Part shown: piece by piece, positions 1 through 64,000 of the stretch
Layout of the letters: each line of letters begins with the position of its first letter
Position numbering within the stretch: the first letter of the stretch is position 1
Source of the DNA: Escherichia coli
GTDB lineage: Bacteria > Pseudomonadota > Gammaproteobacteria > Enterobacterales > Enterobacteriaceae
Strand: one strand, 5' to 3'
Assembly: GCF_011045215.1 (NCBI RefSeq)
Contig: NZ_CP049201.1
DNA: 64,000 nucleotides
The notes under the pieces: model-generated
The model's input: only the letters and a program-made list of their open reading frames with translations
Told to the model about the DNA's origin: nothing
Databases searched by the model: none
Position numbers and translations under genes: made by a program

Positions 1-644
1 AATTTGGTATTGAAATCCGCGGCTGCCTGACCCAGATGGGCGACATTCCGCTGGAAATCAAAGACTGGTCGCAGGTTGAACAAAATCCGTTCTTCTGCCC
101 GGACCCGGACAAAATCGACGCGTTAGATGAACTGATGCGCGCGCTGAAAAAAGAGGGCGACTCCATCGGCGCGAAAGTCACCGTTGTAGCCAGTGGTGTC
201 CCCGCCGGACTTGGCGAGCCGGTCTTTGACCGCCTGGATGCCGACATCGCCCATGCGCTGATGAGCATCAACGCGGTGAAAGGCGTGGAAATTGGCGACG
301 GTTTTGACGTAGTGGCGCTGCGCGGCAGCCAGAATCGCGACGAAATCACCAAAGACGGTTTCCAGAGCAACCATGCGGGCGGCATTCTTGGCGGTATCAG
401 CAGCGGGCAGCAAATCATTGCCCATATGGCGCTGAAACCGACCTCCAGCATTACCGTGCCGGGGCGCACCATTAACCGCTTTGGCGAAGAAGTTGAGATG
501 ATCACCAAAGGCCGTCACGATCCTTGTGTCGGGATCCGCGCGGTGCCGATCGCTGAAGCGATGCTGGCGATCGTTTTAATGGATCACCTGCTACGGCAGC
601 GGGCGCAAAATGCCGATGTGAAGACTGATATTCCACGCTGGTAA
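1..644 (+). CDS. aroC: chorismate synthase, C-terminal part (5' end outside window)
   Basis: ORF 36..644 translation matches AroC C-terminus (..[31 protein letters not shown]); frame is open to the window start; followed by mepA as in E. coli. Confidence 0.9.
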
Positions 645-647
645 AAA

Positions 648-1472
648 ATGAACAAAACCGCGATTGCGCTGCTGGCCCTGCTTGCCAGTAGCGTCAGCCT
701 GGCAGCGACGCCGTGGCAAAAAATAACCCAACCTGTGCCGGGTAGCGCACAATCGATAGGCAGTTTTTCTAATGGCTGTATCGTCGGCGCTGACACTCTG
801 CCGATACAGTCCGAACATTATCAGGTCATGCGTACCGATCAGCGTCGCTATTTCGGTCACCCGGACCTGGTGATGTTTATCCAGCGTCTGAGTAGCCAGG
901 TGAGCAATCTGGGCATGGGTACGGTGCTGATTGGCGATATGGGGATGCCCGCTGGTGGGCGTTTCAACGGCGGTCATGCCAGCCACCAGACCGGACTGGA
1001 TGTCGATATCTTTCTGCAACTGCCGAAAACTCGCTGGACCTCCGCGCAGCTCTTGCGCCCGCAAGCACTGGACTTAGTTTCCCGCGACGGTAAACACGTT
1101 GTCTCCACGCTGTGGAAGCCAGAAATTTTCAGCTTGATCAAACTCGCCGCCCAGGACAAAGACGTCACGCGCATTTTTGTTAATCCGGCGATTAAACAAC
1201 AACTTTGCCTTGATGCGGGCACCGATCGCGACTGGTTGCGCAAAGTGCGACCCTGGTTCCAGCATCGCGCGCATATGCATGTACGATTACGTTGCCCTGC
1301 CGATAGTCTGGAGTGTGAAGATCAACCTTTACCGCCATCAGGCGATGGTTGCGGGGCAGAACTGCAAAGCTGGTTTGAACCTCCAAAACCGGGAACAACA
1401 AAGCCTGAGAAGAAGACACCGCCTCCGTTGCCGCCTTCCTGCCAGGCGCTACTGGATGAGCACGTGATCTAA
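648..1472 (+). CDS. mepA: penicillin-insensitive murein DD-endopeptidase
   Basis: 274 aa, signal peptide, His-rich metallopeptidase motifs; conserved position after aroC. Confidence 0.9.
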
Positions 1473-2281
1473 TGGAAACGTTTAATAGCCTGTTTATGGT
1501 TTCCCCGCTGTTGCTGGGAGTTCTCTTTTTTGTCGCCATGCTGGCGGGATTTATCGACTCGATTGCCGGTGGTGGTGGGTTACTCACGATTCCGGCATTA
1601 ATGGCAGCGGGGATGTCTCCCGCTAATGCGCTGGCAACCAATAAACTGCAAGCCTGCGGCGGCTCTATTTCCGCCACTATCTACTTTATTCGCCGCAAAG
1701 TGGTTAGTTTAAGCGATCAGAAACTCAATATCGCCATGACCTTTATCGGCTCAATGAGCGGCGCACTGCTGGTGCAATACGTTCAGGCTGATGTCTTACG
1801 GCAGATTTTGCCCATTCTGGTGATTTGTATCGGCCTCTATTTCTTGCTGATGCCAAAGCTGGGTGAAGAAGATCGCCAGCGCCGGATGTACGGTTTACCC
1901 TTCGCGTTAATTGCCGGTGGCTGCGTCGGTTTTTATGACGGATTCTTTGGTCCGGCAGCCGGATCGTTTTACGCGCTGGCATTTGTTACGCTGTGCGGAT
2001 TCAACCTCGCCAAAGCCACGGCTCACGCCAAATTACTCAACGCAACGTCAAACATCGGCGGTTTACTGCTGTTTATTCTCGGCGGCAAAGTGATTTGGGC
2101 GACGGGCTTTGTGATGCTAGTGGGGCAGTTCCTCGGCGCGCGCATGGGTTCAAGACTGGTGTTGAGCAAAGGACAAAAACTGATCCGCCCGATGATCGTT
2201 ATCGTCTCGGCGGTGATGAGTGCCAAATTACTTTATGATAGCCACGGACAGGAGATCCTCCACTGGTTGGGGATGAACTAA
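1472..2281 (+). CDS. yfcA: TauE/SafE family inner membrane protein
   Basis: 269 aa polytopic membrane protein; start overlaps the mepA stop. Confidence 0.88.
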   Translation: METFNSLFMVSPLLLGVLFFVAMLAGFIDSIAGGGGLLTIPALMAAGMSPANALATNKLQACGGSISATIYFIRRKVVSLSDQKLNIAMTFIGSMSGALLVQYVQADVLRQILPILVICIGLYFLLMPKLGEEDRQRRMYGLPFALIAGGCVGFYDGFFGPAAGSFYALAFVTLCGFNLAKATAHAKLLNATSNIGGLLLFILGGKVIWATGFVMLVGQFLGARMGSRLVLSKGQKLIRPMIVIVSAVMSAKLLYDSHGQEILHWLGMN

Positions 2282-2829
2282 TGAACAGTACACACCACTA
2301 TGAGCAGTTGATTGAAATTTTTAATAGCTGCTTTGCCGATGATTTTAATACCCGTCTGATTAAAGGCGACGACGAACCGATCTATCTTCCTGCTGATGCG
2401 GAAGTACCGTATAACCGAATCGTCTTTGCTCATGGCTTTTATGCCAGCGCAATTCATGAGATTTCGCACTGGTGTATTGCCGGAAAAGCGCGCCGTGAGC
2501 TGGTTGATTTCGGCTACTGGTATTGCCCGGACGGACGCGATGCCCAAACGCAAAGCCAGTTTGAAGATGTTGAAGTGAAGCCGCAGGCGCTCGACTGGTT
2601 GTTCTGCGTGGCGGCTGGATATCCGTTTAACGTCAGTTGCGACAATCTGGAAGGCGACTTCGAACCGGACCGCGTGGTGTTTCAACGGCGAGTACATGCG
2701 CAGGTGATGGATTATCTAACAAATGGCATTCCGGAACGCCCGGCACGTTTCATTAAAGCACTACAAAATTATTATCACACGCCGGAACTTACGGCGGAAC
2801 AGTTCCCGTGGCCGGAAGCGCTCAACTGA
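2281..2829 (+). CDS. epmC: elongation factor P hydroxylase
   Basis: 182 aa, translationally coupled to yfcA; matches remembered YfcM/EpmC. Confidence 0.85.
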   Translation: MNSTHHYEQLIEIFNSCFADDFNTRLIKGDDEPIYLPADAEVPYNRIVFAHGFYASAIHEISHWCIAGKARRELVDFGYWYCPDGRDAQTQSQFEDVEVKPQALDWLFCVAAGYPFNVSCDNLEGDFEPDRVVFQRRVHAQVMDYLTNGIPERPARFIKALQNYYHTPELTAEQFPWPEALN

Positions 2830-2862
2830 AGCCAGCGCCACGTTTTACAATGAGGAAAGAAG

Positions 2863-3141
2863 ATGATCGCGGAGTTTGAATCACGCATTCTGGCATTAAT
2901 CGACGGTATGGTTGACCATGCCAGTGATGATGAGTTGTTTGCCAGTGGGTATTTGCGTGGCCACCTGACATTAGCCATCGCAGAACTGGAAAGTGGTGAT
3001 GACCACTCCGCTCAGGCGGTGCATACGACCGTTAGCCAGAGTCTGGAAAAAGCCATTGGTGCTGGTGAATTGTCGCCGCGTGACCAGGCGCTGGTGACCG
3101 ATATGTGGGAAAACCTGTTTCAGCAGGCGTCACAGCAGTAA
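2863..3141 (+). CDS. yfcL: YfcL family protein
   Basis: 92 aa acidic protein in the conserved position. Confidence 0.8.
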
Positions 3142-3147
3142 GTTGCG

Positions 3148-3244
<97 letters not shown>

Positions 3245-3261
3245 AACACTGCGAGAGCAGA

Positions 3262-5334
<2,073 letters not shown>

Positions 5335-5362
5335 CTATTAATTGGCTGATCGGACTTGTTCG

Positions 5363-5400
5363 GCGTACAAGTGTACGCTATTGTGCATTCGAAACTTACT
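5363..5400 (+). promoter_or_regulatory. fabB control region: FabR-type palindrome plus adjacent FadR-type site
   Basis: Perfect palindrome GCGTACAAGTGTACGC at 5363..5378 followed by ttgtgcattcgaaacttact just upstream of fabB; assignment is from memory of the fabB promoter. Confidence 0.5.
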
Positions 5401-5426
5401 CTATGTGCGACTTACAGAGGTATTGA

Positions 5427-6647
5427 ATGAAACGTGCAGTGATTACTGGCCTGGGCATTGTTTCCAGCATCGGTAATAACCAGCAGGAAGTCCTGGCATC
5501 TCTGCGTGAAGGACGTTCAGGGATCACTTTCTCTCAGGAGCTGAAGGATTCCGGCATGCGTAGCCACGTCTGGGGCAACGTAAAACTGGATACCACTGGC
5601 CTCATTGACCGCAAAGTTGTGCGCTTTATGAGCGACGCATCCATTTATGCATTCCTTTCTATGGAGCAGGCAATCGCAGATGCGGGCCTCTCTCCGGAAG
5701 CTTACCAGAATAATCCGCGCGTTGGCCTGATTGCAGGTTCTGGCGGCGGTTCCCCGCGTTTCCAGGTGTTCGGCGCTGACGCAATGCGCGGCCCGCGCGG
5801 CCTGAAAGCGGTTGGCCCGTATGTGGTCACCAAAGCGATGGCATCCGGCGTTTCTGCCTGCCTCGCCACCCCGTTTAAAATTCATGGCGTTAACTACTCC
5901 ATCAGCTCCGCGTGTGCGACTTCCGCACACTGTATCGGTAACGCAGTAGAGCAGATCCAACTGGGCAAACAGGACATCGTGTTTGCTGGCGGCGGCGAAG
6001 AGCTGTGCTGGGAAATGGCTTGCGAATTCGACGCAATGGGTGCGCTGTCTACTAAATACAACGACACCCCGGAAAAAGCCTCCCGTACTTACGACGCTCA
6101 CCGTGACGGTTTCGTTATCGCTGGCGGCGGCGGTATGGTGGTGGTTGAAGAGCTGGAACACGCGCTGGCGCGTGGTGCTCATATCTATGCTGAAATCGTT
6201 GGCTACGGCGCAACGTCTGATGGCGCAGACATGGTTGCTCCGTCTGGCGAAGGCGCAGTACGTTGTATGCAGATGGCGATGCATGGCGTTGATACCCCAA
6301 TCGATTACCTGAACTCCCACGGCACTTCGACTCCGGTTGGCGACGTGAAAGAGCTGGCAGCTATCCGTGAAGTGTTCGGCGATAAGAGCCCGGCGATTTC
6401 TGCAACCAAAGCCATGACCGGTCACTCTCTGGGCGCTGCTGGCGTACAGGAAGCTATCTACTCTCTGTTGATGCTGGAACACGGCTTTATCGCCCCGAGC
6501 ATCAACATTGAAGAGCTGGACGAGCAGGCTGCGGGTCTGAACATCGTGACCGAAACGACCGATCGCGAACTGACCACTGTTATGTCTAACAGCTTCGGCT
6601 TCGGCGGCACCAACGCCACGCTGGTAATGCGCAAGCTGAAGGATTAA
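5427..6647 (+). CDS. fabB: 3-oxoacyl-ACP synthase I (KAS I)
   Basis: 406 aa; active-site Cys context ([14 protein letters not shown]) and C-terminal [10 protein letters not shown]. Confidence 0.95.
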
Positions 6648-6652
6648 TTCGC

Positions 6653-6725
6653 AGTAGGCCGGAGTAGGTCGGATAAGACGCGTCAGCGTCGCATCCGACG
6701 TTACGCGCCAATGCGGCCTCCGGCA
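6653..6725. repeat. REP-type palindromic repeats
   Basis: gtaggccggagtaggtcggataagacgcgtcagcgtcgcatccgac pattern. Confidence 0.5.
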
Positions 6726-6736
6726 CTAACGCCAAA

Positions 6737-6760
6737 GGGAACCCGATGGTTCCCTTTTTC
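6737..6760 (+). terminator. rho-independent terminator downstream of fabB
   Basis: gggaacccgatggttccc hairpin followed by TTTTT. Confidence 0.7.
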
Positions 6761-6918
6761 ACATCATTGACAATCGCCGCCTGTTCCAGGCAAACTTCCC
6801 GCTTTGTCGATTTCCTTCTGAAAAGACGTACGCGTTAAATCCTGCCAACGCACCGTAACCCTGAAACCAGAGAGATGAGACGGGGATACTCCTCGCCTTG
6901 CGCTGCATTCTGGAGTAA

Positions 6919-9092
<2,174 letters not shown>

Positions 9093-9183
9093 TACGTATC
9101 CTTATACCTGAAATCTTCGCAAGTATGCCTGGCCGCGAGATTATGGCACACTTGTCCGGTTAACTCTCGTCTCATACAGGTAA

Positions 9184-9203
9184 CACAAACGTGAAAATCC
9201 TTG
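9184..9203. repeat. prophage attL core (20-bp direct repeat)
   Basis: AAAATCCTTGTTGATGAAAA is repeated exactly at 46009..46028; the two copies bracket the prophage. Confidence 0.65.
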
Positions 9204-9296
9204 TTGATGAAAAAAACAAAGATTTAATTTATTGATATAAAAGGATTTGTATCAGCGTATGTCCACGCGGTGACCACATTTTCGAGAGGTAGAGTA

Positions 9297-9323
9297 AGCC
9301 CGCAACATTGCGGGCTTTGTCTT
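9297..9323 (+). terminator. plus-strand hairpin and T-tract just inside the prophage left end
   Basis: agcccgcaacattgcgggct followed by ttgtctt; in the circularised phage this would lie downstream of int across attP. Confidence 0.45.
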
Positions 9324-10113
9324 ATGGTTCGATCGCCGTTTTGAGACGTTGTGTTGCTACATCAAAATAATGATCACTGGTTTCTATACCAATAAATTTG
9401 CGTCCTGCTTTCAGTGCAGCCACACCCGTTGTCCCTGACCCCATAAAAGGATCAAGGACTGTTCCACCACTATTCGCAGTCCTGACCAGCTCTGCCATAA
9501 GTTCTTCTGGCTTTCCGGTCGGGTGCATTTTCTTTGACGGGATAACCGGGAACGTCATGCAGCCGTCGAACGGACCTGAAGGCGATTTATCTAAATGGCC
9601 TTTGCTGCCCCAGACGATGTATTCACACTGATGCCGGAAATACCCCGTATGGGGTGTTCGTGACCCCCTTCCTTTGTTCCACACAATGATTCCACGCCAT
9701 GTAAAACCGCTGGCCTGAAACGCATCGGTTAAAGCTGGTAGTTGTCGCCAGTCAGTAAATACCAGGGCATAACCGCCCGGTCTGACCGCGCGGTGTGCCT
9801 GTGCCATCCATAATTGTGTCCAGTAAGCCCACGAACGGGCGTCCATGTTTTCACCCGCGAACCCATCAAAGCGGTGAAGGTTCCCGCCGTTCAGATATTT
9901 TGCATGGCTGCCCTGGTTGGTGCGTCCGGCCTTGTGTGTCGCACCCGAACTGTAAGGCGGGTCAGTGATTAAAGCATCAATGCTTTCTGGCTCAATCAGC
10001 GGCAATATTTCCAGCGCATTCCCACGACAGAGCGTGGCATTGTCAGTCTGATAAACCTTAGTGTGTTCCGGTGTATGTGCTGGTTGGTGCTGGATTGCGA
10101 TCCCCACGGTCAT
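9322..10113 (-). CDS. DNA amino-methyltransferase (N6-adenine or N4-cytosine)
   Basis: 263 aa; DPPY motif (ITDPPYSSG) precedes the AdoMet motif (FMGSGTTG), i.e. permuted motif order; AGGAG 3 nt before the ATG, lying inside the com 3' end. Confidence 0.85.
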   Translation of the reverse strand: MTVGIAIQHQPAHTPEHTKVYQTDNATLCRGNALEILPLIEPESIDALITDPPYSSGATHKAGRTNQGSHAKYLNGGNLHRFDGFAGENMDARSWAYWTQLWMAQAHRAVRPGGYALVFTDWRQLPALTDAFQASGFTWRGIIVWNKGRGSRTPHTGYFRHQCEYIVWGSKGHLDKSPSGPFDGCMTFPVIPSKKMHPTGKPEELMAELVRTANSGGTVLDPFMGSGTTGVAALKAGRKFIGIETSDHYFDVATQRLKTAIEP

Positions 10114-10255
10114 AACTCCTCATGTGTGTGGGGTGCTCGATGGCTCTCGTTATCTGGTTAAGTGTTTTGCAGCGCGGACATTTTATTTCAATGTAGTGAA
10201 ATGAGGCGCGGGCAAGTAGTTTGTTGCAATTTTTGCATCGTACATTTTGCGTCAT
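10058..10255 (-). CDS. com: Com-like zinc-finger translational regulator
   Basis: MTQNVRCKNCNKLL...IEIKCPRCKTLN resembles Mu Com as recalled (CxxC...CxxC); 3' end overlaps the methyltransferase start by about 56 nt. Confidence 0.75.
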   Translation of the reverse strand: MTQNVRCKNCNKLLARASFHYIEIKCPRCKTLNQITRAIEHPTHMRSYDRGDRNPAPTSTYTGTH

Positions 10256-10302
10256 TTGCGGCACCTCTTGTGTGGTTACTGCTGCCGATATGATAGCAAA
10301 TC

Positions 10303-10337
10303 GATCGTTTTTATCGATCGGATTTATTGCATCGATC
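10303..10337 (-). promoter_or_regulatory. cluster of three GATC sites upstream of com
   Basis: Three TCGATC motifs at 10303, 10315 and 10334 within 35 bp, 40-80 bp upstream of the com start. Confidence 0.5.
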
Positions 10338-10365
10338 TGTTATGTCTATTGCTCATGGATGGGGA

Positions 10366-10401
10366 TACCAAAAAGAAAACCCGCAGTTTTTACGCTGCGG
10401 G
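10366..10401 (-). terminator. rho-independent terminator (minus strand)
   Basis: On the minus strand cccgcag-cgtaaaaa-ctgcggg followed by ttttctttttgg. Confidence 0.6.
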
Positions 10402-10490
10402 CTTGTTGTTCATGTCTGTGAGATAGGGTGCCTTATCGACCTTACCCTGACAACCGATTGACGGGGGATTGCTCCCCCGTCGCGGTTTCC

Positions 10491-10631
10491 TTACTGCTTA
10501 CACTGTAAGAACGCCGCAAACTCCGCTCCCCAGAAGCTCATCCGTATTTCGCATAGCGAACCGTGCAGCATCCAGATGATGAGGATTGCCGTCACGCAGA
10601 ACGTGATGGCCGTAAGCGATTTTTGCGACAT
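10491..10631 (-). CDS. hypothetical 46-aa hydrophobic peptide
   Basis: MSQKSLTAITFCVTAILIIWMLHG...; AAGGAG 8 nt upstream of the ATG; below the ORF-track cutoff so read directly from sequence. Confidence 0.3.
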   Translation of the reverse strand: MSQKSLTAITFCVTAILIIWMLHGSLCEIRMSFWGAEFAAFLQCKQ

Positions 10632-10821
10632 AGCACTTGCTCCTTTTCCGGAGAGGCGCTAACCTTTCACTTGTCAAGGTAATGCGGTTAGGGCCTCGGT
10701 TAAACAGAGATGTTTTCCGGGGCCTTTCCACATCTGGCCTTCGGGTATTCCCTCCGACCATCAGCCGAAAGGCACCCGCGCGTAATCTATCGCTTTTTTG
10801 TTACTCCGGCAATTCTGCCTG

Positions 10822-11082
10822 TTAATTCTGAGGTAAAGGCAAACTCATCTGATTGTTTCCCCTGTGTGAAGCTGGCAGATCATGCCATGGGATACCTTCT
10901 GATGAGTGAACGCCGGAGGCGTGTTTCGATGTAAATTTATGGAAAGCTTCCAGTGTTGAGAAGCATACGCCGCATTCCAGGTTGTTACACTGGTAATACT
11001 TTTGCCGCACGGTGTTTGAATCATTTTCCGGACGACTGGTGCGGATACGGGCAGATGCGCCACAAAGCGGACAACGGAACAT
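10822..11082 (-). CDS. ogr: Ogr/Delta-type zinc-finger late-gene activator
   Basis: MFRCPLCGASARIRTSR...YYQCNNLECGVCF resembles the P2 Ogr Cys4 finger as recalled. Confidence 0.85.
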   Translation of the reverse strand: MFRCPLCGASARIRTSRPENDSNTVRQKYYQCNNLECGVCFSTLEAFHKFTSKHASGVHSSEGIPWHDLPASHRGNNQMSLPLPQN

Positions 11083-11124
11083 AGCGACCTCCCTTAACGT
11101 GGTGCTGTCGCTATTCTAAGTTCC

Positions 11125-12234
11125 TCACTCTGTTTCCGCTATCCATTCCGGGATTTTTGCCTCAAGCTCAAGCTGTGTGGTAAAGCCACTGTTATCAATG
11201 GTGTGCTCGGCTTTTGCAATAATCCAGTCCTGATTATCAATCTCGCTTTTAAATCCTGTTACCGTGCCATGCATTTCGGGGTAGAGTTCTGCGCGTCCGC
11301 GTGCCAGTGTGATGGAGAATGATGCGGCTCCGCGTTGTAGTTGTTGCCACTTTGCCGCCGCTGCGCGTCTTGCTGCCTGCTCGTTCTGATAAGTCTTGCG
11401 TAACACAAACACATTGCCTTCCGCGCCTTCCATATAATCACCTTCACGGCTGCTGCTTTTCTCTTTTTTCGGTTTTGGCGGTTTGCGGCGTTTCACGCTG
11501 ACTTTTTTCTTTTTCCCGTAATTAAGATCAAGCCAGTAAGCGCGTACCCCCGTATACGCCTCGCGGTCAGCAATGCGGAACTGATGGCGATCGCCGCTGC
11601 TGCGTGTGATGGCGAACGAGGGCAACGGCTGGCCCTGTGCGTTCACGCCACCGCCGGGCATGATGAATAACAGATTACCGCTTTTTACCGTGGTGATTGC
11701 GCCCAGCATTTCCGCCATGCGCGTAAGGAAGGACATGTCACTTTCTTCGGTCTGGTCGGCGTGGTCGATTTCGATATCCATCAGCATTTCGCTGATTTGC
11801 GGTTTCAGACCGTACCGATGAGCGATGGCGGATACCACACGCTCAACGGTCACATCATGCCAGGACATCTCACGTTTAACGTTAAATTCATCCCGAAAAT
11901 CTGCGCTTCTGGCTGAAACAGTCAGCCTGTCCGGCGGTCCTTCGTGAGCGATTTCATCAACAATGTAAGTGCCTTTTTCTGTCAGCGGTTCTCCTTTCCA
12001 GCCAATGAGAACCGTCAGGCGCGCGCCCCGTGGCGGTAGCTGCAACTGACCATCCGCATCATCCAGCGTGATGGTGAGCTGGTCCGCCTCAAATCCCCGG
12101 TTGTCGGTCAGTGACAGGCTCATCAGGCGCTCGGCCACGCCTGACAGCGTTTTACCCTCCGCGAGAATATCAAAATCCGGCATTTTCACGGGGTCTGTGC
12201 CCTGACTGAGCAATTGCATGGTGGTATCGGTCAT
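11125..12234 (-). CDS. D: tail protein D (gpD / late control D family)
   Basis: Listed ORF 11125..12366; GGAGGG precedes ATG at 12234 (MTDTTMQLL..); lysine-rich central segment; C-terminal NSGFTTQLELEAKIPEW as in gpD. Confidence 0.85.
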   Translation of the reverse strand: MTDTTMQLLSQGTDPVKMPDFDILAEGKTLSGVAERLMSLSLTDNRGFEADQLTITLDDADGQLQLPPRGARLTVLIGWKGEPLTEKGTYIVDEIAHEGPPDRLTVSARSADFRDEFNVKREMSWHDVTVERVVSAIAHRYGLKPQISEMLMDIEIDHADQTEESDMSFLTRMAEMLGAITTVKSGNLLFIMPGGGVNAQGQPLPSFAITRSSGDRHQFRIADREAYTGVRAYWLDLNYGKKKKVSVKRRKPPKPKKEKSSSREGDYMEGAEGNVFVLRKTYQNEQAARRAAAAKWQQLQRGAASFSITLARGRAELYPEMHGTVTGFKSEIDNQDWIIAKAEHTIDNSGFTTQLELEAKIPEWIAETE

Positions 12235-12391
12235 CTGTTCCCTCCCTGTGCGGCATGGTCGCATGTGCGTGCGGAGGGGGTTACTGCTTTTTGTTGTCGC
12301 CGTGGCGGGAGAACGGCGCAGGGGTGAGATTACGCGCGTGGTGGGTGATGATTGTTGCCGAATCATTTAACGGATACAAGGGGCTGAAGCT

Positions 12392-13576
12392 ATGAGTGAA
12401 ACTCGTTTTCATGGTGCCCGTGTTACGGAAAATACCGACCTGGTAACAGCGATTAACGATGTTGATTCCAGCGTTATCGGTATCGTGGCAACGGCGGATG
12501 ATGCGGACGCGAAGCTGTTCCCGCTGAACAAGCCCACACTGCTGACCCGCGTCAATGACGTGCTGGGAAAATGCGGGACAACGGGGACGCTTTATCGTGC
12601 GCTTAAGGCCATCGCAGACCAGGTGAGCACAAAGGTGATCGTCGTTCGCGTGGCTGAACACAAAGAAGAAGACGGAAAAACGCAGGATCAACTGGTTATC
12701 GGTGGTTCTGAATCTGACGGCAGCTATACGGGGATGTATGCGCTGCTTGTTGCAGAGCAGGATGAAAGCATCGGATACCGTCCGCGTATTCTGGCCGCGC
12801 CGGAGCTGGACACGGAGGCGGTAACAAAATCCCTGTGCGTGATTGCGGGTAAACTGCGCGCGTTTGTGTATGCCTCATGTCACGGCTGTAACACGATGGC
12901 TGAGGCGATTACCTACCGCCAGAAATTCAACGAACGTGAGGTGATGCTCTTATGGCCGGACTTCATCGCCTACAACCCGAAAAGTGGCAAAAACGAAACG
13001 TTCCCCGCGCCTGCCTATGCGTGCGGCCTTCGTGCGTACATTGACCATGAGCAGGGATGGCACAAATCACTGTCCAACGTTCCGGTTAAAAATGTGCTGG
13101 GGATGTCGAGGCATGTGTTCTGGTCGTTGCAGGCCGAAGACAGCGATGCCAACAGCCTCAACAACAAAGAAATCACGACCATTATTCGTCGCAACGGGTT
13201 CCGCTTCTGGGGCAACCGCACACCGGAAACGAACGCCTACATCTTTGAGGTGTATACCCGAACCGCACAGGTGCTGGCTGATTCAATTGCGGAAGCGCAG
13301 TTTGAAACCATCGACAGTCCACTGACGCCTGCGAACGTGAAGGATGTTATCAGTGCCATCAGGGCAAAACTGGATTCACTGGTTACTGCCGGGAAACTGA
13401 TTGGCGCGGAGTGCTGGTATGACGTGGTGGATAACAGCACCACGGATTTACGTCAGGGGCGTGTGCGTATTCGCTACAAATATACGCCTGTTCCCCCGCT
13501 GGAAGACATGGAGCTTTACCAGACGTTTACTGATGAATACTTTGAACCCGCATTTGCGGTGCTGGGAGGTGCCTGA
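12392..13576 (+). CDS. FI: contractile tail sheath protein FI
   Basis: 394 aa; strong resemblance to P2 gpFI (..FPLNKP..RNGFRFWGNRT..YTPVPPLE..). Confidence 0.92.
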   Translation: MSETRFHGARVTENTDLVTAINDVDSSVIGIVATADDADAKLFPLNKPTLLTRVNDVLGKCGTTGTLYRALKAIADQVSTKVIVVRVAEHKEEDGKTQDQLVIGGSESDGSYTGMYALLVAEQDESIGYRPRILAAPELDTEAVTKSLCVIAGKLRAFVYASCHGCNTMAEAITYRQKFNEREVMLLWPDFIAYNPKSGKNETFPAPAYACGLRAYIDHEQGWHKSLSNVPVKNVLGMSRHVFWSLQAEDSDANSLNNKEITTIIRRNGFRFWGNRTPETNAYIFEVYTRTAQVLADSIAEAQFETIDSPLTPANVKDVISAIRAKLDSLVTAGKLIGAECWYDVVDNSTTDLRQGRVRIRYKYTPVPPLEDMELYQTFTDEYFEPAFAVLGGA

Positions 13577-14088
13577 TGGCTGTGCCAAAACATCTTCGCT
13601 TTTTTACGCTGTTTGTGGATGGTGAAAACGAAGTGGGTAAGGTGACGTCCGTCACTCTGCCTAAGCTGACGCGCAAAACCGACAGCTACCGGGGTGGCGG
13701 CATGATGGGTGCGGTAAGTATTGATCTCGGTCTGGACGACTCCGCGCTTGATGCGAGCTTTGTCATGGGGGGCGCAGTTCGTGAGCTGTTCCTTAAGTAT
13801 GGCGGCACGATTGACGGCACGCTGCTGCGTTTTGCGGGTGAATACTACACCGATGCAGAAAGCGACCTGTATGAAGTCGAAATGCGCGGACGTGTGACGG
13901 AAATTGATATGGGGGAAGCCAAACAGGGCGAAGCCACATCACACACTTACGCCATTAAAAACACCTACTACAAGCTGAGTGTTAACGATCGCCCGTTGTG
14001 GGAGATTGACCTGCTGAACTTCATTTACCGGAAGGACGGCAAGGACATTGTGCCCGATCGCATCCGTTCCGCGCTTGGGCTTGGCTGA
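13576..14088 (+). CDS. FII: tail tube protein FII
   Basis: 170 aa; VTLPKLTRK..YRGGGM motif of P2 gpFII. Confidence 0.9.
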   Translation: MAVPKHLRFFTLFVDGENEVGKVTSVTLPKLTRKTDSYRGGGMMGAVSIDLGLDDSALDASFVMGGAVRELFLKYGGTIDGTLLRFAGEYYTDAESDLYEVEMRGRVTEIDMGEAKQGEATSHTYAIKNTYYKLSVNDRPLWEIDLLNFIYRKDGKDIVPDRIRSALGLG

Positions 14089-14142
14089 TAAGTAATATGC
14101 AGGCGGCGCAGTGCGTCGCCTCTGACTGAAAGGAGTTTCCTG

Positions 14143-14508
14143 ATGAAAGAGACGAAAAACATCGATACCGAAAACACGGTAGTTACTGACACTGTGAAAG
14201 AAACCAGTGAGCGTGGCGTAAAACTTACCCAACCAATTGAGCGAGGCGGCGAAAAAATCACGTATGTGGAGATCACCGGGGCTATTGAGCAGGCTGGATC
14301 TCTGCGAGATTTGTCGCTGTCTGATGTGCTGAATCTGAAAGCGGAATCCATGTTTACGCTGCTGTCACGCGTGACATCACCGCGACTGGATGAAGTGACG
14401 ATCAAAAAAATGGCATCCCGTGACTTTATTCAGTTATGTGTGGTTGCCGTAAATTTTTTGAGCGGTGCGGACTCTGGCGGGAAGAACGAACAGGCGACGG
14501 AAGCCTGA
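14143..14508 (+). CDS. E: tail assembly chaperone gpE
   Basis: 121 aa ORF immediately upstream of the tape-measure gene; overlapped by a -1 frame extension. Confidence 0.8.
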   Translation: MKETKNIDTENTVVTDTVKETSERGVKLTQPIERGGEKITYVEITGAIEQAGSLRDLSLSDVLNLKAESMFTLLSRVTSPRLDEVTIKKMASRDFIQLCVVAVNFLSGADSGGKNEQATEA

Positions 14509-14672
14509 TCACGGTTGTGTGCTTTGAGCACATAGAAGACTTTGTGGCGGATATTGCCGCCATTTTTAACTGGTCGCCCGCCGAAATCTTCATGATGACG
14601 CCCGGCGAAGTGGTTAGCTGGCGTGAGCGGGCGGCACTTCGCAGCGGGAATGCAGACAATGAAGACTCTTGA
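14436..14672 (+). CDS. E': E' extension, translated as an E+E' fusion by -1 frameshift
   Basis: ORF in the -1 frame relative to E, overlapping the E 3' end and the T 5' end; conserved arrangement in long-tailed phages. Confidence 0.7.
   Translation: MCGCRKFFERCGLWREERTGDGSLITVVCFEHIEDFVADIAAIFNWSPAEIFMMTPGEVVSWRERAALRSGNADNEDS
14454..14460 (+). other. programmed -1 ribosomal frameshift slippery site (TTTTTTG) producing E+E'
   Basis: aaa-ttt-ttt-g within gpE; the -1 frame continues ..FFERCGLWREERTGDG.. to a stop at 14672. Confidence 0.75.
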
Positions 14673-17466
14673 TATCCGGGTCGCTTTCAGCGCCGTTGAC
14701 AGGCTGACCCGGCCTGCCGAAAACGCCCGCCGCCTGATGGGGCAGTTTGGTGACTCCATCCAGCGAACGCAGGGGGCGATCAAAAATCTCGAGCGTCAGG
14801 CGCGTTCATTTGAGCGCGCCCGTGACGCTGTCAGTAAAGCGGATGCTGGCATATTGAAAGCACGACGCCAGCTTAACGCCCTTAATCAGTTACAACGCAC
14901 GGGTACAGTGCTCAGCGAAAAACAACAAAAGCTGATGCAGCAGTTAAGCACCCGGCTTGAACGCCTGAATGAATCGCGCACACGTGAAATTCAGAAAATG
15001 CGGGAGCTTGGCGGAGAGCTGAAACGCCACGGCATTTCCCTGACAGGCAGCGATAACACCATCCAGCAGGCCATCAGACGCACCGAACAGTACAACAACC
15101 AGCTTGAACGCGAACGGCAGGCGCTTGCGCGTGTAACGCGGGCGCGTGAGCGGTATTCGCGCGTGCAGGAAACCGCGGGAAAACTGAAAACAGGTGGTGC
15201 GCTGGCAATTGGTGCGGCAGCGGCGGGCGGCTATGCTGCCGGGCGTTTTTTGCAGCCTGCGATCGGGTTCGGGAAAGAGATGTCCCGCGTTCAGGCGCTG
15301 ACGCGAATCGACCAGAACAGCCCACAGTTTAAGGCGCTGCGTGAGCAGGCGTTAAAACTTGGCTCTGAAACGCAGTTCACCGCTGGAGATGCCGCCAGTG
15401 GACAGGCATTTCTTGCAATGGCTGGCTTCACACCACAGGCCATTCAGGCTGCGCTTCCCGGTGTGCTGAGCATGGCAACGGCTGGCGGTATGGATCTCGG
15501 TGAGACGGCGGATATTGGCTCAAACATCCTGACGCAGTTCGGCCTTTCTGCCGACCAGATGGACCGGGTCGGTGACACGCTCACCGCAGCGTTTACCCGT
15601 ACCAACACTGACCTTCGCGCACTGGGCGAAACCATGAAATATGCAGGTCCGGTGGCGGGCAAGCTGGGAATATCGCTGGAGCAGGCCGCAGCGATGGCGG
15701 GCGTGCTGGCGAATATGGGTATCAGGGGAAGTGATGCCGGGACGGCAATGCGTGCCAGCCTGGCTCGTCTGGCATCACCGCCAAAGGCGGCAGCAGAGGC
15801 GCTGAAAGAGCTTGGTGTGGCAGTCTCTGACGCGAACGGCAAAATGCGCCCGATGGAGGATGTGCTGGCCGACCTTTATAAAGCCACCCGCAAATACGGG
15901 GAAGTTGACCGGGTATCGTTCTTTAAGGACATTGCCGGAGAAGAGGCTTTCACATCGTTTATGGCGCTCGTTGATGCAGCGGGTGACGGTTCCTTACCTA
16001 AACTGAGAAAAGAACTTGAAGGCGCGCGCGGTGAGGCTGAACGCACAGCAAAGGTTATGGCCAACAACCTTGACGGCGATCTGAAATCACTCGGCAGTGC
16101 ATGGGAAGGGTTGCGCATCCGCATTGCAGATCTGATTGACGGTCCGCTGCGTTCTGTCACGCAGTGGCTCACACGGGTGGTATCAAGGGTGACGGCGCTG
16201 GCGCAGGCCCATCCGACACTGACGCGCCAGCTACTGATAGCAGGCGGTGCGTTGCTGGCAATGACTGCAACGGTTGGCTCGTTGTCGCTGGCTATTGGTG
16301 TGCTTGCTGGCCCGCTGGCAAAACTGCGTCTTGGTTTTTCTCTCCTGACCGGATCAATGAATGCTGTCAGGGTCCTGCCAGCACTATGGGGAATGGTGAC
16401 GGGTTCCGTTTCTTTGCTGGGAGGTGCTATCGGGGCGCTGTTCAGTCCGGTTGGTCTTATCGTGGCTGCGCTTGCCGGAGCTGCCGTTCTTATCTGGAAA
16501 TACTGGGATCCCATCAGGGCATTTTTTGCCGGGGTGTTCAGCGGGATTATGGAAAGGCTGATCCCGTTGCGCGAAACCTTTGAACAGTTTGGTCCTGTTT
16601 TTGACGCAATCGGAAGCGGGATCAGCCAGGTGTTTAACTGGTTTAAATCGCTGCTGTCACCGATGGAGTCCAGCAAGGAAACGCTGGATAAATGTACCAG
16701 TGCTGGCGAGATATTCGGTAACGTTCTTGGTGGCGCGTTACAGCTTGTTCTGACGCCTGCAAAAATGTTGCTGGATACGCTGGCGTGGATACTTGAAAAA
16801 CTCGGTGTTCTTCCGGATGAAGCGGAAAGGGCGAGAAAGAAAATCGAAGACGCACAGCGTGCGGCCATTCTTCAGGACAAGGTTGCCTTGCTTCAGGGGG
16901 ACCTGGCGAAAATCAATCCGCCGAAGCCTGTGGAAAATGGCAATGGCACCGGAGGTGATAAACCCAAAGACAACAAACCGCTCACAGACAGCAATACCGG
17001 GACGCTACGCAGACTCAGCAAAATTGCTGATAACACAGGTAAGCTGGTTGATGAGACGAAAAAACGCATTGGCCCCGGCGATATTGTCTTTAAGAACCTG
17101 CCCCGCGCACTTGCTGTTCGTGGGGAGTGGCAGGAGCGGAAGATTGCGCAGGTCAGTAAGCCTGCCCCCGCAATTAATATCACACCCGTGGTCCCGGCTC
17201 CGCTGCCTCCGGCGCTGGTCCCTGTTGTTGCGGCCAGCTCCCGCCCGGTGGCGGAGGCTATACGATCTCCAGTGGCATCAGTTCCTGTAACTTCCCGTAA
17301 CCGGGAGCCTGTTGCCTCCGGATTTGGTGGTGAAATTCATGTTCATCTGCATAACGTTGTTACGCAGAATCCCCGCGAACTGGCGAAACTAGTCGGTGAA
17401 ATGGTCAGGGCAGAAATGGAACGGCGCGCCCGTGCCGGGCGTGGCAGTTTTTACGATAAAGATTGA
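14623..17466 (+). CDS. T: tail tape measure protein T
   Basis: 947 aa, coiled-coil N-terminal region, Gly/Ala-rich hydrophobic middle; position between E/E' and U. Confidence 0.9.
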   Translation: MSGRHFAAGMQTMKTLDIRVAFSAVDRLTRPAENARRLMGQFGDSIQRTQGAIKNLERQARSFERARDAVSKADAGILKARRQLNALNQLQRTGTVLSEKQQKLMQQLSTRLERLNESRTREIQKMRELGGELKRHGISLTGSDNTIQQAIRRTEQYNNQLERERQALARVTRARERYSRVQETAGKLKTGGALAIGAAAAGGYAAGRFLQPAIGFGKEMSRVQALTRIDQNSPQFKALREQALKLGSETQFTAGDAASGQAFLAMAGFTPQAIQAALPGVLSMATAGGMDLGETADIGSNILTQFGLSADQMDRVGDTLTAAFTRTNTDLRALGETMKYAGPVAGKLGISLEQAAAMAGVLANMGIRGSDAGTAMRASLARLASPPKAAAEALKELGVAVSDANGKMRPMEDVLADLYKATRKYGEVDRVSFFKDIAGEEAFTSFMALVDAAGDGSLPKLRKELEGARGEAERTAKVMANNLDGDLKSLGSAWEGLRIRIADLIDGPLRSVTQWLTRVVSRVTALAQAHPTLTRQLLIAGGALLAMTATVGSLSLAIGVLAGPLAKLRLGFSLLTGSMNAVRVLPALWGMVTGSVSLLGGAIGALFSPVGLIVAALAGAAVLIWKYWDPIRAFFAGVFSGIMERLIPLRETFEQFGPVFDAIGSGISQVFNWFKSLLSPMESSKETLDKCTSAGEIFGNVLGGALQLVLTPAKMLLDTLAWILEKLGVLPDEAERARKKIEDAQRAAILQDKVALLQGDLAKINPPKPVENGNGTGGDKPKDNKPLTDSNTGTLRRLSKIADNTGKLVDETKKRIGPGDIVFKNLPRALAVRGEWQERKIAQVSKPAPAINITPVVPAPLPPALVPVVAASSRPVAEAIRSPVASVPVTSRNREPVASGFGGEIHVHLHNVVTQNPRELAKLVGEMVRAEMERRARAGRGSFYDKD

Positions 17467-17472
17467 GGAGTC

Positions 17473-17967
17473 ATGGCCATGATGATGATCTACGGCATGT
17501 TTGTTTTTGAGCTGCGCACGCTGCCGCATCAGCAGTTACAGCAAAACAAAAGCTGGCGGCATGTGAAAAATGAACGCGTTAACCGTTCAGCAAGCTGGCA
17601 GTATATCGGTGCAGGTGATGATCGCATCGTTCTTTCTGGTGTGCTTTATCCTGAAATTACAGGTGGCGAAGTGTCGCTGTCGCTGCTGACCACGCAGGCG
17701 TATACAGGACGACCCTGGCCTTTGATTGATGGTGTCGGGCAGATTTACGGCATGTATGTCCTGACCGGAACGAATACGACCCGTTCCGAGTTTGATCGCT
17801 ACGGTAAGGCGAAAAAGATAGAATTTTCACTGACCCTTGAACGCTGTGATGAGGATTTGCGGGAGCGCCTGCAATCCTCATCGTTCAGTGATATGCTGTC
17901 CGGCTTCAAAGATAAGGTCACATCATCCCTTAACAGCGCGGCCAGCTCCGTTAAAGGGCTGTTTTGA
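17473..17967 (+). CDS. U: tail protein U
   Basis: 164 aa; MMMIYGMFVFELRTLPHQ..SWRH resembles the P2 gpU N-terminus. Confidence 0.85.
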   Translation: MAMMMIYGMFVFELRTLPHQQLQQNKSWRHVKNERVNRSASWQYIGAGDDRIVLSGVLYPEITGGEVSLSLLTTQAYTGRPWPLIDGVGQIYGMYVLTGTNTTRSEFDRYGKAKKIEFSLTLERCDEDLRERLQSSSFSDMLSGFKDKVTSSLNSAASSVKGLF

Positions 17968-17974
17968 TTAACGC

Positions 17975-18004
17975 AAAACCGCTAATGGTCAGATTAGCGG
18001 TTTT
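17975..18004. terminator. bidirectional hairpin terminator between convergent U and invertase genes
   Basis: aaaaccgctaat-ggtcag-attagcggtttt: perfect inverted repeat flanked by an A-run and a T-run. Confidence 0.6.
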
Positions 18005-18611
18005 CATTTTCCTGAGTCTGCCTGGTTGTTTCTTCAGCCTGTATATCGCCTACAGGGTGATAACGATAAATCGTCGATATGCCGATGCCGTAAATGATCG
18101 CCAGTTGTTTCCTGTCATGACCGTTTTTGATCAGCCTTGCTATTTGCTCATGCTGTTCTTTTGTCAGCTTCGGGCGACGTCCGCCTGTGCGCCCCCGTGC
18201 GCGCGCTGCCGCCAGTCCGGCCAGTGTACGTTCAACAATTAATTCACGTTCCATTTCAGCCAGGGCACCCATCACGTGGAAGAAAAAACGCCCCATTGGA
18301 GAAGATGTATCTATGCTGTCGGTCAGACTGCGAAAATTAATCCCTCGCTCCCGTAGTTCTCCGACGAGAGAAATCAGATGTTTCATGCTTCGCCCAAGGC
18401 GATCCAGTTTCCAGACAACCAGCGTGTCACCTTTTTGAAGCCGCTTTAAAGCGCGTTTTAATCCCGGTCGGTCTGTCTTTGTCCCGCTTAATTTATCTTC
18501 AAATATTTGTTCACATCCTGCACAAACAAGAGCGTTTCGTTGCAGGTCTGTATTCTGGTCATTTGTTGATACCCTTACATAACCAATCAGCACACTGAAT
18601 CTCCCGTCCAA
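17994..18611 (-). CDS. serine recombinase, DNA invertase (Gin/Pin/Cin/Hin family)
   Basis: ..LIGYVRVSTNDQNTDLQRNAL.. catalytic-Ser N-terminus and C-terminal HTH; true start may be the GTG at 18593 (GGGAG upstream). Confidence 0.92.
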   Translation of the reverse strand: MDGRFSVLIGYVRVSTNDQNTDLQRNALVCAGCEQIFEDKLSGTKTDRPGLKRALKRLQKGDTLVVWKLDRLGRSMKHLISLVGELRERGINFRSLTDSIDTSSPMGRFFFHVMGALAEMERELIVERTLAGLAAARARGRTGGRRPKLTKEQHEQIARLIKNGHDRKQLAIIYGIGISTIYRYHPVGDIQAEETTRQTQENENR

Positions 18612-18647
18612 AAGCGCAAATCATGCCATGCAGGCCGGAAACGGCCA

Positions 18648-18673
18648 TTATCTAAAACCTCGGTTTACAGGAA
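18648..18673. repeat. gix/hix-like recombination site (left end of invertible segment)
   Basis: Reverse complement reads TTCCTGTAAACCGAGGTTTTAGATAA, close to the remembered Gin gix consensus; inverted copy at 21716..21741. Confidence 0.8.
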
Positions 18674-19618
18674 ACGGTAAATCAGGCTTCTGGCGCATTA
18701 CAGAAAAACCAGAACGGCGCAGATATTCCGGGAAAAGATACCTTCACCAAAAATATTGGGGCCTGCCGCGCATATAGCGCATGGCTGGATATTGGTGGCG
18801 ATAGTCAGGTCTGGACAACCGCGCAATTTATTTCGTGGCTGGAGAGTCAGGGAGCATTTAACCATCCTTACTGGATGTGCAAAGGCTCATGGGCTTATGC
18901 AAATAATAAGGTCATTACAGATACAGGTTGCGGAAATATTTGTCTTGCAGGTGCTGTGGTGGAAGTTATTGGCACTCGCGGCGCAATGACCATACGCGTT
19001 ACCACGCCGAGCACGTCCAGCGGTGGAGGAATTACTAACGCTCAATTCACTTATATTAATCATGGTGATGCTTACGCTCCTGGCTGGCGACGAGACTACA
19101 ACACGAAAAATCAACAACCTGCATTTGCTTTAGGGCAAACAGGAAGCACTGTCGGAAATGATAAAGCTGTTGGCTGGAACTGGAATAGCGGGGTCTATAA
19201 CGCAAATATTGGTGGCGCATCGACATTAATCCTCCACTTCAATATGAATACGGGGAGCTGCCCTGCTGCACAGTTCCGCGTGAATTACAGAAATGGCGGA
19301 ATCTTTTATCGTTCAGCGCGTGATGGTTATGGCTTTGAAGCTGACTGGTCAGAGTTTTACACCACAACCCGCAAACCCTCTGCGGGAGATGTTGGTGCAT
19401 ATACGCAGGCAGAATGTAACTCAAGGTTTATTACAGGTATTCGCCTTGGCGGTCTGTCATCTGTTCAGACATGGAATGGTCCCGGCTGGTCTGACAGGTC
19501 AGGTTATGTCGTTACGGGTTCAGTTAACGGAAACCGTGATGAATTAATTGATACAACTCAGGCAAGGCCAATTCAGTATTGCATTAATGGGACGTGGTAT
19601 AACGCGGGGAGTATTTAA
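18674..19618 (+). CDS. alternative (currently silent) tail-fibre C-terminal exon
   Basis: Frame is open from the crossover site ([22 protein letters not shown]..) with no start codon of its own; would fuse in frame to the H constant region after inversion; listed ORF 18875..19618 is its downstream part. Confidence 0.75.
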
Positions 19619-19620
19619 CG

Positions 19621-20154
19621 ATGATGCACTTAAAAAACATTACTGCTGGCAACCCTAAAACAAAAGAGCAATACCAGCTAACGAAACAATTTAACATCAA
19701 ATGGCTTTATTCAGAGGATGGAAAAAACTGGTATGAGGAACAAAAGAATTTCCAGCCAGACACTTTGAAAATGGTCTATGACCATAACGGCGTTATTATT
19801 TGTATTGAAAAGGATGTTTCAGCAATTAATCCGGAAGGCGCAAGCGTCGTTGAATTACCTGATATTACAGCAAATCGCCGTGCTGACATTTCGGGTAAAT
19901 GGATGTTCAAAGATGGCGTAGTGGTAAAGCGAACTTATACCGAGGAAGAGCAGAGGCAGCAGGCGGAAAATGAAAAGCAAAGCCTGCTACAGCTCGTCAG
20001 GGATAAAACCCAGCTATGGGACTCACAGCTACGGCTGGGCATCATTTCCGACGAGAATAAACAAAAATTAACCGAGTGGATGCTCTATGCGCAGAAAGTC
20101 GAATCCACAGACACCTCCAGCCTGCCAGTAACGTTTCCAGGACAACCAGAATGA
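19621..20154 (+). CDS. tail fibre assembly protein, alternative copy (G'/U'-type)
   Basis: 177 aa, [19 protein letters not shown]..; paralogue of the 20183..20710 product with a diverged C-terminus. Confidence 0.85.
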
Positions 20155-20157
20155 GAC

Positions 20158-20182
20158 AAGGCCCGCTATCGGGCCTTAATTT
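20158..20182. terminator. hairpin terminator between the two convergent tail-fibre assembly genes
   Basis: aaggcccgctatcgggcctt followed by aatttttatt. Confidence 0.5.
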
Positions 20183-20710
20183 TTATTCAGGCTTTTGTGG
20201 CCATTCAGGATTTGCCGTATCCACACGGCTGACCAGAACACTGTAGCGTTCCCATGACTCCAGTCGTGTGCGTTCCTCATCCGTCGCCATATTCAGCCTG
20301 ACAGCGCGTTCCAGTGGCTGAATAACGCTTTCAGCTTCGGAAAGTAACGCAGCCTTTTGTGATTCGGCCTGTTGTTGTTGCTCGTCTGCCGTATAAATCC
20401 GTTTAACTACAGCTCCATCCTTAAACATCCACTTTCCTGAACCATCAGCGCGGCGGTTGGCTGTAATATCGGGAACCTCAACGACGCTAAAACCTTCAGG
20501 GTTAAGCGTGGAGGCATCTTTAGTAATGGCGACAATAATATTATTTGCATCGTAAACAATCTTTATTGTGTCTGGCTGAAAGTTTTTCACTTCCTCATAC
20601 CAGTTTTTTCCGTCCTCAGAGTAAAGCCAGATAACTCCGTGTTTCTTTGTTAACTCATACTGTTCCAGTGTTTTAGCGTTACCCGCTTTTATGTTCTTTA
20701 AGTGCATCAT
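20183..20710 (-). CDS. G: tail fibre assembly protein (gpG-type), expressed orientation
   Basis: 175 aa immediately downstream of H on the same strand. Confidence 0.85.
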
Positions 20711-20711
20711 A

Positions 20712-22874
20712 TTAAACGCTCGCTACATTATACCAGGTGCCATTTATATACTTTTGAACGGGTCTGTAATAAACGCCCGCTATATTATCGGCAGAGTTGG
20801 AGCCTGTATCCTGAACATTAATACCAGACAATACATGACCTGACGGGCACTGGAAATTCCATGTTTGCCAGTTGTTCACTCCATAATATTGCTGTGAACC
20901 AAGTCGAACATCTTTCACATATCTGGAATCAAAATTGCCATAATTGCCGGGAATAACTTGCGCACCGCAAAGCCAGTTCCCGTTATTATCCATGTACGCC
21001 TGACCATCGGTGCCATTGGCTGTCCTTGAGTTATTAATCATGTAGATGCCAAATTGCTTATTTCCCAGACCGCCAATCATAAATTTTCGGTCGGCATGGT
21101 CCTGACGGAGCAAGGCCTGGGCGCTATCAGTGTTAACTATATTTTTCCCAAAGATAGCGTTGTTATCGCGCATCTGAATCCACATACCATTACCGCTGTT
21201 AATAGCAAAACGGTCTGAAAGTGTTTCTCCTGAAACATTAAGGCCACGCCCCATCGAAACAGCGCCAGTAGCGTTATTAATCCATAATGGCCTTAATCCG
21301 TTATAAGTCCCCATGTTGTCACCGGAGTTTGTCAACATGAAGTATGTATTTGAACCATCATTACGAATAAAGAATCCGTAACTACCATAAGCAATACGTA
21401 GGCCGTTTGCTGATTTTGATATGACTTCGCCATTTACAATGGCATTGACAAGAACATACAAAGCATCCCATTTAAGATTCATCAGGTCTTTTGTTGTGGT
21501 GCCTTGTTTGCTTCTCCATTTGAAATATTCATTGCCGTTGTCGCCTGTTTCAAACCACATGTATGAATCAGTATCGCTGTCGGCATCATTTTTAAATCCA
21601 ATCTTTGCCCAGTCAGTATTTCGAATCCAGGCAAGGATTGAGTCGTTTTCAAAAGTAAGTCCACCGGACAAGGTATCGCCTGTCTTTTGAACGGCGTTAC
21701 CAGCCTTGTTTACCGTTTCCTGTAAACCGAGGTATTCGATAACGGCGGCAACGGTCGATTTCGCAAGAATATCCCGCCCAACTTTTGTCAGGGTTGCCAA
21801 GCTGGCAACATCATTCCCCGTAAAATACGGAAACCTGTCTGCCGCAGTAGCAAGCCCGGCCAGCGCCGTCAGGGTGGCATCTTTCGGTTGCTTACCCGCA
21901 AGCGCGTTAGTCATGGTGGTCGCAAAATTCGGGTCGTTGCCCAACGCCGCAGCCAGCTCGTTCAGCGTATTCAGTGCGTCAGGCGACGAGTCCACGAGGG
22001 CAGCGATCGCAGCCATAACATAAGCCGTGCTTGCGATCTGAGTATTGTTAGTACCTTTTGGCGCAGTTGGTGTTGTTGGTGTTCCGGTCAGTGCCGGGCT
22101 GTTTAATGGGGCTTTCTTGTTCGTTTCATCCATTACCGCCTTAACCGCTTTTGGTGTCGCTGCCAGCGTTTCAGACGTGCTGTTGGTTGCACTACTAAGC
22201 TGGACAAGGCCTTTTCGCGTTGTAGTGGCGTCCTGAGCGGTATATTTTCCGTTAGCCAGGTCATACGCGGCCTTTACTGCTTTCGGCGTTGCAGCCTGCG
22301 TTTCAGAATCGTTGTTAGTGGCGCTACTGAGTTGAACAAAGCCTTTTGCGGTCAGCGAGGCATCCGGGTGACGTCGTGACTGTTCATGCTCTTTCAGTTT
22401 GTCATTCACGTAATCCACTGTGGCCATAACCATGGTGTTATCCACGGTAAGCGCCACGGTGGCAGTGCTGGATACGGTCAGAATGGTGCGAAATGTTTGT
22501 GCACGTCCGGACCCTTCGGCAACGGCTGGCTTGTAACTTTCGGCAGTATTGCCCACCGCGATCAAATCGCCGTGCTCATCAAACACACCAATTTCCCGGA
22601 TCCAGAATCCGCCCGTTTCAGGAGGAATAACCAGCTCTGCAATAATGCGGTTCTGATGTGTTGCGTCCAGGATGATGCGATTAACAGTATGTCGCCACAC
22701 CTCATGCACCAGACGGGTCTGCTTACTGTCTGGTGTGGGCAATGTACCGCCACCGTCGCCCACGGCCATATGAGTCAGGCGGACAGGCTTACCATCTGGC
22801 GCGGCTGCCTGAGCTAATTTTTTGGCACCCGTATCGGTGATAACGGTTTTAAATTTTCGTGTTGTGGTACTCAT
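20712..22874 (-). CDS. H: tail fibre protein H (constant N-terminus 22874..21742, variable C-terminus 21715..20712)
   Basis: 720 aa; N-terminus [34 protein letters not shown] resembles P2 gpH; a gix-like site lies in frame inside the gene. Confidence 0.9.
21716..21741. repeat. gix/hix-like recombination site (right end, inside H)
   Basis: TTCCTGTAAACCGAGGTATTCGATAA; inverted repeat of 18648..18673, differing only near the centre. Confidence 0.8.
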
Positions 22875-22876
22875 GC

Positions 22877-23407
22877 TTAATCGTCCGGATAAATGGTAAT
22901 GACTTCGCCGTCGTAAGTTGCTGCCGCCGCGAAAATATCTCCCTGAATCTCCTGAATGATATTCAGCCCTGTCATGTGGCGGCTGACCGGGCGGGCATCA
23001 GCAATCAACCGCTCCATTTCCAGATACATTTCCTCGGTCACACCACTGTCCAGCGTGCCGACTTCAACGGTAAATGTTCCCGGTTCTCCGCCGAACTCCC
23101 ACCACTCAGACACACGAATGAGGTATCCCAGCGGCTCAATGGCCCGGCGCAGTGCGCTGATGGTCCCTTTGTGTCGGTGTATCAGCCATGCATCACGAAT
23201 CACCTGTCGTTTTGTCTCTTCCGGCCAGTTGCGATCCCAGCGGTCAACGGAAAATGCCCAGGCGAGATAAGGCAGCAGGTGCACCGGGCAGGTGTCCGGC
23301 GACCACAGCGTGTTGAGGTCTACCGGAATGTCTGTAATGCGTGTTCCGACGGCTTCGGCACAACGCATGAAACTGCTGGCTGATGGCGGTAACAGTGAAT
23401 TACTCAT
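22877..23407 (-). CDS. I: baseplate protein I
   Basis: Listed ORF 22877..23440; probable start MSNSLLPP; P2 gpI-like, follows J. Confidence 0.82.
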   Translation of the reverse strand: MSNSLLPPSASSFMRCAEAVGTRITDIPVDLNTLWSPDTCPVHLLPYLAWAFSVDRWDRNWPEETKRQVIRDAWLIHRHKGTISALRRAIEPLGYLIRVSEWWEFGGEPGTFTVEVGTLDSGVTEEMYLEMERLIADARPVSRHMTGLNIIQEIQGDIFAAAATYDGEVITIYPDD

Positions 23408-24296
23408 TGCGCCCACCTTCGCTGATGGTGAATGACTCACAGCGCGCCGCCTGTATGTCGCTGATGGCCATATTCTGTGTGGGTTCGATTATCTCCACGC
23501 GTTGCACACCGTGCACATGCAGTGCGGCAGCAATGGCGGACAACGCCACGTCCTGACCGATAAGCCCCTGCTCAGCCAGCCACTTCCTGAACGACGATTC
23601 CGCCGCCGCCAGAATAGGTTCGGATTCCGGACCGGGGTAAAAGTACAGTTTTGCATTCAGCCGCCATGTCACGATTCTGGCGCTCTGTACGGTCAGGCGG
23701 TCGGCCACCGGGCGGGTATCCTCTGCATTCAGAACGGCGCGAACGGTATTAAGCAACGCCTCCGTTGCTGTGCCGTCGCCTTCAGTGGACAGGATGGAAA
23801 CCGTCACATTTGCCGGAGACGGACTGATAGCCCGCGCATCACGCACCAGACCGCTGGCGCTGCGGGCAAAATACTCGTATGCACCTGACGGGCCAGCAAC
23901 ACTCAGGCCGTCGTACGCCCGTTGCGCCCGCAGTCTCAGCGAGGTGTCGCTTTCCATCACCGCGTCGGTGGTATCCGTTGCCGGAGTGATAACCAGGCGC
24001 TTTGTGTTCATATTGCCCGCGAGGTTGTCCAGGTCTGTCCCGGCGCTGTGGCTTAACATGCAGGCGCGTGCACCCTCGTTAACCCGCTGGCGTAACAGCA
24101 TTTCACGAAACGACATGGTTTGAGCGATAACGTTAAGGGGTTCCGATTCCAGCTCCAGCGCGGCGGAAACGGCTTCACGCTGTTCGGCGGGATAAGCCGC
24201 AATCATCATGGCCTTTGTGTCAGCCAGAATTGCCTCAAAGTCAGGCTCCGCGATGATGGCGGGGTCCGGTAACTGTGAAAGGTCAACGGCGGGCAT
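23400..24296 (-). CDS. J: baseplate assembly protein J
   Basis: 298 aa; P2 gpJ-like in length and position. Confidence 0.85.
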   Translation of the reverse strand: MPAVDLSQLPDPAIIAEPDFEAILADTKAMMIAAYPAEQREAVSAALELESEPLNVIAQTMSFREMLLRQRVNEGARACMLSHSAGTDLDNLAGNMNTKRLVITPATDTTDAVMESDTSLRLRAQRAYDGLSVAGPSGAYEYFARSASGLVRDARAISPSPANVTVSILSTEGDGTATEALLNTVRAVLNAEDTRPVADRLTVQSARIVTWRLNAKLYFYPGPESEPILAAAESSFRKWLAEQGLIGQDVALSAIAAALHVHGVQRVEIIEPTQNMAISDIQAARCESFTISEGGRNE

Positions 24297-24299
24297 GAT

Positions 24300-24650
24300 T
24301 TACTCCCTCAGCGTGATGGTTAATTCAACATTCTGCATGGTCTGCATGACAGTGCCCGACAGCGTCACCCCGGCGCGGCCTCCCGCTTTCCAGACAACGT
24401 CGATGGCATCCAGGGCAATGCGGGGTTCCCATCGTGTCAGCGCAATCACGGCAGCACTCATGCATTGCAGACGCGTGGTGTTATTCATGGGTTCGTCAAT
24501 CAAATCAGGCACAAGGCTGCCATATTCCCGTCGCATAACCCGGCTTGCCAGCGGGGTGGTCAGGATATCCCTGACTGACTGTTTCAGGTGCTCCATATCG
24601 TTCAGGTTTCCCGTCCCGTCCGGATTCATTCCTGTGTAGCGGGTTGTCAC
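24300..24650 (-). CDS. W: baseplate wedge protein W (gp25-like)
   Basis: 116 aa; size and position as P2 gpW. Confidence 0.85.
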   Translation of the reverse strand: MTTRYTGMNPDGTGNLNDMEHLKQSVRDILTTPLASRVMRREYGSLVPDLIDEPMNNTTRLQCMSAAVIALTRWEPRIALDAIDVVWKAGGRAGVTLSGTVMQTMQNVELTITLRE

Positions 24651-25228
24651 TGCGGGCCTCCTGTCGAATCGCTGCCGCCTTTCACGCCACCGTGTTTATG
24701 CGTATGCACGGTAATGCCGTTTGAGGTGAAGTTGCCGCCGCTGTGCGTGATATTGCCGCTCATCTTTCCTCCTTTTGTGACGTCAAGCGTCGCCGTTCTC
24801 AGAAGGTTTGTGCATTCCACGACGGGCGTATCCAGTTTCACGCTGACGGATGCCTGTAAAGTGGCCGTTTTCATGCCGCTGGCGCTCAGTGCGCCAGCGT
24901 CCGCGTCGTAGCGGAACATCGCGCCGTCCGGCGCGCTGATCACGATTTCTTTCAGGCTTTTGCCGGGTGCCGGATTGGCATCACTCCACAGACTGCCAAT
25001 TATCATGGCGGTTTCCGGGTTGCCGCCAATGCAGGCAATTACCACCTGTTCGCCTGGTGATGGCGGCAGCCACACATTGAAGGCTCCCGCGCGCGTGGTG
25101 TTCCAGCGCAACCAGCCTGTTTCCAGTTCGCCGCTGCGAACGCGCACGCGCCAGGACTTCTCATCAACTTCAGAGATGATCCCGGTGCGGATGATGTTGC
25201 TCAGCAGTCGCATGAGTTCTGCGCTCAC
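24647..25228 (-). CDS. V: baseplate spike/assembly protein V
   Basis: 193 aa; C-terminal ..HTHKHGGVKGGSDSTGGP typical of gpV. Confidence 0.85.
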   Translation of the reverse strand: MSAELMRLLSNIIRTGIISEVDEKSWRVRVRSGELETGWLRWNTTRAGAFNVWLPPSPGEQVVIACIGGNPETAMIIGSLWSDANPAPGKSLKEIVISAPDGAMFRYDADAGALSASGMKTATLQASVSVKLDTPVVECTNLLRTATLDVTKGGKMSGNITHSGGNFTSNGITVHTHKHGGVKGGSDSTGGPQ

Positions 25229-25869
25229 CGTACAGCCTCCGCAATCCGGCCCAGCACCGTGTTATAAATCAGGCGCTCATCTGCCTGGCTGATACCCAGC
25301 AGCTCACGTACCGGGTAATCGGTGAAAATGCCCGGCGCAACCTGATCGCGCTCACCGAACTGATGAACGCGGGCAATACGTGCGGCCACGCCGCTGTAAC
25401 CCACCGTCACACCGGAAGCATCTGCACGTGCTTTCAGGTAGCGGGCGGTGCGCAGTTTCACGAACATGGGGACGCGCTTTGTGCTGTCCTGGTTGATGCG
25501 CCGGGTGCGTATTTCCAGAAAACGGTCGATGTCATCCCGGTAAAACGTGCGGATGTTGTTTTTATCCTCATCCCACCCGGTAATGGTTCGCCCGTATTTC
25601 CCCGTGTCGTGATGCCAGTTTTTCAGCGTGCGTGCTTCGTTATTCCAGATAAAGCGAATGCGTTCCTGTATCCGGGTTACGCGGCGTCTGCGTGGTGTCC
25701 ACGCGGTCTCGTCCGGCGCTTTCTGTGACCGGATACGCGCCTGCTGGGCGCGGCGTAAATCCTGTGCCAGCTTTCTGGCGATGTTATTGATGGCCTGCTG
25801 ATTCAGGCTGTCGCGGATGGCCTCAAAGGTTTCATCCACGCGGGTGAATGCCTTATCCATCGCTTTCAC
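25225..25869 (-). CDS. S: virion morphogenesis / tail completion protein (gpS-like)
   Basis: 214 aa basic protein between R and V; longer than P2 gpS, so family assignment is tentative. Confidence 0.7.
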   Translation of the reverse strand: MKAMDKAFTRVDETFEAIRDSLNQQAINNIARKLAQDLRRAQQARIRSQKAPDETAWTPRRRRVTRIQERIRFIWNNEARTLKNWHHDTGKYGRTITGWDEDKNNIRTFYRDDIDRFLEIRTRRINQDSTKRVPMFVKLRTARYLKARADASGVTVGYSGVAARIARVHQFGERDQVAPGIFTDYPVRELLGISQADERLIYNTVLGRIAEAVR

Positions 25870-26320
25870 CCCACGTCACATCCTGGAATACATGCGACCA
25901 GTCGCCTTCGGAAGATGGCAGGCGGGGTTTTGGCTCCGGCAGGTGTTCTGCCTGCGGTGTGCCCTGACTGCTGCGCGTGATGCGAACGCGTTCCCGCAGG
26001 GGGAGCGTAAACAGGAGATCGGCGCTGTCATCGTCATTGATAACGGCGGAGAATTTGATGTCCTGATTACGCTCAGGGTTGAGCAACAACTGTGGCTGAT
26101 TTTCGGATAACCACGCCAGCAGCGGCAGCGTGAGGTCGTCCAGCTCCCCGGCGTAATCCATGACAAACATCACCATCTGATAGCGGTAAACAAACGATGG
26201 GGTTTCTCCTGTCGTTTCAATGTTGCCGCTCTCCACGAAAATGGTGAATTTTTCCGGGTTGGCCTGACACCATCGGCATGAACGGGTCATGGCTTCACGC
26301 AGGGAATCAGTTTTCAGCAT
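25853..26320 (-). CDS. R: tail completion protein R
   Basis: 155 aa; size and position match P2 gpR. Confidence 0.78.
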   Translation of the reverse strand: MLKTDSLREAMTRSCRWCQANPEKFTIFVESGNIETTGETPSFVYRYQMVMFVMDYAGELDDLTLPLLAWLSENQPQLLLNPERNQDIKFSAVINDDDSADLLFTLPLRERVRITRSSQGTPQAEHLPEPKPRLPSSEGDWSHVFQDVTWGESDG

Positions 26321-26597
26321 GGTTGTTGTCCTCGTTGTTCAGTCTTTGCAGCCTGCGCTGTTCCAGTAATTCAATGGCCCGTTTATCCGCGTTACAGGTT
26401 TCCAGTGCATCCAGAAGGCGGTCGCCCCATATACCGAGATTTCCCCATGTGGGAGTGTCAGGGAAGGGGGGAGGCGTTACCGGTATGGTCAGCGTCTGCG
26501 GTATAAGCCGGACTGACGGCGCTGGCCGTGGCGCGTTCTGCGTGCCTGCGCAACCTGTCAGTAAAACGAGCGTCAGGCAAAGCGTGGGCGCATTCAT
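26307..26597 (-). CDS. lysC: o-spanin (Rz1/LysC-like outer-membrane lipoprotein)
   Basis: Lipobox LTGCAG after a signal peptide, Pro-rich body; embedded in a different frame in the 3' part of the i-spanin gene; listed ORF 26307..26627, start assumed at MNAPTL. Confidence 0.7.
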   Translation of the reverse strand: MNAPTLCLTLVLLTGCAGTQNAPRPAPSVRLIPQTLTIPVTPPPFPDTPTWGNLGIWGDRLLDALETCNADKRAIELLEQRRLQRLNNEDNNHAEN

Positions 26598-26865
26598 CTT
26601 TTGCAATATCGTTGCGTAGCTGTTCACGTCTTACCTCTCCGTCCTGATTGCGTTGCTGATTTTCCACGCGGAGTTGCGCCAGCACCTGCTGCATATCCTG
26701 TACCCCGGCGCTGATGATATTCAGGGTGTCGGCGGTACTTTTCAGGGTGCTGGCCTGCGCTTCGTTTCTGGCGTTCTCCCGGCCCAGCGACCACGACAGA
26801 CGCATGGATGTTCCCCATCCGGCAATCAGAAGGAAAGCGACGCCAAGCGTGGGCCAGAGCTTCAT
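26458..26865 (-). CDS. lysB: i-spanin (Rz/LysB-like)
   Basis: MKLWPTLGVAFLLIAGWG N-terminal TM then coiled-coil; listed ORF extends further upstream but the sensible start is MKLW. Confidence 0.72.
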   Translation of the reverse strand: MKLWPTLGVAFLLIAGWGTSMRLSWSLGRENARNEAQASTLKSTADTLNIISAGVQDMQQVLAQLRVENQQRNQDGEVRREQLRNDIAKDECAHALPDARFTDRLRRHAERATASAVSPAYTADADHTGNASPLP

Positions 26866-27254
26866 GCCGGATAGGCTCCGTGTGGTAACTGAAAATGCGG
26901 TCCGTCTTTCAGGGTCTTCCAGTCGCCGCCCCATTCCACCGGAATATTCAGTTCCCGGCTGGCCTGTCTGAATGCTGCTGCGATTTTTTCGTACAGCGGC
27001 CATTCCCATGACACCTGGCTGCCGATATAAGCCACAACATCCACGGCATGCCCCGTAAGGTGGCGGCTGTTCATGGTCTGGCTCTTACCTGTGGCCACAA
27101 GTTGCTTCTGGCGGTAACGGCTGCGCAACCCTTCGGTGATACCAAAATCCACTTCCGAGATTTCCAGTGCCCGTCGGGTCACTTTCACCAGATCAGGATT
27201 TACGCCCTGCAAATTCTTTTCGCTCCGGCTGCTGAATTTAAATGTGTTGCTCAT
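26862..27254 (-). CDS. endolysin, peptidase M15-type (L-Ala-D-Glu endopeptidase-like)
   Basis: 130 aa; ..HLTGHAVDV.. metal-binding context typical of small M15 phage endolysins; sits in the lysis cassette. Confidence 0.75.
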   Translation of the reverse strand: MSNTFKFSSRSEKNLQGVNPDLVKVTRRALEISEVDFGITEGLRSRYRQKQLVATGKSQTMNSRHLTGHAVDVVAYIGSQVSWEWPLYEKIAAAFRQASRELNIPVEWGGDWKTLKDGPHFQLPHGAYPA

Positions 27255-27574
27255 TCGTCCTTCTCCTTCACCCTGCGATTAAAGGCCGCAATAACCTTGT
27301 CGCGTGCTTTCTCTGCCCCCATAAAACCGATTGATGCGCCGATAAACGTCACGGCATCTTCAGGAAAACCGAAGAAGCGCAACGACCCGGCCACGGCCAT
27401 GGCAAGAACGCCGCACGCCAGCGATCCCGTTACGGTCTGAACCAGTGTTCGTCCGTCATAAAGACTCATCAGCGCGGAAATGCTGACCGCCGCGCCTACT
27501 GCATACACCGTTGGCAGGTGGTCAAAGAGCCATGCAATAACCTGCTCTGTGATCCCTGTTTGAATGGTGCTCAC
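27251..27574 (-). CDS. putative holin
   Basis: About 107 aa with hydrophobic segments and a charged C-terminus, between X and the endolysin; start (GTG at 27574) is uncertain. Confidence 0.5.
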   Translation of the reverse strand: MSTIQTGITEQVIAWLFDHLPTVYAVGAAVSISALMSLYDGRTLVQTVTGSLACGVLAMAVAGSLRFFGFPEDAVTFIGASIGFMGAEKARDKVIAAFNRRVKEKDE

Positions 27575-27576
27575 TG

Positions 27577-27777
27577 CTACTCCCCCCACAACTGAATCAT
27601 TTCTCGTTTCTTCTTCTCCGGCTCCGGCATCTCCACTTCCTGCCCGGCGTCCAGAAATACCTGCTGACAGAGTCCGGGGTTGGCATCCAGCACCTTTTCG
27701 GTGACGCCCTGCGTCGTGCCGTAGTACCGGAAACAGAGCGAATCCACGGTGTCGCCTTCCAGTGCCTTCACTTTCAT
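27577..27777 (-). CDS. X: tail protein X (LysM-like)
   Basis: MKVKALEGDTVDSLCFRYYGTTQGVTEKVLDANPGL resembles P2 gpX. Confidence 0.8.
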   Translation of the reverse strand: MKVKALEGDTVDSLCFRYYGTTQGVTEKVLDANPGLCQQVFLDAGQEVEMPEPEKKKREMIQLWGE

Positions 27778-28280
27778 CAGCACAACTCCGCAAAGATTCG
27801 CGGGCGGCACAGAATGTCAGAGATGGCCCAGCTCACATCGCGCCACAAATCCGATGTCTGTATATCCAGTGCGTCCGCCCGGCGGTCGCCCTTGTCCGTT
27901 GTGTCCGCATCGCGGTAACGCTCCAGAATCAGGGCGCGTGTGGCGGTATAAACAGCATTGCGCCAGTGCCAGAGATTGACGCTTTCTCCGTTAATTACGG
28001 GTGCCGGAACATCGGCCAGCGTCTGATGGCCAGCTGCCTGCTGTTCCTGCTGCCATGCTTCCAGCTCGCGGGTAACGTGTGCCACAGCCCCGGTGGCGGT
28101 ATGCAGCAGGCGGGAGGTGGTCACACGGCCCGGCAGTCGTATCGCCAGACGCAGCTCACGCAGCACAATATCCGGCCAGAATGCACCCGCTGAAATACGG
28201 GTATCACCATCATCGGTATCGGTGATGTCGTCCTCTGCGGGGCCGGGGTTGGTTCTGGCAACCATACTCATGGGGTTCAC
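27777..28280 (-). CDS. L: head completion/stabilisation protein L
   Basis: 167 aa; position and size as P2 gpL. Confidence 0.82.
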   Translation of the reverse strand: MNPMSMVARTNPGPAEDDITDTDDGDTRISAGAFWPDIVLRELRLAIRLPGRVTTSRLLHTATGAVAHVTRELEAWQQEQQAAGHQTLADVPAPVINGESVNLWHWRNAVYTATRALILERYRDADTTDKGDRRADALDIQTSDLWRDVSWAISDILCRPRIFAELC

Positions 28281-28372
28281 TCCTGAAAAAATCGGGCGGT
28301 GGGTGCGCGGTGTAAACGGTCACGGAGTCAAACCGGAACACCGCGCACGCCGCCCGCTGACGGGGTCAGTCG

Positions 28373-29173
28373 TTAACCGCGCTTCGCCTTCTGCGTCGCG
28401 GTGGTTTTACGTGTTGCAGGCTTCCGCGTTGTCTTTTTACTTTTGCTGCTTTCGTCCTGCGCCTGTGGTGTGCTGGCGTCTTCTGGTGCGGCTGCGGAAT
28501 CGGCTTTTTTCAGGGCGCGGGAAAGGGTTGCAATCTCGCGTTTCACACCTGCGTTCGGGTTCAGGTGCATTGCTTCGCGCAGCAGCTTCAGTGACAGGGC
28601 CATGCTGTCTGCATCGGTCAGGCCACGGCGGGCAAAGGCGCACGCCTTGCATAATTTGGCGCGCACTTCGTCCGGCATGTCCTGGTCGGTGACAATCTCC
28701 CGGAGGGTGTCCAGTGGTTCGATAAAGGCGGACAAATCCGCGTCGGCATCCGTCCCGGCTTGCGTCAGTACCGGATTGCAGATTTCTTCGGTCAGCACTG
28801 TGGCAGCAGTACGGCCAAAGTTATCCGGCATGATGAGGTTGTGACGGACCACATACGCACCAATACGCAGCGCCAGCGGAAGATCGCCGCAGTCAATCGC
28901 CCACACCATCAGCGTGGCAATCACTTCATCCTGCTGCCCGCCGTCAGCCTCCAGCGTTCCCTCAATCCAGCCGGAAAAATCCGGCAACAACTCTTTTTTG
29001 ATGGCGGCTTTCGCGCTTCTGGCCTGTACGCCCTTAAGCCGGGCCTGTGCCAGACGCAGACGATACAGCACCTCTTCATGCGCGGTACGCGCGGCGTGGT
29101 CCACGCCTTCATTCGCCCGGCCTGCGCGCTGTGCCATCACGTTCTGCCAGTGTTGCTGTGCAGGAGTAATCAT
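28373..29173 (-). CDS. M: terminase endonuclease (small) subunit M
   Basis: 266 aa with basic Lys/Thr-rich C-terminus; P2 gpM-like. Confidence 0.85.
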   Translation of the reverse strand: MITPAQQHWQNVMAQRAGRANEGVDHAARTAHEEVLYRLRLAQARLKGVQARSAKAAIKKELLPDFSGWIEGTLEADGGQQDEVIATLMVWAIDCGDLPLALRIGAYVVRHNLIMPDNFGRTAATVLTEEICNPVLTQAGTDADADLSAFIEPLDTLREIVTDQDMPDEVRAKLCKACAFARRGLTDADSMALSLKLLREAMHLNPNAGVKREIATLSRALKKADSAAAPEDASTPQAQDESSKSKKTTRKPATRKTTATQKAKRG

Positions 29174-29218
29174 TTTTTCTCTCCGTTACAGGCGGGCATG
29201 ATGCCCGCCGTGAGTTGA

Positions 29219-30271
29219 TTAGCTGTCGGCGAACTTCAGGCCAGTGACCATCGCGCACTTGCCATAGTCTTCAACGACATAAGCGTCATTGATGGACTGG
29301 TAGGTGGCGATGCGGTTGTATTCCGGTTCGTCTTTCATCAGACGACGCATTGAACCTTTCTGCCAGTAAATTGACAGGTTGTTGAATGAGGTGATCAGCA
29401 TCGTTGAATCCGGGAAGAACGGCGCAAGGAACACGCCCAGCCCGCCAATGGTGCGCGATGACAGAATGAGCTGCCCGGCGAGTAATTCCGCATTAGGATT
29501 CTGGCCGCTGATGCTGTTCAGCACGGGCAGACGCAGCGAGTTAAACAGGTTGCGCCCCATAATCACCACGAGGTCGTCAGCTTCCTTGTGCCATTCATCC
29601 AGCAGGGATGAACGCGCGTCCTGTACCAGTGCATCAGCGTTCGCATACTTACCCGCGTGTGCCACGGTGTTGTCCATGTTGCGGGAGGTCAGCGTCACGT
29701 CATTCATAACGCGTTCGCTGGCGTCGGTTCTGATGTGCTCCAGCCAGCCCACGTTAACGTCCTGAAGCAGCTTGTTGGTGCTGAAGTTGGACTCATCCGC
29801 GTGAGACGTGCCGTTGAAACCGATCATGATGCGATCAAGTGCCACCTGTCGGGCAATCTGTGCGCTGATGCGGGACTGAAAATCAGGGTGTGCCGCCCAG
29901 GCATCAAGCTGCGGATATGAAATAAACGTGTCGTAGTTCACCTGTTCGCACTGGTATTTGCGGTTTTTCAGATCAACCACGTTATTCGGGTTACGGCGTT
30001 TTGTGCCGTCATAACTGGTATTCGTGCGCGCAATCGGCCCGGTGGTATCCAGGAGGATTTTTTCGCCTTTCTGGTCGGTCACGCCGATCACGTTAATTCT
30101 TTTTGTAAATTCGGTGCTTTCCTTTGAGGCGTTTTCAAAACGCTGCTGTACCGAGGGTTCCACGGTAAATCGCGATACCAGTGCGGAAACCGGGATATTG
30201 TTAAGCGACGCCTGCTGCGCCATATAGCAACCCAGCTTGTTGCGGGTAATATCTGACATCACCAGATTCAT
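29219..30271 (-). CDS. N: major capsid protein N
   Basis: 350 aa; ..FTVEPSVQQ.. and ..VVIMGRNLF.. resemble P2 gpN. Confidence 0.9.
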   Translation of the reverse strand: MNLVMSDITRNKLGCYMAQQASLNNIPVSALVSRFTVEPSVQQRFENASKESTEFTKRINVIGVTDQKGEKILLDTTGPIARTNTSYDGTKRRNPNNVVDLKNRKYQCEQVNYDTFISYPQLDAWAAHPDFQSRISAQIARQVALDRIMIGFNGTSHADESNFSTNKLLQDVNVGWLEHIRTDASERVMNDVTLTSRNMDNTVAHAGKYANADALVQDARSSLLDEWHKEADDLVVIMGRNLFNSLRLPVLNSISGQNPNAELLAGQLILSSRTIGGLGVFLAPFFPDSTMLITSFNNLSIYWQKGSMRRLMKDEPEYNRIATYQSINDAYVVEDYGKCAMVTGLKFADS

Positions 30272-30294
30272 AAAAAATTTGCTCCTTTGTCTTA

Positions 30295-31131
30295 TCAGAA
30301 GTCAGCCAGCTGGTCGGAGGCTGCGCCCGTTGCGGTGAACCGGTTCTGCGGATCGCCGTCCTGCGTGCGCAGTTTTTCCTTCAGTGCTGTCAGCTCTGTG
30401 GTCAGTGACGTAATTTTCTGGCGGTCCTGCTGATGGCGGGTTTCCAGCACATTAAAACGGTCGATAATGTCGGCCTGTGACGTTGCGACGCCTTCCACCG
30501 CTTCCTGAATACGGGAAAAACTGGCGTCATCCGCTTTGCGGCCACGGCCAATAATCCCCATTACGCGGTTAAACCACTGGGTGCCTTCTTCCTGGCGTTG
30601 TTCTGCCATTTCGATGATTTCAGACTCGATGGCTTCGGAGATAAGCGGCGCTTCACCCTGGACACTGTTGAACGTCATTACCGCCTGACGTTGCTGTGCC
30701 GTGAATTTCAGGCGCTCAGTGCCCAGGCTTGCCGGGGTGTCGGTCATCGCCAGCCCGACCAGATAGGCGCGCCCGTTAACGGAGAACTGCGGGTGCAGTT
30801 CGATACTGGAATAGATTTTCTTGCCGTCAGCGACAAGCTGCTTCATGCGCTCGGTCGGTTCGATTTCTGCATACAGCGCAGTACGTCCGGCCAGCGGGCC
30901 TTCCGTAATATCTTCCGTACTCAGCGCGGTGACATCGCCCATTGCGCAAAAGTCGCTTGATGGATATGGCGAGAGAATGTGCTCAACGTTCACGCGGGCA
31001 GCGTAAACATCCGGGTTGAAGTTCTCGGCGGCTTCACGCAGATGCACCGGACTGATTTCACGGCCATCAACAGTTGATCCGGAGACAGCCACGCGAAACT
31101 TTTTGCGGGATGTCTTTTTTTCATTAGCCAT
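30295..31131 (-). CDS. O: capsid scaffolding protein O
   Basis: Listed ORF 30295..31164; likely start MANEKKTSRKKFRVA; P2 gpO-like. Confidence 0.85.
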   Translation of the reverse strand: MANEKKTSRKKFRVAVSGSTVDGREISPVHLREAAENFNPDVYAARVNVEHILSPYPSSDFCAMGDVTALSTEDITEGPLAGRTALYAEIEPTERMKQLVADGKKIYSSIELHPQFSVNGRAYLVGLAMTDTPASLGTERLKFTAQQRQAVMTFNSVQGEAPLISEAIESEIIEMAEQRQEEGTQWFNRVMGIIGRGRKADDASFSRIQEAVEGVATSQADIIDRFNVLETRHQQDRQKITSLTTELTALKEKLRTQDGDPQNRFTATGAASDQLADF

Positions 31132-31285
31132 AGTTTTTGCCCCTCTGACTGGTTCTTCAGTCATGATGGCAAAGCGTAACAGGCTGATACAAAGGGCTTT
31201 TGTTGTAAGAAAACGGCCAGAACAGGGGGTTAAGGAGAACGGTTTCGCGCGCGGGTAATCTTCCTGTAATTACTCAGGGGGAGCA

Positions 31286-33037
31286 ATGATTCAGGACGCT
31301 TTTGTGCGCCAGCGTGCGCGACAACTTTACTGGCAGGGTTATCCGCCCGCAGAAATATCACGTCTGATGGGAATAAACCCGAACACGATTTATGCGTGGA
31401 AAAAACGCGACCAGTGGGATGAAACGCCACCCGTGCAGCGTGTCACGCAGTCCATCGATGCGCGTCTCATCCAGCTTACTGAAAAACAGAATAAAACAGG
31501 CGGTGACTTCAAGGAAATAGACCTGCTGACCCGGCAGCTTAAAAAGCTGCATGATGGCCAGCCGGATGTGACGGCCACAGGAAAGAAAGGCCGGGCGAAA
31601 AAACTCAAAAATCATTTCACGCCGGAACAGATTGCCGCACTGCGGGAAAAAATCATCAGCAGGCTGGAGTGGCATCAGCGGGGCTGGTTTGACTCCCTGA
31701 CCCTTTGCAGGGAAGCCGGGATACGTAACAGGATGATCCTGAAATCCCGACAGATTGGGGCGACCTGGTATTTTGCACAGGAAGCACTGCTGATGGCGCT
31801 GCGTGACGATGTGGCGCAACCTTACCAGCGTAACCAGATTTTTTTGTCTGCGTCGCGTCGTCAGGCGTTCCAGTTTAAAAGCATTATTCAGAAGGCCGCG
31901 GCTGAAGTTGATGTGGAGCTGAAAGGGGGCGATAAAATCATCCTCTCCAACGGCGCAGAGCTGCATTTTCTCGGCACTTCTGCTGCGTCGGCACAGTCCT
32001 ATACGGGCAATTTTTATTTTGATGAATTTTTCTGGGTCAGTCGCTTTGCTGAACTGCGCAAGGTGGCTGGCGCTATGGCAACCCTCAGCGGACTGCGGCG
32101 CACCTACTTCTCCACGCCATCCACCGAAACGCACGAGGCATACGCCTACTGGAACGGCGACCGCTGGAACGAGAAAAAGGCCTCGCATAAACGCCAGCGT
32201 TTTTCTGTGGACTGGAAAACGCTGCATAACGGGCTTATCTGCCCTGACCGGACGTGGCGGCAAATTGTCACGCTGGAAGATGTGGTTAATCACGGCTGGA
32301 AACACACCGATATTGACGAAATCCGTGATGAAAACACCGAAGACGAGTTCCTCAATCTCTATATGTGTGAGTTTGTTCGCGAAGGGGAATCGGCATTTAA
32401 CCTGAATATCCTGATTGGCTGCGGTGTTGACGGATACGACGACTGGAAAGACTGGAAACCTTTTGCTCCCCGCCCGATGGGGAATCGTCCGGTATGGATT
32501 GGGTATGACGCAAACGGCAGCAGTGGCAACGGCGACAGCGGCGCTGTGTCCGTGGTGGTTCCTCCGGCTGTTCCTGGTGGCCGTTTTCGAACGGTGGAGA
32601 CGCGACGCGTTCAGGGGCTGGAGTTTGAAGAACAGGCCAGAGTCATTGAAGAGTTCACGTATCGCTACAACGTGGAACACATCGGCATTGATGTGACGGG
32701 CGGGAACGGGGAGGCTGTTTATCAGATAGTGAAACGGTTTTTCCCTGCTGCTATTCCGTACACCTTCACGCTGTCATCAAAACGGTCGCTGGTACTGAAA
32801 ATGCTGCAAATAATGCGTGCCGGGCGGTGGGAATACGATCGCGCCGAACGCGAGCTGGTCGCGGCCTTTAACGCCGTGCGTAAGGTGAAAACACCGGGCG
32901 GCTTTATCACTTACGAAACGGACCGCGCGAGGGGGATCAGCCACGGCGACCTTGCGTGGGCAACCATGCTTGCTGTCATTAACGAACCGATTGGCGGCGA
33001 AGGAGAAAACGAGCGTTTCACGGTTATGGAGTTCTGA
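31286..33037 (+). CDS. P: terminase ATPase (large) subunit P
   Basis: 583 aa; divergent from O as in P2. Confidence 0.92.
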   Translation: MIQDAFVRQRARQLYWQGYPPAEISRLMGINPNTIYAWKKRDQWDETPPVQRVTQSIDARLIQLTEKQNKTGGDFKEIDLLTRQLKKLHDGQPDVTATGKKGRAKKLKNHFTPEQIAALREKIISRLEWHQRGWFDSLTLCREAGIRNRMILKSRQIGATWYFAQEALLMALRDDVAQPYQRNQIFLSASRRQAFQFKSIIQKAAAEVDVELKGGDKIILSNGAELHFLGTSAASAQSYTGNFYFDEFFWVSRFAELRKVAGAMATLSGLRRTYFSTPSTETHEAYAYWNGDRWNEKKASHKRQRFSVDWKTLHNGLICPDRTWRQIVTLEDVVNHGWKHTDIDEIRDENTEDEFLNLYMCEFVREGESAFNLNILIGCGVDGYDDWKDWKPFAPRPMGNRPVWIGYDANGSSGNGDSGAVSVVVPPAVPGGRFRTVETRRVQGLEFEEQARVIEEFTYRYNVEHIGIDVTGGNGEAVYQIVKRFFPAAIPYTFTLSSKRSLVLKMLQIMRAGRWEYDRAERELVAAFNAVRKVKTPGGFITYETDRARGISHGDLAWATMLAVINEPIGGEGENERFTVMEF

Positions 33038-34083
33038 TGAGCAGAAAAAATAAAAAAGTGCGCATGAGTTCACGCATTGATCTCGCTGATGCGCTCAGGA
33101 AAGAATCATCGCTCAGTGCATTCACATTTGATGGTCCTTATCGCCTGACCGGGCATGACCTGCTGGACAATATGTACTGTGCTGATAACGGGCGGTGGTA
33201 TGAAACCCCGGTGGACTGGTACGGTCTGGCAAGAGCTGCCCGGCAAACGTCCTGGCATCAGTCTGCGCTTTACTTTAAGCGCAATGTATTACTCGGTTGC
33301 TACATCCCGCACCCGCTGCTTTCCCGGCAGGATTTCTCGGCGCTGGCGCTGGACTGGTTTGTGTTCGGTAACGCATTCCTTGAGCTTCGGAGCAATATGC
33401 TCGGCGAACCACTTAAATTACGGCACGCACTGGCGAAATACATGCGACGCGGAAGCGATCTTGAATCATGGTGGTATGTGCAGGATGGCAAGGACGCGTT
33501 TCAGTTTCGCCCTGGCAAAGTGTGCCACCTGATGAATCCGGACATTAACCAGGAAATTTACGGCATGCCGGAATATCTTGGAGCATTACTCTCGGCCAGC
33601 CTGTCTCATTCGGCGGACATGTTCAGAAAACTGTATTACGACAACGGATCCCACGCCGGGTGCATCATCTACATCGGTGCAGCGCAGGTAAACCGCGAAA
33701 GCATGGACTCCCTGAAAGAAACGTTACAGGGTGCGCGTGGTGGTGGTGCGTTTAAAAACGTGCTCATCCACGCGCCCAACGGGGGCAAAGAGGGGGTGCA
33801 AATTTTGCCGTTCCAGCAGATCACCGCAAAGGATGAGTTCATGAATGTTAAGGCGGCATCCCGTGATGATGTGCTGGCTGCGCACCGCGTTCCGCCGCAA
33901 CTGATGGGGGCGATGCCGGGCGAAAAAAGTGCGTTTGGTGATGTGGAGAAGGCCGCGCGGGTTTACGCAATTAACGAGCTGATGCCCGTCATGGAGGCTA
34001 TGAAGCACATCAATGACTGGCTTGGCGAAGAGGTGATCCGCTTTAACCCTTACGCACTGCTGGACACCCAGCCCACATCCTGA
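33037..34083 (+). CDS. Q: portal vertex protein Q
   Basis: 348 aa; translationally coupled to P; P2 gpQ-like. Confidence 0.92.
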   Translation: MSRKNKKVRMSSRIDLADALRKESSLSAFTFDGPYRLTGHDLLDNMYCADNGRWYETPVDWYGLARAARQTSWHQSALYFKRNVLLGCYIPHPLLSRQDFSALALDWFVFGNAFLELRSNMLGEPLKLRHALAKYMRRGSDLESWWYVQDGKDAFQFRPGKVCHLMNPDINQEIYGMPEYLGALLSASLSHSADMFRKLYYDNGSHAGCIIYIGAAQVNRESMDSLKETLQGARGGGAFKNVLIHAPNGGKEGVQILPFQQITAKDEFMNVKAASRDDVLAAHRVPPQLMGAMPGEKSAFGDVEKAARVYAINELMPVMEAMKHINDWLGEEVIRFNPYALLDTQPTS

Positions 34084-34420
34084 CGCGCTTCGCTTGTCTG
34101 CTGCTTCGCCGGGGCATAAAAAATTTATGCCCCGACTCTCCAGCTCTTGTATCAATCAGATAATTTCACGACGCTTTCCTGCTTATTGCCATCATCGACA
34201 GTCAGACTCTTACGCAATCCCACCGCGTTGACTGCATGTTCTCGCCGTCTCAGTGCGATTTTGACGGCCTTACCTTTCACCCCATCAAATCAAAAGCCCT
34301 CACGTCTTTTTCACGCTCAGCGTGAGAAATACAGCCATTCTGTTGTGTCGCTGCGACATCGTTCAGGGGATGCTATTTACCCCCTGAAACGCGGGCTGTT
34401 CCCCCGTCACCTGCGCGCAG

Positions 34421-34534
34421 AAAAAACGCGTTTTTTTGTGCACGCACGGTTCCCTGACGGATCCAGCCGCCACGCGGGTCGGAAGGGCAAAAAGTCGTTC
34501 AAAAAAATTGTGCAAATTTGTGCACTTTTGTGCA
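34421..34534. repeat. palindrome AAAAAACGCGTTTTTT plus four TTGTGCA repeats
   Basis: tttgtgcac (34435), attgtgcaa (34508), tttgtgcac (34517), tttgtgcag (34526), in the non-coding stretch downstream of Q. Confidence 0.4.
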
Positions 34535-34634
34535 GGTAAGCATGCCCATATATTTGACCGTAGCTTGCCTTTGATGTAGTTTATGCGTCACAAAAACCAC
34601 AAAACGTGGTTATGATTTCTATGAGGGGGTTGAT

Positions 34635-34670
34635 ATGAAAAAAATGTATGATGAATTTGATGGTTTCTAA
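34635..34670 (+). other. candidate 11-codon uORF (MKKMYDEFDGF)
   Basis: GAGGGGG 5 nt upstream of the ATG; stop lies 20 nt before a hairpin and T-tract. Confidence 0.25.
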
Positions 34671-34688
34671 GCTACGTTGACCTCTAAT

Positions 34689-34722
34689 GAGGCGGGGATT
34701 TGCTCCCCGCCTTTTTTATGGA
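34689..34722 (+). terminator. hairpin plus T-tract; also contains a P2 cos-like GAGGCGGGGA motif
   Basis: ggcggggatttgctccccgcc followed by TTTTTTAT; GAGGCGGGGA partially matches the remembered P2 cohesive-end sequence. Confidence 0.45.
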
Positions 34723-34731
34723 TGAAATAGG

Positions 34732-35229
34732 ATGAACCCAATAACACTACAAATCATCAGCAATGCTATTGTTCTGCTTGGCGTTTTGGTTGCCATTGGA
34801 ACCATTATCTACAATGTGCGTACCGCAAAAAAAACTCAAACGGCCAACTTTCTTTTTGAGAGTCGGCAAGATATGCAATATATAGAGTCATTGCATACCC
34901 TGAAACAAGTGCATCGTTCAGGCAAATCATTTCGTTCTTATGTTTTTCCTTGTGATGGTTGTACAATAACAGATGAGGAAATGGCCGAGCGTCGAAAATT
35001 TCAATATATTTTAAATTTTTACGAGCGAGTTGCTGTAAGTATTCGTGAAGGTATTTATGATGAAAAAATGATAAAAAGAACATCTTACACAACAGTTGTA
35101 GAGACATATGATATTGCCGAGCCATTAATTAAAGCAATCAGAGAAAGCATTAATTCGGATACTACATATCAAGAATTCGAATGGTTAGTAAGAAGATGGA
35201 AAGCTAATCCTTTACGGAAAAACAAATAA
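34732..35229 (+). CDS. hypothetical protein with single N-terminal TM helix (accessory cassette gene 1)
   Basis: 165 aa; N-terminal hydrophobic helix then a charged soluble domain; no family recognised. Confidence 0.65.
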   Translation: MNPITLQIISNAIVLLGVLVAIGTIIYNVRTAKKTQTANFLFESRQDMQYIESLHTLKQVHRSGKSFRSYVFPCDGCTITDEEMAERRKFQYILNFYERVAVSIREGIYDEKMIKRTSYTTVVETYDIAEPLIKAIRESINSDTTYQEFEWLVRRWKANPLRKNK

Positions 35230-35268
35230 TGTTTTACCCTTTAATTTACAAGTAACACAGGGGGAAGT

Positions 35269-36111
35269 GTGACACAGAATCCGTTTTCATTTTATGACTT
35301 TTTGGGCTATCTAATTCCAGGTGGGTTATTCCTGTTTATCCTTTTTTTGTTTTCTATTGAAATTAACCCTGTTTATATAGAAGGTATTCTTAACCACATC
35401 CTGAAATATAAAGAAATAATAAGTGTATTTATATATGTGGTATTAATTGTTCTATCATATATTTCAGGTCACTTCATATCTATTCTATCATCCTGTTTAA
35501 TTGAAAAATACATGAACAGTAAACTTGGGTATCCTTCAATTTATCTGTTTTCTAAAAGAAGCTCCCTGAAAATAAAACGACATAATACTAAGTTCAGTAT
35601 AGTTCATTTTATCCGTGGAGTTTTTTTACTTCCTGTATCAGCTTTTGATAAAGCAGAACATCATAAAACCACTCTGCATTCTATACTTATTAAAGTCTTT
35701 TGGCCGCAAATACGAGATGGTTATATAAATGTTTTTTCTGTATCTACGCTATATCGACGTAAGGGCTTGAGGGGCGATCTTTTTCGCCTTGCTTATCATT
35801 ATGTGTATGAACATTCTAAAAATCATCAGGTGAAAATGCAAAACTATGTTGCTTTGTATGGTTTTTGTAGAAACATTACATTTGTTTTTCTCGCTTCAGT
35901 CTGGTTGCTTATATGCCTGTTCCCTCTATCCTTTTTAATAGATATAAATATCAGGTTGTTACCTTTTTGTTTTCTTCTCTTGTTTTGTATTGCTGCATCC
36001 CGAGTATTTTATTATGGTTTTGTTAAGTATTATCGCCGCTATTCTCTTGAGGTTTTAATGGCATTTGCGGTACTTCAGCACGATAAAAAAACTTCGGCAA
36101 TTCCATCATGA
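35269..36111 (+). CDS. hypothetical polytopic membrane protein (accessory cassette gene 2)
   Basis: 280 aa, GTG start preceded by AGGGGGAAG; about 5-6 hydrophobic segments; visibly AT-rich; no family recognised. Confidence 0.65.
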   Translation: MTQNPFSFYDFLGYLIPGGLFLFILFLFSIEINPVYIEGILNHILKYKEIISVFIYVVLIVLSYISGHFISILSSCLIEKYMNSKLGYPSIYLFSKRSSLKIKRHNTKFSIVHFIRGVFLLPVSAFDKAEHHKTTLHSILIKVFWPQIRDGYINVFSVSTLYRRKGLRGDLFRLAYHYVYEHSKNHQVKMQNYVALYGFCRNITFVFLASVWLLICLFPLSFLIDINIRLLPFCFLLLFCIAASRVFYYGFVKYYRRYSLEVLMAFAVLQHDKKTSAIPS

Positions 36112-36194
36112 TTTGAAACATTGGCACCCTGTTAGCAAGGGTGCCAGAATGATGTGTTGGTATGTATTTTATTAGTTCAAATACAATTGTCAGA

Positions 36195-36509
36195 TTATTC
36201 TGGGAATAAGGTCTGAATATTCTTTTTTATTTTATAAAAATTGCATTCAACTCCGCTAGGCTGATTAGCCTGGTATGTTTCCTTGATGCTAACGGTATTG
36301 AAGGGGAGGTTGTCCTCTGGCCATTCGGCCATCCAGTAGGCAAATGCTGGGTTGCGCTTTATGAGTGCTAGCCCAGCCAGAAAGGCCGCGCGTTGCGCGC
36401 GGCTGCGTTCGGAGGCTGGCAGGCTATCGAGGTAATTGCACGCCTCCTGTTCACTCTTGACGGCGGCGGGCTTCAGATAGAAACTTATCCGTCTGGTTGG
36501 TGTCGTCAT
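36195..36509 (-). CDS. ParR-like partition adaptor / DNA-binding protein
   Basis: 104 aa; N-terminus (RRISFYLKP..CNYLDSLPASERSRAQRAAFLAGLALIKRNP) resembles plasmid R1 ParR as recalled; directly downstream of the ParM-like gene. Confidence 0.65.
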   Translation of the reverse strand: MTTPTRRISFYLKPAAVKSEQEACNYLDSLPASERSRAQRAAFLAGLALIKRNPAFAYWMAEWPEDNLPFNTVSIKETYQANQPSGVECNFYKIKKNIQTLFPE

Positions 36510-36513
36510 TGGT

Positions 36514-37473
36514 TTACTCCTTGTTCATTGCGTACAGTCCATTAACCAGAGCAAACTGTGGCACCCCGTCCGCGATGAAAGTCGCATTAACTCCGCAGGC
36601 TTCGCGGATAGCGGGTGCCACAATCTCCGCCCCGCCACCGACAACCATCACCCGCCCGTAACCCGAAAAAACCGCCAGCGCGCGGATCACGCGTTGTTTC
36701 AGTGTTTCTTCCTTTTCACGAATAACCGCCATCAGGCTGGCGTAATGCGCGTCATTGTGGATGTGCTGGCGCAGCCAGGCTTCATCATGGCGATGTTCGA
36801 TAATGGTATTGGCGATGTGGTGACTGGTGCGCATACCGTTAGTGGCCATCACCGACAGTACGGCATCGGCCATCAGAGAAACGCCTACGTGTGGATCGCA
36901 AAACACCTGGCTGATACCTGCCAGTTGCCCCTGGACCTTTGCCACATCCAGCGTGGTTCCGCCCAAATCCACAATCAGCAGGGATTCAAACGGACTCATG
37001 TCAGCCAGTGCCTTAAAGCCAGCCGGAATGGATTCAGGCATAACCCGTACGTTACGGATAGTGAATGCTTCGCCGTTCTGGTACTCCACCGGGCGCATGA
37101 CGTTCGCTTTTTTGCGGTTGATGTTGGCCATGTCCGGCTGTGCGTTTGTGTCGAAATATTCGCTCAGTGGCAGGGTGACAACCACATCCACTTCCTGTGG
37201 TGTGATGCCTGATTTGACCAGCGCGTGATGAATGGCAATGACATTCACATCGCTGTACTGGTATTGCGTGTCGGTCGTCTGGACAAAGCGATCGCTGACC
37301 GGATCAAAACCATAGCGCACGCCATCAACCATGTAGTTCGCGGGCTGCGTGCCACCGAACGGCGCAGACCATTCCGACTTGAAGCTGTTCGGGCTGATGG
37401 CGTTGCGGCGTTCGCCGTTCTCAGTCCATGCCAGCTTGATGTTGGTGGAGCCGTCATCGATACAAATTTTCAT
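36514..37473 (-). CDS. ParM/StbA-like actin-type segregation ATPase
   Basis: 319 aa; MKICIDDGSTNIKLAW..ISPNSF..YQYSDVNVIAIHHAL..VMPESIPAG..LIVDLGGTTLD..VMVVGGGAE resembles R1 ParM/StbA along its length. Confidence 0.85.
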   Translation of the reverse strand: MKICIDDGSTNIKLAWTENGERRNAISPNSFKSEWSAPFGGTQPANYMVDGVRYGFDPVSDRFVQTTDTQYQYSDVNVIAIHHALVKSGITPQEVDVVVTLPLSEYFDTNAQPDMANINRKKANVMRPVEYQNGEAFTIRNVRVMPESIPAGFKALADMSPFESLLIVDLGGTTLDVAKVQGQLAGISQVFCDPHVGVSLMADAVLSVMATNGMRTSHHIANTIIEHRHDEAWLRQHIHNDAHYASLMAVIREKEETLKQRVIRALAVFSGYGRVMVVGGGAEIVAPAIREACGVNATFIADGVPQFALVNGLYAMNKE

Positions 37474-37508
37474 GTCGCTTTTCCTTATGTTGATTAATTA
37501 ATCGTTTG

Positions 37509-37615
37509 CGGGATTCTGAAATCCCGTTTTTGCCTGTTTTATGCGCGCTTCATATATCGCGGCGCGTTTTTTGCTCATTTACGGGATTTGTGAATCCCGT
37601 TTCTGTCTGTTTTTT
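37509..37615. repeat. two copies of a ~33-bp direct repeat, each with an 18-bp hairpin palindrome
   Basis: cgggattctgaaatcccg (37509..37526) and cgggatttgtgaatcccg (37582..37599), each followed by a T-rich tail; the second lies within the last codons of A. Confidence 0.5.
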
Positions 37616-40373
37616 TGTTTCCACTGGTCAGGCTACCCTGCAGCAGGTCTGCTTTGCGGCGGGCGCGTTCAGTGGTTTCACTGATTCTCTGTGCGTGCTC
37701 TGCGTCACAAATGGCGCGCAGCATGTCAGAAAGCACGGTAACGGGTGTTTTCATGGTGTTCTGGACCTGCTGAAGTGTGGATGCCAGGCGTGCGGCGGCT
37801 TCGGGGTCTGATGCCCCGAGCTGTGCCAGATAGCTGGCGACCGGGTTATGGCGGATCTCCGTGCTGCTTACGCCGTGATTACGGCTCAGGCGCTGCCAGA
37901 GCTGCGTGATTCGGCTGTCCGGGCGGGTATCCGGTTTACGTACAATTTCAAATCCCTGCGGTGAAATGATGCTGCCGTCAACGTACAGACTGCCGCCCCG
38001 TAACAGGTGCTGCATCTGCTGTTCACCGATATGCAGGCCGAGAGATTCAGCAGACTCCCGCCATTCTTTAGCGAGTAACTCGTGGTTATCAGGCAAAGGC
38101 CGCGGCTGTTTGCGGCTCTGTGTCCAGCTCTGCATTTCATCGCTGCTGTTTTTTGCCTGTTTGTCACGAAGCGAACGCATCAGCGCCCGGCGTTCGTGCC
38201 GTTTCAGTGAGCGCATCCATTCATTCACTTCAACGCCGTCAGGAAGCTGCGGCCACGGTGCTGGCCGTTCTTCCGACTGTTCTGTCCCGCTGTTGCCTGT
38301 TTCCTGTACACGGGGACAGTTATTGCCACGAGTCCAAGGGGCGGCAGGGCCGCCCTGAAGGTCAAAACCATTTTCGCGGGCGCTGTCTTCCGCTTCCGGT
38401 TTACGTCTTACCAGCTTCCAGTTATCCGGATGCGTGCACACACGGGAGGATTCCCCGATGAGTGGTGACCAGATCCCGTAAATCTGTACGCTCTGTTCGC
38501 CGTAATCGTTCAGCTCATCTGCGAGGTCGTAGGCGGTGCGAATCAGGTAGTCTTTACGTGGAACAAGTACGCCACCCTGTTTCTCAATGTAGGTGGCAAA
38601 ACATCCGGCATCAGCGGCAGCAAGAACCGCATCCATTGCGTCATCCTTCAGCCGTTGCGGGCCTTCCGGGTTGCGTGCCATCTGGCTGGCAAGGCGGCGG
38701 AGTTCACGCCACACCTGACGGGAGGGAATGCCAAAGAACTGGAACTGGCGGACCCGGTGAAGGCGCGCCCAGCCGATGGCGCGCTCCACGCTCTCGGCCA
38801 TTGATTTACCTGTTTCGTGGTCAACGCGTGGCTTGCCCGTTTTCGGGTCGATGCCATCCACGGCACGGCTGTCCAGGTTTTTCCCAATGTAGGTGGCGAT
38901 GTAGCTGGTCGGTGTGCCTTTTGAGCCGTCGACGTACTCCGCCTTAAAGCGTGGGGTAATATCATCACCCAGCTCGTGACGATCTTCCTGAATGGCAATA
39001 TCGCGGGTGTGGGACACAATGGTGTCGATTTCTTCCGGATGAGCAAAGACCATCATATGCCAGTGCACGGTGCCGTCATGGTGAGGCTCCACCGTGCGGA
39101 TGCCATACCAGCGCAGGCCGTCGCGGTTCAGTTTCTTGCGGACCGCCGCAAAAAACGTGTTAACCAGGTAATCGCTGGAGTCGCGCATGGTGGCCCCGTT
39201 CCATTTGGGATTCGGATGACCGTTCTCCGTTGTTGCGTGGTATTTTGACGGGCAGGTGACAGTCAGAAACACCGCTCTGTCGCCACGGGCTTCGGCCAGA
39301 AGTTCCAGCCCCTTCATGGTGGCCATCATTTCTGCCTTACGGTGAACCGGGTTACTTACTCCCGCGTAATACACTGTCTCGAGATCAATCGTGAACCCGT
39401 CTTCATTTTCCAGCATGAAACTTTTCAGGAAATCGCGTGTTTTCTCGCGCTGTGCGCGAAACTCGCTTAACGCGTCCTGGCTCAGATATGGTGATGTTTT
39501 TCTGGAAACCAGACAGGCGGCGCGGAGTTGTTCTTCTCTCCACTCGCAACGTAACAGCCACAGTTTGCGTTTCCACCATTCCGCACAGGTCAGGCGAAGG
39601 ATTGCGCCCGGCAGCAGCTCCGTGTCCGGTTCGTTCCTCCGGTCTTTGTCTGTCGTCAGTGCGTCATAATGTGGAGGCATGGCGTGCAGGTGTAACGCCA
39701 TGCGGGCCAGCATCTGATACGCCTTCAGCGTTACATCCATGGTCAGTTCACCATCAGTCGCGCCAAAGCCATCGCAGAGTTTTTCGAAGGTGCTGCTGAA
39801 CATCGCCGCCGTCATGGTGGCCAGCGTCTGTATCTGGTGTTTGTTGAGCTGCGGCAGGTAAAGCAAATCGTCCAGGCGTTCGCGTCCGGCAAGGGAGCGA
39901 TAACCCGGTGTCAGCCAGCGTCCGTCAGTGCGATCCAGACGTTCGAATATTTTGCGCAGGGTTCCGCGTGCATAGCGTTCCGCCTGCCAGCTCTTTTTGC
40001 CTTTCCTGCGATCGGCTTCCTGTTTTTTGCGCAGGAAGGAGAGGTGGCGAATAAGCGGATCGCGCAGATAGGACGGCAGCAGGCGCAGCGAGGCCATGGC
40101 TTCATCCACCGCGCCGCGTGCCTGTTTTCTGGCGTCTCCTGCCAGTGTGATGGTTTTGTCCTGTTTTTCCTGTGCGTCCAGGCTTTTATTAATCAGGTTG
40201 CCCAGCGGCGTGGCGGAGAACGCCGCATCAGCCATTTCCTGGCGGCGCTCGTTCTCTGCCCGGTAGGCATCCAGCCAGGAGGAAAGCGCGGATTCAGGAG
40301 CGGGGATCCCCGTTCCTTCACGCCCCACTGCGTGGCGCGGTTGTTGCCAGTCCCTGATGTACTCTGCCGTCAT
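37575..40373 (-). CDS. A: replication initiation endonuclease A (rolling-circle initiator)
   Basis: 932 aa; ..VHWHMMVF.. and ..YIATYIGKN.. (HUH and catalytic-Tyr contexts) as in P2 gpA. Confidence 0.88.
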   Translation of the reverse strand: MTAEYIRDWQQPRHAVGREGTGIPAPESALSSWLDAYRAENERRQEMADAAFSATPLGNLINKSLDAQEKQDKTITLAGDARKQARGAVDEAMASLRLLPSYLRDPLIRHLSFLRKKQEADRRKGKKSWQAERYARGTLRKIFERLDRTDGRWLTPGYRSLAGRERLDDLLYLPQLNKHQIQTLATMTAAMFSSTFEKLCDGFGATDGELTMDVTLKAYQMLARMALHLHAMPPHYDALTTDKDRRNEPDTELLPGAILRLTCAEWWKRKLWLLRCEWREEQLRAACLVSRKTSPYLSQDALSEFRAQREKTRDFLKSFMLENEDGFTIDLETVYYAGVSNPVHRKAEMMATMKGLELLAEARGDRAVFLTVTCPSKYHATTENGHPNPKWNGATMRDSSDYLVNTFFAAVRKKLNRDGLRWYGIRTVEPHHDGTVHWHMMVFAHPEEIDTIVSHTRDIAIQEDRHELGDDITPRFKAEYVDGSKGTPTSYIATYIGKNLDSRAVDGIDPKTGKPRVDHETGKSMAESVERAIGWARLHRVRQFQFFGIPSRQVWRELRRLASQMARNPEGPQRLKDDAMDAVLAAADAGCFATYIEKQGGVLVPRKDYLIRTAYDLADELNDYGEQSVQIYGIWSPLIGESSRVCTHPDNWKLVRRKPEAEDSARENGFDLQGGPAAPWTRGNNCPRVQETGNSGTEQSEERPAPWPQLPDGVEVNEWMRSLKRHERRALMRSLRDKQAKNSSDEMQSWTQSRKQPRPLPDNHELLAKEWRESAESLGLHIGEQQMQHLLRGGSLYVDGSIISPQGFEIVRKPDTRPDSRITQLWQRLSRNHGVSSTEIRHNPVASYLAQLGASDPEAAARLASTLQQVQNTMKTPVTVLSDMLRAICDAEHAQRISETTERARRKADLLQGSLTSGNKKTDRNGIHKSRK

Positions 40374-40379
40374 AGTGAT

Positions 40380-40745
40380 TTACTTCGTCATGCCATTCAG
40401 GGTGTCGCGGCAGACTGTAGCCAGCCGCTGAATTTCCAGCACGGTGTCTTCTGTGTCGGCATGGCGATGTGTGATGCGGATGCTGTCGGCAATCACATCG
40501 ACGATTGCAGAGGATGGGCGCTGGTAAATGCCAATAACGGACGGGGTGCCACCTTCAATGCGGTAAAGCCTGTAATTTCCCTCGTGGCTGTCAATCATGT
40601 AGCGACCATCAATAACAATCTTTCCGTCAGCGAGCTGCGGTACAGGCAGAGATTTCAGGTACATGTCATAACGATCACGCACGCGAGCGGCAAGATCACG
40701 TTCTGTGTTGAGCAGGTATTCAAGAAAGTCGTTGGCGAGAATCAT
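40380..40745 (-). CDS. hypothetical early protein
   Basis: 121 aa ORF immediately upstream of A on the same strand. Confidence 0.55.
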   Translation of the reverse strand: MILANDFLEYLLNTERDLAARVRDRYDMYLKSLPVPQLADGKIVIDGRYMIDSHEGNYRLYRIEGGTPSVIGIYQRPSSAIVDVIADSIRITHRHADTEDTVLEIQRLATVCRDTLNGMTK

Positions 40746-41227
40746 TGCGGCAATCCTCTTGTTACAGATGTGCGAAGGCCTCCCGCCGCAAGGTGCAGGA
40801 AAGGCCCGGAACAGGAATTAATGGAGTTTGTTTTGCTGCTGGATGAGCTGTTGAAGCTCGTGCAGATCATCCGCCAGATAGCTGAAAACAGAGGCGGAAT
40901 AAATGTTTGATAGTGCGTGGCTGCGCTCATGCCGCATATTGATGTGCATGATTTGCGCGACGCGTGATGCGCGGGAAAGTCTGCGGTTGATTTCAGTCTG
41001 GATGTGACGACGCTCCGCGATAGCGCGGTGCTGTTTGCGGTCTGCCATGGTGTGGCCTCTTTGCTCGGTGATAGAAATAACTCACCATCCAGAGTTGAGA
41101 ATCTCGGGGTGGCGAGACGTACAGGGTTCTCAACACCGGAGAGCAAAGAATCCGGCCCGACCGAAGTCGGCCCCGTACGCCCCGCCATAATTCTGACGCG
41201 AAAAAGACGTGGCAATACAGTACGCAC

Positions 41228-41248
41228 AAAAAAACCGCTTGCGCGGTT
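41228..41248 (-). terminator. rho-independent terminator (minus strand)
   Basis: On the minus strand aaccgcgcaagcggtt followed by TTTTTTT. Confidence 0.5.
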
Positions 41249-41370
41249 ATGCGCTTTGCTCTGTATCGGGTTGAGAATCCCGGCACCCGTTTTATGAGGT
41301 GCAGCGGAAATGTAACCTGACCGATTGAGGCATGGCAAGCGGTTTTTTTGTGTGTGCATGTTCTGGTTTC

Positions 41371-41670
41371 TTAGTGGTTCAGAAAAAAATCAAAAACCTT
41401 GTCAATGCGTTGCAGCAGCTCTTTCTGTATTGCTTCCGGCGTTTCCGGTTCGCCTGGCGCCTCCAACGTCGCGCAGAAATCCTCGATTTCATGACGGAGC
41501 GTCAGGCGAATGGCGAGAGGTGTGGTTTTGGCGTGCTCCAGCTGATCCAGCAGTGCCAGCACAGCAGACGGCGAGAGCATTGCGCGAAATGCCAGTAATT
41601 TTTGAGGAGTTGCCATTCGTTGCAGGGCAAATGCCAGTTCGCGTAGCTTCTGGTGGTTGGTGGTGCTCAT
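41371..41670 (-). CDS. hypothetical early protein
   Basis: 99 aa ORF in the early leftward operon. Confidence 0.5.
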   Translation of the reverse strand: MSTTNHQKLRELAFALQRMATPQKLLAFRAMLSPSAVLALLDQLEHAKTTPLAIRLTLRHEIEDFCATLEAPGEPETPEAIQKELLQRIDKVFDFFLNH

Positions 41671-41933
41671 GTTCTGGCTTCCTTCAGTAGCTGGTTAAAC
41701 ATGTGAGTAAGTGGATTGCTACACCCGAACGGCATCGGGTTTACGTGGTAAGAAGCCTGGCCTCCAGTTTTGCGAGCGCGACCACCTGTGCTGCGGTTTG
41801 TTCTGATGACTAAGCCGCCGCGCCAAAGTCGGCGTAACTCAGTATTAATAGCTGTGGTTGGGGTGTTCAATGCTGCGGCGATCTCTCCGCCGCTACACCC
41901 CGGATGAGTAGCGATGTAGTCCAGAATGGTCAT
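41667..41933 (-). CDS. hypothetical early protein, possible winged-helix DNA-binding
   Basis: 88 aa, overlapping start/stop with neighbours. Confidence 0.5.
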   Translation of the reverse strand: MTILDYIATHPGCSGGEIAAALNTPTTAINTELRRLWRGGLVIRTNRSTGGRARKTGGQASYHVNPMPFGCSNPLTHMFNQLLKEART

Positions 41934-42133
41934 CTGCGTGGCTCCTGTACCTGTCGGATAAGATTCACCCGCGCCACGTTGGTGGCGCAGAAGTAAGTGC
42001 CGTCAGTGAGGTAGATGTGGTGTGCATCCTTTTCCGAACGATGTTTGTCGATAGTGGTAATCAGGCGTTCGTCGACCTCGTATTCGCGCCCTCTGGAGGT
42101 AAAGCGAACGACGGGAAAATGCTTAATTGCCAT
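41930..42133 (-). CDS. hypothetical early protein
   Basis: 67 aa, translationally coupled within the operon. Confidence 0.45.
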   Translation of the reverse strand: MAIKHFPVVRFTSRGREYEVDERLITTIDKHRSEKDAHHIYLTDGTYFCATNVARVNLIRQVQEPRR

Positions 42134-42156
42134 TGCGCCCCCTTTGTCCAGTAACC

Positions 42157-42573
42157 CTATGCGTTAAATACGGCACGTTGCGCGTCATCAATGAATACAG
42201 CTTGAGAGCGTTCTATCAGGCGGAGATTTGTCAGAAGCTCTGACTCTTTTGTGTGGTAAGGCGTTATCAGGTATTTGCCGTGCAGTTCGGCAATAATGGT
42301 GTATTGCAGCATCATTGCTGAACCAAGAATATAAATGCAGCGTCCAATGCTGGACGGATTCATGGCTGCAACTGTTGACTGTGTTTTAAGAGTGTCGATT
42401 TCTTTGCTCTGTTCCTCAATAATTTTGGCTGCGTCAGCGGTGATTTTTGCAATGGTCAGTGCGTGAAGTGCTGCCATATGTTGGCTACGCTTCACGGCAT
42501 CTTTAGCCATTTCATCTTCCGCTTCTGATATTTTTTTTAATGTGTCGATAATGCCTTCTTCTTTTGCGTTCAT
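42157..42573 (-). CDS. hypothetical early protein
   Basis: 138 aa ORF. Confidence 0.5.
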   Translation of the reverse strand: MNAKEEGIIDTLKKISEAEDEMAKDAVKRSQHMAALHALTIAKITADAAKIIEEQSKEIDTLKTQSTVAAMNPSSIGRCIYILGSAMMLQYTIIAELHGKYLITPYHTKESELLTNLRLIERSQAVFIDDAQRAVFNA

Positions 42574-42775
42574 TTTATATCTCCGTTATTTACGTGTGCG
42601 AATACCTCCGCGAATGCGGATAGTTTTCAGGTTTTCGGGTTTAATCTGGTGTTTTGTTTAAGCTGTTATTCGTCAGTGAAAAAGCGTTCAATCTTTTTTA
42701 CTGAATGAATAATTCGCATAATCCCAATGGCGCAGGCCACCGAAATAATCAGAACAAGCCATGAGATAAATATAC

Positions 42776-43018
42776 TCATGCGATATTCCCCAGCTTATAC
42801 GGTTCAATGTGTTCCCCGCATTCTGCGGCACAGATCAGCTCGGAAAGTTCGTTAAGTGCATCCAGATCATCAGCGTAAAAAGCGACGTCATACAAACTCC
42901 GGATTGCCCTGGTCAATGAGTCACGGGCTGCACGTTCAGCATGAGCGCCTGATGCACTTAAGCGAAAATAAAATCGTTCAAGTGCTTTATTAATGAGAGT
43001 TTTATATTCTTTGCCCAT
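42776..43018 (-). CDS. hypothetical early protein
   Basis: 80 aa ORF. Confidence 0.45.
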   Translation of the reverse strand: MGKEYKTLINKALERFYFRLSASGAHAERAARDSLTRAIRSLYDVAFYADDLDALNELSELICAAECGEHIEPYKLGNIA

Positions 43019-43029
43019 CGCAACGCCCT

Positions 43030-43308
43030 TTAATCTGCTTTCTGAATTTCAGCTTCTGAATCCATACAAATAATTTCGATATAGGGTTCATCGCCATTAA
43101 CCTGACGTGCCTTTTCAGCTTCGCTAATGATTTCTCGTACGGTCTGGTACGGAAGCTCCACAGTCAGGCGCGTACCGTTCAGATAAACGTAAGTAGCTGC
43201 GTTTTTTTCTGATGGGACGACTCCATCAATAGCTGATGCGCGTAATAACAGTTCACCGCGAAAATCAATAAAACGGATAAATACACCTTGTGCATGCTCT
43301 TTGGCCAT
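43030..43308 (-). CDS. hypothetical early protein
   Basis: Listed ORF 43030..43407; plausible start at MAKEH. Confidence 0.5.
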   Translation of the reverse strand: MAKEHAQGVFIRFIDFRGELLLRASAIDGVVPSEKNAATYVYLNGTRLTVELPYQTVREIISEAEKARQVNGDEPYIEIICMDSEAEIQKAD

Positions 43309-43318
43309 AAAGCACCTG

Positions 43319-43804
43319 TTATAAATCAGCCTGTTTAATGAAATTCTGTCCGCGCAGCAGACGATCAACCGTGCGTAGCGCTTCGTACAATGTGAAATCC
43401 TGCCCAAACTGATTGTCGCCGTTGCTCAGAGCAAAAATGCGGTTTCCGGTAAATGGGTTGTGCGGGCATCTGTGAACCACGATTCCAGCTTTCTCAATCA
43501 GCCAGGTGTGTTCACCAATTTGTTTTACGGGATGGCCATCAGGTGTGGCGTGTGTTTCGCTCAAGCTGTAGCGAGAGTTGCTACGCGATGCACTGTTAGC
43601 GAAACGGTTAGCATGGTGTTCCGCCCCGTTGCGGAAGCGTTGCTGTGAAGAATTGCACTGTTGCTTCATGTCAAAAACTCCGTACCTATTTACTTCCCCG
43701 GCATAACGCCCATTTTCAAAGTAATTGCGACGAAATCCCGTGTTGTGGGGCTTGCCATTTCGCTGCTGCTTACTCATTTTTCGTGCCTCTACCCGATGAG
43801 CCAA
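43319..43804 (-). CDS. hypothetical early protein
   Basis: 161 aa basic protein; start may be the internal MSKQQ. Confidence 0.55.
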   Translation of the reverse strand: MAHRVEARKMSKQQRNGKPHNTGFRRNYFENGRYAGEVNRYGVFDMKQQCNSSQQRFRNGAEHHANRFANSASRSNSRYSLSETHATPDGHPVKQIGEHTWLIEKAGIVVHRCPHNPFTGNRIFALSNGDNQFGQDFTLYEALRTVDRLLRGQNFIKQADL

Positions 43805-43995
43805 ATAACAAACGCTGTGAGCACCGCACCAATGGTGATCGGAAAAAGACCTCTGGCATAAGCGGCGAGGTAATGAACGTTGAGAACAATAAAGCGTTCT
43901 TTTTGTCCTGTTAGCTTGCTAAGCAGATAAATCGCTATTACACCCACTTCTAGGAATACAAGGTCCAAAATGGCGCTGGTGATATTGTTGGTCAT
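43789..43995 (-). CDS. hypothetical small membrane protein
   Basis: 68 aa, two hydrophobic helices, directly downstream of cox. Confidence 0.45.
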   Translation of the reverse strand: MTNNITSAILDLVFLEVGVIAIYLLSKLTGQKERFIVLNVHYLAAYARGLFPITIGAVLTAFVIWLIG

Positions 43996-44001
43996 TTATG
44001 A

Positions 44002-44289
44002 TTAAAGCCCCAGCCACAACAACCATGCATCGCGGCGTTCTTTCGGCTGATCAAAAAACGCTTTGCGCATACCTGCGTTAAATGCTGGCAGATATACCCA
44101 GTTTTCTGATGCTCGCGTCTTCACTGAACCTGGTTTCACAAAGTCAATCGTTGGTAATTTTGCAGCGTCAATCATGGTTCTGACGGTTGATTCTTTGCGA
44201 CCAATCATCTTGGCAAATAGTTGATATGGCACCGCTTCAAGTGGATATGGTGCTACCTGAATGAACCCCTCAAGCTCTGATTCGCTCAT
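44002..44289 (-). CDS. cox: Cox-like excisionase / switch regulator
   Basis: ..VPYQLFAKMIGRKESTVRTMIDAAKLPTIDFVKPGS..ENWVYLPAFNAGMRKAFFDQPKERRDAWLLWLGL resembles P2 Cox; listed ORF 44002..44325, start taken as MSESELEG. Confidence 0.8.
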   Translation of the reverse strand: MSESELEGFIQVAPYPLEAVPYQLFAKMIGRKESTVRTMIDAAKLPTIDFVKPGSVKTRASENWVYLPAFNAGMRKAFFDQPKERRDAWLLWLGL

Positions 44290-44404
44290 TGTGGTAATCT
44301 CCTTAATTCGTCCAAATGGCCCCAAATGGCTTATATAGGCTTATTTTGGCTATTTGAATGTTTTGTATTACATGTAACCCAATAGCGTGGAGTTTAGATC
44401 ACAT
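44290..44404. promoter_or_regulatory. immunity switch region with divergent promoters and operator repeats
   Basis: Direct repeats CCAAATGGC at 44312 and 44322 between divergent cox and C. Confidence 0.5.
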
Positions 44405-44725
44405 ATGATCCATAAATCAAGCCTTGGAGAAAAACTTCGCCTGATTCGAGAGGCAGAGGGATTGTCACGTAGAGAGATGGAAGAGGTGACAGGGGTATCT
44501 CAAAACAATCTCAAAAATTATGAAATATTGGGAAGAATGATACCTGGAGAAACGCTACTCCTGATTTTGAATCATCCTCGTTTTCGGAAGTATTCGGATT
44601 GGGTGATGTTTAATCAAACTAATGCTGCGACGGGGCAGATTGCTCCGCCTCTCTCTCTTGATGGCTTCTTCGATTCGGAGGGCGATCAGGTTTCAACCGA
44701 AACAAACCAAAAATCACCCCGCTAA
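44405..44725 (+). CDS. C: immunity repressor C (HTH)
   Basis: ..LRLIREAEGLSRREMEEVTGVSQNNLKNYE.. HTH and ..TGQIAP.. resemble P2 C; listed ORF 44387..44725. Confidence 0.78.
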   Translation: MIHKSSLGEKLRLIREAEGLSRREMEEVTGVSQNNLKNYEILGRMIPGETLLLILNHPRFRKYSDWVMFNQTNAATGQIAPPLSLDGFFDSEGDQVSTETNQKSPR

Positions 44726-44821
44726 GGCCAGAAAACTGGTTAGACCTGCTCTTTGTCTGGTCTGATTATTGCTGGAAAGAGGCTGGAGAAATTGTAGAGC
44801 GGTTCATTGGAGGGCTTCGCA

Positions 44822-45826
44822 ATGTCAATTAAGAAGCTCGAAGATGGTCGTTATTTGCTGGACATCAGGCCGAACGGACGCAAGGGAAAGCGCGTGCGTA
44901 AGGTATTTGACAAAAAATCGGTAGCGGTGGCCACTGAACGCTACATCATGGCGAACGCTGAAAAGCGGGAATATATACAGGGCTACCGTGATCGCCGAAC
45001 GCTAAATGATTTGCTTGAGTTGTGGTGGATGTATCACGGTCAACACAGGCGTAAGGCGGAAGAAGACCGAAAACAACTGCGCAACATAATCAATGAGCTT
45101 GGCGCTGATATGCAGGCTGTGGATCTTGATAAGCTGAAAATTATCGCGTGGCGTTCTCAAAAGATAGCTGATGGATTGAAACCGTCATCTGCTAACAGAT
45201 ACATGAATCGGTTATCCGGAATGTTTACCGTACTGAAGAAAATAGGCCTCTGGGATGCAGAACATCCGGTAAGGGGAATTTCTATTCTTTATGTATCTCC
45301 ACGAGAAATGGCTTTCCTGTCCCAGAAGGAAGTGGCGCTATTGCTCGATACACTGGAGGGCGATTACTGGCGTGTTGCGCTTTTGTGTTTAAGCACGGGG
45401 GCGCGCTGGAGTGAAGCTTGTAAGCTTCGTGGTGAACAGATAGTTCATAACCGTGTAACGTTTCTTGAAACCAAAAATGGCCGAAAGAGAACAGTGCCAA
45501 TTTCGCAGGCAGTTTGTGAGGCGATCAAAACCAGAGAAACAGGCGGCTTGTTTGAGGTGAAGTACCGGGAATTCTGCTTGGCGCTGAAAAGAGTTAAGCC
45601 CGATTTGCCAAAAGGCCAGGCTGCACATGTGCTGCGGCATACGTTCGCCAGCCATTTTGTGATGAACGGAGGAAACATTATTGCGCTTCAGAAGATTCTT
45701 GGCCACGCAACCATTCAGCAAACAATGGCATATGCACATTTTGCACCGGATTACCTGCAGGATGCGGTGGCCCTTAATCCGCTGAAAGGTGGCGTGAGTG
45801 TCCACGCAGTGTCCACGGGGGATTAA
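44822..45826 (+). CDS. int: tyrosine integrase (P2 Int family)
   Basis: MSIKKLEDGRYLLDIRPNGRKGKRVRK.. N-terminus and C-terminal ..HVLRHTFASHFVMNGGNIIALQKILGHATIQQTMAYAHFAPDYLQDA.. resemble P2 Int. Confidence 0.93.
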   Translation: MSIKKLEDGRYLLDIRPNGRKGKRVRKVFDKKSVAVATERYIMANAEKREYIQGYRDRRTLNDLLELWWMYHGQHRRKAEEDRKQLRNIINELGADMQAVDLDKLKIIAWRSQKIADGLKPSSANRYMNRLSGMFTVLKKIGLWDAEHPVRGISILYVSPREMAFLSQKEVALLLDTLEGDYWRVALLCLSTGARWSEACKLRGEQIVHNRVTFLETKNGRKRTVPISQAVCEAIKTRETGGLFEVKYREFCLALKRVKPDLPKGQAAHVLRHTFASHFVMNGGNIIALQKILGHATIQQTMAYAHFAPDYLQDAVALNPLKGGVSVHAVSTGD

Positions 45827-45984
45827 TTTTATATAGCCTGAAACGGCTTAAAGGGCGATACTGAATAACAATTTTTCAGTATTGCCCGTCTAAATGGTTA
45901 TGTTGTTATCTGTATGATTATGAATGTTTTTTCAGATTAAACAGCAGTTTGCAAATGGGCGTTTGTTAATAAAGGAGCCTTAGA

Positions 45985-47142
45985 TTGTCAGAGACTGAAA
46001 AAGGGTTAAAAATCCTTGTTGATGAAAATATGCCTTATGCCCGCGACTTATTTAGCCGTTTGGGTGAGGTGATCGCGGTTCCCGGGCGTCCAATCCCCGT
46101 CGCTCAACTGGCAGACGCGGATGCGCTGATGGTGCGTTCGGTCACGAAAGTGAATGAATCTTTGCTGGCAGGAAAACCCATTAAATTTGTTGGCACTGCC
46201 ACTGCGGGGACCGACCATGTCGATGAAGCATGGTTGAAGCAGGCGGGAATTGGTTTTTCCGCTGCACCTGGCTGTAATGCGATTGCGGTGGTGGAATATG
46301 TTTTCTCCTCCCTGCTGATGCTTGCCGAACGCGATGGATTTTCACTGCACGAGCGTACCGTGGGGATCGTAGGCGTTGGTAACGTTGGTCGGCGTTTACA
46401 GGCACGACTGGAAGCGTTAGGGATTAAAACCTTACTTTGCGATCCGCCTCGCGCCGACTGTGGGGATGAGGGTGATTTCCGCTCGCTGGATGAGTTAGTC
46501 CAGCGCGCGGATATTCTGACTTTCCATACGCCACTCTTCAAAGACGGGCCGTACAAAACGCTGCATCTGGCGGATGAAAAACTGATCCGTAGCCTGAAGC
46601 CCGGAGCGATTCTGATTAACGCCTGCCGTGGCGCAGTCGTCGATAATACCGCGCTGCTGACCTGCCTGAATGAAGGCCAGAAGTTAAGCGTAGTGCTGGA
46701 TGTCTGGGAAGGCGAACCGGAACTAAATGTGGAATTGCTGACAAAAGTGGATATCGGCACGCCGCATATTGCAGGCTATACCCTGGAAGGTAAAGCACGC
46801 GGTACTACGCAAGTGTTTGAAGCCTATAGCAAGTTTATTGGGCATGAACAGCACGTTGCGCTGGATACATTACTGCCCGCGCCAGAGTTTGGTCGCATTA
46901 CTCTGCATGGACCGCTCGATCAACCGACGCTGAAAAAGCTGGTGCATTTGGTGTATGATGTGCGCCGCGATGACGCACCGTTGCGTAAAGTCGCCGGGAT
47001 ACCGGGTGAGTTCGATAAACTGCGCAAAAACTATCTTGAGCGCCGTGAATGGTCATCTCTGTATGTAATTTGTGATGACGCCAGTGCGGCATCATTGCTG
47101 TGTAAACTGGGTTTTAACGCCGTTCATCATCCGGCACGTTAA
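45985..47142 (+). CDS. pdxB: erythronate-4-phosphate dehydrogenase (start supplied by prophage-derived sequence)
   Basis: 385 aa; body matches remembered PdxB from [11 protein letters not shown] onward; first 8 codons (TTG start with AGGAG upstream, MSETEKGL) lie in phage-derived DNA left of the att core. Confidence 0.88.
46009..46028. repeat. prophage attR core (20-bp direct repeat)
   Basis: AAAATCCTTGTTGATGAAAA, identical to 9184..9203; lies within the first codons of pdxB. Confidence 0.65.
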
Positions 47143-47207
47143 TCTCTTCTTCATGCTCTCTGCTGTAACATTGGCAGGGAGCTTTGCTATTTCTGGAGTA
47201 AACCACC

Positions 47208-48221
47208 ATGTCTGAAGGCTGGAACATTGCCGTCCTGGGCGCAACTGGCGCTGTGGGCGAAGCCCTGCTTGAAACGCTGGCTGAACGTCAGTTCCCGGTT
47301 GGGGAAATTTATGCACTGGCACGTAACGAAAGCGCAGGCGAACAACTGCGCTTTGGTGGTAAGACAATCACCGTGCAGGATGCTGCTGAATTCGACTGGA
47401 CGCAGGCGCAGCTGGCATTTTTTGTCGCAGGCAAAGAAGCTACCGCTGCCTGGGTTGAAGAAGCGACCAACTCAGGTTGCCTGGTGATCGACAGCAGCGG
47501 ACTGTTTGCTCTCGAACCCGACGTACCGCTGGTGGTGCCGGAAGTAAACCCGTTTGTACTGACCGATTACCGCAACCGGAATGTCATCGCCGTACCGGAC
47601 AGTCTGACCAGTCAGTTGCTGGCGGCACTGAAACCGTTAATCGATCAGGGCGGTTTATCACGTATCAGCGTTACCAGCCTGATTTCAGCCTCCGCCCAGG
47701 GCAAAAAAGCGGTCGATGCGTTAGCGGGACAGAGTGCTAAATTGCTCAACGGCATTCCGATTGACGAAGAAGATTTCTTCGGGCGTCAGCTGGCGTTCAA
47801 CATGCTGCCGTTACTGCCGGATAGCGAAGGTAGCGTGCGTGAAGAACGTCGTATCGTTGACGAAGTACGCAAAATCCTGCAGGACGAAGGACTGATGATT
47901 TCGGCAAGCGTCGTCCAGGCACCGGTATTCTACGGTCATGCCCAGATGGTCAACTTTGAAGCTCTGCGTCCACTGGCAGCAGAAGAAGCGCGTGATGCGT
48001 TTGTTCAAGGGGAAGATATTGTGCTCTCTGAAGAGAACGAATTCCCAACTCAGGTAGGGGATGCTTCGGGTACGCCGCATCTTTCTGTTGGCTGCGTGCG
48101 TAATGACTACGGTATGCCGGAGCAAGTCCAGTTCTGGTCGGTGGCCGATAACGTTCGCTTTGGCGGCGCGCTGATGGCAGTAAAAATCGCCGAGAAACTG
48201 GTGCAGGAGTATCTGTACTAA
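47208..48221 (+). CDS. usg: aspartate-semialdehyde dehydrogenase homologue Usg
   Basis: 337 aa, NAD-binding GATGAVG N-terminus; between pdxB and truA. Confidence 0.88.
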
Positions 48222-49033
48222 TGTCCGACCAGCAACAACCGCCAGTTTATAAAATTGCGCTGGGCATTGAGTACGACGGCAGTAAGTATTACGGCTGGCA
48301 ACGGCAGAACGAAGTTCGCAGTGTGCAGGAGAAGCTGGAAAAGGCGCTCTCCCAGGTGGCGAACGAACCCATCACCGTCTTCTGCGCCGGGCGTACTGAC
48401 GCAGGGGTACACGGTACCGGGCAGGTTGTGCATTTCGAAACTACCGCGCAGCGCAAAGACGCTGCGTGGACGTTGGGCGTAAATGCGAATTTACCTGGTG
48501 ACATCGCCGTGCGTTGGGTTAAAGCTGTACCTGATGATTTTCATGCCCGATTTAGCGCCACGGCTCGCCGTTATCGCTACATCATCTACAATCATCGGCT
48601 GCGCCCGGCGGTACTGAGTAAAGGGGTAACCCATTTTTACGAACCGCTGGACGCTGAACGGATGCATCGGGCTGCGCAATGCTTGCTGGGCGAGAATGAT
48701 TTCACCTCGTTCCGTGCGGTGCAGTGCCAGTCCCGAACCCCGTGGCGCAACGTTATGCATATTAATGTCACGCGTCACGGTCCTTATGTGGTGGTTGATA
48801 TCAAAGCGAATGCCTTTGTACATCATATGGTCAGGAATATTGTCGGCAGCCTGATGGAAGTCGGTGCCCACAACCAGCCGGAGAGCTGGATAGCAGAGTT
48901 GCTGGCGGCAAAGGACAGAACGCTGGCGGCAGCAACGGCAAAAGCGGAAGGGCTGTATCTGGTCGCGGTGGATTACCCTGACCGGTATGATCTTCCAAAA
49001 CCGCCAATGGGCCCGCTATTTCTGGCGGACTAA
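48221..49033 (+). CDS. truA: tRNA pseudouridine(38-40) synthase
   Basis: 270 aa; catalytic ..[12 protein letters not shown].. Confidence 0.93.
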
Positions 49034-49115
49034 CGAGAATAATGCTCGGAACATTTCAGGCTGTAGCCAACGTAGTTACAGCCTGAAAGATGACGAGTAC
49101 AAGGCATAGGCAAAT

Positions 49116-49775
49116 ATGGACCTGATTTATTTCCTCATCGATTTTATCCTGCACATTGACGTGCATCTGGCAGAGCTGGTCGCGGAGTACGGCGTCTGGG
49201 TTTATGCCATTTTGTTCTTAATTTTGTTCTGTGAAACCGGTCTGGTGGTAACGCCGTTTTTACCGGGTGATTCATTGCTGTTTGTTGCCGGAGCGTTGGC
49301 ATCACTGGAAACCAACGATCTCAACGTCCATATGATGGTGGTGCTGATGCTGATCGCCGCGATTGTGGGTGACGCGGTCAATTACACAATCGGGCGGTTG
49401 TTCGGTGAAAAGTTATTCAGTAATCCCAATTCGAAAATTTTCCGTCGCAGTTATCTCGACAAAACCCATCAGTTTTATGAGAAACATGGCGGCAAAACGA
49501 TTATTCTCGCCCGTTTTGTGCCGATCGTCAGAACGTTCGCCCCGTTTGTTGCGGGAATGGGCCACATGTCGTACCGTCATTTCGCTGCTTATAACGTGAT
49601 CGGCGCACTGTTGTGGGTACTGCTTTTTACCTACGCAGGCTATTTCTTCGGTACAATCCCGATGGTTCAGGATAACCTTAAGCTGCTGATCGTCGGGATT
49701 ATTGTGGTTTCTATTTTGCCGGGCGTCATCGAAATAATCCGTCACAAACGCGCTGCGGCACGCGCCGCAAAATAA
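49116..49775 (+). CDS. dedA: DedA family inner membrane protein
   Basis: 219 aa multi-TM. Confidence 0.88.
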
Positions 49776-49930
49776 AAAGTAACTCCGCGGTTCGACCACT
49801 TTTTTATCCAAAGTTTCGGGCTGTTATGTTTTAATGTGCAACATTCATGGTCTGTTGGGGGCAAAAATGGCATTATGCGTCCCCAAAGATAAAACTGGCA
49901 TCGAACCAGGTTCAGACAGAAAGGTCCCTA

Positions 49931-50845
49931 ATGAGCTGGATTGAACGAATTAAAAGCAACATTACTCCCACCCGCAAGGCGAGCATTCCTGAAGGGGTGT
50001 GGACTAAGTGTGATAGCTGCGGTCAGGTTTTATACCGCGCTGAGCTGGAACGTAATCTTGAGGTCTGTCCGAAGTGTGACCATCACATGCGTATGACAGC
50101 GCGTAATCGCCTGCATAGCCTGTTAGATGAAGGAAGCCTTGTGGAGCTGGGTAGCGAGCTTGAGCCGAAAGATGTGCTGAAGTTTCGTGACTCCAAGAAG
50201 TATAAAGACCGTCTGGCATCTGCGCAGAAAGAAACCGGCGAAAAAGATGCGCTGGTGGTGATGAAAGGCACTCTGTATGGAATGCCGGTTGTCGCTGCGG
50301 CATTCGAGTTCGCCTTTATGGGCGGTTCAATGGGGTCTGTTGTGGGTGCACGTTTCGTGCGTGCCGTTGAGCAGGCGCTGGAAGATAACTGCCCGCTGAT
50401 CTGCTTCTCCGCCTCTGGTGGCGCACGTATGCAGGAAGCACTGATGTCGCTGATGCAGATGGCGAAAACCTCTGCGGCACTGGCAAAAATGCAGGAGCGC
50501 GGCTTGCCGTACATCTCCGTGCTGACCGACCCGACGATGGGCGGTGTTTCTGCAAGTTTCGCCATGCTGGGCGATCTCAACATCGCTGAACCGAAAGCGT
50601 TAATCGGCTTTGCCGGTCCGCGTGTTATCGAACAGACCGTTCGCGAAAAACTGCCGCCAGGATTCCAGCGCAGTGAATTCCTGATCGAGAAAGGCGCCAT
50701 CGACATGATCGTCCGTCGTCCGGAAATGCGCCTGAAACTGGCGAGCATTCTGGCGAAGTTGATGAATCTGCCAGCGCCGAATCCTGAAGCGCCGCGTGAA
50801 GGCGTAGTGGTACCCCCGGTACCGGATCAGGAACCTGAGGCCTGA
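49931..50845 (+). CDS. accD: acetyl-CoA carboxylase carboxyltransferase beta subunit
   Basis: Listed ORF starts at 49847; true start MSWIERIK at 49931; Cys4 zinc ribbon CDSCGQ..CPKCDHH. Confidence 0.93.
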
Positions 50846-50855
50846 TAACTGATAA

Positions 50856-50882
50856 GGGCAGGGCCACTGGCTCTGCCCTTTT
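50856..50882 (+). terminator. rho-independent terminator after accD
   Basis: gggcagggccactggctctgccc followed by TTTT. Confidence 0.7.
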
Positions 50883-50914
50883 GCTATTCTCACCGTAACG
50901 AATCAGCGGATACC

Positions 50915-52183
50915 ATGATTATCAAACGCACTCCTCAAGCCGCGTCGCCTCTGGCTTCGTGGCTTTCTTATCTGGAAAACCTGCACAGTAAAACTATCGA
51001 TCTCGGCCTTGAGCGCGTGAGCCAGGTCGCGGCGCGTCTTGGCGTCCTGAAACCAGCGCCATTTGTGTTTACCGTTGCGGGTACGAATGGCAAAGGCACC
51101 ACCTGCCGTACGCTGGAGTCGATTCTGATGGCGGCAGGGTACAAAGTGGGCGTCTACAGTTCGCCTCATCTGGTGCGTTATACCGAGCGCGTACGTGTGC
51201 AGGGTCAGGAATTGCCGGAATCGGCCCACACCGCCTCTTTTGCGGAGATTGAATCGGCACGCGGTGATATTTCCCTGACCTATTTCGAGTACGGTACGCT
51301 GTCGGCGTTGTGGCTGTTCAAACAGGCACAACTTGACGTGGTGATTCTGGAAGTAGGGCTGGGCGGTCGTCTGGACGCAACCAATATTGTCGACGCCGAT
51401 GTCGCGGTAGTAACCAGTATTGCGCTGGATCATACCGACTGGCTGGGGCCAGATCGCGAAAGTATTGGTCGCGAGAAAGCAGGCATCTTTCGCAGCGAAA
51501 AACCGGCAATTGTCGGTGAGCCGGAAATGCCTTCTACCATTGCTGATGTGGCGCAGGAAAAAGGTGCACTGTTACAACGTCGGGGCGTTGAGTGGAACTA
51601 TTCCGTCACCGATCATGACTGGGCGTTTAGCGATGCTCACGGCACGCTGGAAAACCTGCCGTTGCCGCTTGTCCCGCAACCGAATGCCGCAACGGCGCTG
51701 GCGGCACTGCGTGCCAGCGGGCTGGAGGTCAGTGAAAATGCCATTCGAGACGGGATTGCCAGCGCAATTTTGCCGGGACGTTTCCAGATTGTGAGCGAGT
51801 CGCCACGCGTTATTTTTGATGTCGCGCATAATCCACATGCGGCGGAATATCTCACCGGGCGTATGAAAGCGCTACCGAAAAACGGGCGCGTGCTGGCGGT
51901 TATCGGTATGCTACATGATAAAGATATTGCCGGAACTCTGGCCTGGTTGAAAAGCGTGGTTGATGACTGGTATTGTGCGCCACTGGAAGGGCCGCGCGGT
52001 GCCACGGCAGAACAACTGCTTGAGCATTTGGGTAACGGCAAATCATTTGATAGCGTTGCGCAGGCATGGGATGCCGCAATGGCGAACGCTAAAGCGGAAG
52101 ACACCGTGCTGGTGTGTGGTTCTTTCCACACGGTCGCACATGTCATGGAAGTGATTGACGCGAGGAGAAGCGGTGGCAAGTAA
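50915..52183 (+). CDS. folC: dihydrofolate synthase / folylpolyglutamate synthase
   Basis: 422 aa; P-loop ..VAGTNGKGTT.. Confidence 0.93.
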   Translation: MIIKRTPQAASPLASWLSYLENLHSKTIDLGLERVSQVAARLGVLKPAPFVFTVAGTNGKGTTCRTLESILMAAGYKVGVYSSPHLVRYTERVRVQGQELPESAHTASFAEIESARGDISLTYFEYGTLSALWLFKQAQLDVVILEVGLGGRLDATNIVDADVAVVTSIALDHTDWLGPDRESIGREKAGIFRSEKPAIVGEPEMPSTIADVAQEKGALLQRRGVEWNYSVTDHDWAFSDAHGTLENLPLPLVPQPNAATALAALRASGLEVSENAIRDGIASAILPGRFQIVSESPRVIFDVAHNPHAAEYLTGRMKALPKNGRVLAVIGMLHDKDIAGTLAWLKSVVDDWYCAPLEGPRGATAEQLLEHLGNGKSFDSVAQAWDAAMANAKAEDTVLVCGSFHTVAHVMEVIDARRSGGK

Positions 52184-52835
52184 GTTTCAGAATCGGTTAG
52201 TGGGCACGATCGTGCTGGTGGCGCTGGGGGTGATTGTACTTCCAGGGCTGCTGGACGGGCAGAAAAAACATTATCAGGATGAGTTCGCGGCTATCCCGCT
52301 GGTGCCGAAAGCGGGCGATCGTGATGAACCTGATATGATGCCAGCCGCCACCCAGGCGTTGCCGACGCAGCCGCCGGAAGGCGCAGCGGAAGAGGTGCGG
52401 GCAGGTGATGCCGCAGCACCGTCGCTCGATCCGACCACTATTGCAGCCAATAACACCGAGTTTGAACCGGAACCTGCACCGGTCGTCCCACCGAAGCCGA
52501 AACCGGTGGAGCCGCCTAAGCCGAAGGTTGAAGCACCACCTGCGCCGAAGCCAGAACCGAAGCCGGTCGTGGAAGAAAAAGCTGCACCGACGGGTAAAGC
52601 CTATGTTGTGCAACTGGGTGCGCTGAAAAATGCCGATAAAGTGAATGAAATTGTCGGTAAGCTGCGCGGTGCCGGTTATCGGGTTTATACGTCGCCATCC
52701 ACGCCAGTGCAGGGTAAAATTACCCGTATTCTGGTTGGGCCGGATGCCTCGAAAGATAAGCTGAAAGGTTCGCTGGGTGAGTTGAAGCAACTTTCTGGCT
52801 TAAGTGGCGTGGTAATGGGCTATACGCCGAATTAA
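52173..52835 (+). CDS. dedD: cell division protein DedD (SPOR domain)
   Basis: GTG start (AGGAG upstream) giving MASKFQNRLVGTIV..; TM then Pro-rich linker and C-terminal SPOR domain; listed ORF begins at 52155. Confidence 0.85.
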   Translation: MASKFQNRLVGTIVLVALGVIVLPGLLDGQKKHYQDEFAAIPLVPKAGDRDEPDMMPAATQALPTQPPEGAAEEVRAGDAAAPSLDPTTIAANNTEFEPEPAPVVPPKPKPVEPPKPKVEAPPAPKPEPKPVVEEKAAPTGKAYVVQLGALKNADKVNEIVGKLRGAGYRVYTSPSTPVQGKITRILVGPDASKDKLKGSLGELKQLSGLSGVVMGYTPN

Positions 52836-52844
52836 TACGGTCTT

Positions 52845-52955
52845 GCCTGATGCGACGCTGGCGCGTCTTATCAGGCCTACGCAGGGTTAGAACCGTAGGT
52901 CGGATAAGGCGTTTACGCCGCATCCGACACGCATTGTCCGATGCCGCAAAGGCAT
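52845..52955. repeat. REP/BIME-type palindromic repeats
   Basis: gcctgatgcgacgctggcgcgtcttatcaggcctac ... gtaggtcggataaggcgtttacgccgcatccgac. Confidence 0.55.
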
Positions 52956-53021
52956 AAAAAGTCGATGGCGTTGAATATTTTTTCAGCGCCATTTTTATTG
53001 ATGCGCGGGAAGGAAATCCCT

Positions 53022-53037
53022 ACGCAAACGTTTTCTT
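53022..53037 (+). promoter_or_regulatory. PurR box upstream of cvpA-purF
   Basis: ACGCAAACGTTTTCTT matches the PurR operator consensus; cvpA-purF is a known PurR target. Confidence 0.65.
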
Positions 53038-53093
53038 TTTCTGTTAGAATGCGCCCCGAACAGGATGACAGGGCGTAAAATCGTGGGACACAT

Positions 53094-53582
53094 ATGGTCT
53101 GGATTGATTACGCCATAATCGCGGTGATTGCTTTTTCCTCTCTGGTTAGCCTGATCCGCGGCTTTGTTCGTGAAGCGTTATCGCTGGTGACATGGGGTTG
53201 TGCTTTCTTTGTTGCCAGTCATTACTACACTTACCTGTCAGTCTGGTTTACGGGCTTTGAAGACGAACTGGTTCGAAATGGGATTGCCATCGCGGTACTG
53301 TTTATCGCTACCCTGATCGTTGGTGCTATCGTGAACTTCGTGATAGGCCAGCTGGTGGAGAAAACGGGGTTGTCAGGCACCGATCGGGTGCTGGGCGTCT
53401 GTTTCGGTGCGTTGCGCGGTGTGTTGATTGTTGCTGCCATTCTCTTCTTTCTCGACTCCTTTACCGGGGTGTCGAAAAGCGAAGACTGGAGCAAATCACA
53501 GCTGATCCCGCAGTTCAGTTTTATCATCAGATGGTTTTTTGATTATCTGCAAAGCTCGTCAAGTTTCTTGCCCAGAGCGTAA
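53094..53582 (+). CDS. cvpA: colicin V production membrane protein
   Basis: 162 aa, four TM segments, directly upstream of purF. Confidence 0.9.
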   Translation: MVWIDYAIIAVIAFSSLVSLIRGFVREALSLVTWGCAFFVASHYYTYLSVWFTGFEDELVRNGIAIAVLFIATLIVGAIVNFVIGQLVEKTGLSGTDRVLGVCFGALRGVLIVAAILFFLDSFTGVSKSEDWSKSQLIPQFSFIIRWFFDYLQSSSSFLPRA

Positions 53583-53618
53583 GTGCTCTGAGATGTGGCT
53601 TAACGAGGAAAAAGACGT

Positions 53619-55136
53619 ATGTGCGGTATTGTCGGTATCGCCGGTGTTATGCCGGTTAACCAGTCGATTTATGATGCCTTAACGGTGCTTCAGCATCGCG
53701 GTCAGGATGCCGCCGGCATCATCACCATAGATGCCAATAACTGCTTCCGTTTGCGTAAAGCGAACGGGCTGGTGAGCGATGTATTTGAAGCTCGCCATAT
53801 GCAGCGTTTGCAGGGCAATATGGGCATTGGTCATGTGCGTTACCCCACGGCTGGCAGCTCCAGCGCCTCTGAAGCGCAGCCGTTTTACGTTAACTCCCCG
53901 TATGGCATTACGCTTGCCCACAACGGCAATCTGACCAACGCTCACGAGTTGCGTAAAAAACTGTTTGAAGAAAAACGCCGCCACATCAACACCACTTCCG
54001 ACTCGGAAATTCTGCTTAATATCTTCGCCAGCGAGCTGGACAACTTCCGCCACTACCCGCTGGAAGCCGACAACATTTTCGCCGCCATCGCTGCTACAAA
54101 CCGCTTAATCCGCGGCGCGTATGCCTGTGTGGCGATGATTATCGGCCACGGTATGGTTGCTTTCCGCGATCCAAACGGTATTCGTCCGCTGGTTCTGGGA
54201 AAACGTGATATTGACGAGAACCGCACAGAATATATGGTCGCTTCCGAAAGCGTAGCGCTCGATACGCTGGGCTTTGATTTCCTGCGTGATGTCGCGCCGG
54301 GCGAAGCGATTTACATCACTGAAGAAGGGCAGTTGTTTACCCGTCAATGTGCTGACAATCCGGTCAGCAATCCGTGCCTGTTTGAGTATGTATACTTTGC
54401 CCGCCCGGACTCGTTCATCGACAAAATTTCCGTTTACAGCGCGCGTGTGAATATGGGCACGAAACTGGGCGAGAAAATTGCCCGCGAATGGGAAGATCTG
54501 GATATCGACGTGGTGATCCCGATCCCGGAAACCTCGTGTGATATCGCGCTGGAAATTGCTCGTATTCTGGGCAAGCCGTACCGCCAGGGCTTCGTTAAAA
54601 ACCGCTATGTTGGCCGCACCTTCATCATGCCGGGCCAGCAGCTGCGTCGTAAGTCCGTGCGCCGTAAACTGAACGCCAACCGCGCCGAGTTCCGCGATAA
54701 AAACGTCCTGCTGGTCGACGATTCCATCGTCCGTGGCACCACTTCTGAGCAGATTATCGAGATGGCACGCGAAGCCGGAGCGAAGAAAGTGTACCTCGCT
54801 TCTGCGGCACCGGAAATTCGCTTCCCGAACGTTTATGGTATTGATATGCCGAGCGCCACGGAGCTTATCGCTCACGGTCGCGAAGTTGATGAAATTCGCC
54901 AGATCATCGGTGCTGACGGGTTGATTTTCCAGGATCTGAACGATCTGATCGACGCCGTTCGCGCTGAAAATCCGGATATCCAGCAGTTTGAATGCTCGGT
55001 GTTCAACGGCGTCTACGTCACCAAAGATGTTGATCAGGGCTACCTCGATTTCCTCGATACTTTACGTAATGACGACGCCAAAGCAGTGCAACGTCAGAAC
55101 GAAGTGGAAAATCTCGAAATGCATAACGAAGGATGA
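53619..55136 (+). CDS. purF: amidophosphoribosyltransferase
   Basis: 505 aa; N-terminal MCGIVGI (Ntn Cys) and PRPP-binding ..[13 protein letters not shown].. Confidence 0.95.
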
Positions 55137-55230
55137 TGCCTTCGCTGAGGGTGCCGGTCTGGCACCCTGACTTGCAACTCCCGCCGAAATCCTGCAAAGT
55201 CTGCCTGCAAGTCTGACAGGGCAACTATTT

Positions 55231-55800
55231 ATGAAACGACTCATTGTAGGCATCAGCGGTGCCAGCGGCGCGATTTATGGCGTGCGCTTATTACAGGTTC
55301 TGCGCGATGTCACAGATATCGAAACGCATCTGGTGATGAGCCAGGCAGCGCGCCAGACCTTATCCCTCGAAACGGATTTTTCTCTGCGCGAAGTGCAGGC
55401 ATTAGCCGATGTCACGCACGATGCGCGCGATATTGCCGCCAGCATCTCTTCCGGTTCTTTCCAGACGCTGGGGATGGTGATTTTACCCTGTTCAATCAAA
55501 ACCCTTTCCGGCATTGTCCATAGCTATACTGATGGCTTACTGACCCGTGCGGCAGATGTGGTGCTGAAAGAGCGTCGCCCGTTGGTGCTCTGCGTGCGTG
55601 AAACACCATTGCACTTAGGCCATCTGCGTTTAATGACTCAGGCGGCAGAAATCGGTGCGGTGATTATGCCTCCCGTTCCGGCGTTTTATCATCGCCCGCA
55701 ATCCCTTGATGATGTGATAAATCAGACGGTTAATCGTGTTCTTGACCAGTTTGCAATAACCCTTCCTGAAGATCTCTTTGCCCGCTGGCAGGGCGCATAA
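55231..55800 (+). CDS. ubiX: flavin prenyltransferase UbiX
   Basis: 189 aa; MKRLIVGISGASGAIYGVRLL flavoprotein fold. Confidence 0.92.
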   Translation: MKRLIVGISGASGAIYGVRLLQVLRDVTDIETHLVMSQAARQTLSLETDFSLREVQALADVTHDARDIAASISSGSFQTLGMVILPCSIKTLSGIVHSYTDGLLTRAADVVLKERRPLVLCVRETPLHLGHLRLMTQAAEIGAVIMPPVPAFYHRPQSLDDVINQTVNRVLDQFAITLPEDLFARWQGA

Positions 55801-55807
55801 CTCCGCT

Positions 55808-55835
55808 GTTGCCCTGTTTCAGGGCAATTTTGCAA
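55808..55835 (+). terminator. rho-independent terminator after ubiX
   Basis: ttgccctgtttcagggcaa followed by TTTTGC. Confidence 0.55.
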
Positions 55836-56065
55836 CCGCGATCAAATCCTCGACATTTTGTTTCTGCCATTCAATCGAAACGCTGCGATTCAACCGCTAT
55901 ACCTGTTATCTTCAACTTCAGGACAATAATGCAACGTCTTATTAACATATTTAACGTTGAATGTTACTGTTGTCGTCAAGATGGCATAAGACCTGCATGA
56001 AAGAGCCTGCAAACACACAACACAATACACAACATAAAAAAGCCATTTTCACTTGAGGGTTATGT

Positions 56066-56848
56066 ATGAAGAAGTCGATTCTCGCTCTGTCTTTGTTAGT
56101 CGGTCTCTCCGCAGCGGCTTCCAGCTATGCGGCGCTACCGGAGACGGTACGTATCGGAACCGATACCACCTATGCGCCGTTCTCGTCGAAAGATGCTAAA
56201 GGTGATTTTGTTGGCTTTGATATCGATCTCGGTAACGAGATGTGCAAACGGATGCAGGTGAAATGTACCTGGGTTGCCAGTGACTTTGACGCGCTGATCC
56301 CCTCACTGAAAGCGAAAAAAATCGACGCCATTATTTCGTCGCTCTCCATTACCGATAAACGTCAGCAGGAGATTGCTTTCTCCGACAAGTTGTACGCCGC
56401 AGATTCTCGTTTGATTGCCGCCAAAGGTTCGCCGATTCAGCCAACGCTGGATTCACTGAAAGGTAAACATGTTGGTGTGCTGCAGGGATCAACCCAGGAA
56501 GCTTACGCTAACGAGACCTGGCGTAGCAAAGGTGTGGATGTGGTGGCCTATGCCAACCAGGATTTGGTCTATTCCGATCTGGCTGCAGGACGTCTGGATG
56601 CGGCATTACAGGATGAAGTCGCCGCCAGCGAAGGATTCCTCAAGCAACCTGCTGGTAAAGACTTCGCCTTTGCTGGCTCATCAGTGAAAGACAAAAAATA
56701 CTTCGGTGATGGCACCGGTGTAGGGCTACGTAAAGATGATACTGAACTGACGGCTGCGTTTAATAAGGCGCTTGGAGAGCTGCGTCAGGACGGCACTTAC
56801 GACAAGATGGCGAAAAAGTATTTTGACTTTAATGTCTACGGTGACTGA
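56066..56848 (+). CDS. argT: lysine/arginine/ornithine-binding periplasmic protein
   Basis: 260 aa, signal peptide; paralogue of the downstream hisJ. Confidence 0.92.
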
Positions 56849-57068
56849 TACGTCGCAGGGAAGCTGTGCCTGATGGAATGATCATCATGGTGCACGCCAG
56901 GTTTGTTGCACTATCGTGGTGCATTGAAATGCATACTTAAGCATTTTTAATGAAAAATAATACGCCTAACGGGGCGGGATATTTTGCCTTGATGGTCAAT
57001 TTTATGGCACGATAAGTGTAACAAACCTGTAAATATTCCCTATAAAAAGACTGTCAGTTGAGGACATT

Positions 57069-57851
57069 ATGAAAAAACTGGTGCTATCGCTCTCTCTGGT
57101 TCTGGCCTTCTCCAGCGCAACTGCGGCATTTGCTGCGATTCCGCAAAACATCCGCATCGGTACCGACCCGACCTATGCGCCATTTGAATCAAAAAATTCA
57201 CAAGGCGAACTGGTTGGCTTCGATATCGATCTGGCAAAGGAATTATGCAAACGCATCAATACGCAATGTACGTTTGTCGAAAATCCGCTGGATGCGTTAA
57301 TCCCGTCCTTAAAAGCGAAGAAGATTGACGCCATCATGTCATCGCTTTCCATTACGGAAAAACGTCAGCAAGAAATAGCCTTCACCGACAAACTGTACGC
57401 TGCCGATTCTCGTCTGGTGGTGGCGAAAAATTCCGACATTCAGCCGACAGTCGAGTCGCTGAAAGGCAAACGGGTAGGCGTATTGCAGGGCACCACTCAG
57501 GAGACGTTCGGTAATGAACATTGGGCACCAAAAGGCATTGAAATCGTCTCGTATCAGGGGCAGGACAACATTTATTCTGACCTGACTGCCGGACGTATTG
57601 ATGCCGCGTTCCAGGATGAGGTCGCTGCCAGCGAAGGTTTCCTCAAACAACCTGTCGGTAAAGATTACAAATTCGGTGGCCCGTCTGTTAAAGATGAAAA
57701 ACTGTTTGGCGTAGGGACCGGCATGGGCCTGCGTAAAGAAGATAACGAACTGCGCGAGGCACTGAACAAAGCCTTTGCCGAAATGCGCGCTGACGGTACT
57801 TACGAGAAATTAGCGAAAAAGTACTTCGATTTTGATGTTTATGGTGGTTAA
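57069..57851 (+). CDS. hisJ: histidine-binding periplasmic protein
   Basis: 260 aa, signal peptide; first gene of hisJQMP. Confidence 0.92.
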
Positions 57852-57940
57852 TCGCCATCGGTGAAAGAAAGCCCGCTCCCTTCGGGTAACCGGAGGGAGA
57901 CAAGAGGCGGTAATTCACCACACACGACAGGACAGGCAGC

Positions 57941-58627
57941 ATGTTGTATGGGTTTTCAGGTGTTATTTTACAGGGTGCGCTCGTCACGCTGGAGCTGGCT
58001 ATCAGCTCTGTAGTGCTCGCTGTAATCATCGGTTTAATTGGCGCTGGCGGTAAGCTCTCGCAAAATCGGCTTTCGGGGCTGATTTTCGAAGGGTACACCA
58101 CGCTGATTCGTGGCGTGCCGGACTTAGTGTTGATGCTGCTGATTTTCTACGGTTTGCAGATTGCACTAAACACGGTGACGGAGGCGATGGGCGTCGGGCA
58201 GATTGATATCGATCCGATGGTCGCTGGTATTATCACTCTCGGTTTTATCTACGGTGCTTATTTTACCGAAACGTTCCGTGGTGCTTTTATGGCAGTGCCG
58301 AAAGGACATATAGAGGCGGCGACGGCGTTCGGTTTTACTCGTGGGCAAGTGTTTCGGCGGATCATGTTTCCGGCGATGATGCGTTACGCCCTGCCAGGCA
58401 TTGGCAACAACTGGCAGGTGATCCTCAAATCTACCGCACTGGTTTCGTTACTCGGCCTGGAAGATGTGGTCAAAGCCACGCAGCTGGCAGGCAAAAGTAC
58501 CTGGGAGCCGTTCTATTTCGCCATAGTCTGTGGCGTGATTTACCTGGTTTTCACCACCGTTTCCAATGGTGTGCTGCTGTTCCTTGAGCGCCGCTACTCC
58601 GTGGGTGTGAAGAGGGCTGACCTGTGA
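57941..58627 (+). CDS. hisQ: histidine ABC transporter permease
   Basis: 228 aa polytopic membrane protein. Confidence 0.92.
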   Translation: MLYGFSGVILQGALVTLELAISSVVLAVIIGLIGAGGKLSQNRLSGLIFEGYTTLIRGVPDLVLMLLIFYGLQIALNTVTEAMGVGQIDIDPMVAGIITLGFIYGAYFTETFRGAFMAVPKGHIEAATAFGFTRGQVFRRIMFPAMMRYALPGIGNNWQVILKSTALVSLLGLEDVVKATQLAGKSTWEPFYFAIVCGVIYLVFTTVSNGVLLFLERRYSVGVKRADL

Positions 58628-59340
58628 TCGAAATCTTACATGAATACTGGAAACCGCTGCTGTGGACCGACGGTTATCGCTTTACCGGTGTGGCGATCAC
58701 TCTGTGGCTGCTTATTTTGTCGGTAGTGATAGGCGGAGTCCTGGCGCTGTTTCTGGCGATTGGTCGTGTCTCCAGTAATAAATACATCCAGTTTCCAATC
58801 TGGTTATTTACCTATATTTTTCGCGGTACGCCGCTGTATGTTCAGTTGCTGGTGTTCTATTCCGGCATGTATACGCTGGAAATTGTTAAGGGGACCGAGT
58901 TTCTTAACGCCTTTTTCCGTAGTGGCCTGAACTGTACCGTGCTGGCGCTGACGCTTAACACCTGCGCTTACACTACCGAGATTTTTGCTGGGGCAATCCG
59001 TTCGGTTCCGCATGGGGAAATTGAAGCCGCCAGAGCCTATGGCTTCTCGACTTTTAAAATGTATCGCTGCATTATTTTGCCTTCTGCGCTGCGTATTGCG
59101 TTACCGGCATACAGCAACGAAGTGATCCTGATGCTGCACTCTACTGCGTTGGCATTTACTGCCACGGTGCCGGATCTGCTGAAAATAGCCCGCGATATTA
59201 ACGCCGCCACGTATCAACCTTTTACCGCCTTCGGCATTGCCGCGGTGCTCTATTTAATCATCTCTTATGTCCTGATCAGCCTCTTTCGCAGAGCGGAAAA
59301 ACGCTGGTTGCAGCATGTGAAACCTTCTTCAACGCACTGA
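58624..59340 (+). CDS. hisM: histidine ABC transporter permease
   Basis: 238 aa; start overlaps the hisQ stop. Confidence 0.92.
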
Positions 59341-59347
59341 GAATACG

Positions 59348-60121
59348 ATGTCCGAGAATAAATTAAACGTTATCGATTTGCACAAACGCTATGGCGAACA
59401 CGAAGTGCTGAAAGGGGTGTCACTGCAAGCGAATGCCGGAGATGTAATAAGCATCATCGGATCGTCGGGATCGGGGAAAAGTACCTTTCTGCGCTGCATT
59501 AACTTCCTCGAAAAACCGAGTGAAGGGGCGATCGTGGTCAATGGCCAGACGATCAATCTGGTGCGCGACAAAGACGGTCAACTCAAAGTCGCCGATAAAA
59601 ATCAACTGCGCTTACTGCGCACACGCCTGACGATGGTATTCCAGCACTTCAATCTCTGGAGCCATATGACGGTGCTGGAAAACGTCATGGAAGCGCCGAT
59701 TCAGGTGTTGGGCCTGAGCAAGCAGGAAGCGCGCGAGCGGGCGGTGAAGTATCTGGCAAAAGTCGGGATAGACGAACGTGCACAGGGGAAATATCCGGTG
59801 CATCTTTCCGGCGGTCAGCAACAGCGTGTTTCTATCGCGCGGGCGCTGGCGATGGAACCGGAAGTTTTACTGTTTGATGAACCTACCTCGGCGCTCGATC
59901 CTGAACTGGTAGGCGAAGTGTTGCGCATTATGCAGCAACTGGCAGAAGAGGGGAAAACCATGGTGGTAGTGACTCACGAAATGGGCTTTGCTCGTCATGT
60001 TTCTACTCACGTCATTTTCCTCCATCAGGGGAAAATAGAGGAAGAAGGCGCGCCGGAGCAGTTATTTGGCAACCCGCAAAGCCCTCGTCTGCAACAGTTC
60101 CTTAAAGGTTCGCTGAAATAA
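59348..60121 (+). CDS. hisP: histidine ABC transporter ATP-binding protein
   Basis: 257 aa; Walker [10 protein letters not shown], signature LSGGQQQR, Walker [12 protein letters not shown]. Confidence 0.95.
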
Positions 60122-60317
60122 TTGCCTCTCCGGTGGCTAACGCTGCCGGAGTATTTTCAAGGGGAATTTGCGAGTCAGCTTCCGCTGAAATGTAAAAGTT
60201 GCAGTCCGCTAAAAATACTTCTGAATTCGCTGTCCAAAGATAAAAACTGCCTGCTGCATTGGGTGTTAATCGTGGTTATTGTCGCGTCATCTTAAATTTG
60301 AGGGGTGACGGAACGCC

Positions 60318-61220
60318 ATGACAATATCGACAACTTCCACGCCGCATGATGCGGTATTTAAATCTTTTTTACGCCATCCAGACACCGCGCGGGATTTTAT
60401 TGATATTCATCTTCCTGCGCCGCTGCGCAAACTGTGTGATTTAACGACGCTTAAACTGGAACCAAACAGTTTTATTGATGAAGACCTGCGGCAATATTAT
60501 TCCGACCTCTTGTGGTCTGTGAAAACGCAGGAGGGAGTGGGTTATATTTATGTAGTGATAGAGCACCAAAGTAAGCCGGAAGAATTAATGGCTTTTCGCA
60601 TGATGCGTTATTCCATTGCGGCAATGCAAAACCATCTTGATGCGGGCTATAAAGAGCTTCCATTGGTGATCCCGATGCTGTTTTATCATGGTTGCAGAAG
60701 TCCTTATCCTTATTCACTCTGCTGGCTTGATGAATTTGCCGAGCCTGCGATTGCCCGTAAAATATATTCATCGGCTTTTCCGTTGGTGGATATTACCGTG
60801 GTGCCGGATGACGAGATTATGCAACATCGCAAAATGGCGCTGTTGGAGTTAATTCAGAAACATATTCGTCAGCGCGATCTGTTGGGATTAGTCGACCAAA
60901 TTGTTTCGCTGCTAGTTACAGGGAACACTAATGACAGACAGCTAAAAGCCCTGTTTAATTATGTATTACAAACGGGAGATGCCCAGCGTTTCCGTGCATT
61001 TATTGGTGAGATAGCAGAACGCGCACCACAGGAAAAGGAGAAACTGATGACCATTGCTGACAGATTACGTGAAGAAGGGCGGAATGATGGATTAATTCTT
61101 GGCAAACGCGAAGAAGCCCTGCGTATTGCTCAGGAGATGCTGGATAGAGGTTTAGACCGAGAGTTAGTTATGATGGTGACCCGACTTTCACCAGACGATC
61201 TTATCGCGCAAAGCCACTAA
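60318..61220 (+). CDS. yfcI: Rpn-family recombination-promoting nuclease (transposase_31 / YhgA-like)
   Basis: 300 aa; N-terminal HDAVFKSFL motif typical of Rpn/YhgA proteins; position after hisP. Confidence 0.8.
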
Positions 61221-61267
61221 CCCTGTAACACCGGGAGTTAACTGGCGGATGTTTGCAGTAAACCACA

Positions 61268-62161
61268 TCAGCGAACGACATCCGCCAGCGCCTCTTCTAA
61301 ATCGTACCAACGAAACGCAAAACCCGCTTCTTCCAGCCGTTTAGGCAGCGCGCGTTGTCCACCTAATACCAGTACTGAAGATTCGCCCATTAACAGCCGA
61401 ATGGCGGTTGCGGGGACGCGCAAAATAGCCGGGCGATGCAGCGCATGACCGAGCGCATGGGCAAATTGTTCATGGCGTATCGGGTAGGGCGAAACCATAT
61501 TAAATGGCCCGCGCAGCTCGTTATCCAGCAGCCAGAGAATGCCGTTGACCATATCATCGATATGAATCCAGGCCAGATACTGCCGACCGGAACCAATCGG
61601 CCCGCCCAGGCCAAGACGAAACGGCGGCAGCATTTTACCGAGAATACCGCCATCCGGTGCCAGCACTACGCCGGTACGCAGCAGGCACACTCGCGTTTTG
61701 TCACTTTGCGCCCGGCAGGCAATTTCTTCCCAGCGGGCGCAGAGTTTATGGGTAAATTCGTTATGCGGCGGTTCCTCTTCGGTAACCACCACTTCACCTA
61801 AGTCGCCATAATAGCCCGTTGCCGAGCCGGAAATGAGTACCGACGGTGGCGTGTCGCTGGCATTAATCAAATCGACCAGTTTTTGCGTGATATTCCAGCG
61901 GCTTTGGCAGAGACGCTCTTTTTGCTCGTGAGTCCAGCGTTTATCAGCAATCGGTTCTCCGGCGAGGTTGATTACCGCATCAACGCCGTTGAGGTTGCTT
62001 TGATCGGCAAGCCCTTGCCATAGCGTCACCTGCGGCCCGAGCACGGAACTGGCTTTCTGCGGGTTACGCGTCACTACCGTGATTTTATGGCCCAGATCCA
62101 GCAAACGCGGAATCAAATGGCGACCAATTAATCCCGTCCCTCCGGTGATCACTATGTTCAT
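61268..62161 (-). CDS. yfcH: NAD-dependent epimerase/dehydratase family protein
   Basis: 297 aa; Rossmann N-terminus [16 protein letters not shown]. Confidence 0.88.
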
Positions 62162-62181
62162 GCAGCCTCCCGATATGGCGG

Positions 62182-62544
62182 TTAACGCTGCCAGCTTAAG
62201 GTCATGGATACCGAATCGGCGTAGCGCAGCGCGTGCAGTTTATCGATCTCCACTTCAGCATACGTCACCCAGTGATGTTCACGTGCGATATCGAGCACAT
62301 CCTGAGTTAATTTTTCCAGCAAAGAGAAACGGTTATTCTCTACATGCTGAATAATGTTTTTCGTTACGGTGCGATAATTCAGCGCATCGTTGATATCTTC
62401 GCTGGTGCGCGCTTTATCGGCGGGGTAGTGGATCGTCACATTGATAACAATATCCTGACGGTTGTTAATTTCTTCTTCCTTAATTCCGATAAACGTACGC
62501 AAACGAAGGTTCTTTATACGAATAATAGCGGCAGGTTGTGCCAT
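62182..62544 (-). CDS. folX: dihydroneopterin triphosphate 2'-epimerase
   Basis: 120 aa; FolB/FolX fold; conserved position. Confidence 0.88.
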
Positions 62545-62600
62545 TGCAGGTTCTCCGTTGTTTTACTTAGGATGAAATAATACACGAGAACCTGTTTCTG

Positions 62601-64000
<1,400 letters not shown>

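Follow-up and report, generated by a model that had tools for sequence, protein, structure and literature searches.

The analyzed stretch of E. coli DNA (64,000 nt, hereafter the window) carries a P88-like prophage integrated in the first codons of pdxB, with PdxB very probably made as a 385-aa protein from a phage-borne TTG codon and the gene transcribed from phage DNA. This reading is supported and has been known since 2019, because Citrobacter rodentium phage phiSM, which has the same integration module, was described in that year; phiSM integrates at the same pdxB site in K-12, and a TTG with a Shine-Dalgarno (SD) sequence was noted there (Magaziner et al., 2019, J Bacteriol, PMC6456863). 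To that description we add an occupancy of ~5.6% among complete E. coli genomes, an inconsistency in RefSeq start assignments, and a misfit between the published promoter and SD sequence.

Attachment Sites and Prophage Boundaries

A repeat search identified AAAATCCTTGTTGATGAAAA as the 20-bp core shared by the two ends of the prophage. It occurs on the + strand at 9194-9213 (attL) and at 46009-46028 (attR), the latter copy spanning pdxB codons 2-7 and two bases of codon 8. Exactly two copies are present in the window even when two mismatches are tolerated. They lie 36,815 bp apart and are the only exact direct repeat of at least 16 nt that flanks the prophage. A sequence-only reading of the window had placed the core at both ends; its right-hand position, 46009, was accurate, but its left-hand position, 9184, fell 10 nt from the true start. 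A chance repeat, or wrongly drawn boundaries, was ruled out by the two copies against a count of zero in shuffled sequence, by the contiguous empty site described below, and by the absence of any other bracketing repeat in the search.

Empty sites and junctions were counted in 5426 complete E. coli genomes. When attB was rebuilt from the host flanks, the comparison with prophage-free genomes bore out the proposed site, giving a contiguous flk-pdxB region with one core copy in 5122 of the 5426. The int-pdxB junction was found in 299 genomes and the 182-nt phage arm beside pdxB in 303 (~5.6%), all with at least 96% identity. Since the rebuilt site is contiguous and the junction or arm recurs in 299-303 genomes, the repeat copies are confirmed as the true att sites. 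An identical core stands at both ends, a single copy is present in empty sites (including that of K-12), and a tyrosine-recombinase gene adjoins one att site, int being next to attR. An Rfam search of both att junctions gave no match.

The Prophage and Its Integration Module

The prophage body (9214..46008) was characterized from phage nucleotide matches, PHROG matches, and ORFs, and appears from its sequence to be a complete, 36.8-kb member of the P2 family, with all long ORFs in the ORF list intact. It is nearly identical to P88, P884B11, and phiSM, all three classified as Xuanwuvirus (Peduoviridae), and this genome-wide nucleotide similarity places it in the same genus. The structural and late half aligned with P88 at 97% identity over 94% coverage and with the same gene order, whereas the P88 match to the early query stopped at position 9,683 of 12,009 (61% coverage of the query), leaving the integrase and the int-proximal arm outside. 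P88 was also unmatched to the attL-proximal 1.1 kb of the prophage, which includes a methyltransferase gene. The early half aligned with phiSM at 93.9% identity over 84% coverage. PHROG matches included a tail protein, a tail fibre, and a chaperone and, together with the matched phage records and the RefSeq annotation of KSC9, they showed P2-type late genes and a cox/C-int switch.

In the switch region, a cox-family gene (44002..44289, - strand) was assigned from the RefSeq annotation of the KSC9 locus, which is 99.9% identical. It is followed by a further feature on the + strand (44405..44725) and by the tyrosine integrase gene, int (44822..45826, + strand), which is named "phage integrase" in RefSeq and whose stop codon lies 158 nt 5′ of the TTG. 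The int product matched NCBIfam tyrosine-recombinase models with scores under the equivalog cut-offs, and was at least 98% identical among all pdxB-type elements found in IMG/VR. A pattern scan found paired 9-mers of one motif with an 11-bp period on both phage arms: GTGTCCACG occurs twice on the P arm, within the 3′ end of int (45798..45817, + strand), and ATGTCCACG and GTGACCACA occur on the P′ arm (9259..9278, + strand). By analogy with P2, these arm-type repeats would be bound by Int. The scan also gave one match to the IHF consensus, a candidate site in the P′ arm (TATCAATAAATTA; 9225..9237, - strand). P2 has the same layout, with cox, C and int, and attP in this order, int directed toward attP, paired arm repeats, and a tyrosine integrase, but its core and target differ. 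We know of no preferred P2 site that lies within the 5′ end of a coding gene.

The Detached Start of pdxB

At the left end, the host gene flk (8097..9092, - strand), recognized from the ORF list and from its annotation in the empty-site genome CB9615, is divergent from pdxB. The intergenic region that follows (9093..9190, + strand) is identical to that of K-12 MG1655 and presumably holds the native pdxB promoter and leader; its best sigma-70-like match is TTCGCA-17-GATTAT (9116-9144; 8/12). The GTG at 9191-9193 is immediately 5′ of the attL core; prophage-free genomes have pdxB annotated from this codon, in line with what had been proposed from the sequence. Translation from this codon gives GTG plus 13 codons (MKILVDEKNKDLIY*; 9191..9235, + strand) that run into phage DNA. 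The native GTG and intergenic region remain at attL, and pdxB is indeed cut off from them by 36.8 kb.

In the favored account, the phage entered by way of its tyrosine integrase, which recombined its 20-bp attP core with the identical stretch over codons 2-8 of pdxB. One core copy remains at attL together with the GTG and the presumed native promoter region, giving a dead-end ORF of 14 codons; beyond it lies a strong hairpin that resembles a terminator (9296..9317; 9-bp stem with 6 GC pairs; fold energy -18.8 kcal/mol). Judged from its sequence, this hairpin would stop transcription that enters the prophage from the native pdxB promoter. The same hairpin also lies 3′ of the methylase gene.

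The Phage Start Cassette and the Predicted Hybrid PdxB

At the right end, recombination would join the int-proximal attP arm to the remainder of pdxB, bringing with it a translation-initiation cassette. The arm carries an AGGAG (45973..45977, + strand), a 7-nt spacer, and a TTG followed by the codons for SETEKGL (45985..46008, + strand), and MSETEKGL is in frame with KILVDEN and fused to K2 of PdxB, which bears out the AGGAG, TTG, and MSETEKGL of the sequence-only reading. The resulting ORF (45985..47142, + strand) encodes a predicted 385 aa compared to 378 in the native protein, and the public database protein with this exact sequence is PdxB (WP_164475579.1); searching contigs for an exact match to this protein returned no location. 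An in-frame TAA at 45970 forms the upstream end of the frame, so the TTG is the only start candidate 5′ of the core. Given that the attR arm carries this cassette, lysogens would be expected to produce a PdxB in which Met1 is replaced by MSETEKGL, with the fold whole and the seven added residues forming a flexible tail.

The annotation of the fused gene is inconsistent in RefSeq, where it is given as either 385 aa or a truncated 370 aa. The shorter protein would begin at an in-frame ATG, native codon 9 (46030..46032, + strand), and its transcript could arise at a hybrid promoter-like site, TTGTCA (45985)-17 nt-AAAAAT (46013). This start is annotated by PGAP in KSC9 and five other lysogens and is the RefSeq choice in about two thirds of the lysogens sampled, and the one + strand site near the junction that resembles a sigma-70 promoter at 9/12 positions is located there. 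We nevertheless regard it as improbable. Predicted SD:anti-SD pairing was -7.9 kcal/mol for the TTG, -3.8 kcal/mol for the native GTG, and +0.4 kcal/mol for the ATG, so that, among the three candidates, the predicted ribosome-binding site is strongest at the TTG, and the ATG is left without SD pairing. The region contained 2 promoter-like matches against 3.1 expected from shuffled sequence, i.e., fewer than by chance. Starting at the ATG would also remove a conserved strand and motif: the PdxB structures of Salmonella, Vibrio, and Pseudomonas share a conserved (K/R)-I-L-x-D-E-N that begins at residue 2, and an AF2 model of the hybrid shows coil at residues 1-7 and β1 at residues 8-13 (LKILVD). 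Crystallised Salmonella and Vibrio PdxB constructs carried 3-6 additional N-terminal residues. A truncated enzyme is, moreover, hard to square with the finding that phiSM lysogens grow on minimal medium as the wild type does. SD strength, conservation of KILVDEN, and the modeled β1 strand favor the TTG, which we infer to be the PdxB start in the lysogen. Another proposal is that integration inactivates pdxB, as in negative lysogenic conversion, leaving lysogens in need of external vitamin B6 or bypass pathways. Although the gene is severed from its start codon and intergenic region, we consider such a loss highly improbable: MG1655 lysogens of phiSM match the wild type on M9 glucose and the phiSM pdxB fusion is functional, its use of the TTG being inferred in that study (PMC6456863); the ORF is intact in the window and in inspected lysogens and is never flagged as a pseudogene; and 5.6% of the complete genomes, which come from many sources, have the site filled.

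Transcription of the Hybrid Gene

With a functional hybrid PdxB as the preferred outcome, its mRNA would have to come from phage DNA, most likely by read-through from the lysogenic operon (Pc, C, int), which is constitutive, points at pdxB, and is not followed by a canonical terminator. Both C and int are transcribed from Pc in P2 (PMC3936717). A terminator scan called nothing terminator-like in the interval that separates int from the TTG, and a sigma-70 consensus scan of the same interval found no match upstream of the SD sequence; both are consistent with read-through from int. A promoter within the phage arm has instead been proposed for phiSM (-35 TTGCAA, -10 TAAAGG; PMC6456863), and the window contains this sequence too. 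However, the -10 proposed there (45970-45975) agrees with TATAAT at no more than 3/6 positions, is separated from the -35 by only 15 nt, and shares bases with the SD sequence. Transcripts starting ~7 nt downstream of it would lack the SD sequence, making the two published predictions incompatible. A weak 8/12 match farther upstream (TCTAAA-18-TATGAT; 45889-45918) is at least as good by score as the candidate native promoter and may add to transcription. On balance, we favor read-through from the C-int operon on sequence grounds, and a dedicated arm promoter seems rather unlikely to be what drives pdxB.

A hairpin with a 13-bp stem and no U-tract (45853..45887, + strand; -21 kcal/mol) is located directly 3′ of int. 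It was not called terminator-like, but it is stable enough that it could attenuate read-through and is possibly a weak attenuator. A C-to-T change in phiSM preserves this stem as a G-U pair.

Downstream of pdxB are usg and an ORF that is truA by position (47208..49033, + strand); the operon behind pdxB, including usg, has been described (PMC6358828). A vitamin B6 gene, and probably this operon as well, would rely on phage DNA for expression.

Relation to Known Systems

The prophage shares with phiSM its genus, the core, the in-frame TTG, the SD sequence, and the fusion frame, and the int-proximal arms differ by 1 nt. It differs in being a natural lysogen of E. coli and a distinct mosaic relative, with other cargo near attL and 84-89% coverage. 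For phiSM, the core was reported as 17 bp and the pdxB start as ATG (PMC6456863), whereas the sequences give a 20-bp core and a GTG, in K-12 too.

A housekeeping gene is likewise kept functional when phage 21 or e14 integrates in icd, where a homologous copy on the phage takes the place of the displaced 3′ end. The pdxB case differs in that the 5′ end is exchanged for unrelated codons and a new ribosome-binding site, and the promoter is lost as well. Restoration of the icd type, by duplication of the gene end, was rejected: no homologous copy of the displaced pdxB end was found in the phage arm, the sequence upstream of the core is dissimilar to the pdxB leader and start, and the 8 phage codons are unrelated to pdxB. 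Having an att site at the 5′ end of a housekeeping gene is feasible for this phage because it supplies a ribosome-binding site and a start codon itself.

Conservation of the Int-Proximal Arm

In an alignment of 10 copies that included five of the most divergent lysogens, the SD sequence, TTG, and 8 codons were invariant, with variation confined to positions upstream. On the attL-side arm, sequence immediately past the core was highly variable. That the 41 nt adjoining the core do not vary in this small sample is not necessarily a sign of selection for translation, since core binding by the integrase or recent common descent of the int-arm module could account for it, and a selection test on the 8 codons was underpowered, as the module is at least 96% identical everywhere. 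Two exact-pattern scans of species-representative genomes found neither the arm-core junction nor the arm. Among integrase relatives in IMG/VR, nearly all contigs ended at the int stop codon and, being trimmed there, yielded no extra diversity of the int-proximal arm; relatives at 80-88% identity had different downstream sequence without the core, and a scan of IMG/VR for the core matched attL ends almost solely. The interval from int to the TTG has neither a terminator nor a good promoter, and the SD-TTG-codon block is invariant while the opposite arm varies; these features leave room for the speculative and rather doubtful view that the int-proximal attP arm is a selected "gene-repair cassette," rewiring pdxB and the downstream usg-truA-dedA genes onto the immunity operon. 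If so, vitamin B6 synthesis and tRNA pseudouridylation would track lysogeny, dropping when Cox shuts off Pc at induction.

Prophage Boundaries and Occupancy of the pdxB Site

The 64-kb window holds exactly two copies of the 20-bp direct repeat that ends the prophage (AAAATCCTTGTTGATGAAAA; hereafter the core), one at 9194-9213 (attL, on the flk side) and one at 46009-46028 (attR, inside pdxB). No additional copies were found in the window at ≤2 mismatches, nor any in 100 shuffles. Between 8500 and 47000 the core was the only bracketing exact direct repeat of ≥16 nt (spacing 36,815 bp), and comparison of the flanks showed that identity ends abruptly at either side of it. Of 5426 complete E. coli genomes, 5122 hold the empty site, as rebuilt from the left host flank, the core and the right host flank (1,026 bp), without interruption; identity reaches 99.7%, and flk and pdxB are annotated there. 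The K-12 sequence surrounding the core is identical to that of the window. The int-pdxB junction (44700-46100) was found in 299 genomes of this set, and the 182 nt of phage DNA between int and the attR core (the arm) in 303 (5.6%), every copy being chromosomal, full length and ≥96% identical. An earlier sequence-only reading had placed a prophage in the first codons of pdxB, bounded by a core expected also in the prophage-free flk-pdxB junction. The contiguous empty site and the junction and arm counts confirm this observation, including the right core at 46009, apart from a 10-bp slip in the left core, which had been put at 9184 rather than 9194.

Start Codons and the Predicted Hybrid PdxB

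The GTG preceding the left core (9191) is indeed the original pdxB start, as had been proposed: the 378-aa pdxB of empty sites begins at exactly this codon in O55:H7 CB9615 and K-12 MG1655. At attR, phage DNA upstream of the core contains an in-frame TAA (45970), AGGAG (45973-45977), 7 bases and a TTG (45985). Translation from this TTG gives MSETEKGL and runs on into PdxB, so the phage-supplied SD, start and eight codons of the sequence-only reading hold, and the hybrid ORF (45985-47142) encodes 385 aa. Calculated SD:anti-SD energies were -7.9 kcal/mol for the phage TTG, -3.8 kcal/mol for the native GTG, which now opens a dead-end ORF at attL, and +0.4 kcal/mol for the internal ATG at 46030 (native codon 9), which would yield 370 aa.

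The motif (K/R)-I-L-x-D-E-N is conserved from residue 2 in PdxB structures of Salmonella, Vibrio and Pseudomonas, with 3-6 additional N-terminal residues in the constructs used to crystallise the Salmonella and Vibrio enzymes. The structure predicted for the 385-aa protein from a shallow alignment has a mean pLDDT of 75; it shows coil over residues 1-7, followed by the first β-strand at residues 8-13 (LKILVD). Given this conservation and the modelled strand, the TTG product is predicted to keep the entire fold plus a short flexible tail, and the ATG product would lack a conserved strand. In an alignment of 10 arm copies, five of them drawn from among the most divergent lysogens sampled, plus Citrobacter rodentium phage phiSM, the SD, TTG and eight codons were invariant, and the variation (substitutions and T-run indels) lay upstream of this block. 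The invariance is no more than suggestive: the module is uniform and young, and the core-adjacent stretch may also be under constraint from the integrase. Lys2 of native PdxB becomes Asn in one lysogen (L129, strain Z1323HEC0300), through an AAA to AAC change in the attR core (aligned to window 46011).

RefSeq/PGAP does not annotate the fused gene consistently among lysogens: some have 385 aa from the TTG (e.g., the O55:H7 lysogen DEC5A), and others, including KSC9, whose locus is near-identical (99.9%) to the window's, have 370 aa from the ATG. In a 40-genome lysogen sample, the pdxB CDS reached back into the arm in approximately one third (TTG start, 385 aa) and began at native codon 9 in the remainder (370 aa); starts were inspected individually in loci L001 and L127-L132 (window 45985-46032). 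Both forms are present in protein databases.

Transcription of the Fused Gene

The native flk-pdxB intergenic region remains at attL, ahead of a remnant ORF of 14 codons (MKILVDEKNKDLIY*) and a strong terminator-like hairpin at 9296-9317. Transcripts from this region would traverse the remnant and then reach the hairpin. At attR, the stretch from the int stop (45826) to the SD gave neither a sigma-70-like site (consensus scan) nor a terminator-like site; a stable 13-bp hairpin after int (45853-45887, -21 kcal/mol) is without a U-tract. Because the Pc promoter of P2 drives a lysogenic operon holding both C and int (PMC3936717), read-through from C-int would be the simplest source of pdxB mRNA. 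Alternatively, a weak promoter inside the arm may transcribe pdxB. A looser promoter scan at attR gave a best match of 8/12, and for phiSM a putative -35 and -10 have been noted together with the in-frame phage TTG and AAGGAG (Magaziner et al., 2019; PMC6456863). The -10 proposed there (TAAAGG) overlaps the proposed SD and, therefore, a transcript from it would be without that SD. We consider C-int read-through and an arm promoter about equally probable.

Relation to Phage phiSM

The phiSM arm differs from that of the window by 1 nucleotide and phiSM integration in pdxB has been published, so the interpretation made from the window is supported and already known, an independent rediscovery of the phiSM case; the window comes from a naturally occurring E. 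coli lysogen that carries a mosaic relative. Growth of MG1655(phiSM) on M9 glucose was wild-type-like (PMC6456863). By sequence, attP-attB identity is 20 bp and the K-12 pdxB start is GTG, as compared with 17 bp and ATG in Magaziner et al. (2019; PMC6456863). Beyond that paper, our literature search found none linking pdxB with phage integration. Gene-restoring integration of the icd type supplies a homologous copy of a 3′ end, whereas here a 5′ end receives unrelated codons together with a new ribosome-binding site from the phage. The additions made here are modest, namely the 5.6% site occupancy in complete E. coli genomes and the inconsistent RefSeq annotation of fused pdxB.

Identity and Other Features of the Prophage

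The 36.8 kb between the cores matches Xuanwuvirus phages (Peduoviridae, P2 family): P88 over the late half (94% coverage, 97% identity), phiSM over the early half (84% coverage, 93.9% identity), and also P884B11, PhiR44_2 and Chuche. Its long ORFs are intact, and PHROG matches include a tail protein, a tail-fibre fragment, a tail-fibre chaperone, partition proteins and a DNA methyltransferase. Adjoining attR are a cox-family gene (-), a C-type helix-turn-helix repressor (+) and a tyrosine integrase (+), the latter two facing pdxB. The int-proximal arm holds a pair of arm-type repeats (2x GTGTCCACG, 11-bp period; 45798-45817), and the attL-side arm holds a similar pair (ATGTCCACG / GTGACCACA; 9259-9278) and an IHF-consensus match (9225-9237). 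This is the arrangement expected of a P2-type attP, with the repeats and the IHF match as putative protein-binding sites.

The attL-side arm is mosaic throughout in E. coli genomes, in contrast to the uniform int-side arm of all 303 lysogens. Among 42 viral contigs (IMG/VR loci L005-L046), the 10-12 nt directly past the core (window 9214-9225) came in at least 12 variants. The first gene inside attL encodes a type II-like DNA methyltransferase (9322-10113, -); this region is variable cargo: phiSM has a hypothetical protein and TagO there, and P88 lacks a match to the first 1.1 kb.

An apparent invertible tail-fibre segment (17997-22874), resembling the Mu G and P1 C host-range switches, comprises a serine-recombinase (invertase-family) gene (17997-18611, -), 62-nt inverted repeats (18644-18705 and 21685-21746), and a tail-fibre C-terminal fragment that lacks a promoter, together with its chaperone (18875-20154, +), facing the fibre and chaperone genes that are expressed (20183-22874, -). 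In the early region, Rfam matches above the gathering score to C4 antisense RNA (41105-41192, -; 78.5 bits) and the Hfq-binding RNA isrK (41228-41302, -; 63.1 bits) hint at an antisense immunity element of the P1/P7 type in this P2-family phage. Plasmid-type partition genes (36198-37473, -; PHROG "partition protein" families), which the annotations of phiSM and P88 call parM, are present in this chromosome-integrating phage. Between them and the portal gene lies a low-GC island (34147-36111, +; 38.8% GC over 34001-36000 vs. ~54% in the surroundings), possibly a hotspot for cargo or defence genes. Its three ORFs (130, 165 and 280 aa) matched only phrog_2284, phrog_12528 and, weakly, Csx27 (E=6e-6), with no function assigned.

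Follow-up and report, generated by a model that had tools for sequence, protein, structure and literature searches.

We found that a control cassette of the mom type, which a P2-like prophage of Escherichia coli carries as cargo at its right end, probably drives an orphan beta-class methyltransferase, most likely an N6-adenine enzyme, in place of Mom, a reading to which we give a probability of about 70%. The cassette was found in a 64-kb stretch of E. coli DNA (the window), and its features are listed in Table 1. The prophage is about 36 kb long, belongs to the Peduoviridae and, besides the genes in the table, encodes a P2 gpA-like replication nickase and a tail sheath. On the minus strand, the order from ogr is the Hok-family toxin gene, a terminator, a cluster of three GATC sites, com, the methyltransferase gene, a hairpin and the prophage end, and the terminator sits between the module and the hok-like and ogr-like genes. 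The G+C-rich hairpin beyond the methyltransferase stop is still phage DNA, and the segment 9250-10450 of the window aligns end to end with Escherichia phage Chuche and shows 100% identity to E. coli strain KSC9. No nuclease gene was found beside the methyltransferase at the prophage end when the gene neighbourhood was inspected, namely, the enzyme occupies an orphan position.

Table 1. Features of the cassette and its surroundings in the 64-kb window
Feature	Position	Strand	Details
flk	8097-9092		host gene beyond the prophage end
G+C-rich hairpin	9296-9317	.	just 3' of the methyltransferase stop, near the prophage end
Beta-class N6/N4 amino-methyltransferase	9322-10107 (GUG) or 9322-10113 (AUG)	-	PF01555, phrog_67
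com	10058-10255	-	ATG 10255, stop 10058; 65-aa Cys4 zinc-ribbon protein, Com-family translational activator
Translation-inhibition hairpin	10102-10133	-	5' arm CCCCAC 10133-10128, 3' arm GUGGGG 10107-10102
Predicted Com-binding RNA motif	10132-10148	-	GAGAGCCAUCGAGCACC, full match to the SELEX motif
Predicted sigma-70 promoter	10290-10317	-	-35-like TCGATA 10317-10312, extended -10 TGcTATCAT 10298-10290
Putative OxyR/Dam site	10303-10349	-	ATAG 10349-10346, GATC1 10337-10334, GATC2 10319-10316, GATC3 10306-10303
Intrinsic terminator upstream of the module	10377-10404	-	10-bp stem with 6 G-C pairs, then TCTTTTTGGT
Hok-family toxin gene	10491-10631		between the ogr-like gene and the terminator
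Ogr-like zinc-finger regulator	10822-11082		prophage gene
gpD-like tail gene	11125-12366		prophage gene
Integrase	44807-45826		prophage gene

The small open reading frame had been taken for a Com-type Cys4 zinc finger in a reading of the letters alone (the sequence-only reading), and profile searches bore this out: its product matches Pfam PF10122 Zn_ribbon_Com at 1.3e-11 and phrog_13819 'gpCom' (PHROG 'gpCom control of modification') at 2e-17. The four cysteines (C7, C10, C26 and C29) are invariant in an alignment with the Com proteins of Mu, KS5, Smp131 and other phages, giving the CxxC-N15/16-CxxC zinc ribbon of the family in addition to the profile match. The gene has a Shine-Dalgarno sequence, AGAGG, at 10268-10264 and an alternative in-frame start, GTG 10264. 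The exact 65-aa protein occurs on about 1,000 contigs of Escherichia, Salmonella and Klebsiella. It is placed immediately 5' of the methyltransferase gene, and the two reading frames overlap by 50 nt if the methylase starts at GUG 10107 or by 56 nt if it starts at AUG 10113. The overlap of about 56 nt proposed earlier is correct for the AUG, while the conserved start, the GUG (see below), gives 50 nt.

In Mu, the GUG start of Mom lies in the stem of a translation-inhibition structure, and Com binds a short hairpin just upstream of this structure via CC(N)2-3GAG, the core of a bipartite SELEX motif, NGAGNNCC(N)2-3GAGNNCC (PMC6483171). In the window, the corresponding hairpin carries the Shine-Dalgarno sequence of the methylase (AGGAG, 10120-10116) and the AUG in its loop, and the GUG in its 3' arm. 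The ribosome site of the methylase is inside com, as had been noticed and as in the translational-coupling layout of Mu. Folding of the junction RNA recovered the stem-loop over this ribosome site that had been suspected there, with a minimum free energy of -17.5 kcal/mol and z = -2.07. The stem aligns with UCCCAC/GUGGGA of Mu, and its six pairs are all intact in 33 unique variants from related loci; the short-leader cassettes have C-G as the outer pair where the Mu-type copies have U-A, and this one compensatory pair is the only covariation among the 33 variants. The CC(N)2-3GAG motif (10148-10132) abuts the start-sequestering hairpin (10133-10102) and is kept in 16 of the 16 cassette variants checked. 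Moreover, the final two C of GAGAGCCAUCGAGCACC are the first two bases of the 5' arm, so that binding of Com should compete directly with formation of the stem. The distance from the Shine-Dalgarno sequence to the GUG is 8 nt in every non-Mu cassette, the AUG is only 2 nt away from it, and one diverged copy (L029) has no AUG, which together indicate that GUG 10107 is the conserved start of the methylase. In Rfam, the leader of com-mom is covered by no family, and the search gave nothing beyond a match to sok nearby that stayed below threshold. By homology to the experimentally characterized mechanism of Mu, translation of the methylase is very likely Com-dependent here.

Upstream of com, three TCGATC sites had been reported within 35 bp; all three are present (10301-10306, 10314-10319 and 10332-10337), though they span 37 bp. 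The window contains 203 GATCs, and random placement would give about 1.1 triples within 38 bp per 64 kb, so the triple is not unusual by count and its case rests on the exact layout and on conservation. With regard to layout, the pattern ATAG-N8-GATC-N14-GATC-N9-GATC occurs once in the 64-kb window, and in both the window and Mu mom the starts of successive GATCs are separated by 18 and 13 bp, with ATAG 8 nt before the first GATC. With regard to conservation, the diverged copies L019 and L029 retain the ATAG and 12 of the 12 GATC bases, with only 66-71% identity at the remaining positions of the 50-bp stretch, which points to selection acting on the GATCs as such. The likeness of the triple to the sites upstream of Mu Pmom, which had been noticed earlier, extends to the exact spacing.

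The GATC cluster overlaps the -35 element and the spacer of a predicted promoter, the promoter and the OxyR site both being predictions. The promoter matches the sigma-70 consensus at 9 of 12 positions plus the TG, by comparison with the consensus only; its -35-like element overlaps GATC2, its 16-nt spacer holds GATC3 and its -10 lies 7 nt downstream of GATC3. The predicted start of transcription is near 10283. Every window-type copy retains TTTGnTATCAT, among them the diverged L019 and L029 as well as the deletion variants L026-L028. The C-activator site of Mu, TTAT-N6-ATAA, is absent from the interval that separates the GATCs from the -10. Late activators of the P2 type recognize TGT-N12-ACA. 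This site was found neither near com nor in the prophage's own intergenic regions, which is weak evidence. Similarly, a motif common to the two putative late-promoter regions of the prophage (TTTTGTTGT-N14-AAC, near 12290 and 31200) is absent near com, again a weak test because the source promoters are unmapped. With none of the three sites, the earlier description of the methylase as late-expressed lacks support in the sequence. The promoter seems not to need an activator, and it might thus be on in a dam+ lysogen, which would fit a strictly late function poorly. Judging from the homology to Mu, control of this promoter by Dam and OxyR is likely. As a separate observation, the 9-mer TAACCACAC is common to the C-site region of Mu and the leader of the window, at different positions.

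The regulated enzyme is an ordinary beta-class DPPY amino-methyltransferase and not Mom, as the sequence-only reading had it. The protein (261 aa from GUG 10107, 263 aa from AUG 10113) matches PF01555 in two segments (1e-19 and 5e-11) and phrog_67 at 1e-81, so that the profile classification that had been proposed as a check agrees, and it showed no significant similarity to Mu Mom by BLASTP (E = 4.3). Its motifs are DPPY at residue 51, HPTGKP at 197 and FMGSG at 223, namely, motif IV is N-terminal to the AdoMet motif I in the beta-class order. The best solved relative is an adenine methyltransferase of Helicobacter pylori (5hek, 1e-20), and further ones are CcrM, M.MboIIA and M.RsrI. In beta-class enzymes, DPPY favours N6-adenine, and the target base is probably N6-adenine on the basis of this motif. 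Among phages, the nearest relatives of the enzyme share 41-47% identity with it and occur in Peduoviridae of Stenotrophomonas, Ralstonia and Burkholderia. Four of these relatives were examined for com: an unannotated homologue of it sits directly upstream in Smp131 and in Ralstonia phage YO006_4, and none is present in KL3 or phiE12-2. The methylome papers on ST131 and O111 E. coli do not mention the enzyme of the window.

Alignment of the window with Mu com-mom revealed homology across the GATC region, com and the hairpin, and confirms at the sequence level that the wiring is homologous to that of Mu, beyond the mere resemblance in architecture noticed before: the Com protein, the GATC spacing and the hairpin are all homologous. 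Both loci have a com gene overlapping the payload gene, a hairpin whose stem contains the GUG start and whose loop contains the Shine-Dalgarno sequence, the Com RNA motif 5' of the hairpin, and ATAG-N8-GATC-N14-GATC-N9-GATC upstream. OxyR/Dam control of Mu mom is cited in PMC3378877. On the other hand, the payload of the window is a PF01555 methyltransferase and not Mom, the host element is a P2-like prophage whereas Mu is a transposable phage, and the hairpin loop is 20 nt long compared with 11 nt in Mu. The window also has no C-activator site: the distance from GATC3 to the ATG of com is 51 nt versus 78 nt in Mu, where the approximately 27 extra bases hold the C site and a weak promoter. Because of this shorter segment, the GATC cluster of the window overlaps the predicted core promoter, whereas that of Mu precedes the activator site.

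The arrangement is less unusual than had been thought, since com with ordinary methyltransferases has been published (PMC3299994; PMC3091744). An ordinary DPPY methyltransferase takes the position of mom next to com in FluMu, Pnm1, H. aegyptius and phage B3 (PMC3299994). Hin1523 (FluMu), Nma1821 (Pnm1) and Hia5 are nearly nonspecific adenine methyltransferases that are silent in lysogens, and activity had yet to be demonstrated for the enzyme of the B3 pair, ORF47/48; in Mu-like prophages, the com-linked methyltransferases stay off until induction, and they block the action of many restriction enzymes (PMC3299994). As in these systems, which are thought to be controlled by Com (PMC3299994), com of the window is directly upstream of an AdoMet-dependent amino-methyltransferase. 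However, the FluMu/Pnm1/Hia5-type enzymes are relatives of Dam and M.DpnII with DPPY near residue 194, whereas the enzyme of the window is beta-class with DPPY at residue 51, and their elements are Mu-like ones of Haemophilus, Neisseria and Pseudomonas in contrast to a P2-like prophage. In the P2-like Burkholderia phage KS5, gp21, a 'Com translational regulator', overlaps gp20, an N-4/N-6 methylase (PMC3091744); like the prophage in the window, KS5 belongs to the Peduoviridae and has com overlapping a PF01555 methyltransferase. The conserved counterpart of KS5 gp20 according to PMC3091744, KL3 gp28, is 42.5% identical to the window enzyme, a value that refers to gp28 and not to gp20 itself. 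The KS5 cassette differs in lying between the tail-fibre and sheath genes and not at an att end, and in having an ATG start and a differently built hairpin; no GATC cluster was found within 150 nt upstream of it. Linkage of com to other cargo genes has also been noted in tailocin clusters of Pseudomonas (PMC4684702).

The upstream site also resembles that of E. coli agn43 (flu), a Dam/OxyR ON/OFF phase-variable locus according to literature cited in PMC6602927 and PMC4659465. This locus, which is on the prophage remnant CP4-44, has ATAG-N8-GATC-N15-GATC-N9-GATC, one base longer than N14 of the window, and the sequence between the GATCs is A/T-rich in both. It differs in that an annotated 5' RNA, isrC, begins at the first GATC, so that the agn43 GATCs appear to be transcribed, whereas the predicted -10 of the window lies downstream of the third GATC. 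Neither a com gene nor the hairpin is present at agn43. Scanning viral contigs for exact matches to the ATAG/GATC layout gave at least 121 sites. Among the 121 sites listed, 25 precede com, and the largest other group (at least 38-54 in two counts) is 58-61 nt upstream of cor, a phage exclusion lipoprotein gene. Our literature search found no paper linking cor with OxyR or GATC sites.

The cassette is common and already annotated, and it is not a new kind of system. In phage Chuche it is 97% identical and annotated as 'gpCom control of modification' plus 'DNA methyltransferase', and it is present at a query cover of 80% or more in 170 of 5,426 complete E. coli genomes, where RefSeq annotates it. 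A survey of 80 viral-contig loci with relatives of Com revealed one short-leader cassette in front of three unrelated payloads: the beta-class methyltransferase of the window type, a Mom that is 72-80% identical to Mu Mom, and a 350-aa C5-cytosine methyltransferase of the Dcm superfamily. The last one was at first suspected to be M.EcoGII, a nonspecific adenine methyltransferase of 349 aa, and this identity was rejected; the payload belongs to the C5-cytosine enzymes, and the M.EcoGII paper makes no mention of com. Between cassettes with different payloads, homology stops about 9 nt after the stem, which places the swap point a few codons into the payload, just after the GUG, and the C-terminal tail of Com changes along with the payload. 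Some cassettes come after tail-fibre genes or an esterase-like gene instead of P2-type genes. Within a literature coverage that is incomplete, we found no paper on the enterobacterial P2-like cassette, its GATC switch or payload swapping.

The sequence elements, together with their conservation and homology to Mu, lead us to infer the following mechanism. The intrinsic terminator would insulate the module from upstream transcription, and the module would be transcribed from the extended -10 sigma-70 promoter, whose -35 and spacer are covered by the OxyR-type site with three Dam targets. On un- or hemimethylated DNA, OxyR would bind and block RNA polymerase, and full methylation would leave the promoter free. 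The resulting mRNA would carry both genes; com would be translated from its own ribosome site, while the hairpin would lock the ribosome site of the methylase together with both candidate start codons. Com would then bind GAGnnCC-N3-GAGnnCC, which runs into the 5' arm, and open the hairpin, so that the GUG of the 3' arm becomes available for initiation. The enzyme would methylate DNA, and the most likely benefit may be that progeny phage DNA is shielded from restriction in the next host.

The elements may also be read in other ways. The RefSeq/PGAP product name 'Com family DNA-binding transcriptional regulator' would make Com a transcription factor on DNA in place of an RNA-binding translational activator; nothing else speaks for it, and it is highly improbable, because Com binds mom mRNA at a hairpin beside the inhibitory structure (PMC6483171) and both the Com RNA motif and the hairpin structure are present at the window locus. 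The regulation could instead be vestigial, with the GATC cluster and com inherited but no longer gating expression, and the methylase, an ordinary orphan methyltransferase or a decaying one, expressed constitutively but weakly from the extended -10 or not at all. Some copies do point in this direction: L026-L028 have lost the GATC cluster by a 31-bp deletion with com and the methylase intact, suggesting that the switch is dispensable in some lineages, GATC2 is mutated to GAAC in L010, and the methylase genes of L007 and L023 are truncated. Nevertheless, the GATCs, the ATAG, the -10, the Com motif and the hairpin are kept though the neighbouring bases have diverged by 30-45%, and they persist whichever of the three payloads follows, so we regard a loss of function of the whole switch as improbable.

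The same parts could also work in the lysogen as a phase-variable methyltransferase, with a heritable ON state (methylated) and OFF state (OxyR-bound) like those of agn43 and with Com as a threshold or delay; only part of the lysogenic population would then carry the extra methylation. This is suggested by the position of the putative OxyR/Dam site on the predicted core promoter in a layout matching agn43, by a promoter that looks self-sufficient with no activator motif found, by the same type of site preceding cor, a lysogen-expressed exclusion gene, in many prophages, and by the precedent of the gtr operon of phage P22, a case of OxyR/Dam phase variation of a prophage gene (PMC2909390). However, the same site gives no phase variation in Mu, and the com-linked and other prophage methyltransferases that have been studied are silent in lysogens (PMC3299994; PMC5778455; PMC4659465). 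We consider such variation unlikely, and it is only a tentative idea that moving a Mu-type OxyR/Dam site onto a self-sufficient core promoter turned a prophage methyltransferase into a heritable ON/OFF trait of lysogens. Our preferred reading remains the mom-type cassette in front of an orphan methyltransferase.

The kind of system has been described already, and what this instance chiefly contributes is detail, a Mu-type switch that lacks the C activator and resides in a P2-like prophage found commonly in E. coli. If phase variation were true after all, production of a second DNA methyltransferase would hinge on the Dam mark, E. coli would possess a Dam-gated 'phasevarion' with Com as its translational threshold, and the same switch before cor, Mom and the C5-methyltransferase would be a general bet-hedging cassette for prophage cargo. 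If the control proposed here is real, the cassette would be a compact and portable two-layer safety switch, in which transcription is sensitive to methylation and translation is unlocked by a protein. Temperate phages of at least three types would put this switch before potentially toxic DNA-modifying enzymes, with a payload exchangeable a few codons past the start. Such control would also help to account for the usual silence of prophage methyltransferases in methylome surveys, and would point to the conditions that may reveal them.

Close relatives of the com cassette occur in other E. coli prophages with Mom or a C5 methyltransferase as payload, the latter being a 350-aa cytosine methyltransferase of the Dcm superfamily. 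Between cassettes that differ in payload type, homology stops about 9 nt past the hairpin, so exchange of the payload takes place just after the start codon. The 5' part of the cassette is present in about 233 complete E. coli genomes. The window-type module itself varies naturally: a 31-bp deletion removed all three GATCs in three loci (L026-L028) with retention of the -10, com and the methylase, GATC2 (the middle site) is GAAC in L010, and the methylase genes of L007 and L023 are truncated to 66 and 97 aa, respectively.

The RefSeq product name of the window Com protein (10058-10255), 'Com family DNA-binding transcriptional regulator', looks misleading, because Com is described in the experimental literature as an RNA-binding translational activator (PMC6483171). 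In other Peduoviridae, PF01555 methyltransferases are immediately preceded or overlapped by unannotated Com homologues, which have a C4 zinc ribbon (...KCPRCG...); one of them, Smp_05 of phage Smp131, was deposited as 'hypothetical protein'.

Coordinates of the features discussed (L numbers denote loci)
Feature	Location	Strand	Basis
com cassettes with Mom payload	L030-L058, L059, L062		
com cassettes with C5 methyltransferase payload	L039, L048, L052, L060, L061, L063-L066		
Com homologue, phage Smp131 Smp_05	L085:556-813		C4 zinc ribbon
Com homologue, Ralstonia phage YO006_4	L087 from about 517		C4 zinc ribbon
Hok-family toxin ORF	window 10491-10631	(-)	phrog_251 'MokW-like host killing', 1e-22
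sok-like antisense RNA match	window 10618-10777	(-)	Rfam RF01794, 48 bits, below gathering score
Intergenic regions with TTTTGTTGT-N14-AAC	window about 12285-12320 and 31195-31230		
Six-GATC cluster	window 500-585		
GATC layout upstream of cor	L092:377-423; L094:10615-10661; L093:3062-3108		viral-contig scan
agn43 regulatory region, E. coli K-12	L083:407-470		

The Hok-family toxin ORF is flanked by the ogr-like gene on one side and the module's terminator on the other. Elsewhere in the prophage, two intergenic regions, adjoining the tail-sheath and terminase genes, have TTTTGTTGT-N14-AAC in common. This may be the late-activator site of the prophage; it is unlike the P2 pattern, TGT-N12-ACA. 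The highest GATC density anywhere in the window, six sites in 85 bp, is found in coding sequence, at the 3' end of aroC, the chorismate synthase gene.

In the viral-contig scan, the biggest group among the matches listed carries GATC-N9-GATC-N14-GATC-N8-CTAT 58-61 nt upstream of cor, whose product is a phage exclusion lipoprotein (NF047972, 1e-39). Among these matches, the group comprises the three tabulated loci and at least about 50 others (L089-L208), including a diverged Cor, where the inter-GATC sequence is different and the spacing unchanged. No paper connecting cor with OxyR or GATC sites was found in the literature searched. In the agn43 regulatory region of E. coli K-12, GATCgtttatatcGATCgataagctaat is closely similar to GATCgtttttatcGATCgataagttatact, which lies upstream of com in some cassettes (L060/L062), and the agn43 switch sits on the cryptic prophage CP4-44. 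This similarity hints at a common origin of the agn43 and com-cassette switches.

Follow-up and report, generated by a model that had tools for sequence, protein, structure and literature searches.

A candidate polar terminator between the attachment region and the cargo genes of a P2-like prophage in pdxB

Genes and attachment sites of the prophage

The window, by which we mean the whole stretch of 64,000 nucleotides that was analysed, is a piece of the Escherichia coli chromosome that carries, in this order, fabB, yfcJ, flk, a prophage of about 36.8 kb, and pdxB with its downstream genes. The prophage lies in pdxB and is P2-like (Peduoviridae); the gene order at both its left and its right end is the P2 layout (Table 1). 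At the left end, the RefSeq annotation of near-identical genomes and Pfam agreed on the gene calls, which comprise an N6/N4 DNA methyltransferase gene (the methylase gene), a gene for a Mu Com-like zinc-ribbon protein, hok, ogr and the tail genes, all on the minus strand. At the right end, a cox-like gene is divergent from two plus-strand genes, a helix-turn-helix immunity-repressor-like gene that is the counterpart of P2 C and the tyrosine integrase gene, int, whose transcription is directed at the att site. In the circular phage, int and the methylase gene converge.

Three features of the cargo region were seen in passing. The overlap between the Com-like gene and the start of the methylase gene measures 56 nt, which suggests Com-type translational control of a true DNA methylase, not of Mom. 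A hok/sok-like toxin–antitoxin locus is present, for which the Rfam sok match (48.4 bits) is below the gathering score of 59. The intergenic region between com and hok contains a hairpin that is terminator-like on both strands.

The prophage is bounded by two copies of a 20-bp att core that includes the 17-bp attP, ATCCTTGTTGATGAAAA, of the Citrobacter phage PhiSM. According to the passages on pdxB in Magaziner et al. 2019 (PMC6456863), PhiSM integrates 6 bp inside pdxB, and the gene is rebuilt with a TTG start and a Shine–Dalgarno (SD) sequence that the phage provides, so that lysogens remain prototrophic. The same SD and TTG are found at the right junction of the window prophage, where new N-terminal codons are fused to pdxB. 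At the left junction, the native GTG start of pdxB is left as an orphaned open reading frame (ORF) of 14 codons that runs into phage DNA.

Table 1 Features of the prophage ends and of the flanking host genes, in window coordinates.
Feature	Position	Strand	Remarks
flk (host)	8097-9092	-	Divergent from pdxB
flk-pdxB spacer	9093-9190		98 bp; presumed site of the native pdxB promoter, whose position is inferred
Orphaned native pdxB start (GTG)	9191-9235	+	14-codon ORF, VKILVDEKNKDLIY then stop; ends 60 nt upstream of the hairpin
att core, left junction	9194-9213		20 bp, AAAATCCTTGTTGATGAAAA; attL in window orientation
Putative Int arm-type repeats	9260-9277		TGTCCACGCGGTGACCAC; compare the P2 Int arm site beside its terminator
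Hairpin	9296-9317	+	Candidate terminator
T-rich tail	9318-9327	+	TGTCTTATGG
N6/N4 DNA methyltransferase gene	9322-10113	-	PF01555, E = 1.6e-33; stop codon at 9322-9324
Com-like zinc-ribbon gene	10058-10264	-	PF10122; upstream of the methylase gene and overlapping it
com-hok intergenic hairpin	10377-10404		Terminator-like on both strands
hok	10491-10631	-
hok/sok-like locus	10491-10777
ogr	10822-11082	-	Tail genes, also on the minus strand, complete the left end
cox-like gene	44002-44289	-	PF10743
Immunity-repressor-like gene (P2 C counterpart)	44387-44725	+	Upstream of int
int (tyrosine integrase)	44822-45826	+
Putative Int arm-type direct repeats	45797-45817		AGTGTCCACG, two copies within the 3' end of int; P2 has an equivalent
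Inverted repeat after int	45853-45887		13 to 16 bp, GGGCGATACTGAA...TTCAGTATTGCCC
-10 box proposed for PhiSM	45970-45975	+	TAAAGG
Phage-supplied start fused to pdxB	45972-47142	+	SD AAGGAG at 45972-45977; TTG start at 45985
att core, right junction	46009-46028		20 bp, AAAATCCTTGTTGATGAAAA
Hairpin after pdxB	47155-47182	+	Terminator-like
Further terminator-like site	50856	+

A stable hairpin with a T-rich tail on one strand

The preliminary description of this DNA had reported a plus-strand hairpin with a T-tract about 95 bp inside attL, and both parts of this statement were borne out. The hairpin (AAGCCCGCA, loop ACAT, TGCGGGCTT) has nine base pairs, six of which are G-C, and lies 83 bp from the end and 102 bp from the start of the att core, which makes 95 bp a fair figure. 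RNA folding of a 46-nt stretch around it (9285-9330, plus strand) gave -18.8 kcal/mol, compared with -9.3 ± 2.2 kcal/mol for shuffled sequences (z = -4.29), and none of 200 shuffles folded as well. The minus strand of this region folds just as stably (z = -5.6).

The two strands differ in their tails. On the plus strand, the stem is followed by a T-rich tail that reads TTTGTCTTAT when the two stem-closing T's are counted and that includes the methylase stop codon in its complementary form; only 4 nt separate this codon from the hairpin. The corresponding U-tract, UUUGUCUUAU, is interrupted and moderate (5/8 T by scan, tail score 3.40), and termination efficiency could be modest. On the minus strand, the tail ACTCTACC, which may also be read as ACUCUACCUCUCG or ACUCUACC, is without a U-tract. 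A discriminant score of the d'Aubenton-Carafa type was +13.6 on the plus strand and -9.0 on the minus strand; as its formula was combined here with modern energy parameters, the zero point of this scale is approximate. The hairpin is therefore polar by virtue of its tails, UUUGUCUUAU on the plus strand and ACUCUACC on the minus strand. Scores above 5 are reached at no more than 10 sites when both strands of the whole window are counted (128 kb of strand), and the hairpin is one that lies within the 44 nt separating the arm repeats from the methylase stop codon, which argues that it is not a chance-level occurrence. No Rfam family matched the hairpin. Thus, a GC-rich stem and a short loop, as in intrinsic terminators, are found together with a 3' U-rich tract on the plus strand and not on the minus strand.

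Position of the hairpin in the circular phage and in the lysogen

We examined the circular arrangement in the free phage Chuche (PP925824), which is 96.6% identical over the region. There, the C repressor gene, int (stop at L002:3811), the phage-encoded pdxB leader, the att core (3994-4013) and the arm repeats follow one another contiguously on the same strand, and after the arm repeats come an identical hairpin (4097-4118) and the convergent methylase stop codon at 4123. This is the position downstream of int, across attP, that the preliminary description had proposed for the excised genome, and it places the hairpin at the end of a transcription unit of its own strand, with C and int upstream. 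It is the first strong plus-strand terminator-like site past C and int in Chuche, the sole earlier one being a weak 5-pair match inside int. When attP was reconstructed by joining 45700-46008 of the window to 9194-9500, the hairpin was the only plus-strand site with a score above -15. In the window as in Chuche, it lies between the arm-type sites and the converging methylase gene. The Chuche record also annotates a hypothetical protein of 29 amino acids across the hairpin (L002 4056-4145); the window has GCG in place of its GTG start, and this ORF is probably a gene-caller artefact.

The lysogen has a different arrangement. At attR, terminator-type scoring found no comparable plus-strand site between the int stop and pdxB, and the next plus-strand terminator-like sites beyond attR are the hairpin after pdxB and the one at 50856. 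A very stable inverted repeat directly after the int stop was considered as an earlier int terminator and ruled out, since it lacks a T-tract and both of its strands score less than -15. It occupies the position of the Cox-binding region of P2. At attL, the statement that no plus-strand prophage gene precedes the hairpin is correct, since only 82 bp of phage DNA (9214-9295) lie upstream of it. The plus strand upstream is not empty, however, as it holds the host pdxB start at 9191 and its presumed promoter; the transcription unit that ends at the hairpin in the prophage would be that of the orphaned pdxB start.

The reading that we favour, and consider probable, is that the hairpin is a factor-independent terminator, polar and directed at plus-strand transcription, which marks off the attachment region from the cargo and late genes. 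RNA polymerase heading from att towards the cargo genes would be stopped there. In the circular phage, the lysogenic C–int transcript would end about 285 nt past int, after crossing attP, which would keep it from running antisense into the methylase gene, com, hok, ogr and the tail genes. Integration would part the hairpin from int and set it before the orphaned pdxB promoter, and C–int transcripts would now pass attR into the phage-rebuilt pdxB. On the minus strand, the stem probably only caps or stabilizes the 3' end of the methylase mRNA. The structure and polarity of the hairpin, its position in the free phage, its conservation and the presence of analogous hairpins in relatives are observed; from these we infer termination itself and the fates of the transcripts. 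Different int transcript ends in phage and prophage, as well as read-through into the rebuilt pdxB, are plausible because of the geometry, provided that there is no earlier stop.

Recurrence across phages and att contexts

To follow the hairpin through related phages, we used DNA patterns of the att arm and of the hairpin, because the Int protein, used as a query against viral contigs, yielded mostly prophage predictions that are cut off at the end of int and so hold no downstream sequence. IMG/VR was scanned for the att-arm 16-mer TGACCACATTTTCGAG (9271-9286 in the window), and the sequences that follow it were clustered. This arm-anchored scan recovered at least five junction types, in each of which the first feature, within about 15 nt, is a GC hairpin with a T-rich plus-strand tail. 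Four of the junction-type hairpins are unrelated in sequence to the window hairpin, and two junction variants, B and D, come out close to zero or negative on our crude discriminant. Homology of the window prophage with the pdxB-type phages P88_4B11, 500465-2 and PhiSM stops exactly at TGACCACATTTTCGAG, 9 nt before the hairpin. These phages carry other cargo, annotated as TagO-like, and have a different, symmetric hairpin, CAGATAACACAAAGCCCG-TTTTCA-CGGGCTTTGTGTTATCTG, in the same place. In one of the junction types (L136), the hairpin that corresponds to the com–hok hairpin (window 10380-10401) is directly against the att arm; this locus has apparently lost the methylase–com cargo, so that the next terminator came up to the arm.

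The hairpin also occurs at other attachment sites. P2-like prophages next to raiA (L008, L143, L145, L150-152) have the same stem and tail behind the methylase gene, and so does a third att type with different arm repeats (L144). In the raiA and L144 types, homology on the att side begins exactly at AAGCCC, and the C-terminal codons of the methylase have diverged in the raiA-type allele. The hairpin therefore co-travels with the methylase gene and not with int and attP, a linkage that, together with the immediate vicinity of the convergent methylase stop codon and the unrelated hairpins that stand at the same spot beside different cargo in other pdxB-integrating phages, the preliminary description had overlooked.

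This co-travel also fits a role in the methylase transcript, and we consider it possible, if rather doubtful, that the hairpin is the minus-strand terminator or 3'-end stabilizer of the com–methylase transcript and that the plus-strand T-tract is incidental. Such a reading would account for the start of the hairpin 4 nt past the methylase stop codon, for the joint presence of gene and hairpin in three att contexts (pdxB, raiA and L144 type) and for the equal stability of the minus-strand fold, and it agrees with the P2 record, in which the element at the equivalent position is given as the terminator of ogr and F-operon transcripts, which run on the cargo strand. What speaks against it is the strand. 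The polarity of the hairpin does not match that of the cargo: on the cargo strand, the tail ACUCUACCUCUCG lacks a U-tract and the score is the negative one. In addition, the flank on the minus-strand side is not conserved between contexts, whereas the plus-strand tail TTTGTCTTAT is invariant in all seven aligned contexts (7/7). Across the three att types, hairpin stem and tail stay constant between variable flanks, and the loop varies too. The hairpin and its tail are also retained where the methylase gene has been deleted (L007, L095) or replaced (L125). A stabilizing role on the minus strand and termination on the plus strand can coexist.

Substitutions within the stem bear on the same point. 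In two cases (variant D and L151), T stands opposite G, which gives a U.G pair in the plus-strand RNA and a C.A mismatch in the minus-strand RNA, so that only the minus-strand stem is weakened. We take this as a small hint, drawn from sequence variants, that the plus-strand RNA may be the one that matters. The hint is weakened by the state of L151 (E. coli 7_33_46A, next to raiA, 1453-1752), in which hairpin and tail are kept and the stem has the C-to-T change but the methylase gene is truncated to a pseudogene; relaxed selection may explain the wobble. A covariation test found no compensatory double changes: seven of the eight counted pairs are invariant and one changes from C-G to U.G. Stem invariance holds by construction in the set collected with the hairpin pattern, which required an exact stem; the arm- and methylase-anchored sets are free of this bias. 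The case for a terminator role thus draws on conservation and analogy, not on covariation.

In L007 (E. coli TUM1886, next to serS, 1000-2560), we also observed repeated segments of about 190-650 bp, several of which end in near-identical terminator-like hairpins, AAAAAATGCCCGCTTTCCGGCGGGCAAAAC. After these repeats comes a relic of the pdxB-type core with its arm and hairpin. The methylase gene is missing from it, and the prophage whose end it occupies is another P2-like one.

Alternatively, the hairpin could be a short palindrome that has no transcriptional role and either is kept as a linker for recombination where mosaic segments meet or arose by chance. Homology breakpoints do flank the block of hairpin and tail: on the att side they fall 9 nt upstream (after 9286) or exactly at its 5' edge, and on the cargo side a few bases past the tail. 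This reading is nevertheless improbable, because the same position holds different hairpins, four of them unrelated in sequence and all followed by a T-rich tail, beside other cargo and in P2, 186 and YpM_22, because terminator-grade sites are rare in the window, and because the loop varies freely (ACAT, GCAT, ACGT, AAAA, AAAAA and AAAAAA) while stem and tail do not. A retroregulator of the λ sib/tI type, in which int RNA reading through in the circular phage would form an RNase III site and integration would relieve it, is very improbable, although it shares the topology of an element that lies beyond attP relative to int and is parted from it by integration: folding of the read-through RNA ruled out a sib-like duplex, adding only 3 pairs across an internal loop in place of a long RNase III substrate, and P2-like phages are not known to have N-type antitermination that would make such RNA, while their C–int transcription starts at the lysogenic promoter, which works in the lysogen and so reverses the logic of λ.

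Terminator action on the plus strand, as we prefer, would not serve the host side only. In raiA-type prophages, a terminator-like hairpin of the host raiA gene already stands just upstream of the phage hairpin and would by itself be expected to stop host read-in. The persistence of the phage hairpin behind it argues that insulation from the host is not its sole role and favours one in phage transcription.

Predicted consequences for pdxB in the lysogen

The host pdxB promoter, orphaned by integration, very probably faces the hairpin directly. A promoter scan of the flk–pdxB spacer found no match to 9 of 12 consensus positions; a weak 8-of-12 match is visible. Given that the native pdxB start and its presumed promoter are retained upstream, the hairpin should cap read-in from the host and protect the antisense-oriented prophage genes. 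That pdxB-promoter transcripts should meet the hairpin is a further point that the preliminary description had passed over. The combination of orphaned start and hairpin predicts a short dead-end transcript in lysogens, which would be cut to about 170 nt if it began at the weak promoter-like match.

The rebuilt pdxB raises the complementary question. The -10 box proposed for PhiSM in the passages on pdxB of PMC6456863, which is separated by a 15-nt spacer from TTGCAA, overlaps the phage SD. Because of this overlap, mRNA from the PhiSM promoter would lack its own ribosome-binding site, which would favour pdxB expression by read-through or, failing that, from a start farther upstream. We tentatively propose that integration swaps partners: the terminator would silence the native pdxB promoter, leaving the dead-end RNA, and the rebuilt pdxB would be fed mainly by C–int read-through. 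If this conjecture is true, expression of a host gene for vitamin B6 would be tied to the lysogenic promoter of the prophage and hence to the lysis–lysogeny switch. Capping of the host pdxB promoter by a phage terminator is what we would expect in the lysogen, and the rebuilt gene may depend on prophage transcription; whether the lysogenic transcript drives it is the moderately interesting point of this locus.

Comparison with known phage terminators

For the left end of pdxB-integrating P2-like prophages, the candidate polar terminator offers a sound annotation of little weight by itself. It gains from recurrence: a terminator-like hairpin at the boundary of att and cargo returns through exchanges of cargo and att modules, in at least five recovered junction types. 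A literature search on retroregulation, sib and attP found nothing relevant, and the passages on pdxB in PMC6456863 contain no statement on a terminator. According to those passages, PhiSM has the same 17-bp att and the same SD and TTG rebuild as the window prophage; it differs in its TagO-like-annotated cargo and in the different symmetric hairpin at its att–cargo boundary.

The design is annotated in the records of 186 and P2, which the preliminary description had not considered. In 186, the "predicted terminator of lysogenic operon" (NC_001317 20930-20957) lies past the attP crossover (21023-21029) and on the strand of int. It is a hairpin with a T-tract among Int arm sites, cut off from int by integration, and so embodies the same idea as the window hairpin. 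Its stem is unrelated (AGGCCACTC-TCTC-GAGTGGCCT TTTTGTT). In addition, 186 differs in that its converging B and late transcripts are served by a terminator of their own, tB, and it integrates in a tRNA gene, so that, unlike in the window prophage, there is no read-out into a rebuilt protein gene.

In P2, a rho-independent terminator for the ogr transcript and the F operon (NC_001895 24265-24288) is placed between attP and the last converging gene, as is the window hairpin. It lies 4 nt from an Int arm-type site, and the P2 arm repeats (GTCCACnnnnTGACCAC) are similar to those of the window. In P2, either strand of the hairpin (GCCCCTC-GACT-GAGGGGC) is followed by a T-rich tail, with scores of 40 for the ogr strand and 21 for the int strand, unlike in the window hairpin, which scores as a terminator on the int strand only. 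YpM_22, a P2 relative from Yersinia, also has such a hairpin, and the tail on its int strand is better still. As the stems differ, there is no sequence homology between the window hairpin and the P2 or 186 element, and the likeness is positional and functional.

In λ, tI/sib is a terminator-containing element beyond attP that is separated from int in the prophage and so gives state-dependent int 3' ends; sib acts through RNase III cleavage of antiterminated pL transcripts. The window hairpin shares the topology of sib and not its mechanism, as it is without the extended duplex, no antitermination is known for it and int is on a lysogenic promoter. Together, these comparisons indicate that the idea is already known, and that the hairpin is an ordinary one, unusual only in having int-direction polarity while being physically linked to a cargo gene on the opposite strand.

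Follow-up and report, generated by a model that had tools for sequence, protein, structure and literature searches.

A probable hok/sok-family toxin-antitoxin module between ogr and com in a P88-like prophage of Escherichia coli

What function, if any, resides in the spacer that separates ogr from the com-methylase unit in an Escherichia coli prophage? In the window, a 64,000-nucleotide stretch of E. coli DNA (contig NZ_CP049201.1), this spacer was originally predicted to carry a 46-aa hydrophobic ORF with a strong RBS, G+C-rich hairpins, and a minus-strand terminator. All of these features were found, as were the neighboring genes, and the G+C-rich hairpins are located at 10460 to 10481, 10692 to 10724, and 10735 to 10761. 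We consider it highly probable (approximately 0.9) that the region from 10368 to 10812 on the minus strand is a hok/sok-family type I toxin-antitoxin module. The spacer as delimited earlier (10402 to 10821) is real, but the functional unit runs from approximately 10368 to 10812 and includes the terminator. The original prediction gave no family name (Hok/Gef) and missed that spacer, ORF, and terminator belong together, along with a putative antisense gene, in a single unit controlled through RNA.

The module is carried as cargo close to the end of a P88-like (P2-like; Xuanwuvirus) prophage in the E. coli chromosome. The ogr gene (10822 to 11082, minus strand; Pfam Ogr_Delta) lies directly upstream, with no terminator between ogr and hok. 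This adjacency suggests a link between prophage induction and the supply of toxin mRNA. On the other side, a rho-independent hok terminator (10368 to 10404, minus strand) separates ogr and hok from the downstream genes com (10058 to 10264, minus strand; Pfam Zn_ribbon_Com) and the methylase gene (9322 to 10113, minus strand; Pfam N6_N4_Mtase). The terminator consists of a hairpin reading from 10404 to 10377 with 10 pairs, 6 of them G-C, followed by TCTTTTT (tail TCTTTTTGGT). It is conserved in P88-like copies and several chromosomal copies of the module but not in the Stx-phage copies.

The 46-codon ORF (10491 to 10631, minus strand; MSQKSLTAITFCVTAILIIWMLHGSLCEIRMSFWGAEFAAFLQCKQ) was designated hok, encoding a Hok/Gef-family membrane toxin, on the basis of Pfam, PHROG, and RefSeq matches and of its dN/dS values. 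Residues 7 to 44 matched Pfam PF01848 (HOK_GEF) with 29.9 bits versus a gathering cutoff of 22 (E = 4.1e-7), and the full-length peptide matched PHROG 251, labeled "MokW-like host killing" in the moron category (80.6 bits, E = 1.3e-22). RefSeq has a Hok/Gef family protein, WP_000078916.1, annotated at exactly the position of the ORF, the annotated record being 100% identical across the 466-bp query. An SD sequence, AAGGAG (10645 to 10640), is located 8 nt upstream of the ATG. The published Hok logo has seven residues conserved in more than 80% of sequences: M1, C16, T18, L30, C31, E32, and E41 (bioRxiv 10.1101/2025.08.07.668861). All seven are present in the window peptide, as M1, C12-x-T14, L26-C27-E28, and E37, and the spacing is the same as in the logo (C-x-T, 12 residues to LCE, and a further 10 to E).

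The hok frame is under purifying selection. The dN/dS values were 0.08 to 0.28 for the seven pairs with nonsynonymous changes, and the two closest pairs differed by 3 to 4 synonymous changes only. Ten of 12 aligned relatives and 57 of 59 IMG/VR copies had the frame intact, and among the latter the window peptide was the second commonest, so conservation as a coding frame with a prevalence of synonymous changes is established. This selection supports the earlier proposal of a toxin or membrane-acting moron. Evidence on toxicity upon induction comes from the literature. An identical peptide, 72_1621 (plasmid LRP137), belongs to a set of 45 Hok homologues that were cloned and assayed for toxicity under arabinose induction, and the only sequences that the preprint text names as nontoxic are 19_179, 60_1482, and 69_1540 (bioRxiv 10.1101/2025.08.07.668861). 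Cluster 72 of the same catalogue includes the exact peptide and a Stx-phage variant, 72_1589 (Table S2, flagged "HAC" and cloned for the toxicity test). The module is already annotated and catalogued. The catalogue deliberately analyzed the Hok coding sequence only and left Mok, Sok, and the mRNA boundaries unresolved (bioRxiv 10.1101/2025.08.07.668861); the regulatory anatomy mapped here is absent from that paper.

Two named systems were compared with the window peptide and leader. By NCBIfam, the closest named Hok is HokA (HokA equivalog, E = 2e-8). However, the Hok models scored below cutoff for the 46-aa peptide (34 versus 89 bits for HokA, NF007290, and 21.6 versus 73 for the generic model), and the peptide is therefore described as HokA-like rather than as HokA. 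The leaders of hokA and of the window module align, with the common motifs GGGUGC, GAAAAGCCCC, AAGGUUAGC, and CCUCU. Relatives begin with MPQK, and an AAFL.CK motif is kept in all of them. The two differ in that hokA has a mokA start (GAGG-N8-ATG) and a weak hok SD, whereas the window lineage has CCCTAAC and AAGGAG. The second system, hokW-sokW of the Stx2 prophage Sp5/933W, is an experimentally supported prophage-borne type I system of the hok/sok family in which the antisense RNA can pair with 71 nt of the 5' UTR by complementarity, with partial RNase III and Hfq dependence, and Hok is produced upon prophage induction (PMC8621323). Both hokW-sokW and the window peptide fall under "MokW-like host killing" in PHROGs, but HokW has 51 aa, starts with MKQQKAM, and is translated from an mRNA that starts with GGGTGCTTGAGG. 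Orthology with hokW-sokW was rejected on primer sequences and coordinates, which place a different hok locus, of another lineage, in the same phages: in VT2-Sakai the HokW 5' end is at 57778 to 57827 and the homologue of the window module is at 44532 to 44906. In related Stx phages this homologue sits beside lom, distinct from the hokW locus. The label "MokW-like" on the 46-aa ORF is a misnomer; the ORF is Hok.

The predicted hok promoter (10784 to 10812, minus strand) has a -35 hexamer TTGCCG (10812 to 10807), a 17-nt spacer, and a -10 hexamer TAGATT (10789 to 10784). Transcription is predicted to start at G10777, 45 nt past the ogr stop codon. The hexamers score 8 of 12 and are conserved across 45 distinct modules. 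A strict sigma-70 consensus scan of 10300 to 10860 found no promoter, neither that of hok nor that of sok, and both assignments thus rest on positional conservation and analogy rather than on consensus strength. The predicted full-length mRNA, approximately 410 nt from the start to the U-tract of the terminator (10368 to 10777, minus strand), was delimited with an Rfam start, the terminator, and the fold. The match to Rfam RF01794, the hok/sok leader model, starts at 10777 and covers the full model length (1 to 157) with 48.4 bits (E = 5e-9), which is below the gathering score of 59, and it is absent from a gathering-level scan. This Rfam model bears the name sok, and it aligns in the hok sense, since both SD and AUG lie at its 3' end. 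The name is thus a second misleading label, after "MokW-like," attached to this locus.

The hok RNA is predicted to be highly structured. The 352-nt core folded at -160.5 kcal/mol versus -118 +/- 6 kcal/mol for shuffled sequences (z = -6.98), and 0 of 100 shuffles were as good. The RNAalifold consensus of 12 copies has 93 pairs, which are 97.3% paired. Compensatory changes were found in 18 of the 93 pairs versus 9.9 +/- 1.8 in shuffled alignments (0 of 500 reached 18) and 0 to 4 in slid controls, with the consensus structure derived from the same 12 related sequences in which pairs were counted, which inflates the controls.

The elements of an R1-like switch were identified within this fold. 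The 5' end of the mRNA, GGGUGCCUUUCGGCU (10763 to 10777, minus strand), is the putative tac element and pairs in the full-length RNA with a putative fbi element, GGUCGAUAAGGCACCC (10426 to 10441, minus strand), which in the folding models locks the full-length mRNA. In both the MFE structure and the RNAalifold consensus, positions +1 to +15 pair with the last 17 nt. The tac/fbi helices (helices 1 and 2) are 97.6 to 100% paired in the 12 copies, in which the helix has no double compensatory pair, only invariant positions or one-sided changes; tac is invariant across copies that were retrieved with this same 15-mer. The natural fbi variants GGCAUCC and GGCACUC retain pairing as G.U. When the 3' end is trimmed in the model, tac re-pairs with GAAAGGCCCC (10728 to 10719), the equivalent of ucb. 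In a hairpin (10640 to 10660, minus strand; helices 8 and 9) that is 98.6 to 100% paired, the hok SD AAGGAG and the bases leading to the start codon are paired to an anti-SD, UAGCGCCUCU (10660 to 10651). The predicted target of the Sok 5' tail (10667 to 10681, minus strand) is the 5' strand of the long-range helix 7, whose partner is at 10444 to 10457 and in which 5 pairs have compensatory changes. In the folding model, the probability that this target is unpaired increases from 0.13 to 0.51 upon 3' trimming. The target is also the most variable part of the module, with a mean entropy of 0.61 bits versus 0.21 to 0.39 elsewhere. Mean SD accessibility was 0.20 in the full-length RNA, 0.28 in the trimmed RNA, and 0.20 in the Sok-bound RNA; these changes are small, and their direction was the same in 9 of 11 copies. 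Toward the 3' end, the stem-loop GACGGGGGA-GCAA-UCCCCCGUC (10460 to 10481, minus strand; helix 16) is 100% paired, with compensatory changes in 4 pairs. By analogy with the 3' processing of R1 (PMC9841398), this stem-loop is predicted to stop 3'-to-5' trimming, in which case the active mRNA would end there.

A Sok-like antisense RNA is predicted from the opposite strand. Its putative promoter (10637 to 10665, plus strand), recognized from conserved hexamers, has a -35 box TTGCTC (10637 to 10642), which is the complement of the hok SD region, a 17-nt spacer, and a -10 box TAACCT (10660 to 10665), a layout that we take to be the same as that of the R1 sok promoter. The -10 box is invariant in all 45 distinct modules, and the -35 box is found in 40 of 44. 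The candidate RNA of approximately 60 nt (10672 to 10733, plus strand) is predicted from the conserved promoter hexamers, its terminator hairpin, and homology to sokC of K-12. It would have a single-stranded 5' tail, a hairpin (GGGCCUCGG...CCGGGGCCU), and then UUUCC with a weak U-tract, and it folds at -26.4 kcal/mol (z = -3.43). To set its ends, the candidate was aligned with sokC as annotated in K-12, an RNA complementary to positions +44 to +102 of the hokC mRNA. K-12 sokA was set aside as an anchor in favor of sokC, since the hokA leader is broken up by IS150 and has no annotated sokA feature.

The resulting architecture can be compared with that of R1 hok/mok/sok, which is experimentally supported (PMC9841398). 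A plasmid blastn search did not reach R1-type hok/sok sequences, which are too diverged, and the comparison is based on the Rfam alignment, the description published in NAR in 2022, and the R1 sequence. Shared features are a small Hok/Gef membrane toxin, a long structured mRNA folded back through tac and fbi, a ucb-like element with which the 5' end would pair once the 3' end is trimmed, the leader GAGG, and a 3' hairpin with a predicted protective role. In addition, the putative antisense gene is placed as in R1, with the -35 box opposite the hok SD and the -10 box opposite AGG(U/A)UAGC. The window locus differs in having no conserved mok, in the strong SD of hok itself, in a peptide of 46 aa versus 52 aa in R1, and in its location in a prophage, whereas the R1 locus is on a plasmid.

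A working model can be drawn from the R1 paradigm and the folding models. The full-length hok mRNA would be stable but inert. Slow 3' trimming back to the hairpin at 10460 to 10481 would strip off fbi as well as the 3' half of helix 7. The 5' end could then re-pair with GAAAGGCCCC, freeing GAGGC, which would capture the anti-SD and thereby expose the hok SD and the Sok target. As long as the prophage is present, the short-lived Sok-like RNA (approximately 10672 to 10733, opposite strand) would bind the target segment, keeping the SD closed and triggering RNase III decay. If Sok synthesis stopped, through element loss, transcription shut-off, or prophage induction, the mRNA pool would be translated, and Hok would depolarize the inner membrane. 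The most likely role is selfish stabilization of the prophage end or cargo region; alternatives are help with lysis upon induction or exclusion of other phages.

Matches to the module were found in 1,553 of 5,426 complete E. coli genomes (approximately 29%). The contexts include P88-like prophages, Stx phages in which the module lies beside lom, an IncI1 plasmid, and chromosomal sites. Homology among copies starts exactly at the hok -35 box and ends just past fbi, with unrelated sequence upstream, and thus the module is conserved as a unit across unrelated genomic contexts. In the 15-mer scan of viral contigs, 22 of 64 distinct hits were discarded as unrelated chance matches.

These data bear on whether the locus is a working module at all. 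One possibility is that both ORF and hairpins arose by chance in a noncoding spacer, or that the hairpins are terminators or insulators between ogr and com. The length of an ORF is by itself uninformative in this region, as 76 ORFs of 25 aa or more overlap the surrounding 5 kb, and the hairpin at 10377 to 10404 is terminator-like on both strands. However, neither the Pfam match (E = 4e-7) nor the mostly synonymous change within the frame would be expected of such a spacer, and the module moves as a unit between unrelated contexts with covariation above that of controls. The family match, selection, module conservation, and covariation refute the chance 46-codon frame that the original prediction had offered as an alternative, and the broader explanation retains almost no plausibility. 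A better case, though still a very improbable one, can be made for an inactive evolutionary relic from which toxin and antitoxin are no longer expressed. Inactive relics are numerous among chromosomal hok loci, including those of K-12, where hokA is interrupted by IS150. In the window module both promoters match the consensus poorly, and decayed copies of the module exist: one has an 8-nt deletion (L005), one a stop at codon 2 (L009), one is interrupted (L056), and one is frameshifted (L102). In the window copy, however, the ORF, SD, promoter hexamers, tac, fbi, 3' hairpin, and terminator are all intact. Across lineages, purifying selection persists, as does covariation in the structure; the matches in 1,553 complete genomes also count against a relic, and the toxicity screen that included the identical peptide does not name it as nontoxic in its text.

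A further question concerns mok. A conserved GAGG (10694 to 10697, minus strand) sits where R1 and hokA have their mok SD, but here it lacks a start codon, with CCCUAAC in place of the CCCUAUG of hokA. An 87-codon ORF overlaps hok (10498 to 10761, minus strand). It was rejected as mok because it is not a conserved gene: in relatives the frame has no start codon or ends at a stop at +230 (TGTGA). It is open in the window because a synonymous TGT-to-TGC change in hok deletes that stop. The ORF had no Pfam match, and no leader ORF was conserved in any frame among the aligned relatives. Cognate or near-cognate start codons were sought 3 to 15 nt past GAGG in frames open as far as the hok SD; 11 of 12 aligned copies had none, nor did 33 of the 42 distinct modules from IMG/VR. 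In 26 of these 42 modules, each of the three frames meets a stop codon on the way from GAGG to the hok SD. The window has only an AUU, 10 nt past GAGG, whose frame reaches the hok SD.

It could nevertheless be that the module is a classical three-gene hok/mok/sok system in which the 87-codon frame, or its AUU-initiated part (from +95), serves as mok and hok translation depends on it. Shifted one base relative to hok, a frame in the window stays open between +2 and +280 and ends 7 nt before the hok stop, a geometry that is presumably the same as that of R1 mok, and the AUU is shared by 8 of the 42 distinct IMG/VR modules. Moreover, hokA retains its GAGG-N8-ATG start, and mok is required in R1 (PMC9841398). 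The rarity of suitable starts past GAGG and the TGTGA stop of the long frame in relatives argue against this reading. Furthermore, AUU initiates translation very poorly, and hok is served by a strong, well-spaced AAGGAG of its own, in contrast to the weak, G-rich SD of hokA. A classical three-gene system is therefore unlikely.

The lack of conservation of mok weakens the description of the locus as a canonical hok/mok/sok system, not its hok/sok-like working. It is the only feature of the module that departs from the textbook, and with mok not conserved, the R1 mechanism is not transferable unchanged. Because hok has its own strong SD and no conserved mok, its control is probably purely structural, without translational coupling. 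We tentatively propose a more specific history, which we regard as possible but less likely than not. According to this proposal, the cluster 72 lineage (P88-like prophages, the site beside lom in Stx phages, and some plasmids) is a mok-less hok/sok in which the mok start was lost (CCCUAUG to CCCUAAC), hok gained a strong SD, and the former mok SD, GAGGC, became an RNA "anti-anti-SD." Once 3' trimming let the 5' end capture GAAAGGCCCC, the released GAGGC would draw the anti-SD away from the hok SD. Sok would repress through masking of GAGGC and its flank instead of through a block on leader-peptide translation, and the hypervariable target of the Sok tail would prevent cross-talk between co-resident copies. 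Nothing relevant to a mok-less hok was found among the papers searched.

For the annotation of this prophage, a spacer described as an ORF plus hairpins resolves into a cassette of roughly a dozen mapped elements. The gain for biology is small, given that the enrichment of hok in prophages is already known (bioRxiv 10.1101/2025.08.07.668861) and that the exact peptide has been annotated and screened for toxicity. What may interest a specialist is that no mok is conserved in a lineage present in more than one-quarter of complete E. coli genomes. The R1 paradigm treats translational coupling through mok as essential; a natural variant without mok, if the proposal is true, would show the same RNA switch working by structure alone.

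The region between ogr and com (about 10368-10812, minus strand) is, with a probability of about 0.9, a hok/sok-type module. The original prediction was of a structured spacer carrying a 46-codon hydrophobic ORF that might encode a toxin or might be a chance frame. The finding is real and the suspicion of a toxin was right. The ORF (10491..10631, minus strand), with the strong Shine-Dalgarno (SD) sequence AAGGAG 8 nt 5' of its ATG, encodes the peptide MSQKSLTAITFCVTAILIIWMLHGSLCEIRMSFWGAEFAAFLQCKQ, which scored 29.9 bits against Pfam HOK_GEF (above the curated cutoff of 22) and 80.6 bits in its match to PHROG 251. All seven residues conserved in >80% of Hok peptides are present and correctly spaced, and the RefSeq annotation of this very ORF is 'Hok/Gef family protein' (WP_000078916.1). 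The nearest NCBIfam model was HokA, at 34 bits versus a cutoff of 89, a score so far below the cutoff that the peptide is assigned to a HokA-like lineage and not to HokA. A preprint on Hok diversity lists the identical peptide in its Table S2 as 72_1621 and reports its cloning (plasmid LRP137) to assay toxicity under arabinose induction (bioRxiv 10.1101/2025.08.07.668861). Of the 45 Hok sequences tested there, the text describes just three as nontoxic, and this one is not among them (bioRxiv 10.1101/2025.08.07.668861).

Conservation of the coding frame, proposed with the original prediction as a check, also favors a gene over a chance frame. We aligned 12 copies (72-100% identity) from P88-like phages and prophages, Stx phages, an IncI1 plasmid, and chromosomal sites. 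The Hok frame was intact in 10 copies and decayed in 2, with dN/dS versus the window copy of 0.08-0.28 in the seven pairs having nonsynonymous changes; the two closest pairs differed by 3-4 synonymous changes and no nonsynonymous ones. The 12 copies share homology from the -35 box of the predicted hok promoter to a point just past the 3' GGCACCC element. Because the homology is bounded in this way and the flanks are unrelated (in Stx phages, for example, the module lies beside lom), the module moves as a unit. Scanning IMG/VR with the invariant 5' 15-mer recovered 59 true modules (42 distinct sequences), in 57 of which the Hok frame is intact (46-48 aa); 22 further distinct matches were unrelated chance hits and were discarded. 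A match was present in 1553 of the 5426 complete E. coli genomes, with up to seven per genome. Decayed copies show that the lineage erodes in some hosts: the E. albertii plasmid pEA5_1 copy (L009) has a stop at codon 2 plus deletions, the Stx2_EH2011 copy (L005) has an 8-nt deletion, and two other copies are interrupted after the leader (L056) or frameshifted (L102).

What was described as a structured spacer corresponds to the hok mRNA. The GC-rich hairpins that had been noted were found, as was the minus-strand terminator, which lies at 10404..10377 and is that of the hok mRNA. The RNA from +1 (G10777) to the 3' fbi element (10426-10441) folds at -160.5 kcal/mol (z = -6.98 versus shuffles), and the RNAalifold consensus of the 12 copies has 93 pairs (97.3% paired). 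Compensatory changes were seen in 18 pairs, compared with 9.9 +/- 1.8 in column shuffles (none of 500 equaled the observed value) and 0-4 in slid controls, although these controls are generous, the consensus structure having been computed from these related copies themselves. In the consensus fold, tac (10763-10777; +1 to +15) pairs with the last 17 nt in a helix that is invariant or has one-sided changes only, and the natural fbi variants GGCAUCC and GGCACUC retain pairing as G.U. Five covarying pairs mark helix 7 (10667-10681 with 10444-10457), in which the segment opposite the 5' tail of the antisense RNA is buried, and four mark a 3' hairpin (10460-10481). The minus-strand fold also includes an anti-SD/SD hairpin (10640-10660) and a helix between the hok start-codon region and the FAAF codons. 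Rfam RF01794 aligned over its whole length to 10618-10777(-) (E = 5e-9; 48.4 bits, below the gathering score of 59). The model is named 'sok', yet it contains the SD and AUG at its 3' end and so aligns in the hok sense.

An antisense Sok-like RNA is likely present, as judged from its predicted promoter and fold. On the plus strand, a predicted -35 box, TTGCTC (10637-10642; in 40 of 44 distinct modules), lies opposite the hok SD and is separated by 17 nt from a -10 box, TAACCT (10660-10665), that is invariant in all 45 distinct modules. The R1 sok promoter occupies the corresponding position, with its -35 box opposite the hok SD. A strict consensus scan gave no match to this promoter, and Sok is thus a probable, predicted RNA. 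The candidate RNA would begin at about 10672(+) and fold into a strong hairpin (z = -3.43), after which comes UUUCC. The K-12 annotation has sokC complementary to hokC +44 to +102, and alignment with hokC/sokC places the equivalent here at about 10672-10733(+). Within the module, variability peaks (0.61 bits versus 0.21-0.39 elsewhere) in the segment that faces the 5' tail of Sok, where even copies that are 94-98% identical differ from one another.

The R1 hok mRNA is trimmed back at its 3' end (PMC9841398). We modeled such a switch by cutting the RNA after the 3' hairpin and refolding it in silico. In the predicted fold of the trimmed RNA, GAAAGGCCCC (10728-10719), the equivalent of ucb, becomes the new partner of the 5' end, and GAGGC (10697-10693) pairs with the anti-SD. 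Trimming would in this way open the Sok-tail target, the predicted unpaired probability of which rose from 0.13 at full length to 0.51. Mean predicted SD accessibility across 11 copies was 0.20 at full length, 0.28 after trimming, and 0.20 after trimming with the Sok-covered segment blocked, in the same direction in 9 of the 11. The direction fits the modeled switch; the effect size is modest.

It might be supposed that the locus is hokW-sokW, the proven type I toxin-antitoxin system of Sp5, which promotes lysis and phage release upon induction (PMC8621323). However, HokW has 51 aa, beginning MKQQKAM, whereas the window Hok is 46 aa, and in VT2-Sakai (NC_000902.1) the 5' end of hokW (57778-57827) and the homologue of the window locus (44532-44906) are at separate positions, as they are in AF125520.1 (58737-58786 and 45491-45865, respectively). 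The identification with hokW-sokW was rejected on these grounds. Thus, Stx2 phages carry two hok loci. The second, 46 aa and beside lom in related Stx phages, is often unannotated or labeled 'hypothetical' or 'MokW-like', and we found no RNA-level study of it in the literature searched.

The 466-bp segment 10360-10825 is 100% identical to E. coli strains KSC9 and SCU-152. The window source is an E. coli chromosome, and the prophage is P2-like (P88 / Xuanwuvirus), with the minus-strand order gpD (11125..12366), ogr (10822..11082), the hok/sok region, com (10058..10264), an overlapping DNA N6/N4 methyltransferase (9322..10113), and host flk (8097..9092). In KSC9, flk also adjoins the methylase, which places the prophage end and attachment site at about 9093-9321. 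The P88 genome ends soon past hok and lacks the com-methylase pair; this unit is therefore additional cargo that entered between hok and the prophage attachment site. Upstream of com, 10265-10350 holds three GATC sites within repeated ATCGATCG motifs, one of which is the hairpin TCGATCGTTTTTATCGATCGG (10301-10321). These sites are presumably comparable to the GATC cluster that precedes com-mom in Mu and is controlled by Dam and OxyR; unlike in Mu, com overlaps a methyltransferase gene rather than a Mom-type modification gene. The gpD-like ORF is 413 aa counted from its first ATG; for its KSC9 counterpart (L001, the KSC9 record, 3766-4566) RefSeq has only an 801-bp gene and an adjacent pseudogene fragment. 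A gathering-level Rfam scan also found two neighboring RNAs at 41105-41192(-) and 41228-41302(-), a C4 antisense RNA (RF01695, 78.5 bits) and the Hfq-binding RNA isrK (RF01394, 63.1 bits); the two presumably form an antisense immunity pair of the P1/P7 type within this prophage's early region.

The 45 nt from the ogr stop codon (10822-10824) to hok +1 are occupied by the predicted hok promoter, and no terminator was found in this gap (10777-10822). In Stx phages, in contrast, a terminator hairpin (CCCGC...GCGGGTTTTTT) precedes the module. With no terminator after ogr, hok transcripts extended at the 5' end could additionally arise upon induction, by read-through from ogr or by late transcription.

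An 87-codon ORF (10498..10761, minus strand) overlaps hok with the geometry of mok, the overlapping leader ORF of R1. It was rejected as mok: in relatives the frame has no start or is stopped at TGTGA inside hok, and in the window a synonymous TGT-to-TGC change in hok opens it. No cognate or near-cognate start 3-15 nt past the conserved GAGG with a frame reaching the hok SD was found in 11 of the 12 aligned copies or in 33 of the 42 distinct IMG/VR modules; stops block all three frames in 26 of the 42. The sole candidate start in the window sub-lineage is AUU at +95. Whereas hokA retains GAGG-N8-ATG and a weak hok SD, the window hok has AAGGAG. The blocked frames and the contrast with hokA suggest that this Hok lineage is without mok. 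The preprint on Hok diversity left Mok out of its analysis (bioRxiv 10.1101/2025.08.07.668861), and the literature searched yielded no paper on a mok-less hok. The module belongs to a well-known family; it is widespread and has been annotated and catalogued before, and only its apparent loss of mok is out of the ordinary. It is possible, although less likely than not, that the module works without mok via a purely structural relay.

Follow-up and report, generated by a model that had tools for sequence, protein, structure and literature searches.

Orientation, origin and candidate late promoter of the inverted FI–U tail module in a P88-like prophage of Escherichia coli

In phage P2 the tail genes FI to U and D run in the same direction as the late genes V to G; how, then, should a prophage be understood in which FI to U are read from one strand, and D, ogr and V to G from the other? 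This question is raised by an E. coli contig (NZ_CP049201.1), of which a stretch of 64,000 nucleotides, referred to below as the window, was analysed. A first-pass annotation of the window suggested an ancestral inversion or a distinct lineage architecture, with separate promoters for the parts of the late operon, and also considered a misassembly. The prophage in the window is P88-like (Xuanwuvirus, Peduoviridae), integrated within the 5′ end of pdxB, and its FI–U inversion is the usual arrangement, fixed long ago, of a very common P2-like group, namely P88 and its relatives. What the layout implies for late transcription has to be argued conditionally.

Gene layout around the inverted module

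The Peduoviridae tail set FI-FII-E/E′-T-U-D-ogr is present in the window, with the sheath, tube, tape measure, gpU, gpD and Ogr families all found by Pfam matches, but the canonical P2 order fails. On the minus strand lies the ogr homologue (10822..11082, 86 aa; PF04606, E=5.2e-14), a member of the Ogr/Delta zinc-finger family of late activators whose translation carries CPLC...CNNLEC, and which follows D on that strand after 42 bp. Gene D, encoding the tail baseplate hub (11125..12234, minus strand, 369 aa; PF05954), is 97% identical to P88 gp51. It starts with the ATG at 12234, which is preceded by the Shine-Dalgarno sequence GGGAGGG; the start at 12366 given in the list of open reading frames is an upstream artefact. 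The tail sheath gene FI (12392..13576, plus strand, 394 aa; PF04984, PF22671 and PF17482), the product of which is 99% identical to P88 FI and 47% identical to P2/186 FI, diverges from D, and the region between the two start codons (12235..12391), estimated at about 157 bp in the first-pass annotation, is exactly 157 bp long.

Further along the plus strand follow FII, the tail tube gene (13576..14088; PF04985, E=7.5e-47), the tail assembly chaperone genes E (14143..14508) and E+E′ (14143..14672 as a whole), T, the tape measure gene (14623..17466; PF10145, E=2e-58), and U (17473..17967; PF06995, E=1.5e-38), another tail protein gene. The E+E′ product is a predicted frameshift product, read from the open reading frames and the sequence: a slippery TTTTTTG is present at 14454..14460, upstream of T, and the overlapping E′ frame continues to 14672; at this position two tail proteins are annotated in the P88 record. 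The T reading frame opens with GTG at 14623, and its likely start is the ATG at 14659, which gives a length matching the P88 annotation. Past U a bidirectional intrinsic terminator (17975..18004), a perfect 12-bp stem between AAAA and TTTT with a fold energy of -15.7 kcal/mol (z=-3.0), sits between U and the convergent gene of a Gin/Hin-type DNA invertase of the resolvase family (17994..18611, minus strand; PF00239 and PF02796). The invertase gene shares 92-96% nucleotide identity with gin of Mu and D108, and its slot is the one between the tail module and the tail fibre genes, i.e., the assembly gene G (20183..20710, minus strand) and the fibre gene H (20712..22874, minus strand). The strands proposed at first, plus for FI to U (12392..17967) and minus for D, ogr, the invertase and the other late genes, were thus confirmed by the reading-frame layout together with the Pfam matches.

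Relatives, prevalence and origin of the inversion

Positions 10370..45780 of the window are collinear with Escherichia phage P88 (NC_026014/KP063541) at 96-98% identity, with matching blocks of 10.4, 12.4 and 5.0 kb in a single orientation, and full collinearity at the same nucleotide identity is found with its near relatives, Citrobacter phage Shae_phiSM, P884B11, 520873 and 500465-2. In all of them the strands are identical to those of the window, FI–U lying opposite D, ogr and the other late genes, and the invertase occupies the same slot. Unlike P88, the window contains a methyltransferase close to the end where ogr lies, and at 34.5-36.4 kb a low-GC island replaces P88 sequence. Divergence is also seen in the early region and at the tip of the tail fibre. 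Salmonella phage SEN4 (Senquatrovirus; FI 56% identical to that of the window) and Serratia phage KSP20 (FI 69% identical) share the inverted FI–U and the divergent D, separated by gaps of 157 and 151 bp, respectively, each with an exact TGT-N12-ACA in the middle; in SEN4, unlike the window, G and U have no invertase between them. Across all inverted lineages the D-FI gap measures 147-166 bp.

The inverted layout was found in 143 of the 145 loci fetched, which contain 96 distinct gap sequences, and FI and U share one strand in every locus of 135. Of 5426 complete E. coli genomes, 1355 (about 25%) contain the D/FI junction uninterrupted, and it is also contiguous in 13 phage records covering at least 80% of the region and in approximately 100 IMG/VR contigs. 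The possibility, raised at the outset, that FI–U was misoriented during assembly therefore has a negligible probability; misassembly is excluded, as independent complete genomes and sequenced phage isolates carry this junction without a break. Neither is the orientation novel, as had been contemplated, since it is common in a described subgroup that comprises Xuanwuvirus (P88), Senquatrovirus (SEN4), KSP20 and Klebsiella relatives. Published descriptions of P88, phiSM, SEN4 and Serratia PP4 do not mention the inversion, and a keyword search of the literature for inverted P2-like tail modules, incomplete in coverage and so compatible with an earlier explicit description in print, returned nothing relevant.

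The co-directional order assumed to be canonical was checked directly and found in seven other lineages, i.e., P2-type phage, 186, Klebsiella Dagavirus, Ralstonia, Mannheimia, Burkholderia phiE52237 and Vibrio MAR, the last of which (Vhmlvirus) is an outgroup outside Peduoviridae. Co-directional FI-U-D marks the P2/186 layout, not the family. In neighbour-joining trees of FI and of D, which include few canonical taxa, all phages with the inverted layout form one clade with 100% bootstrap in each, which supports the ancestral inversion, or distinct lineage architecture, that had been proposed. One inverted clade stands among canonical co-directional phages, which points to one ancestral inversion, the direction of change being assigned by outgroup parsimony. 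A single inversion of FI–U in the ancestor of the P88/KSP20/SEN4 clade, combined with one Ogr site that drives both the D-ward and the FI-ward promoters, is very probably the correct reading. The block consisting of the PF promoter with its Ogr box and FI, FII, E, E′, T and U would have been flipped once relative to the P2 order, which would have made the PF control region and D adjacent and divergent, and left U converging on the slot of the tail fibre and invertase genes, with the bidirectional terminator in between. The inverted layout would since have been stably inherited as the normal architecture of this lineage.

Could the polarity be the opposite, with the divergent layout ancestral and the P2/186 order derived? 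An unrooted view alone cannot give the direction of change, and the FI tree shows the inverted clade as the sister of the P2/186/Klebsiella/Burkholderia/Ralstonia group rather than nested in it. However, the successive outgroups, Mannheimia and Vibrio MAR, are co-directional, the D tree nests the inverted clade among canonical lineages, and the overlapping U/D start in the canonical lineages checked suggests translational coupling, which together make the reverse polarity highly improbable. It may also be asked if FI–U was taken from a different phage lineage and inserted the opposite way, given that P2-like phages are generally mosaic and that FI is only about 47% identical to P2 FI. Such a replacement is highly improbable: D, U, V, W, J and I have diverged from the P2 type to the same extent (43-59%), and identity to P2-type proteins is even inside and outside the module (FI 47, FII 44, U 46, D 48, J 54 and V 46%). 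The same fully supported clade emerges from FI, a gene of the module, and from D, which lies beyond it, and the spacing between the PF box and the ATG is retained.

The invertase gene adjoins the U end of the module, and FI–U might accordingly be regarded as a second invertible segment, turned recently or reversibly by the Gin-like enzyme; in degenerate relatives the endpoints of rearrangements and deletions do coincide with the gix site of H or fall close to it. The gix-like cores AAACCTCGGTTT (18655..18666) and AAACCGAGGTAT (21724..21735, inside H), however, bound the invertible tail-fibre segment (18655..21735), in which alternative fibre and chaperone genes (18875..20154, plus strand) face the gene at 20183..20710 on the minus strand, and cores of the AAACCNNGGTTT type were found only at 18655 and 21724, with none at either end of the FI–U module. 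Inverted repeats flanking 12392..17967, a check proposed in the first-pass annotation, were searched for, and the best pair, 26 nt at 77% identity within coding sequence, is at chance level. All 143 of 143 loci of the clade have FI–U in the same orientation, not in both, and SEN4 and many other relatives are inverted yet lack the invertase. The tail-fibre segment is separate from the FI–U inversion, and a role of the invertase in the latter is extremely improbable beside the single ancestral event.

The D/FI gap as a candidate bidirectional late promoter

A mapping of Ogr-dependent TGT-N12-ACA dyads in the D/FI gap had been proposed as a check, and their exact form is absent from the gap of the window: a scan for exact matches gave 14 in the whole window against 14.2 expected, which is chance level, none of them between D and FI. 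A TGT-N12-AGA dyad of the Ogr/B type with one mismatch, TGTCGCCGTGGCGGGAGA, is present at 12295..12312 and was recognised only through comparison with relatives, where the homologous box is exact in 13 of 21 representative lineages, KSP20 and SEN4 included. A generic sigma-70 scan of the gap revealed nothing useful. The centre of the dyad is 69.5 nt from the ATG of D and 88.5 nt from that of FI. Every inverted lineage has a single central box of the TGT-N12-ACA type, centred 80.5-88.5 nt from the FI ATG, and the corresponding distances elsewhere are 81.5 nt for 186 pJ, 82.5 nt for the P2 type and 78.5 nt for Dagavirus; the 186 and P2 sites themselves read TGT-N12-CCA. The same extended box, TTTTGTTGT-N12-AGAAC, recurs at 31204..31221 in the O/P gap of the window. 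Upstream of R (26321..26457) no convincing box for a third late promoter was detected.

On both sides of the dyad -10-like elements can be proposed. The candidate for the FI-ward promoter is GATGAT (12347..12352, plus strand), which starts 35 nt past the box and predicts a transcription start at about 12361, and its D-ward counterpart is GACCAT (12255..12260, minus strand), which starts 35 nt past the box on the D side and predicts a start at about 12246-12247. The offset of 35-40 on either side equals that of 186 pJ, where GACAAT occupies offset 35-40 and the annotated transcription start is at offset 49. A hexamer whose second letter is A and whose sixth is T is found at offset 35 in 17 of 18 lineages on the FI side and in 15 of 18 on the D side (at most 4 at other offsets), counts that come from related lineages and do not represent independent events. 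With the predicted D-ward start the leader would be unusually short, only about 12 nt, and would open with the Shine-Dalgarno sequence.

Since there is a single central dyad, the -10-like elements are mirror-symmetric and the design is that of 186 p12/pV, the FI-ward and D-ward promoters are probably not independent. Thus, of the rearranged late operon with separate promoters that had been suggested, the divergent D/FI promoter region stands, whereas independence of the two promoters is improbable. One dyad-symmetric site in the middle of the gap of about 155 bp would be bound by Ogr and would activate two mirror-image late promoters, the FI-ward one reading FI to U and the D-ward one reading D and then, by read-through, ogr. 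This arrangement, as well as the exact transcription starts, is derived here from motif spacing and conservation.

Why was such an inversion tolerated? We lean, without great confidence, towards the explanation that the dyad-symmetric Ogr box of PF was moved together with FI to a position beside the promoter-less D, and so made a second bidirectional late promoter, mirror-symmetric and with a single site; the late genes of the clade would then all be expressed from two such nodes (P/O and D/FI), with ogr in positive feedback through D-ogr read-through. No paper stating this two-node control of the P88 clade was found in the literature covered, which is incomplete. As a discovery the inversion carries little weight, because the layout is normal for a phage genus with annotated reference genomes and occurs in roughly one in four complete E. 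coli genomes. It is nevertheless a clean synapomorphy that splits the P88/KSP20/SEN4 clade from P2/186-type phages, and as such is useful for prophage classification and for annotators who assume P2 synteny. Casjens and Grose are said to have defined subclusters of P2-like phages in 2016. The D/FI gap itself offers a compact, well-conserved candidate for a bidirectional activator-dependent promoter that can easily be tested.

Comparison with the late operons of P2 and 186

The FETUD (J) late operon of P2/186 shares with the window its genes and their internal order, including the E/E′ frameshift signal, and ogr/B is downstream of D in both. The candidate FI-ward promoter of the window is of the same PF/pJ type, and in P2/186 the Ogr/B box precedes the FI ATG by about 82 nt; a keyword search of the literature for 186 late promoters yielded nothing relevant. 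The difference concerns D, which in P2/186 closes the FI operon, overlaps U and belongs to an operon co-directional with V-G, whereas in the window it is split off and points in the opposite direction. For the control proposed at D/FI the closest known counterpart is the p12/pV region of 186, where the record annotates one B-protein site for both divergent promoters: the late genes there are 165 bp apart around one central TGT-N12-type dyad, and the D/FI (157 bp) and O/P (154 bp) gaps of the window have the same design, so that bidirectional control at D/FI would follow the same principle. In 186 this shared-site design is annotated only at the head-gene junction, the P/O homologue, whereas the P88 clade has a second, presumably functional, copy at D/FI.

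Tail genes of the prophage and their strands

Gene calls and strands were checked by ORF listing and Pfam scans, which confirmed the claim of the first-pass annotation that the tail genes FI to U (12392..17967, plus strand) lie opposite to D, ogr and the other late genes. The plus-strand block consists of FI (12392..13576), FII (13576..14088), E (14143..14508, placed by ORF listing), T (ORF 14623..17466, likely ATG at 14659) and U (17473..17967), and within E there is a slippery site, TTTTTTG (14454..14460), with the E' frame continuing to 14672. On the minus strand lie ogr (10822..11082; PF04606, E=5e-14) and D (11125..12234, its ATG at 12234 preceded by GGGAGGG), as well as the invertase (17994..18611) and G, H, the baseplate, lysis and head genes. 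Two other calls were rejected: a longer D ORF reaching 12366, which is an artefact of first-start-codon choice, and a 72-aa ORF in another frame as ogr. The distance between the D and FI starts, previously put at about 157 bp, is exactly 157 bp. At the other end of the block U and the invertase converge onto a perfect 12-bp hairpin with A and T runs on either side (17975..18004; -15.7 kcal/mol, z=-3.0), which is read as a putative bidirectional terminator.

The region 10400..18700 is 97.1% identical over 100% of its length to Escherichia phage P88 (Peduoviridae, Xuanwuvirus), and 13 phage records are collinear with at least 80% of it; the longer stretch 10370..45780 is collinear with P88 in one orientation, at 96-98% identity over most of its length. 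In the RefSeq annotation of P88 the genes from sheath to gpU occupy one strand, with gpD and all other late genes opposite, as in the window. The prophage is placed by sequence in Xuanwuvirus and carries tail genes of the ordinary P2-family kind; the only feature it fails is P2 gene order, which is a mark of P2/186-type genera and not of the family. A 20-bp sequence, AAAATCCTTGTTGATGAAAA, is directly repeated (9194..9213 and 46009..46028) and overlaps the first codons of pdxB, beside the integrase gene (44807..45826). The prophage therefore probably spans about 9214..46008 (~9.2-46.0 kb) and sits within the 5' end of pdxB, with the repeats probably representing att core copies.

Other cargo was also observed. 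At the ogr-side end, in DNA without a P88 counterpart, there is a gene for a type II-like N6/N4 DNA methyltransferase (9322..10113, minus strand; PF01555; PADLOC MTase_II, E=4e-64), with no restriction gene identified as its partner. A Hok/Gef (MokW-like) toxin region (~10400..10800) lies between ogr and the prophage end; it is flanked by hairpin terminators (10377..10404 and 10459..10482), has P88 gp52 as its counterpart and shares 81% identity with a segment found in many Stx-converting phages. A low-GC island (34540..36360; 31% GC in 35001..36000), located between the portal gene and the replication/partition genes, takes the place of P88 sequence; its products are a DUF4760 protein (34732..35229) and a 280-aa protein whose only match is weak and Csx27-like (E=6e-6), and the island may be defence or moron cargo.

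Spread and origin of the inverted layout

The canonical order, with FI-U-D co-directional with V-W-J-I-H-G, was checked directly in seven lineages: a P2-type phage, phage 186, Klebsiella Dagavirus, Ralstonia RsoM1USA, Mannheimia phiMhaA1, Burkholderia phiE52237 and Vibrio phage MAR, the last from outside Peduoviridae. The published gene table of KS5 likewise has U and D on one strand (PMC3091744). The layout of the window recurs in Salmonella phage SEN4 (Senquatrovirus), which reads G (plus), U T E' E FII FI (minus), D (plus) and whose FI is 56% identical to that of the window, and in the Serratia phage KSP20 fragment AB452988, where gpD is divergent from gpFI-FII-E-T. Loci whose FI is 56-100% identical to that of the window were collected in two IMG/VR scans that started from an FI alignment. 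Over a total of 145 loci, which include the P2-type reference and some contigs fetched twice and contain 96 distinct D-FI gap sequences, D lies opposite FI in 143; D was scorable in 144, the remaining contig ending just upstream of FI without a D match, and the P2-type reference alone is co-directional. FI and U are encoded on one strand in all 135 loci compared, and baseplate J lies opposite FI in 71/73, the two others being the P2-type reference and L015, a deleted, rearranged remnant that retains D/FI divergence. Among complete E. coli genomes, 1355 of 5426 carry the D/FI junction (11800..12900) contiguously at an identity of ~95% or more, with as many as three copies in one genome. The inverted layout is widespread across loci and genomes, and misassembly is therefore ruled out.

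The novelty implied earlier was not upheld: the orientation is the common arrangement of a described group, in which case, by the first-pass annotation itself, it would be not novel. Public annotated records already contain it, the earliest being the KSP20 fragment, and the P88/SEN4/KSP20 group is a recognised distinct P2-like subcluster (PMC5261728, PMC9826266); in the literature found for this group, the coverage of which is incomplete, there is no mention of the inversion. The feature is real, correctly described, ordinary and already in databases.

Neighbour-joining trees (200 bootstraps, rooted on Vibrio MAR) were built for FI, inside the block (387 columns), and for D, outside it (350 columns). 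In both, all 23 inverted-layout representatives group into a single clade (100% support) that contains no canonical phage; this supports the proposed ancestral inversion, or distinct lineage architecture. Because the outgroups are canonical, it is the inverted order that is derived. Identity to P2-type proteins is similar for genes inside the block (FI 47, FII 44 and U 46%) and for genes outside it (D 48, J 54, I 59, W 43 and V 46%). These results are most simply read as one inversion, in the ancestor of the P88/KSP20/SEN4 clade, with the block not imported separately.

The invertase gene and the tail-fibre segment

The invertase is 92-96% identical in nucleotides to Mu/D108 gin, and the P2-type reference carries an invertase in the same variable slot. 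The only two gix-like cores found, AAACCNNGGTTT (18655..18666 and, inside H, 21724..21735), delimit a ~3.1-kb tail-fibre segment with alternative fibre tips and chaperones (18655..21735), in which the genes at 18875..20154 (plus) face those at 20183..20710 (minus); together with the invertase gene it resembles an invertible Mu G-segment cassette. No gix-like core lies at either junction of the FI-U block, a search for inverted repeats flanking 12392..17967 returned no significant pair, and the inversion is present without an invertase in SEN4 and many other clade members. There is no sign of invertase involvement in the FI-U inversion.

Some degenerate relatives were also observed. In L015 (IMGVR_UViG_2695420596_000005) V-W-J-I-H is flipped relative to ogr-D-FI; the break falls close to the gix site within H, and an internal deletion is also present. 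In L020 a deletion or replacement from E to the invertase ends at the gix site (window-equivalent 21722). These gix-associated endpoints are a hint that rearrangement in remnants may be invertase-mediated. In L022 and L038 the 5' part of D is interrupted by a ~1.2-kb insertion (window-equivalent 11967..11971).

Probable late control in the D/FI gap

The D-FI gap is 147-166 bp long in all lineages compared and contains one central dyad. The Ogr-type dyad suggested for this gap was recovered with one mismatch: exact TGT-N12-ACA, which occurs in KSP20, SEN4 and most Klebsiella/Serratia-type loci, is absent from the gap of the window (its window-wide count is at chance level), and the P88 group has TGT-N12-AGA, at 12295..12312 in the window. 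From box centre to FI ATG there are 80.5-88.5 nt in inverted lineages, compared with 81.5 at the annotated B site of 186 pJ, 82.5 at P2-type PF and 78.5 in Dagavirus; this match in spacing argues that PF and its activator site moved together with FI.

In sequences anchored on the box, -10-like hexamers (A at position 2, T at position 6) were found exactly 35 nt past it on the FI side in 17 of 18 mutually related lineages (GATGAT, 12347..12352 in the window) and on the D side in 15 of them (GACCAT, 12260..12255, minus strand), with at most four at any other offset. In 186 pJ GACAAT occupies the same offset 35, with the annotated initiation point at offset 49; by analogy, transcription in the window would start at ~12361 (plus) and 12246-12247 (minus), the latter giving a D leader of only ~12 nt. 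The leftward promoter would read both D and ogr; 42 bp separate the two genes, and no terminator is predicted in that interval. In the 3' portion of D, ~150 nt before ogr begins, a sigma-70-like match (GTAACA-18-GATAAT, 9/12; 11233..11262, minus strand) might give ogr a promoter of its own, comparable to 186 pB.

The extended form of the D/FI box, TTTTGTTGT-N12-AGAAC, recurs at 31204..31221 in the 154-bp gap between the divergent terminase P and scaffold O genes (31132..31285), where the -10-like hexamers start at offsets 35 and 36. Upstream of R, S and V the window showed no comparable box, and the baseplate genes may be without an Ogr promoter of their own. From these motifs and from the 186 parallel we infer that the D/FI gap would be a second single-site, bidirectional, Ogr-dependent late control region. 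Within a 165-bp divergent gap, the 186 record annotates a single B-protein site (3798..3817) for "activation of pV and p12 promoters", and the putative bidirectional promoter of the D/FI gap follows this p12/pV precedent and is not a new mechanism.
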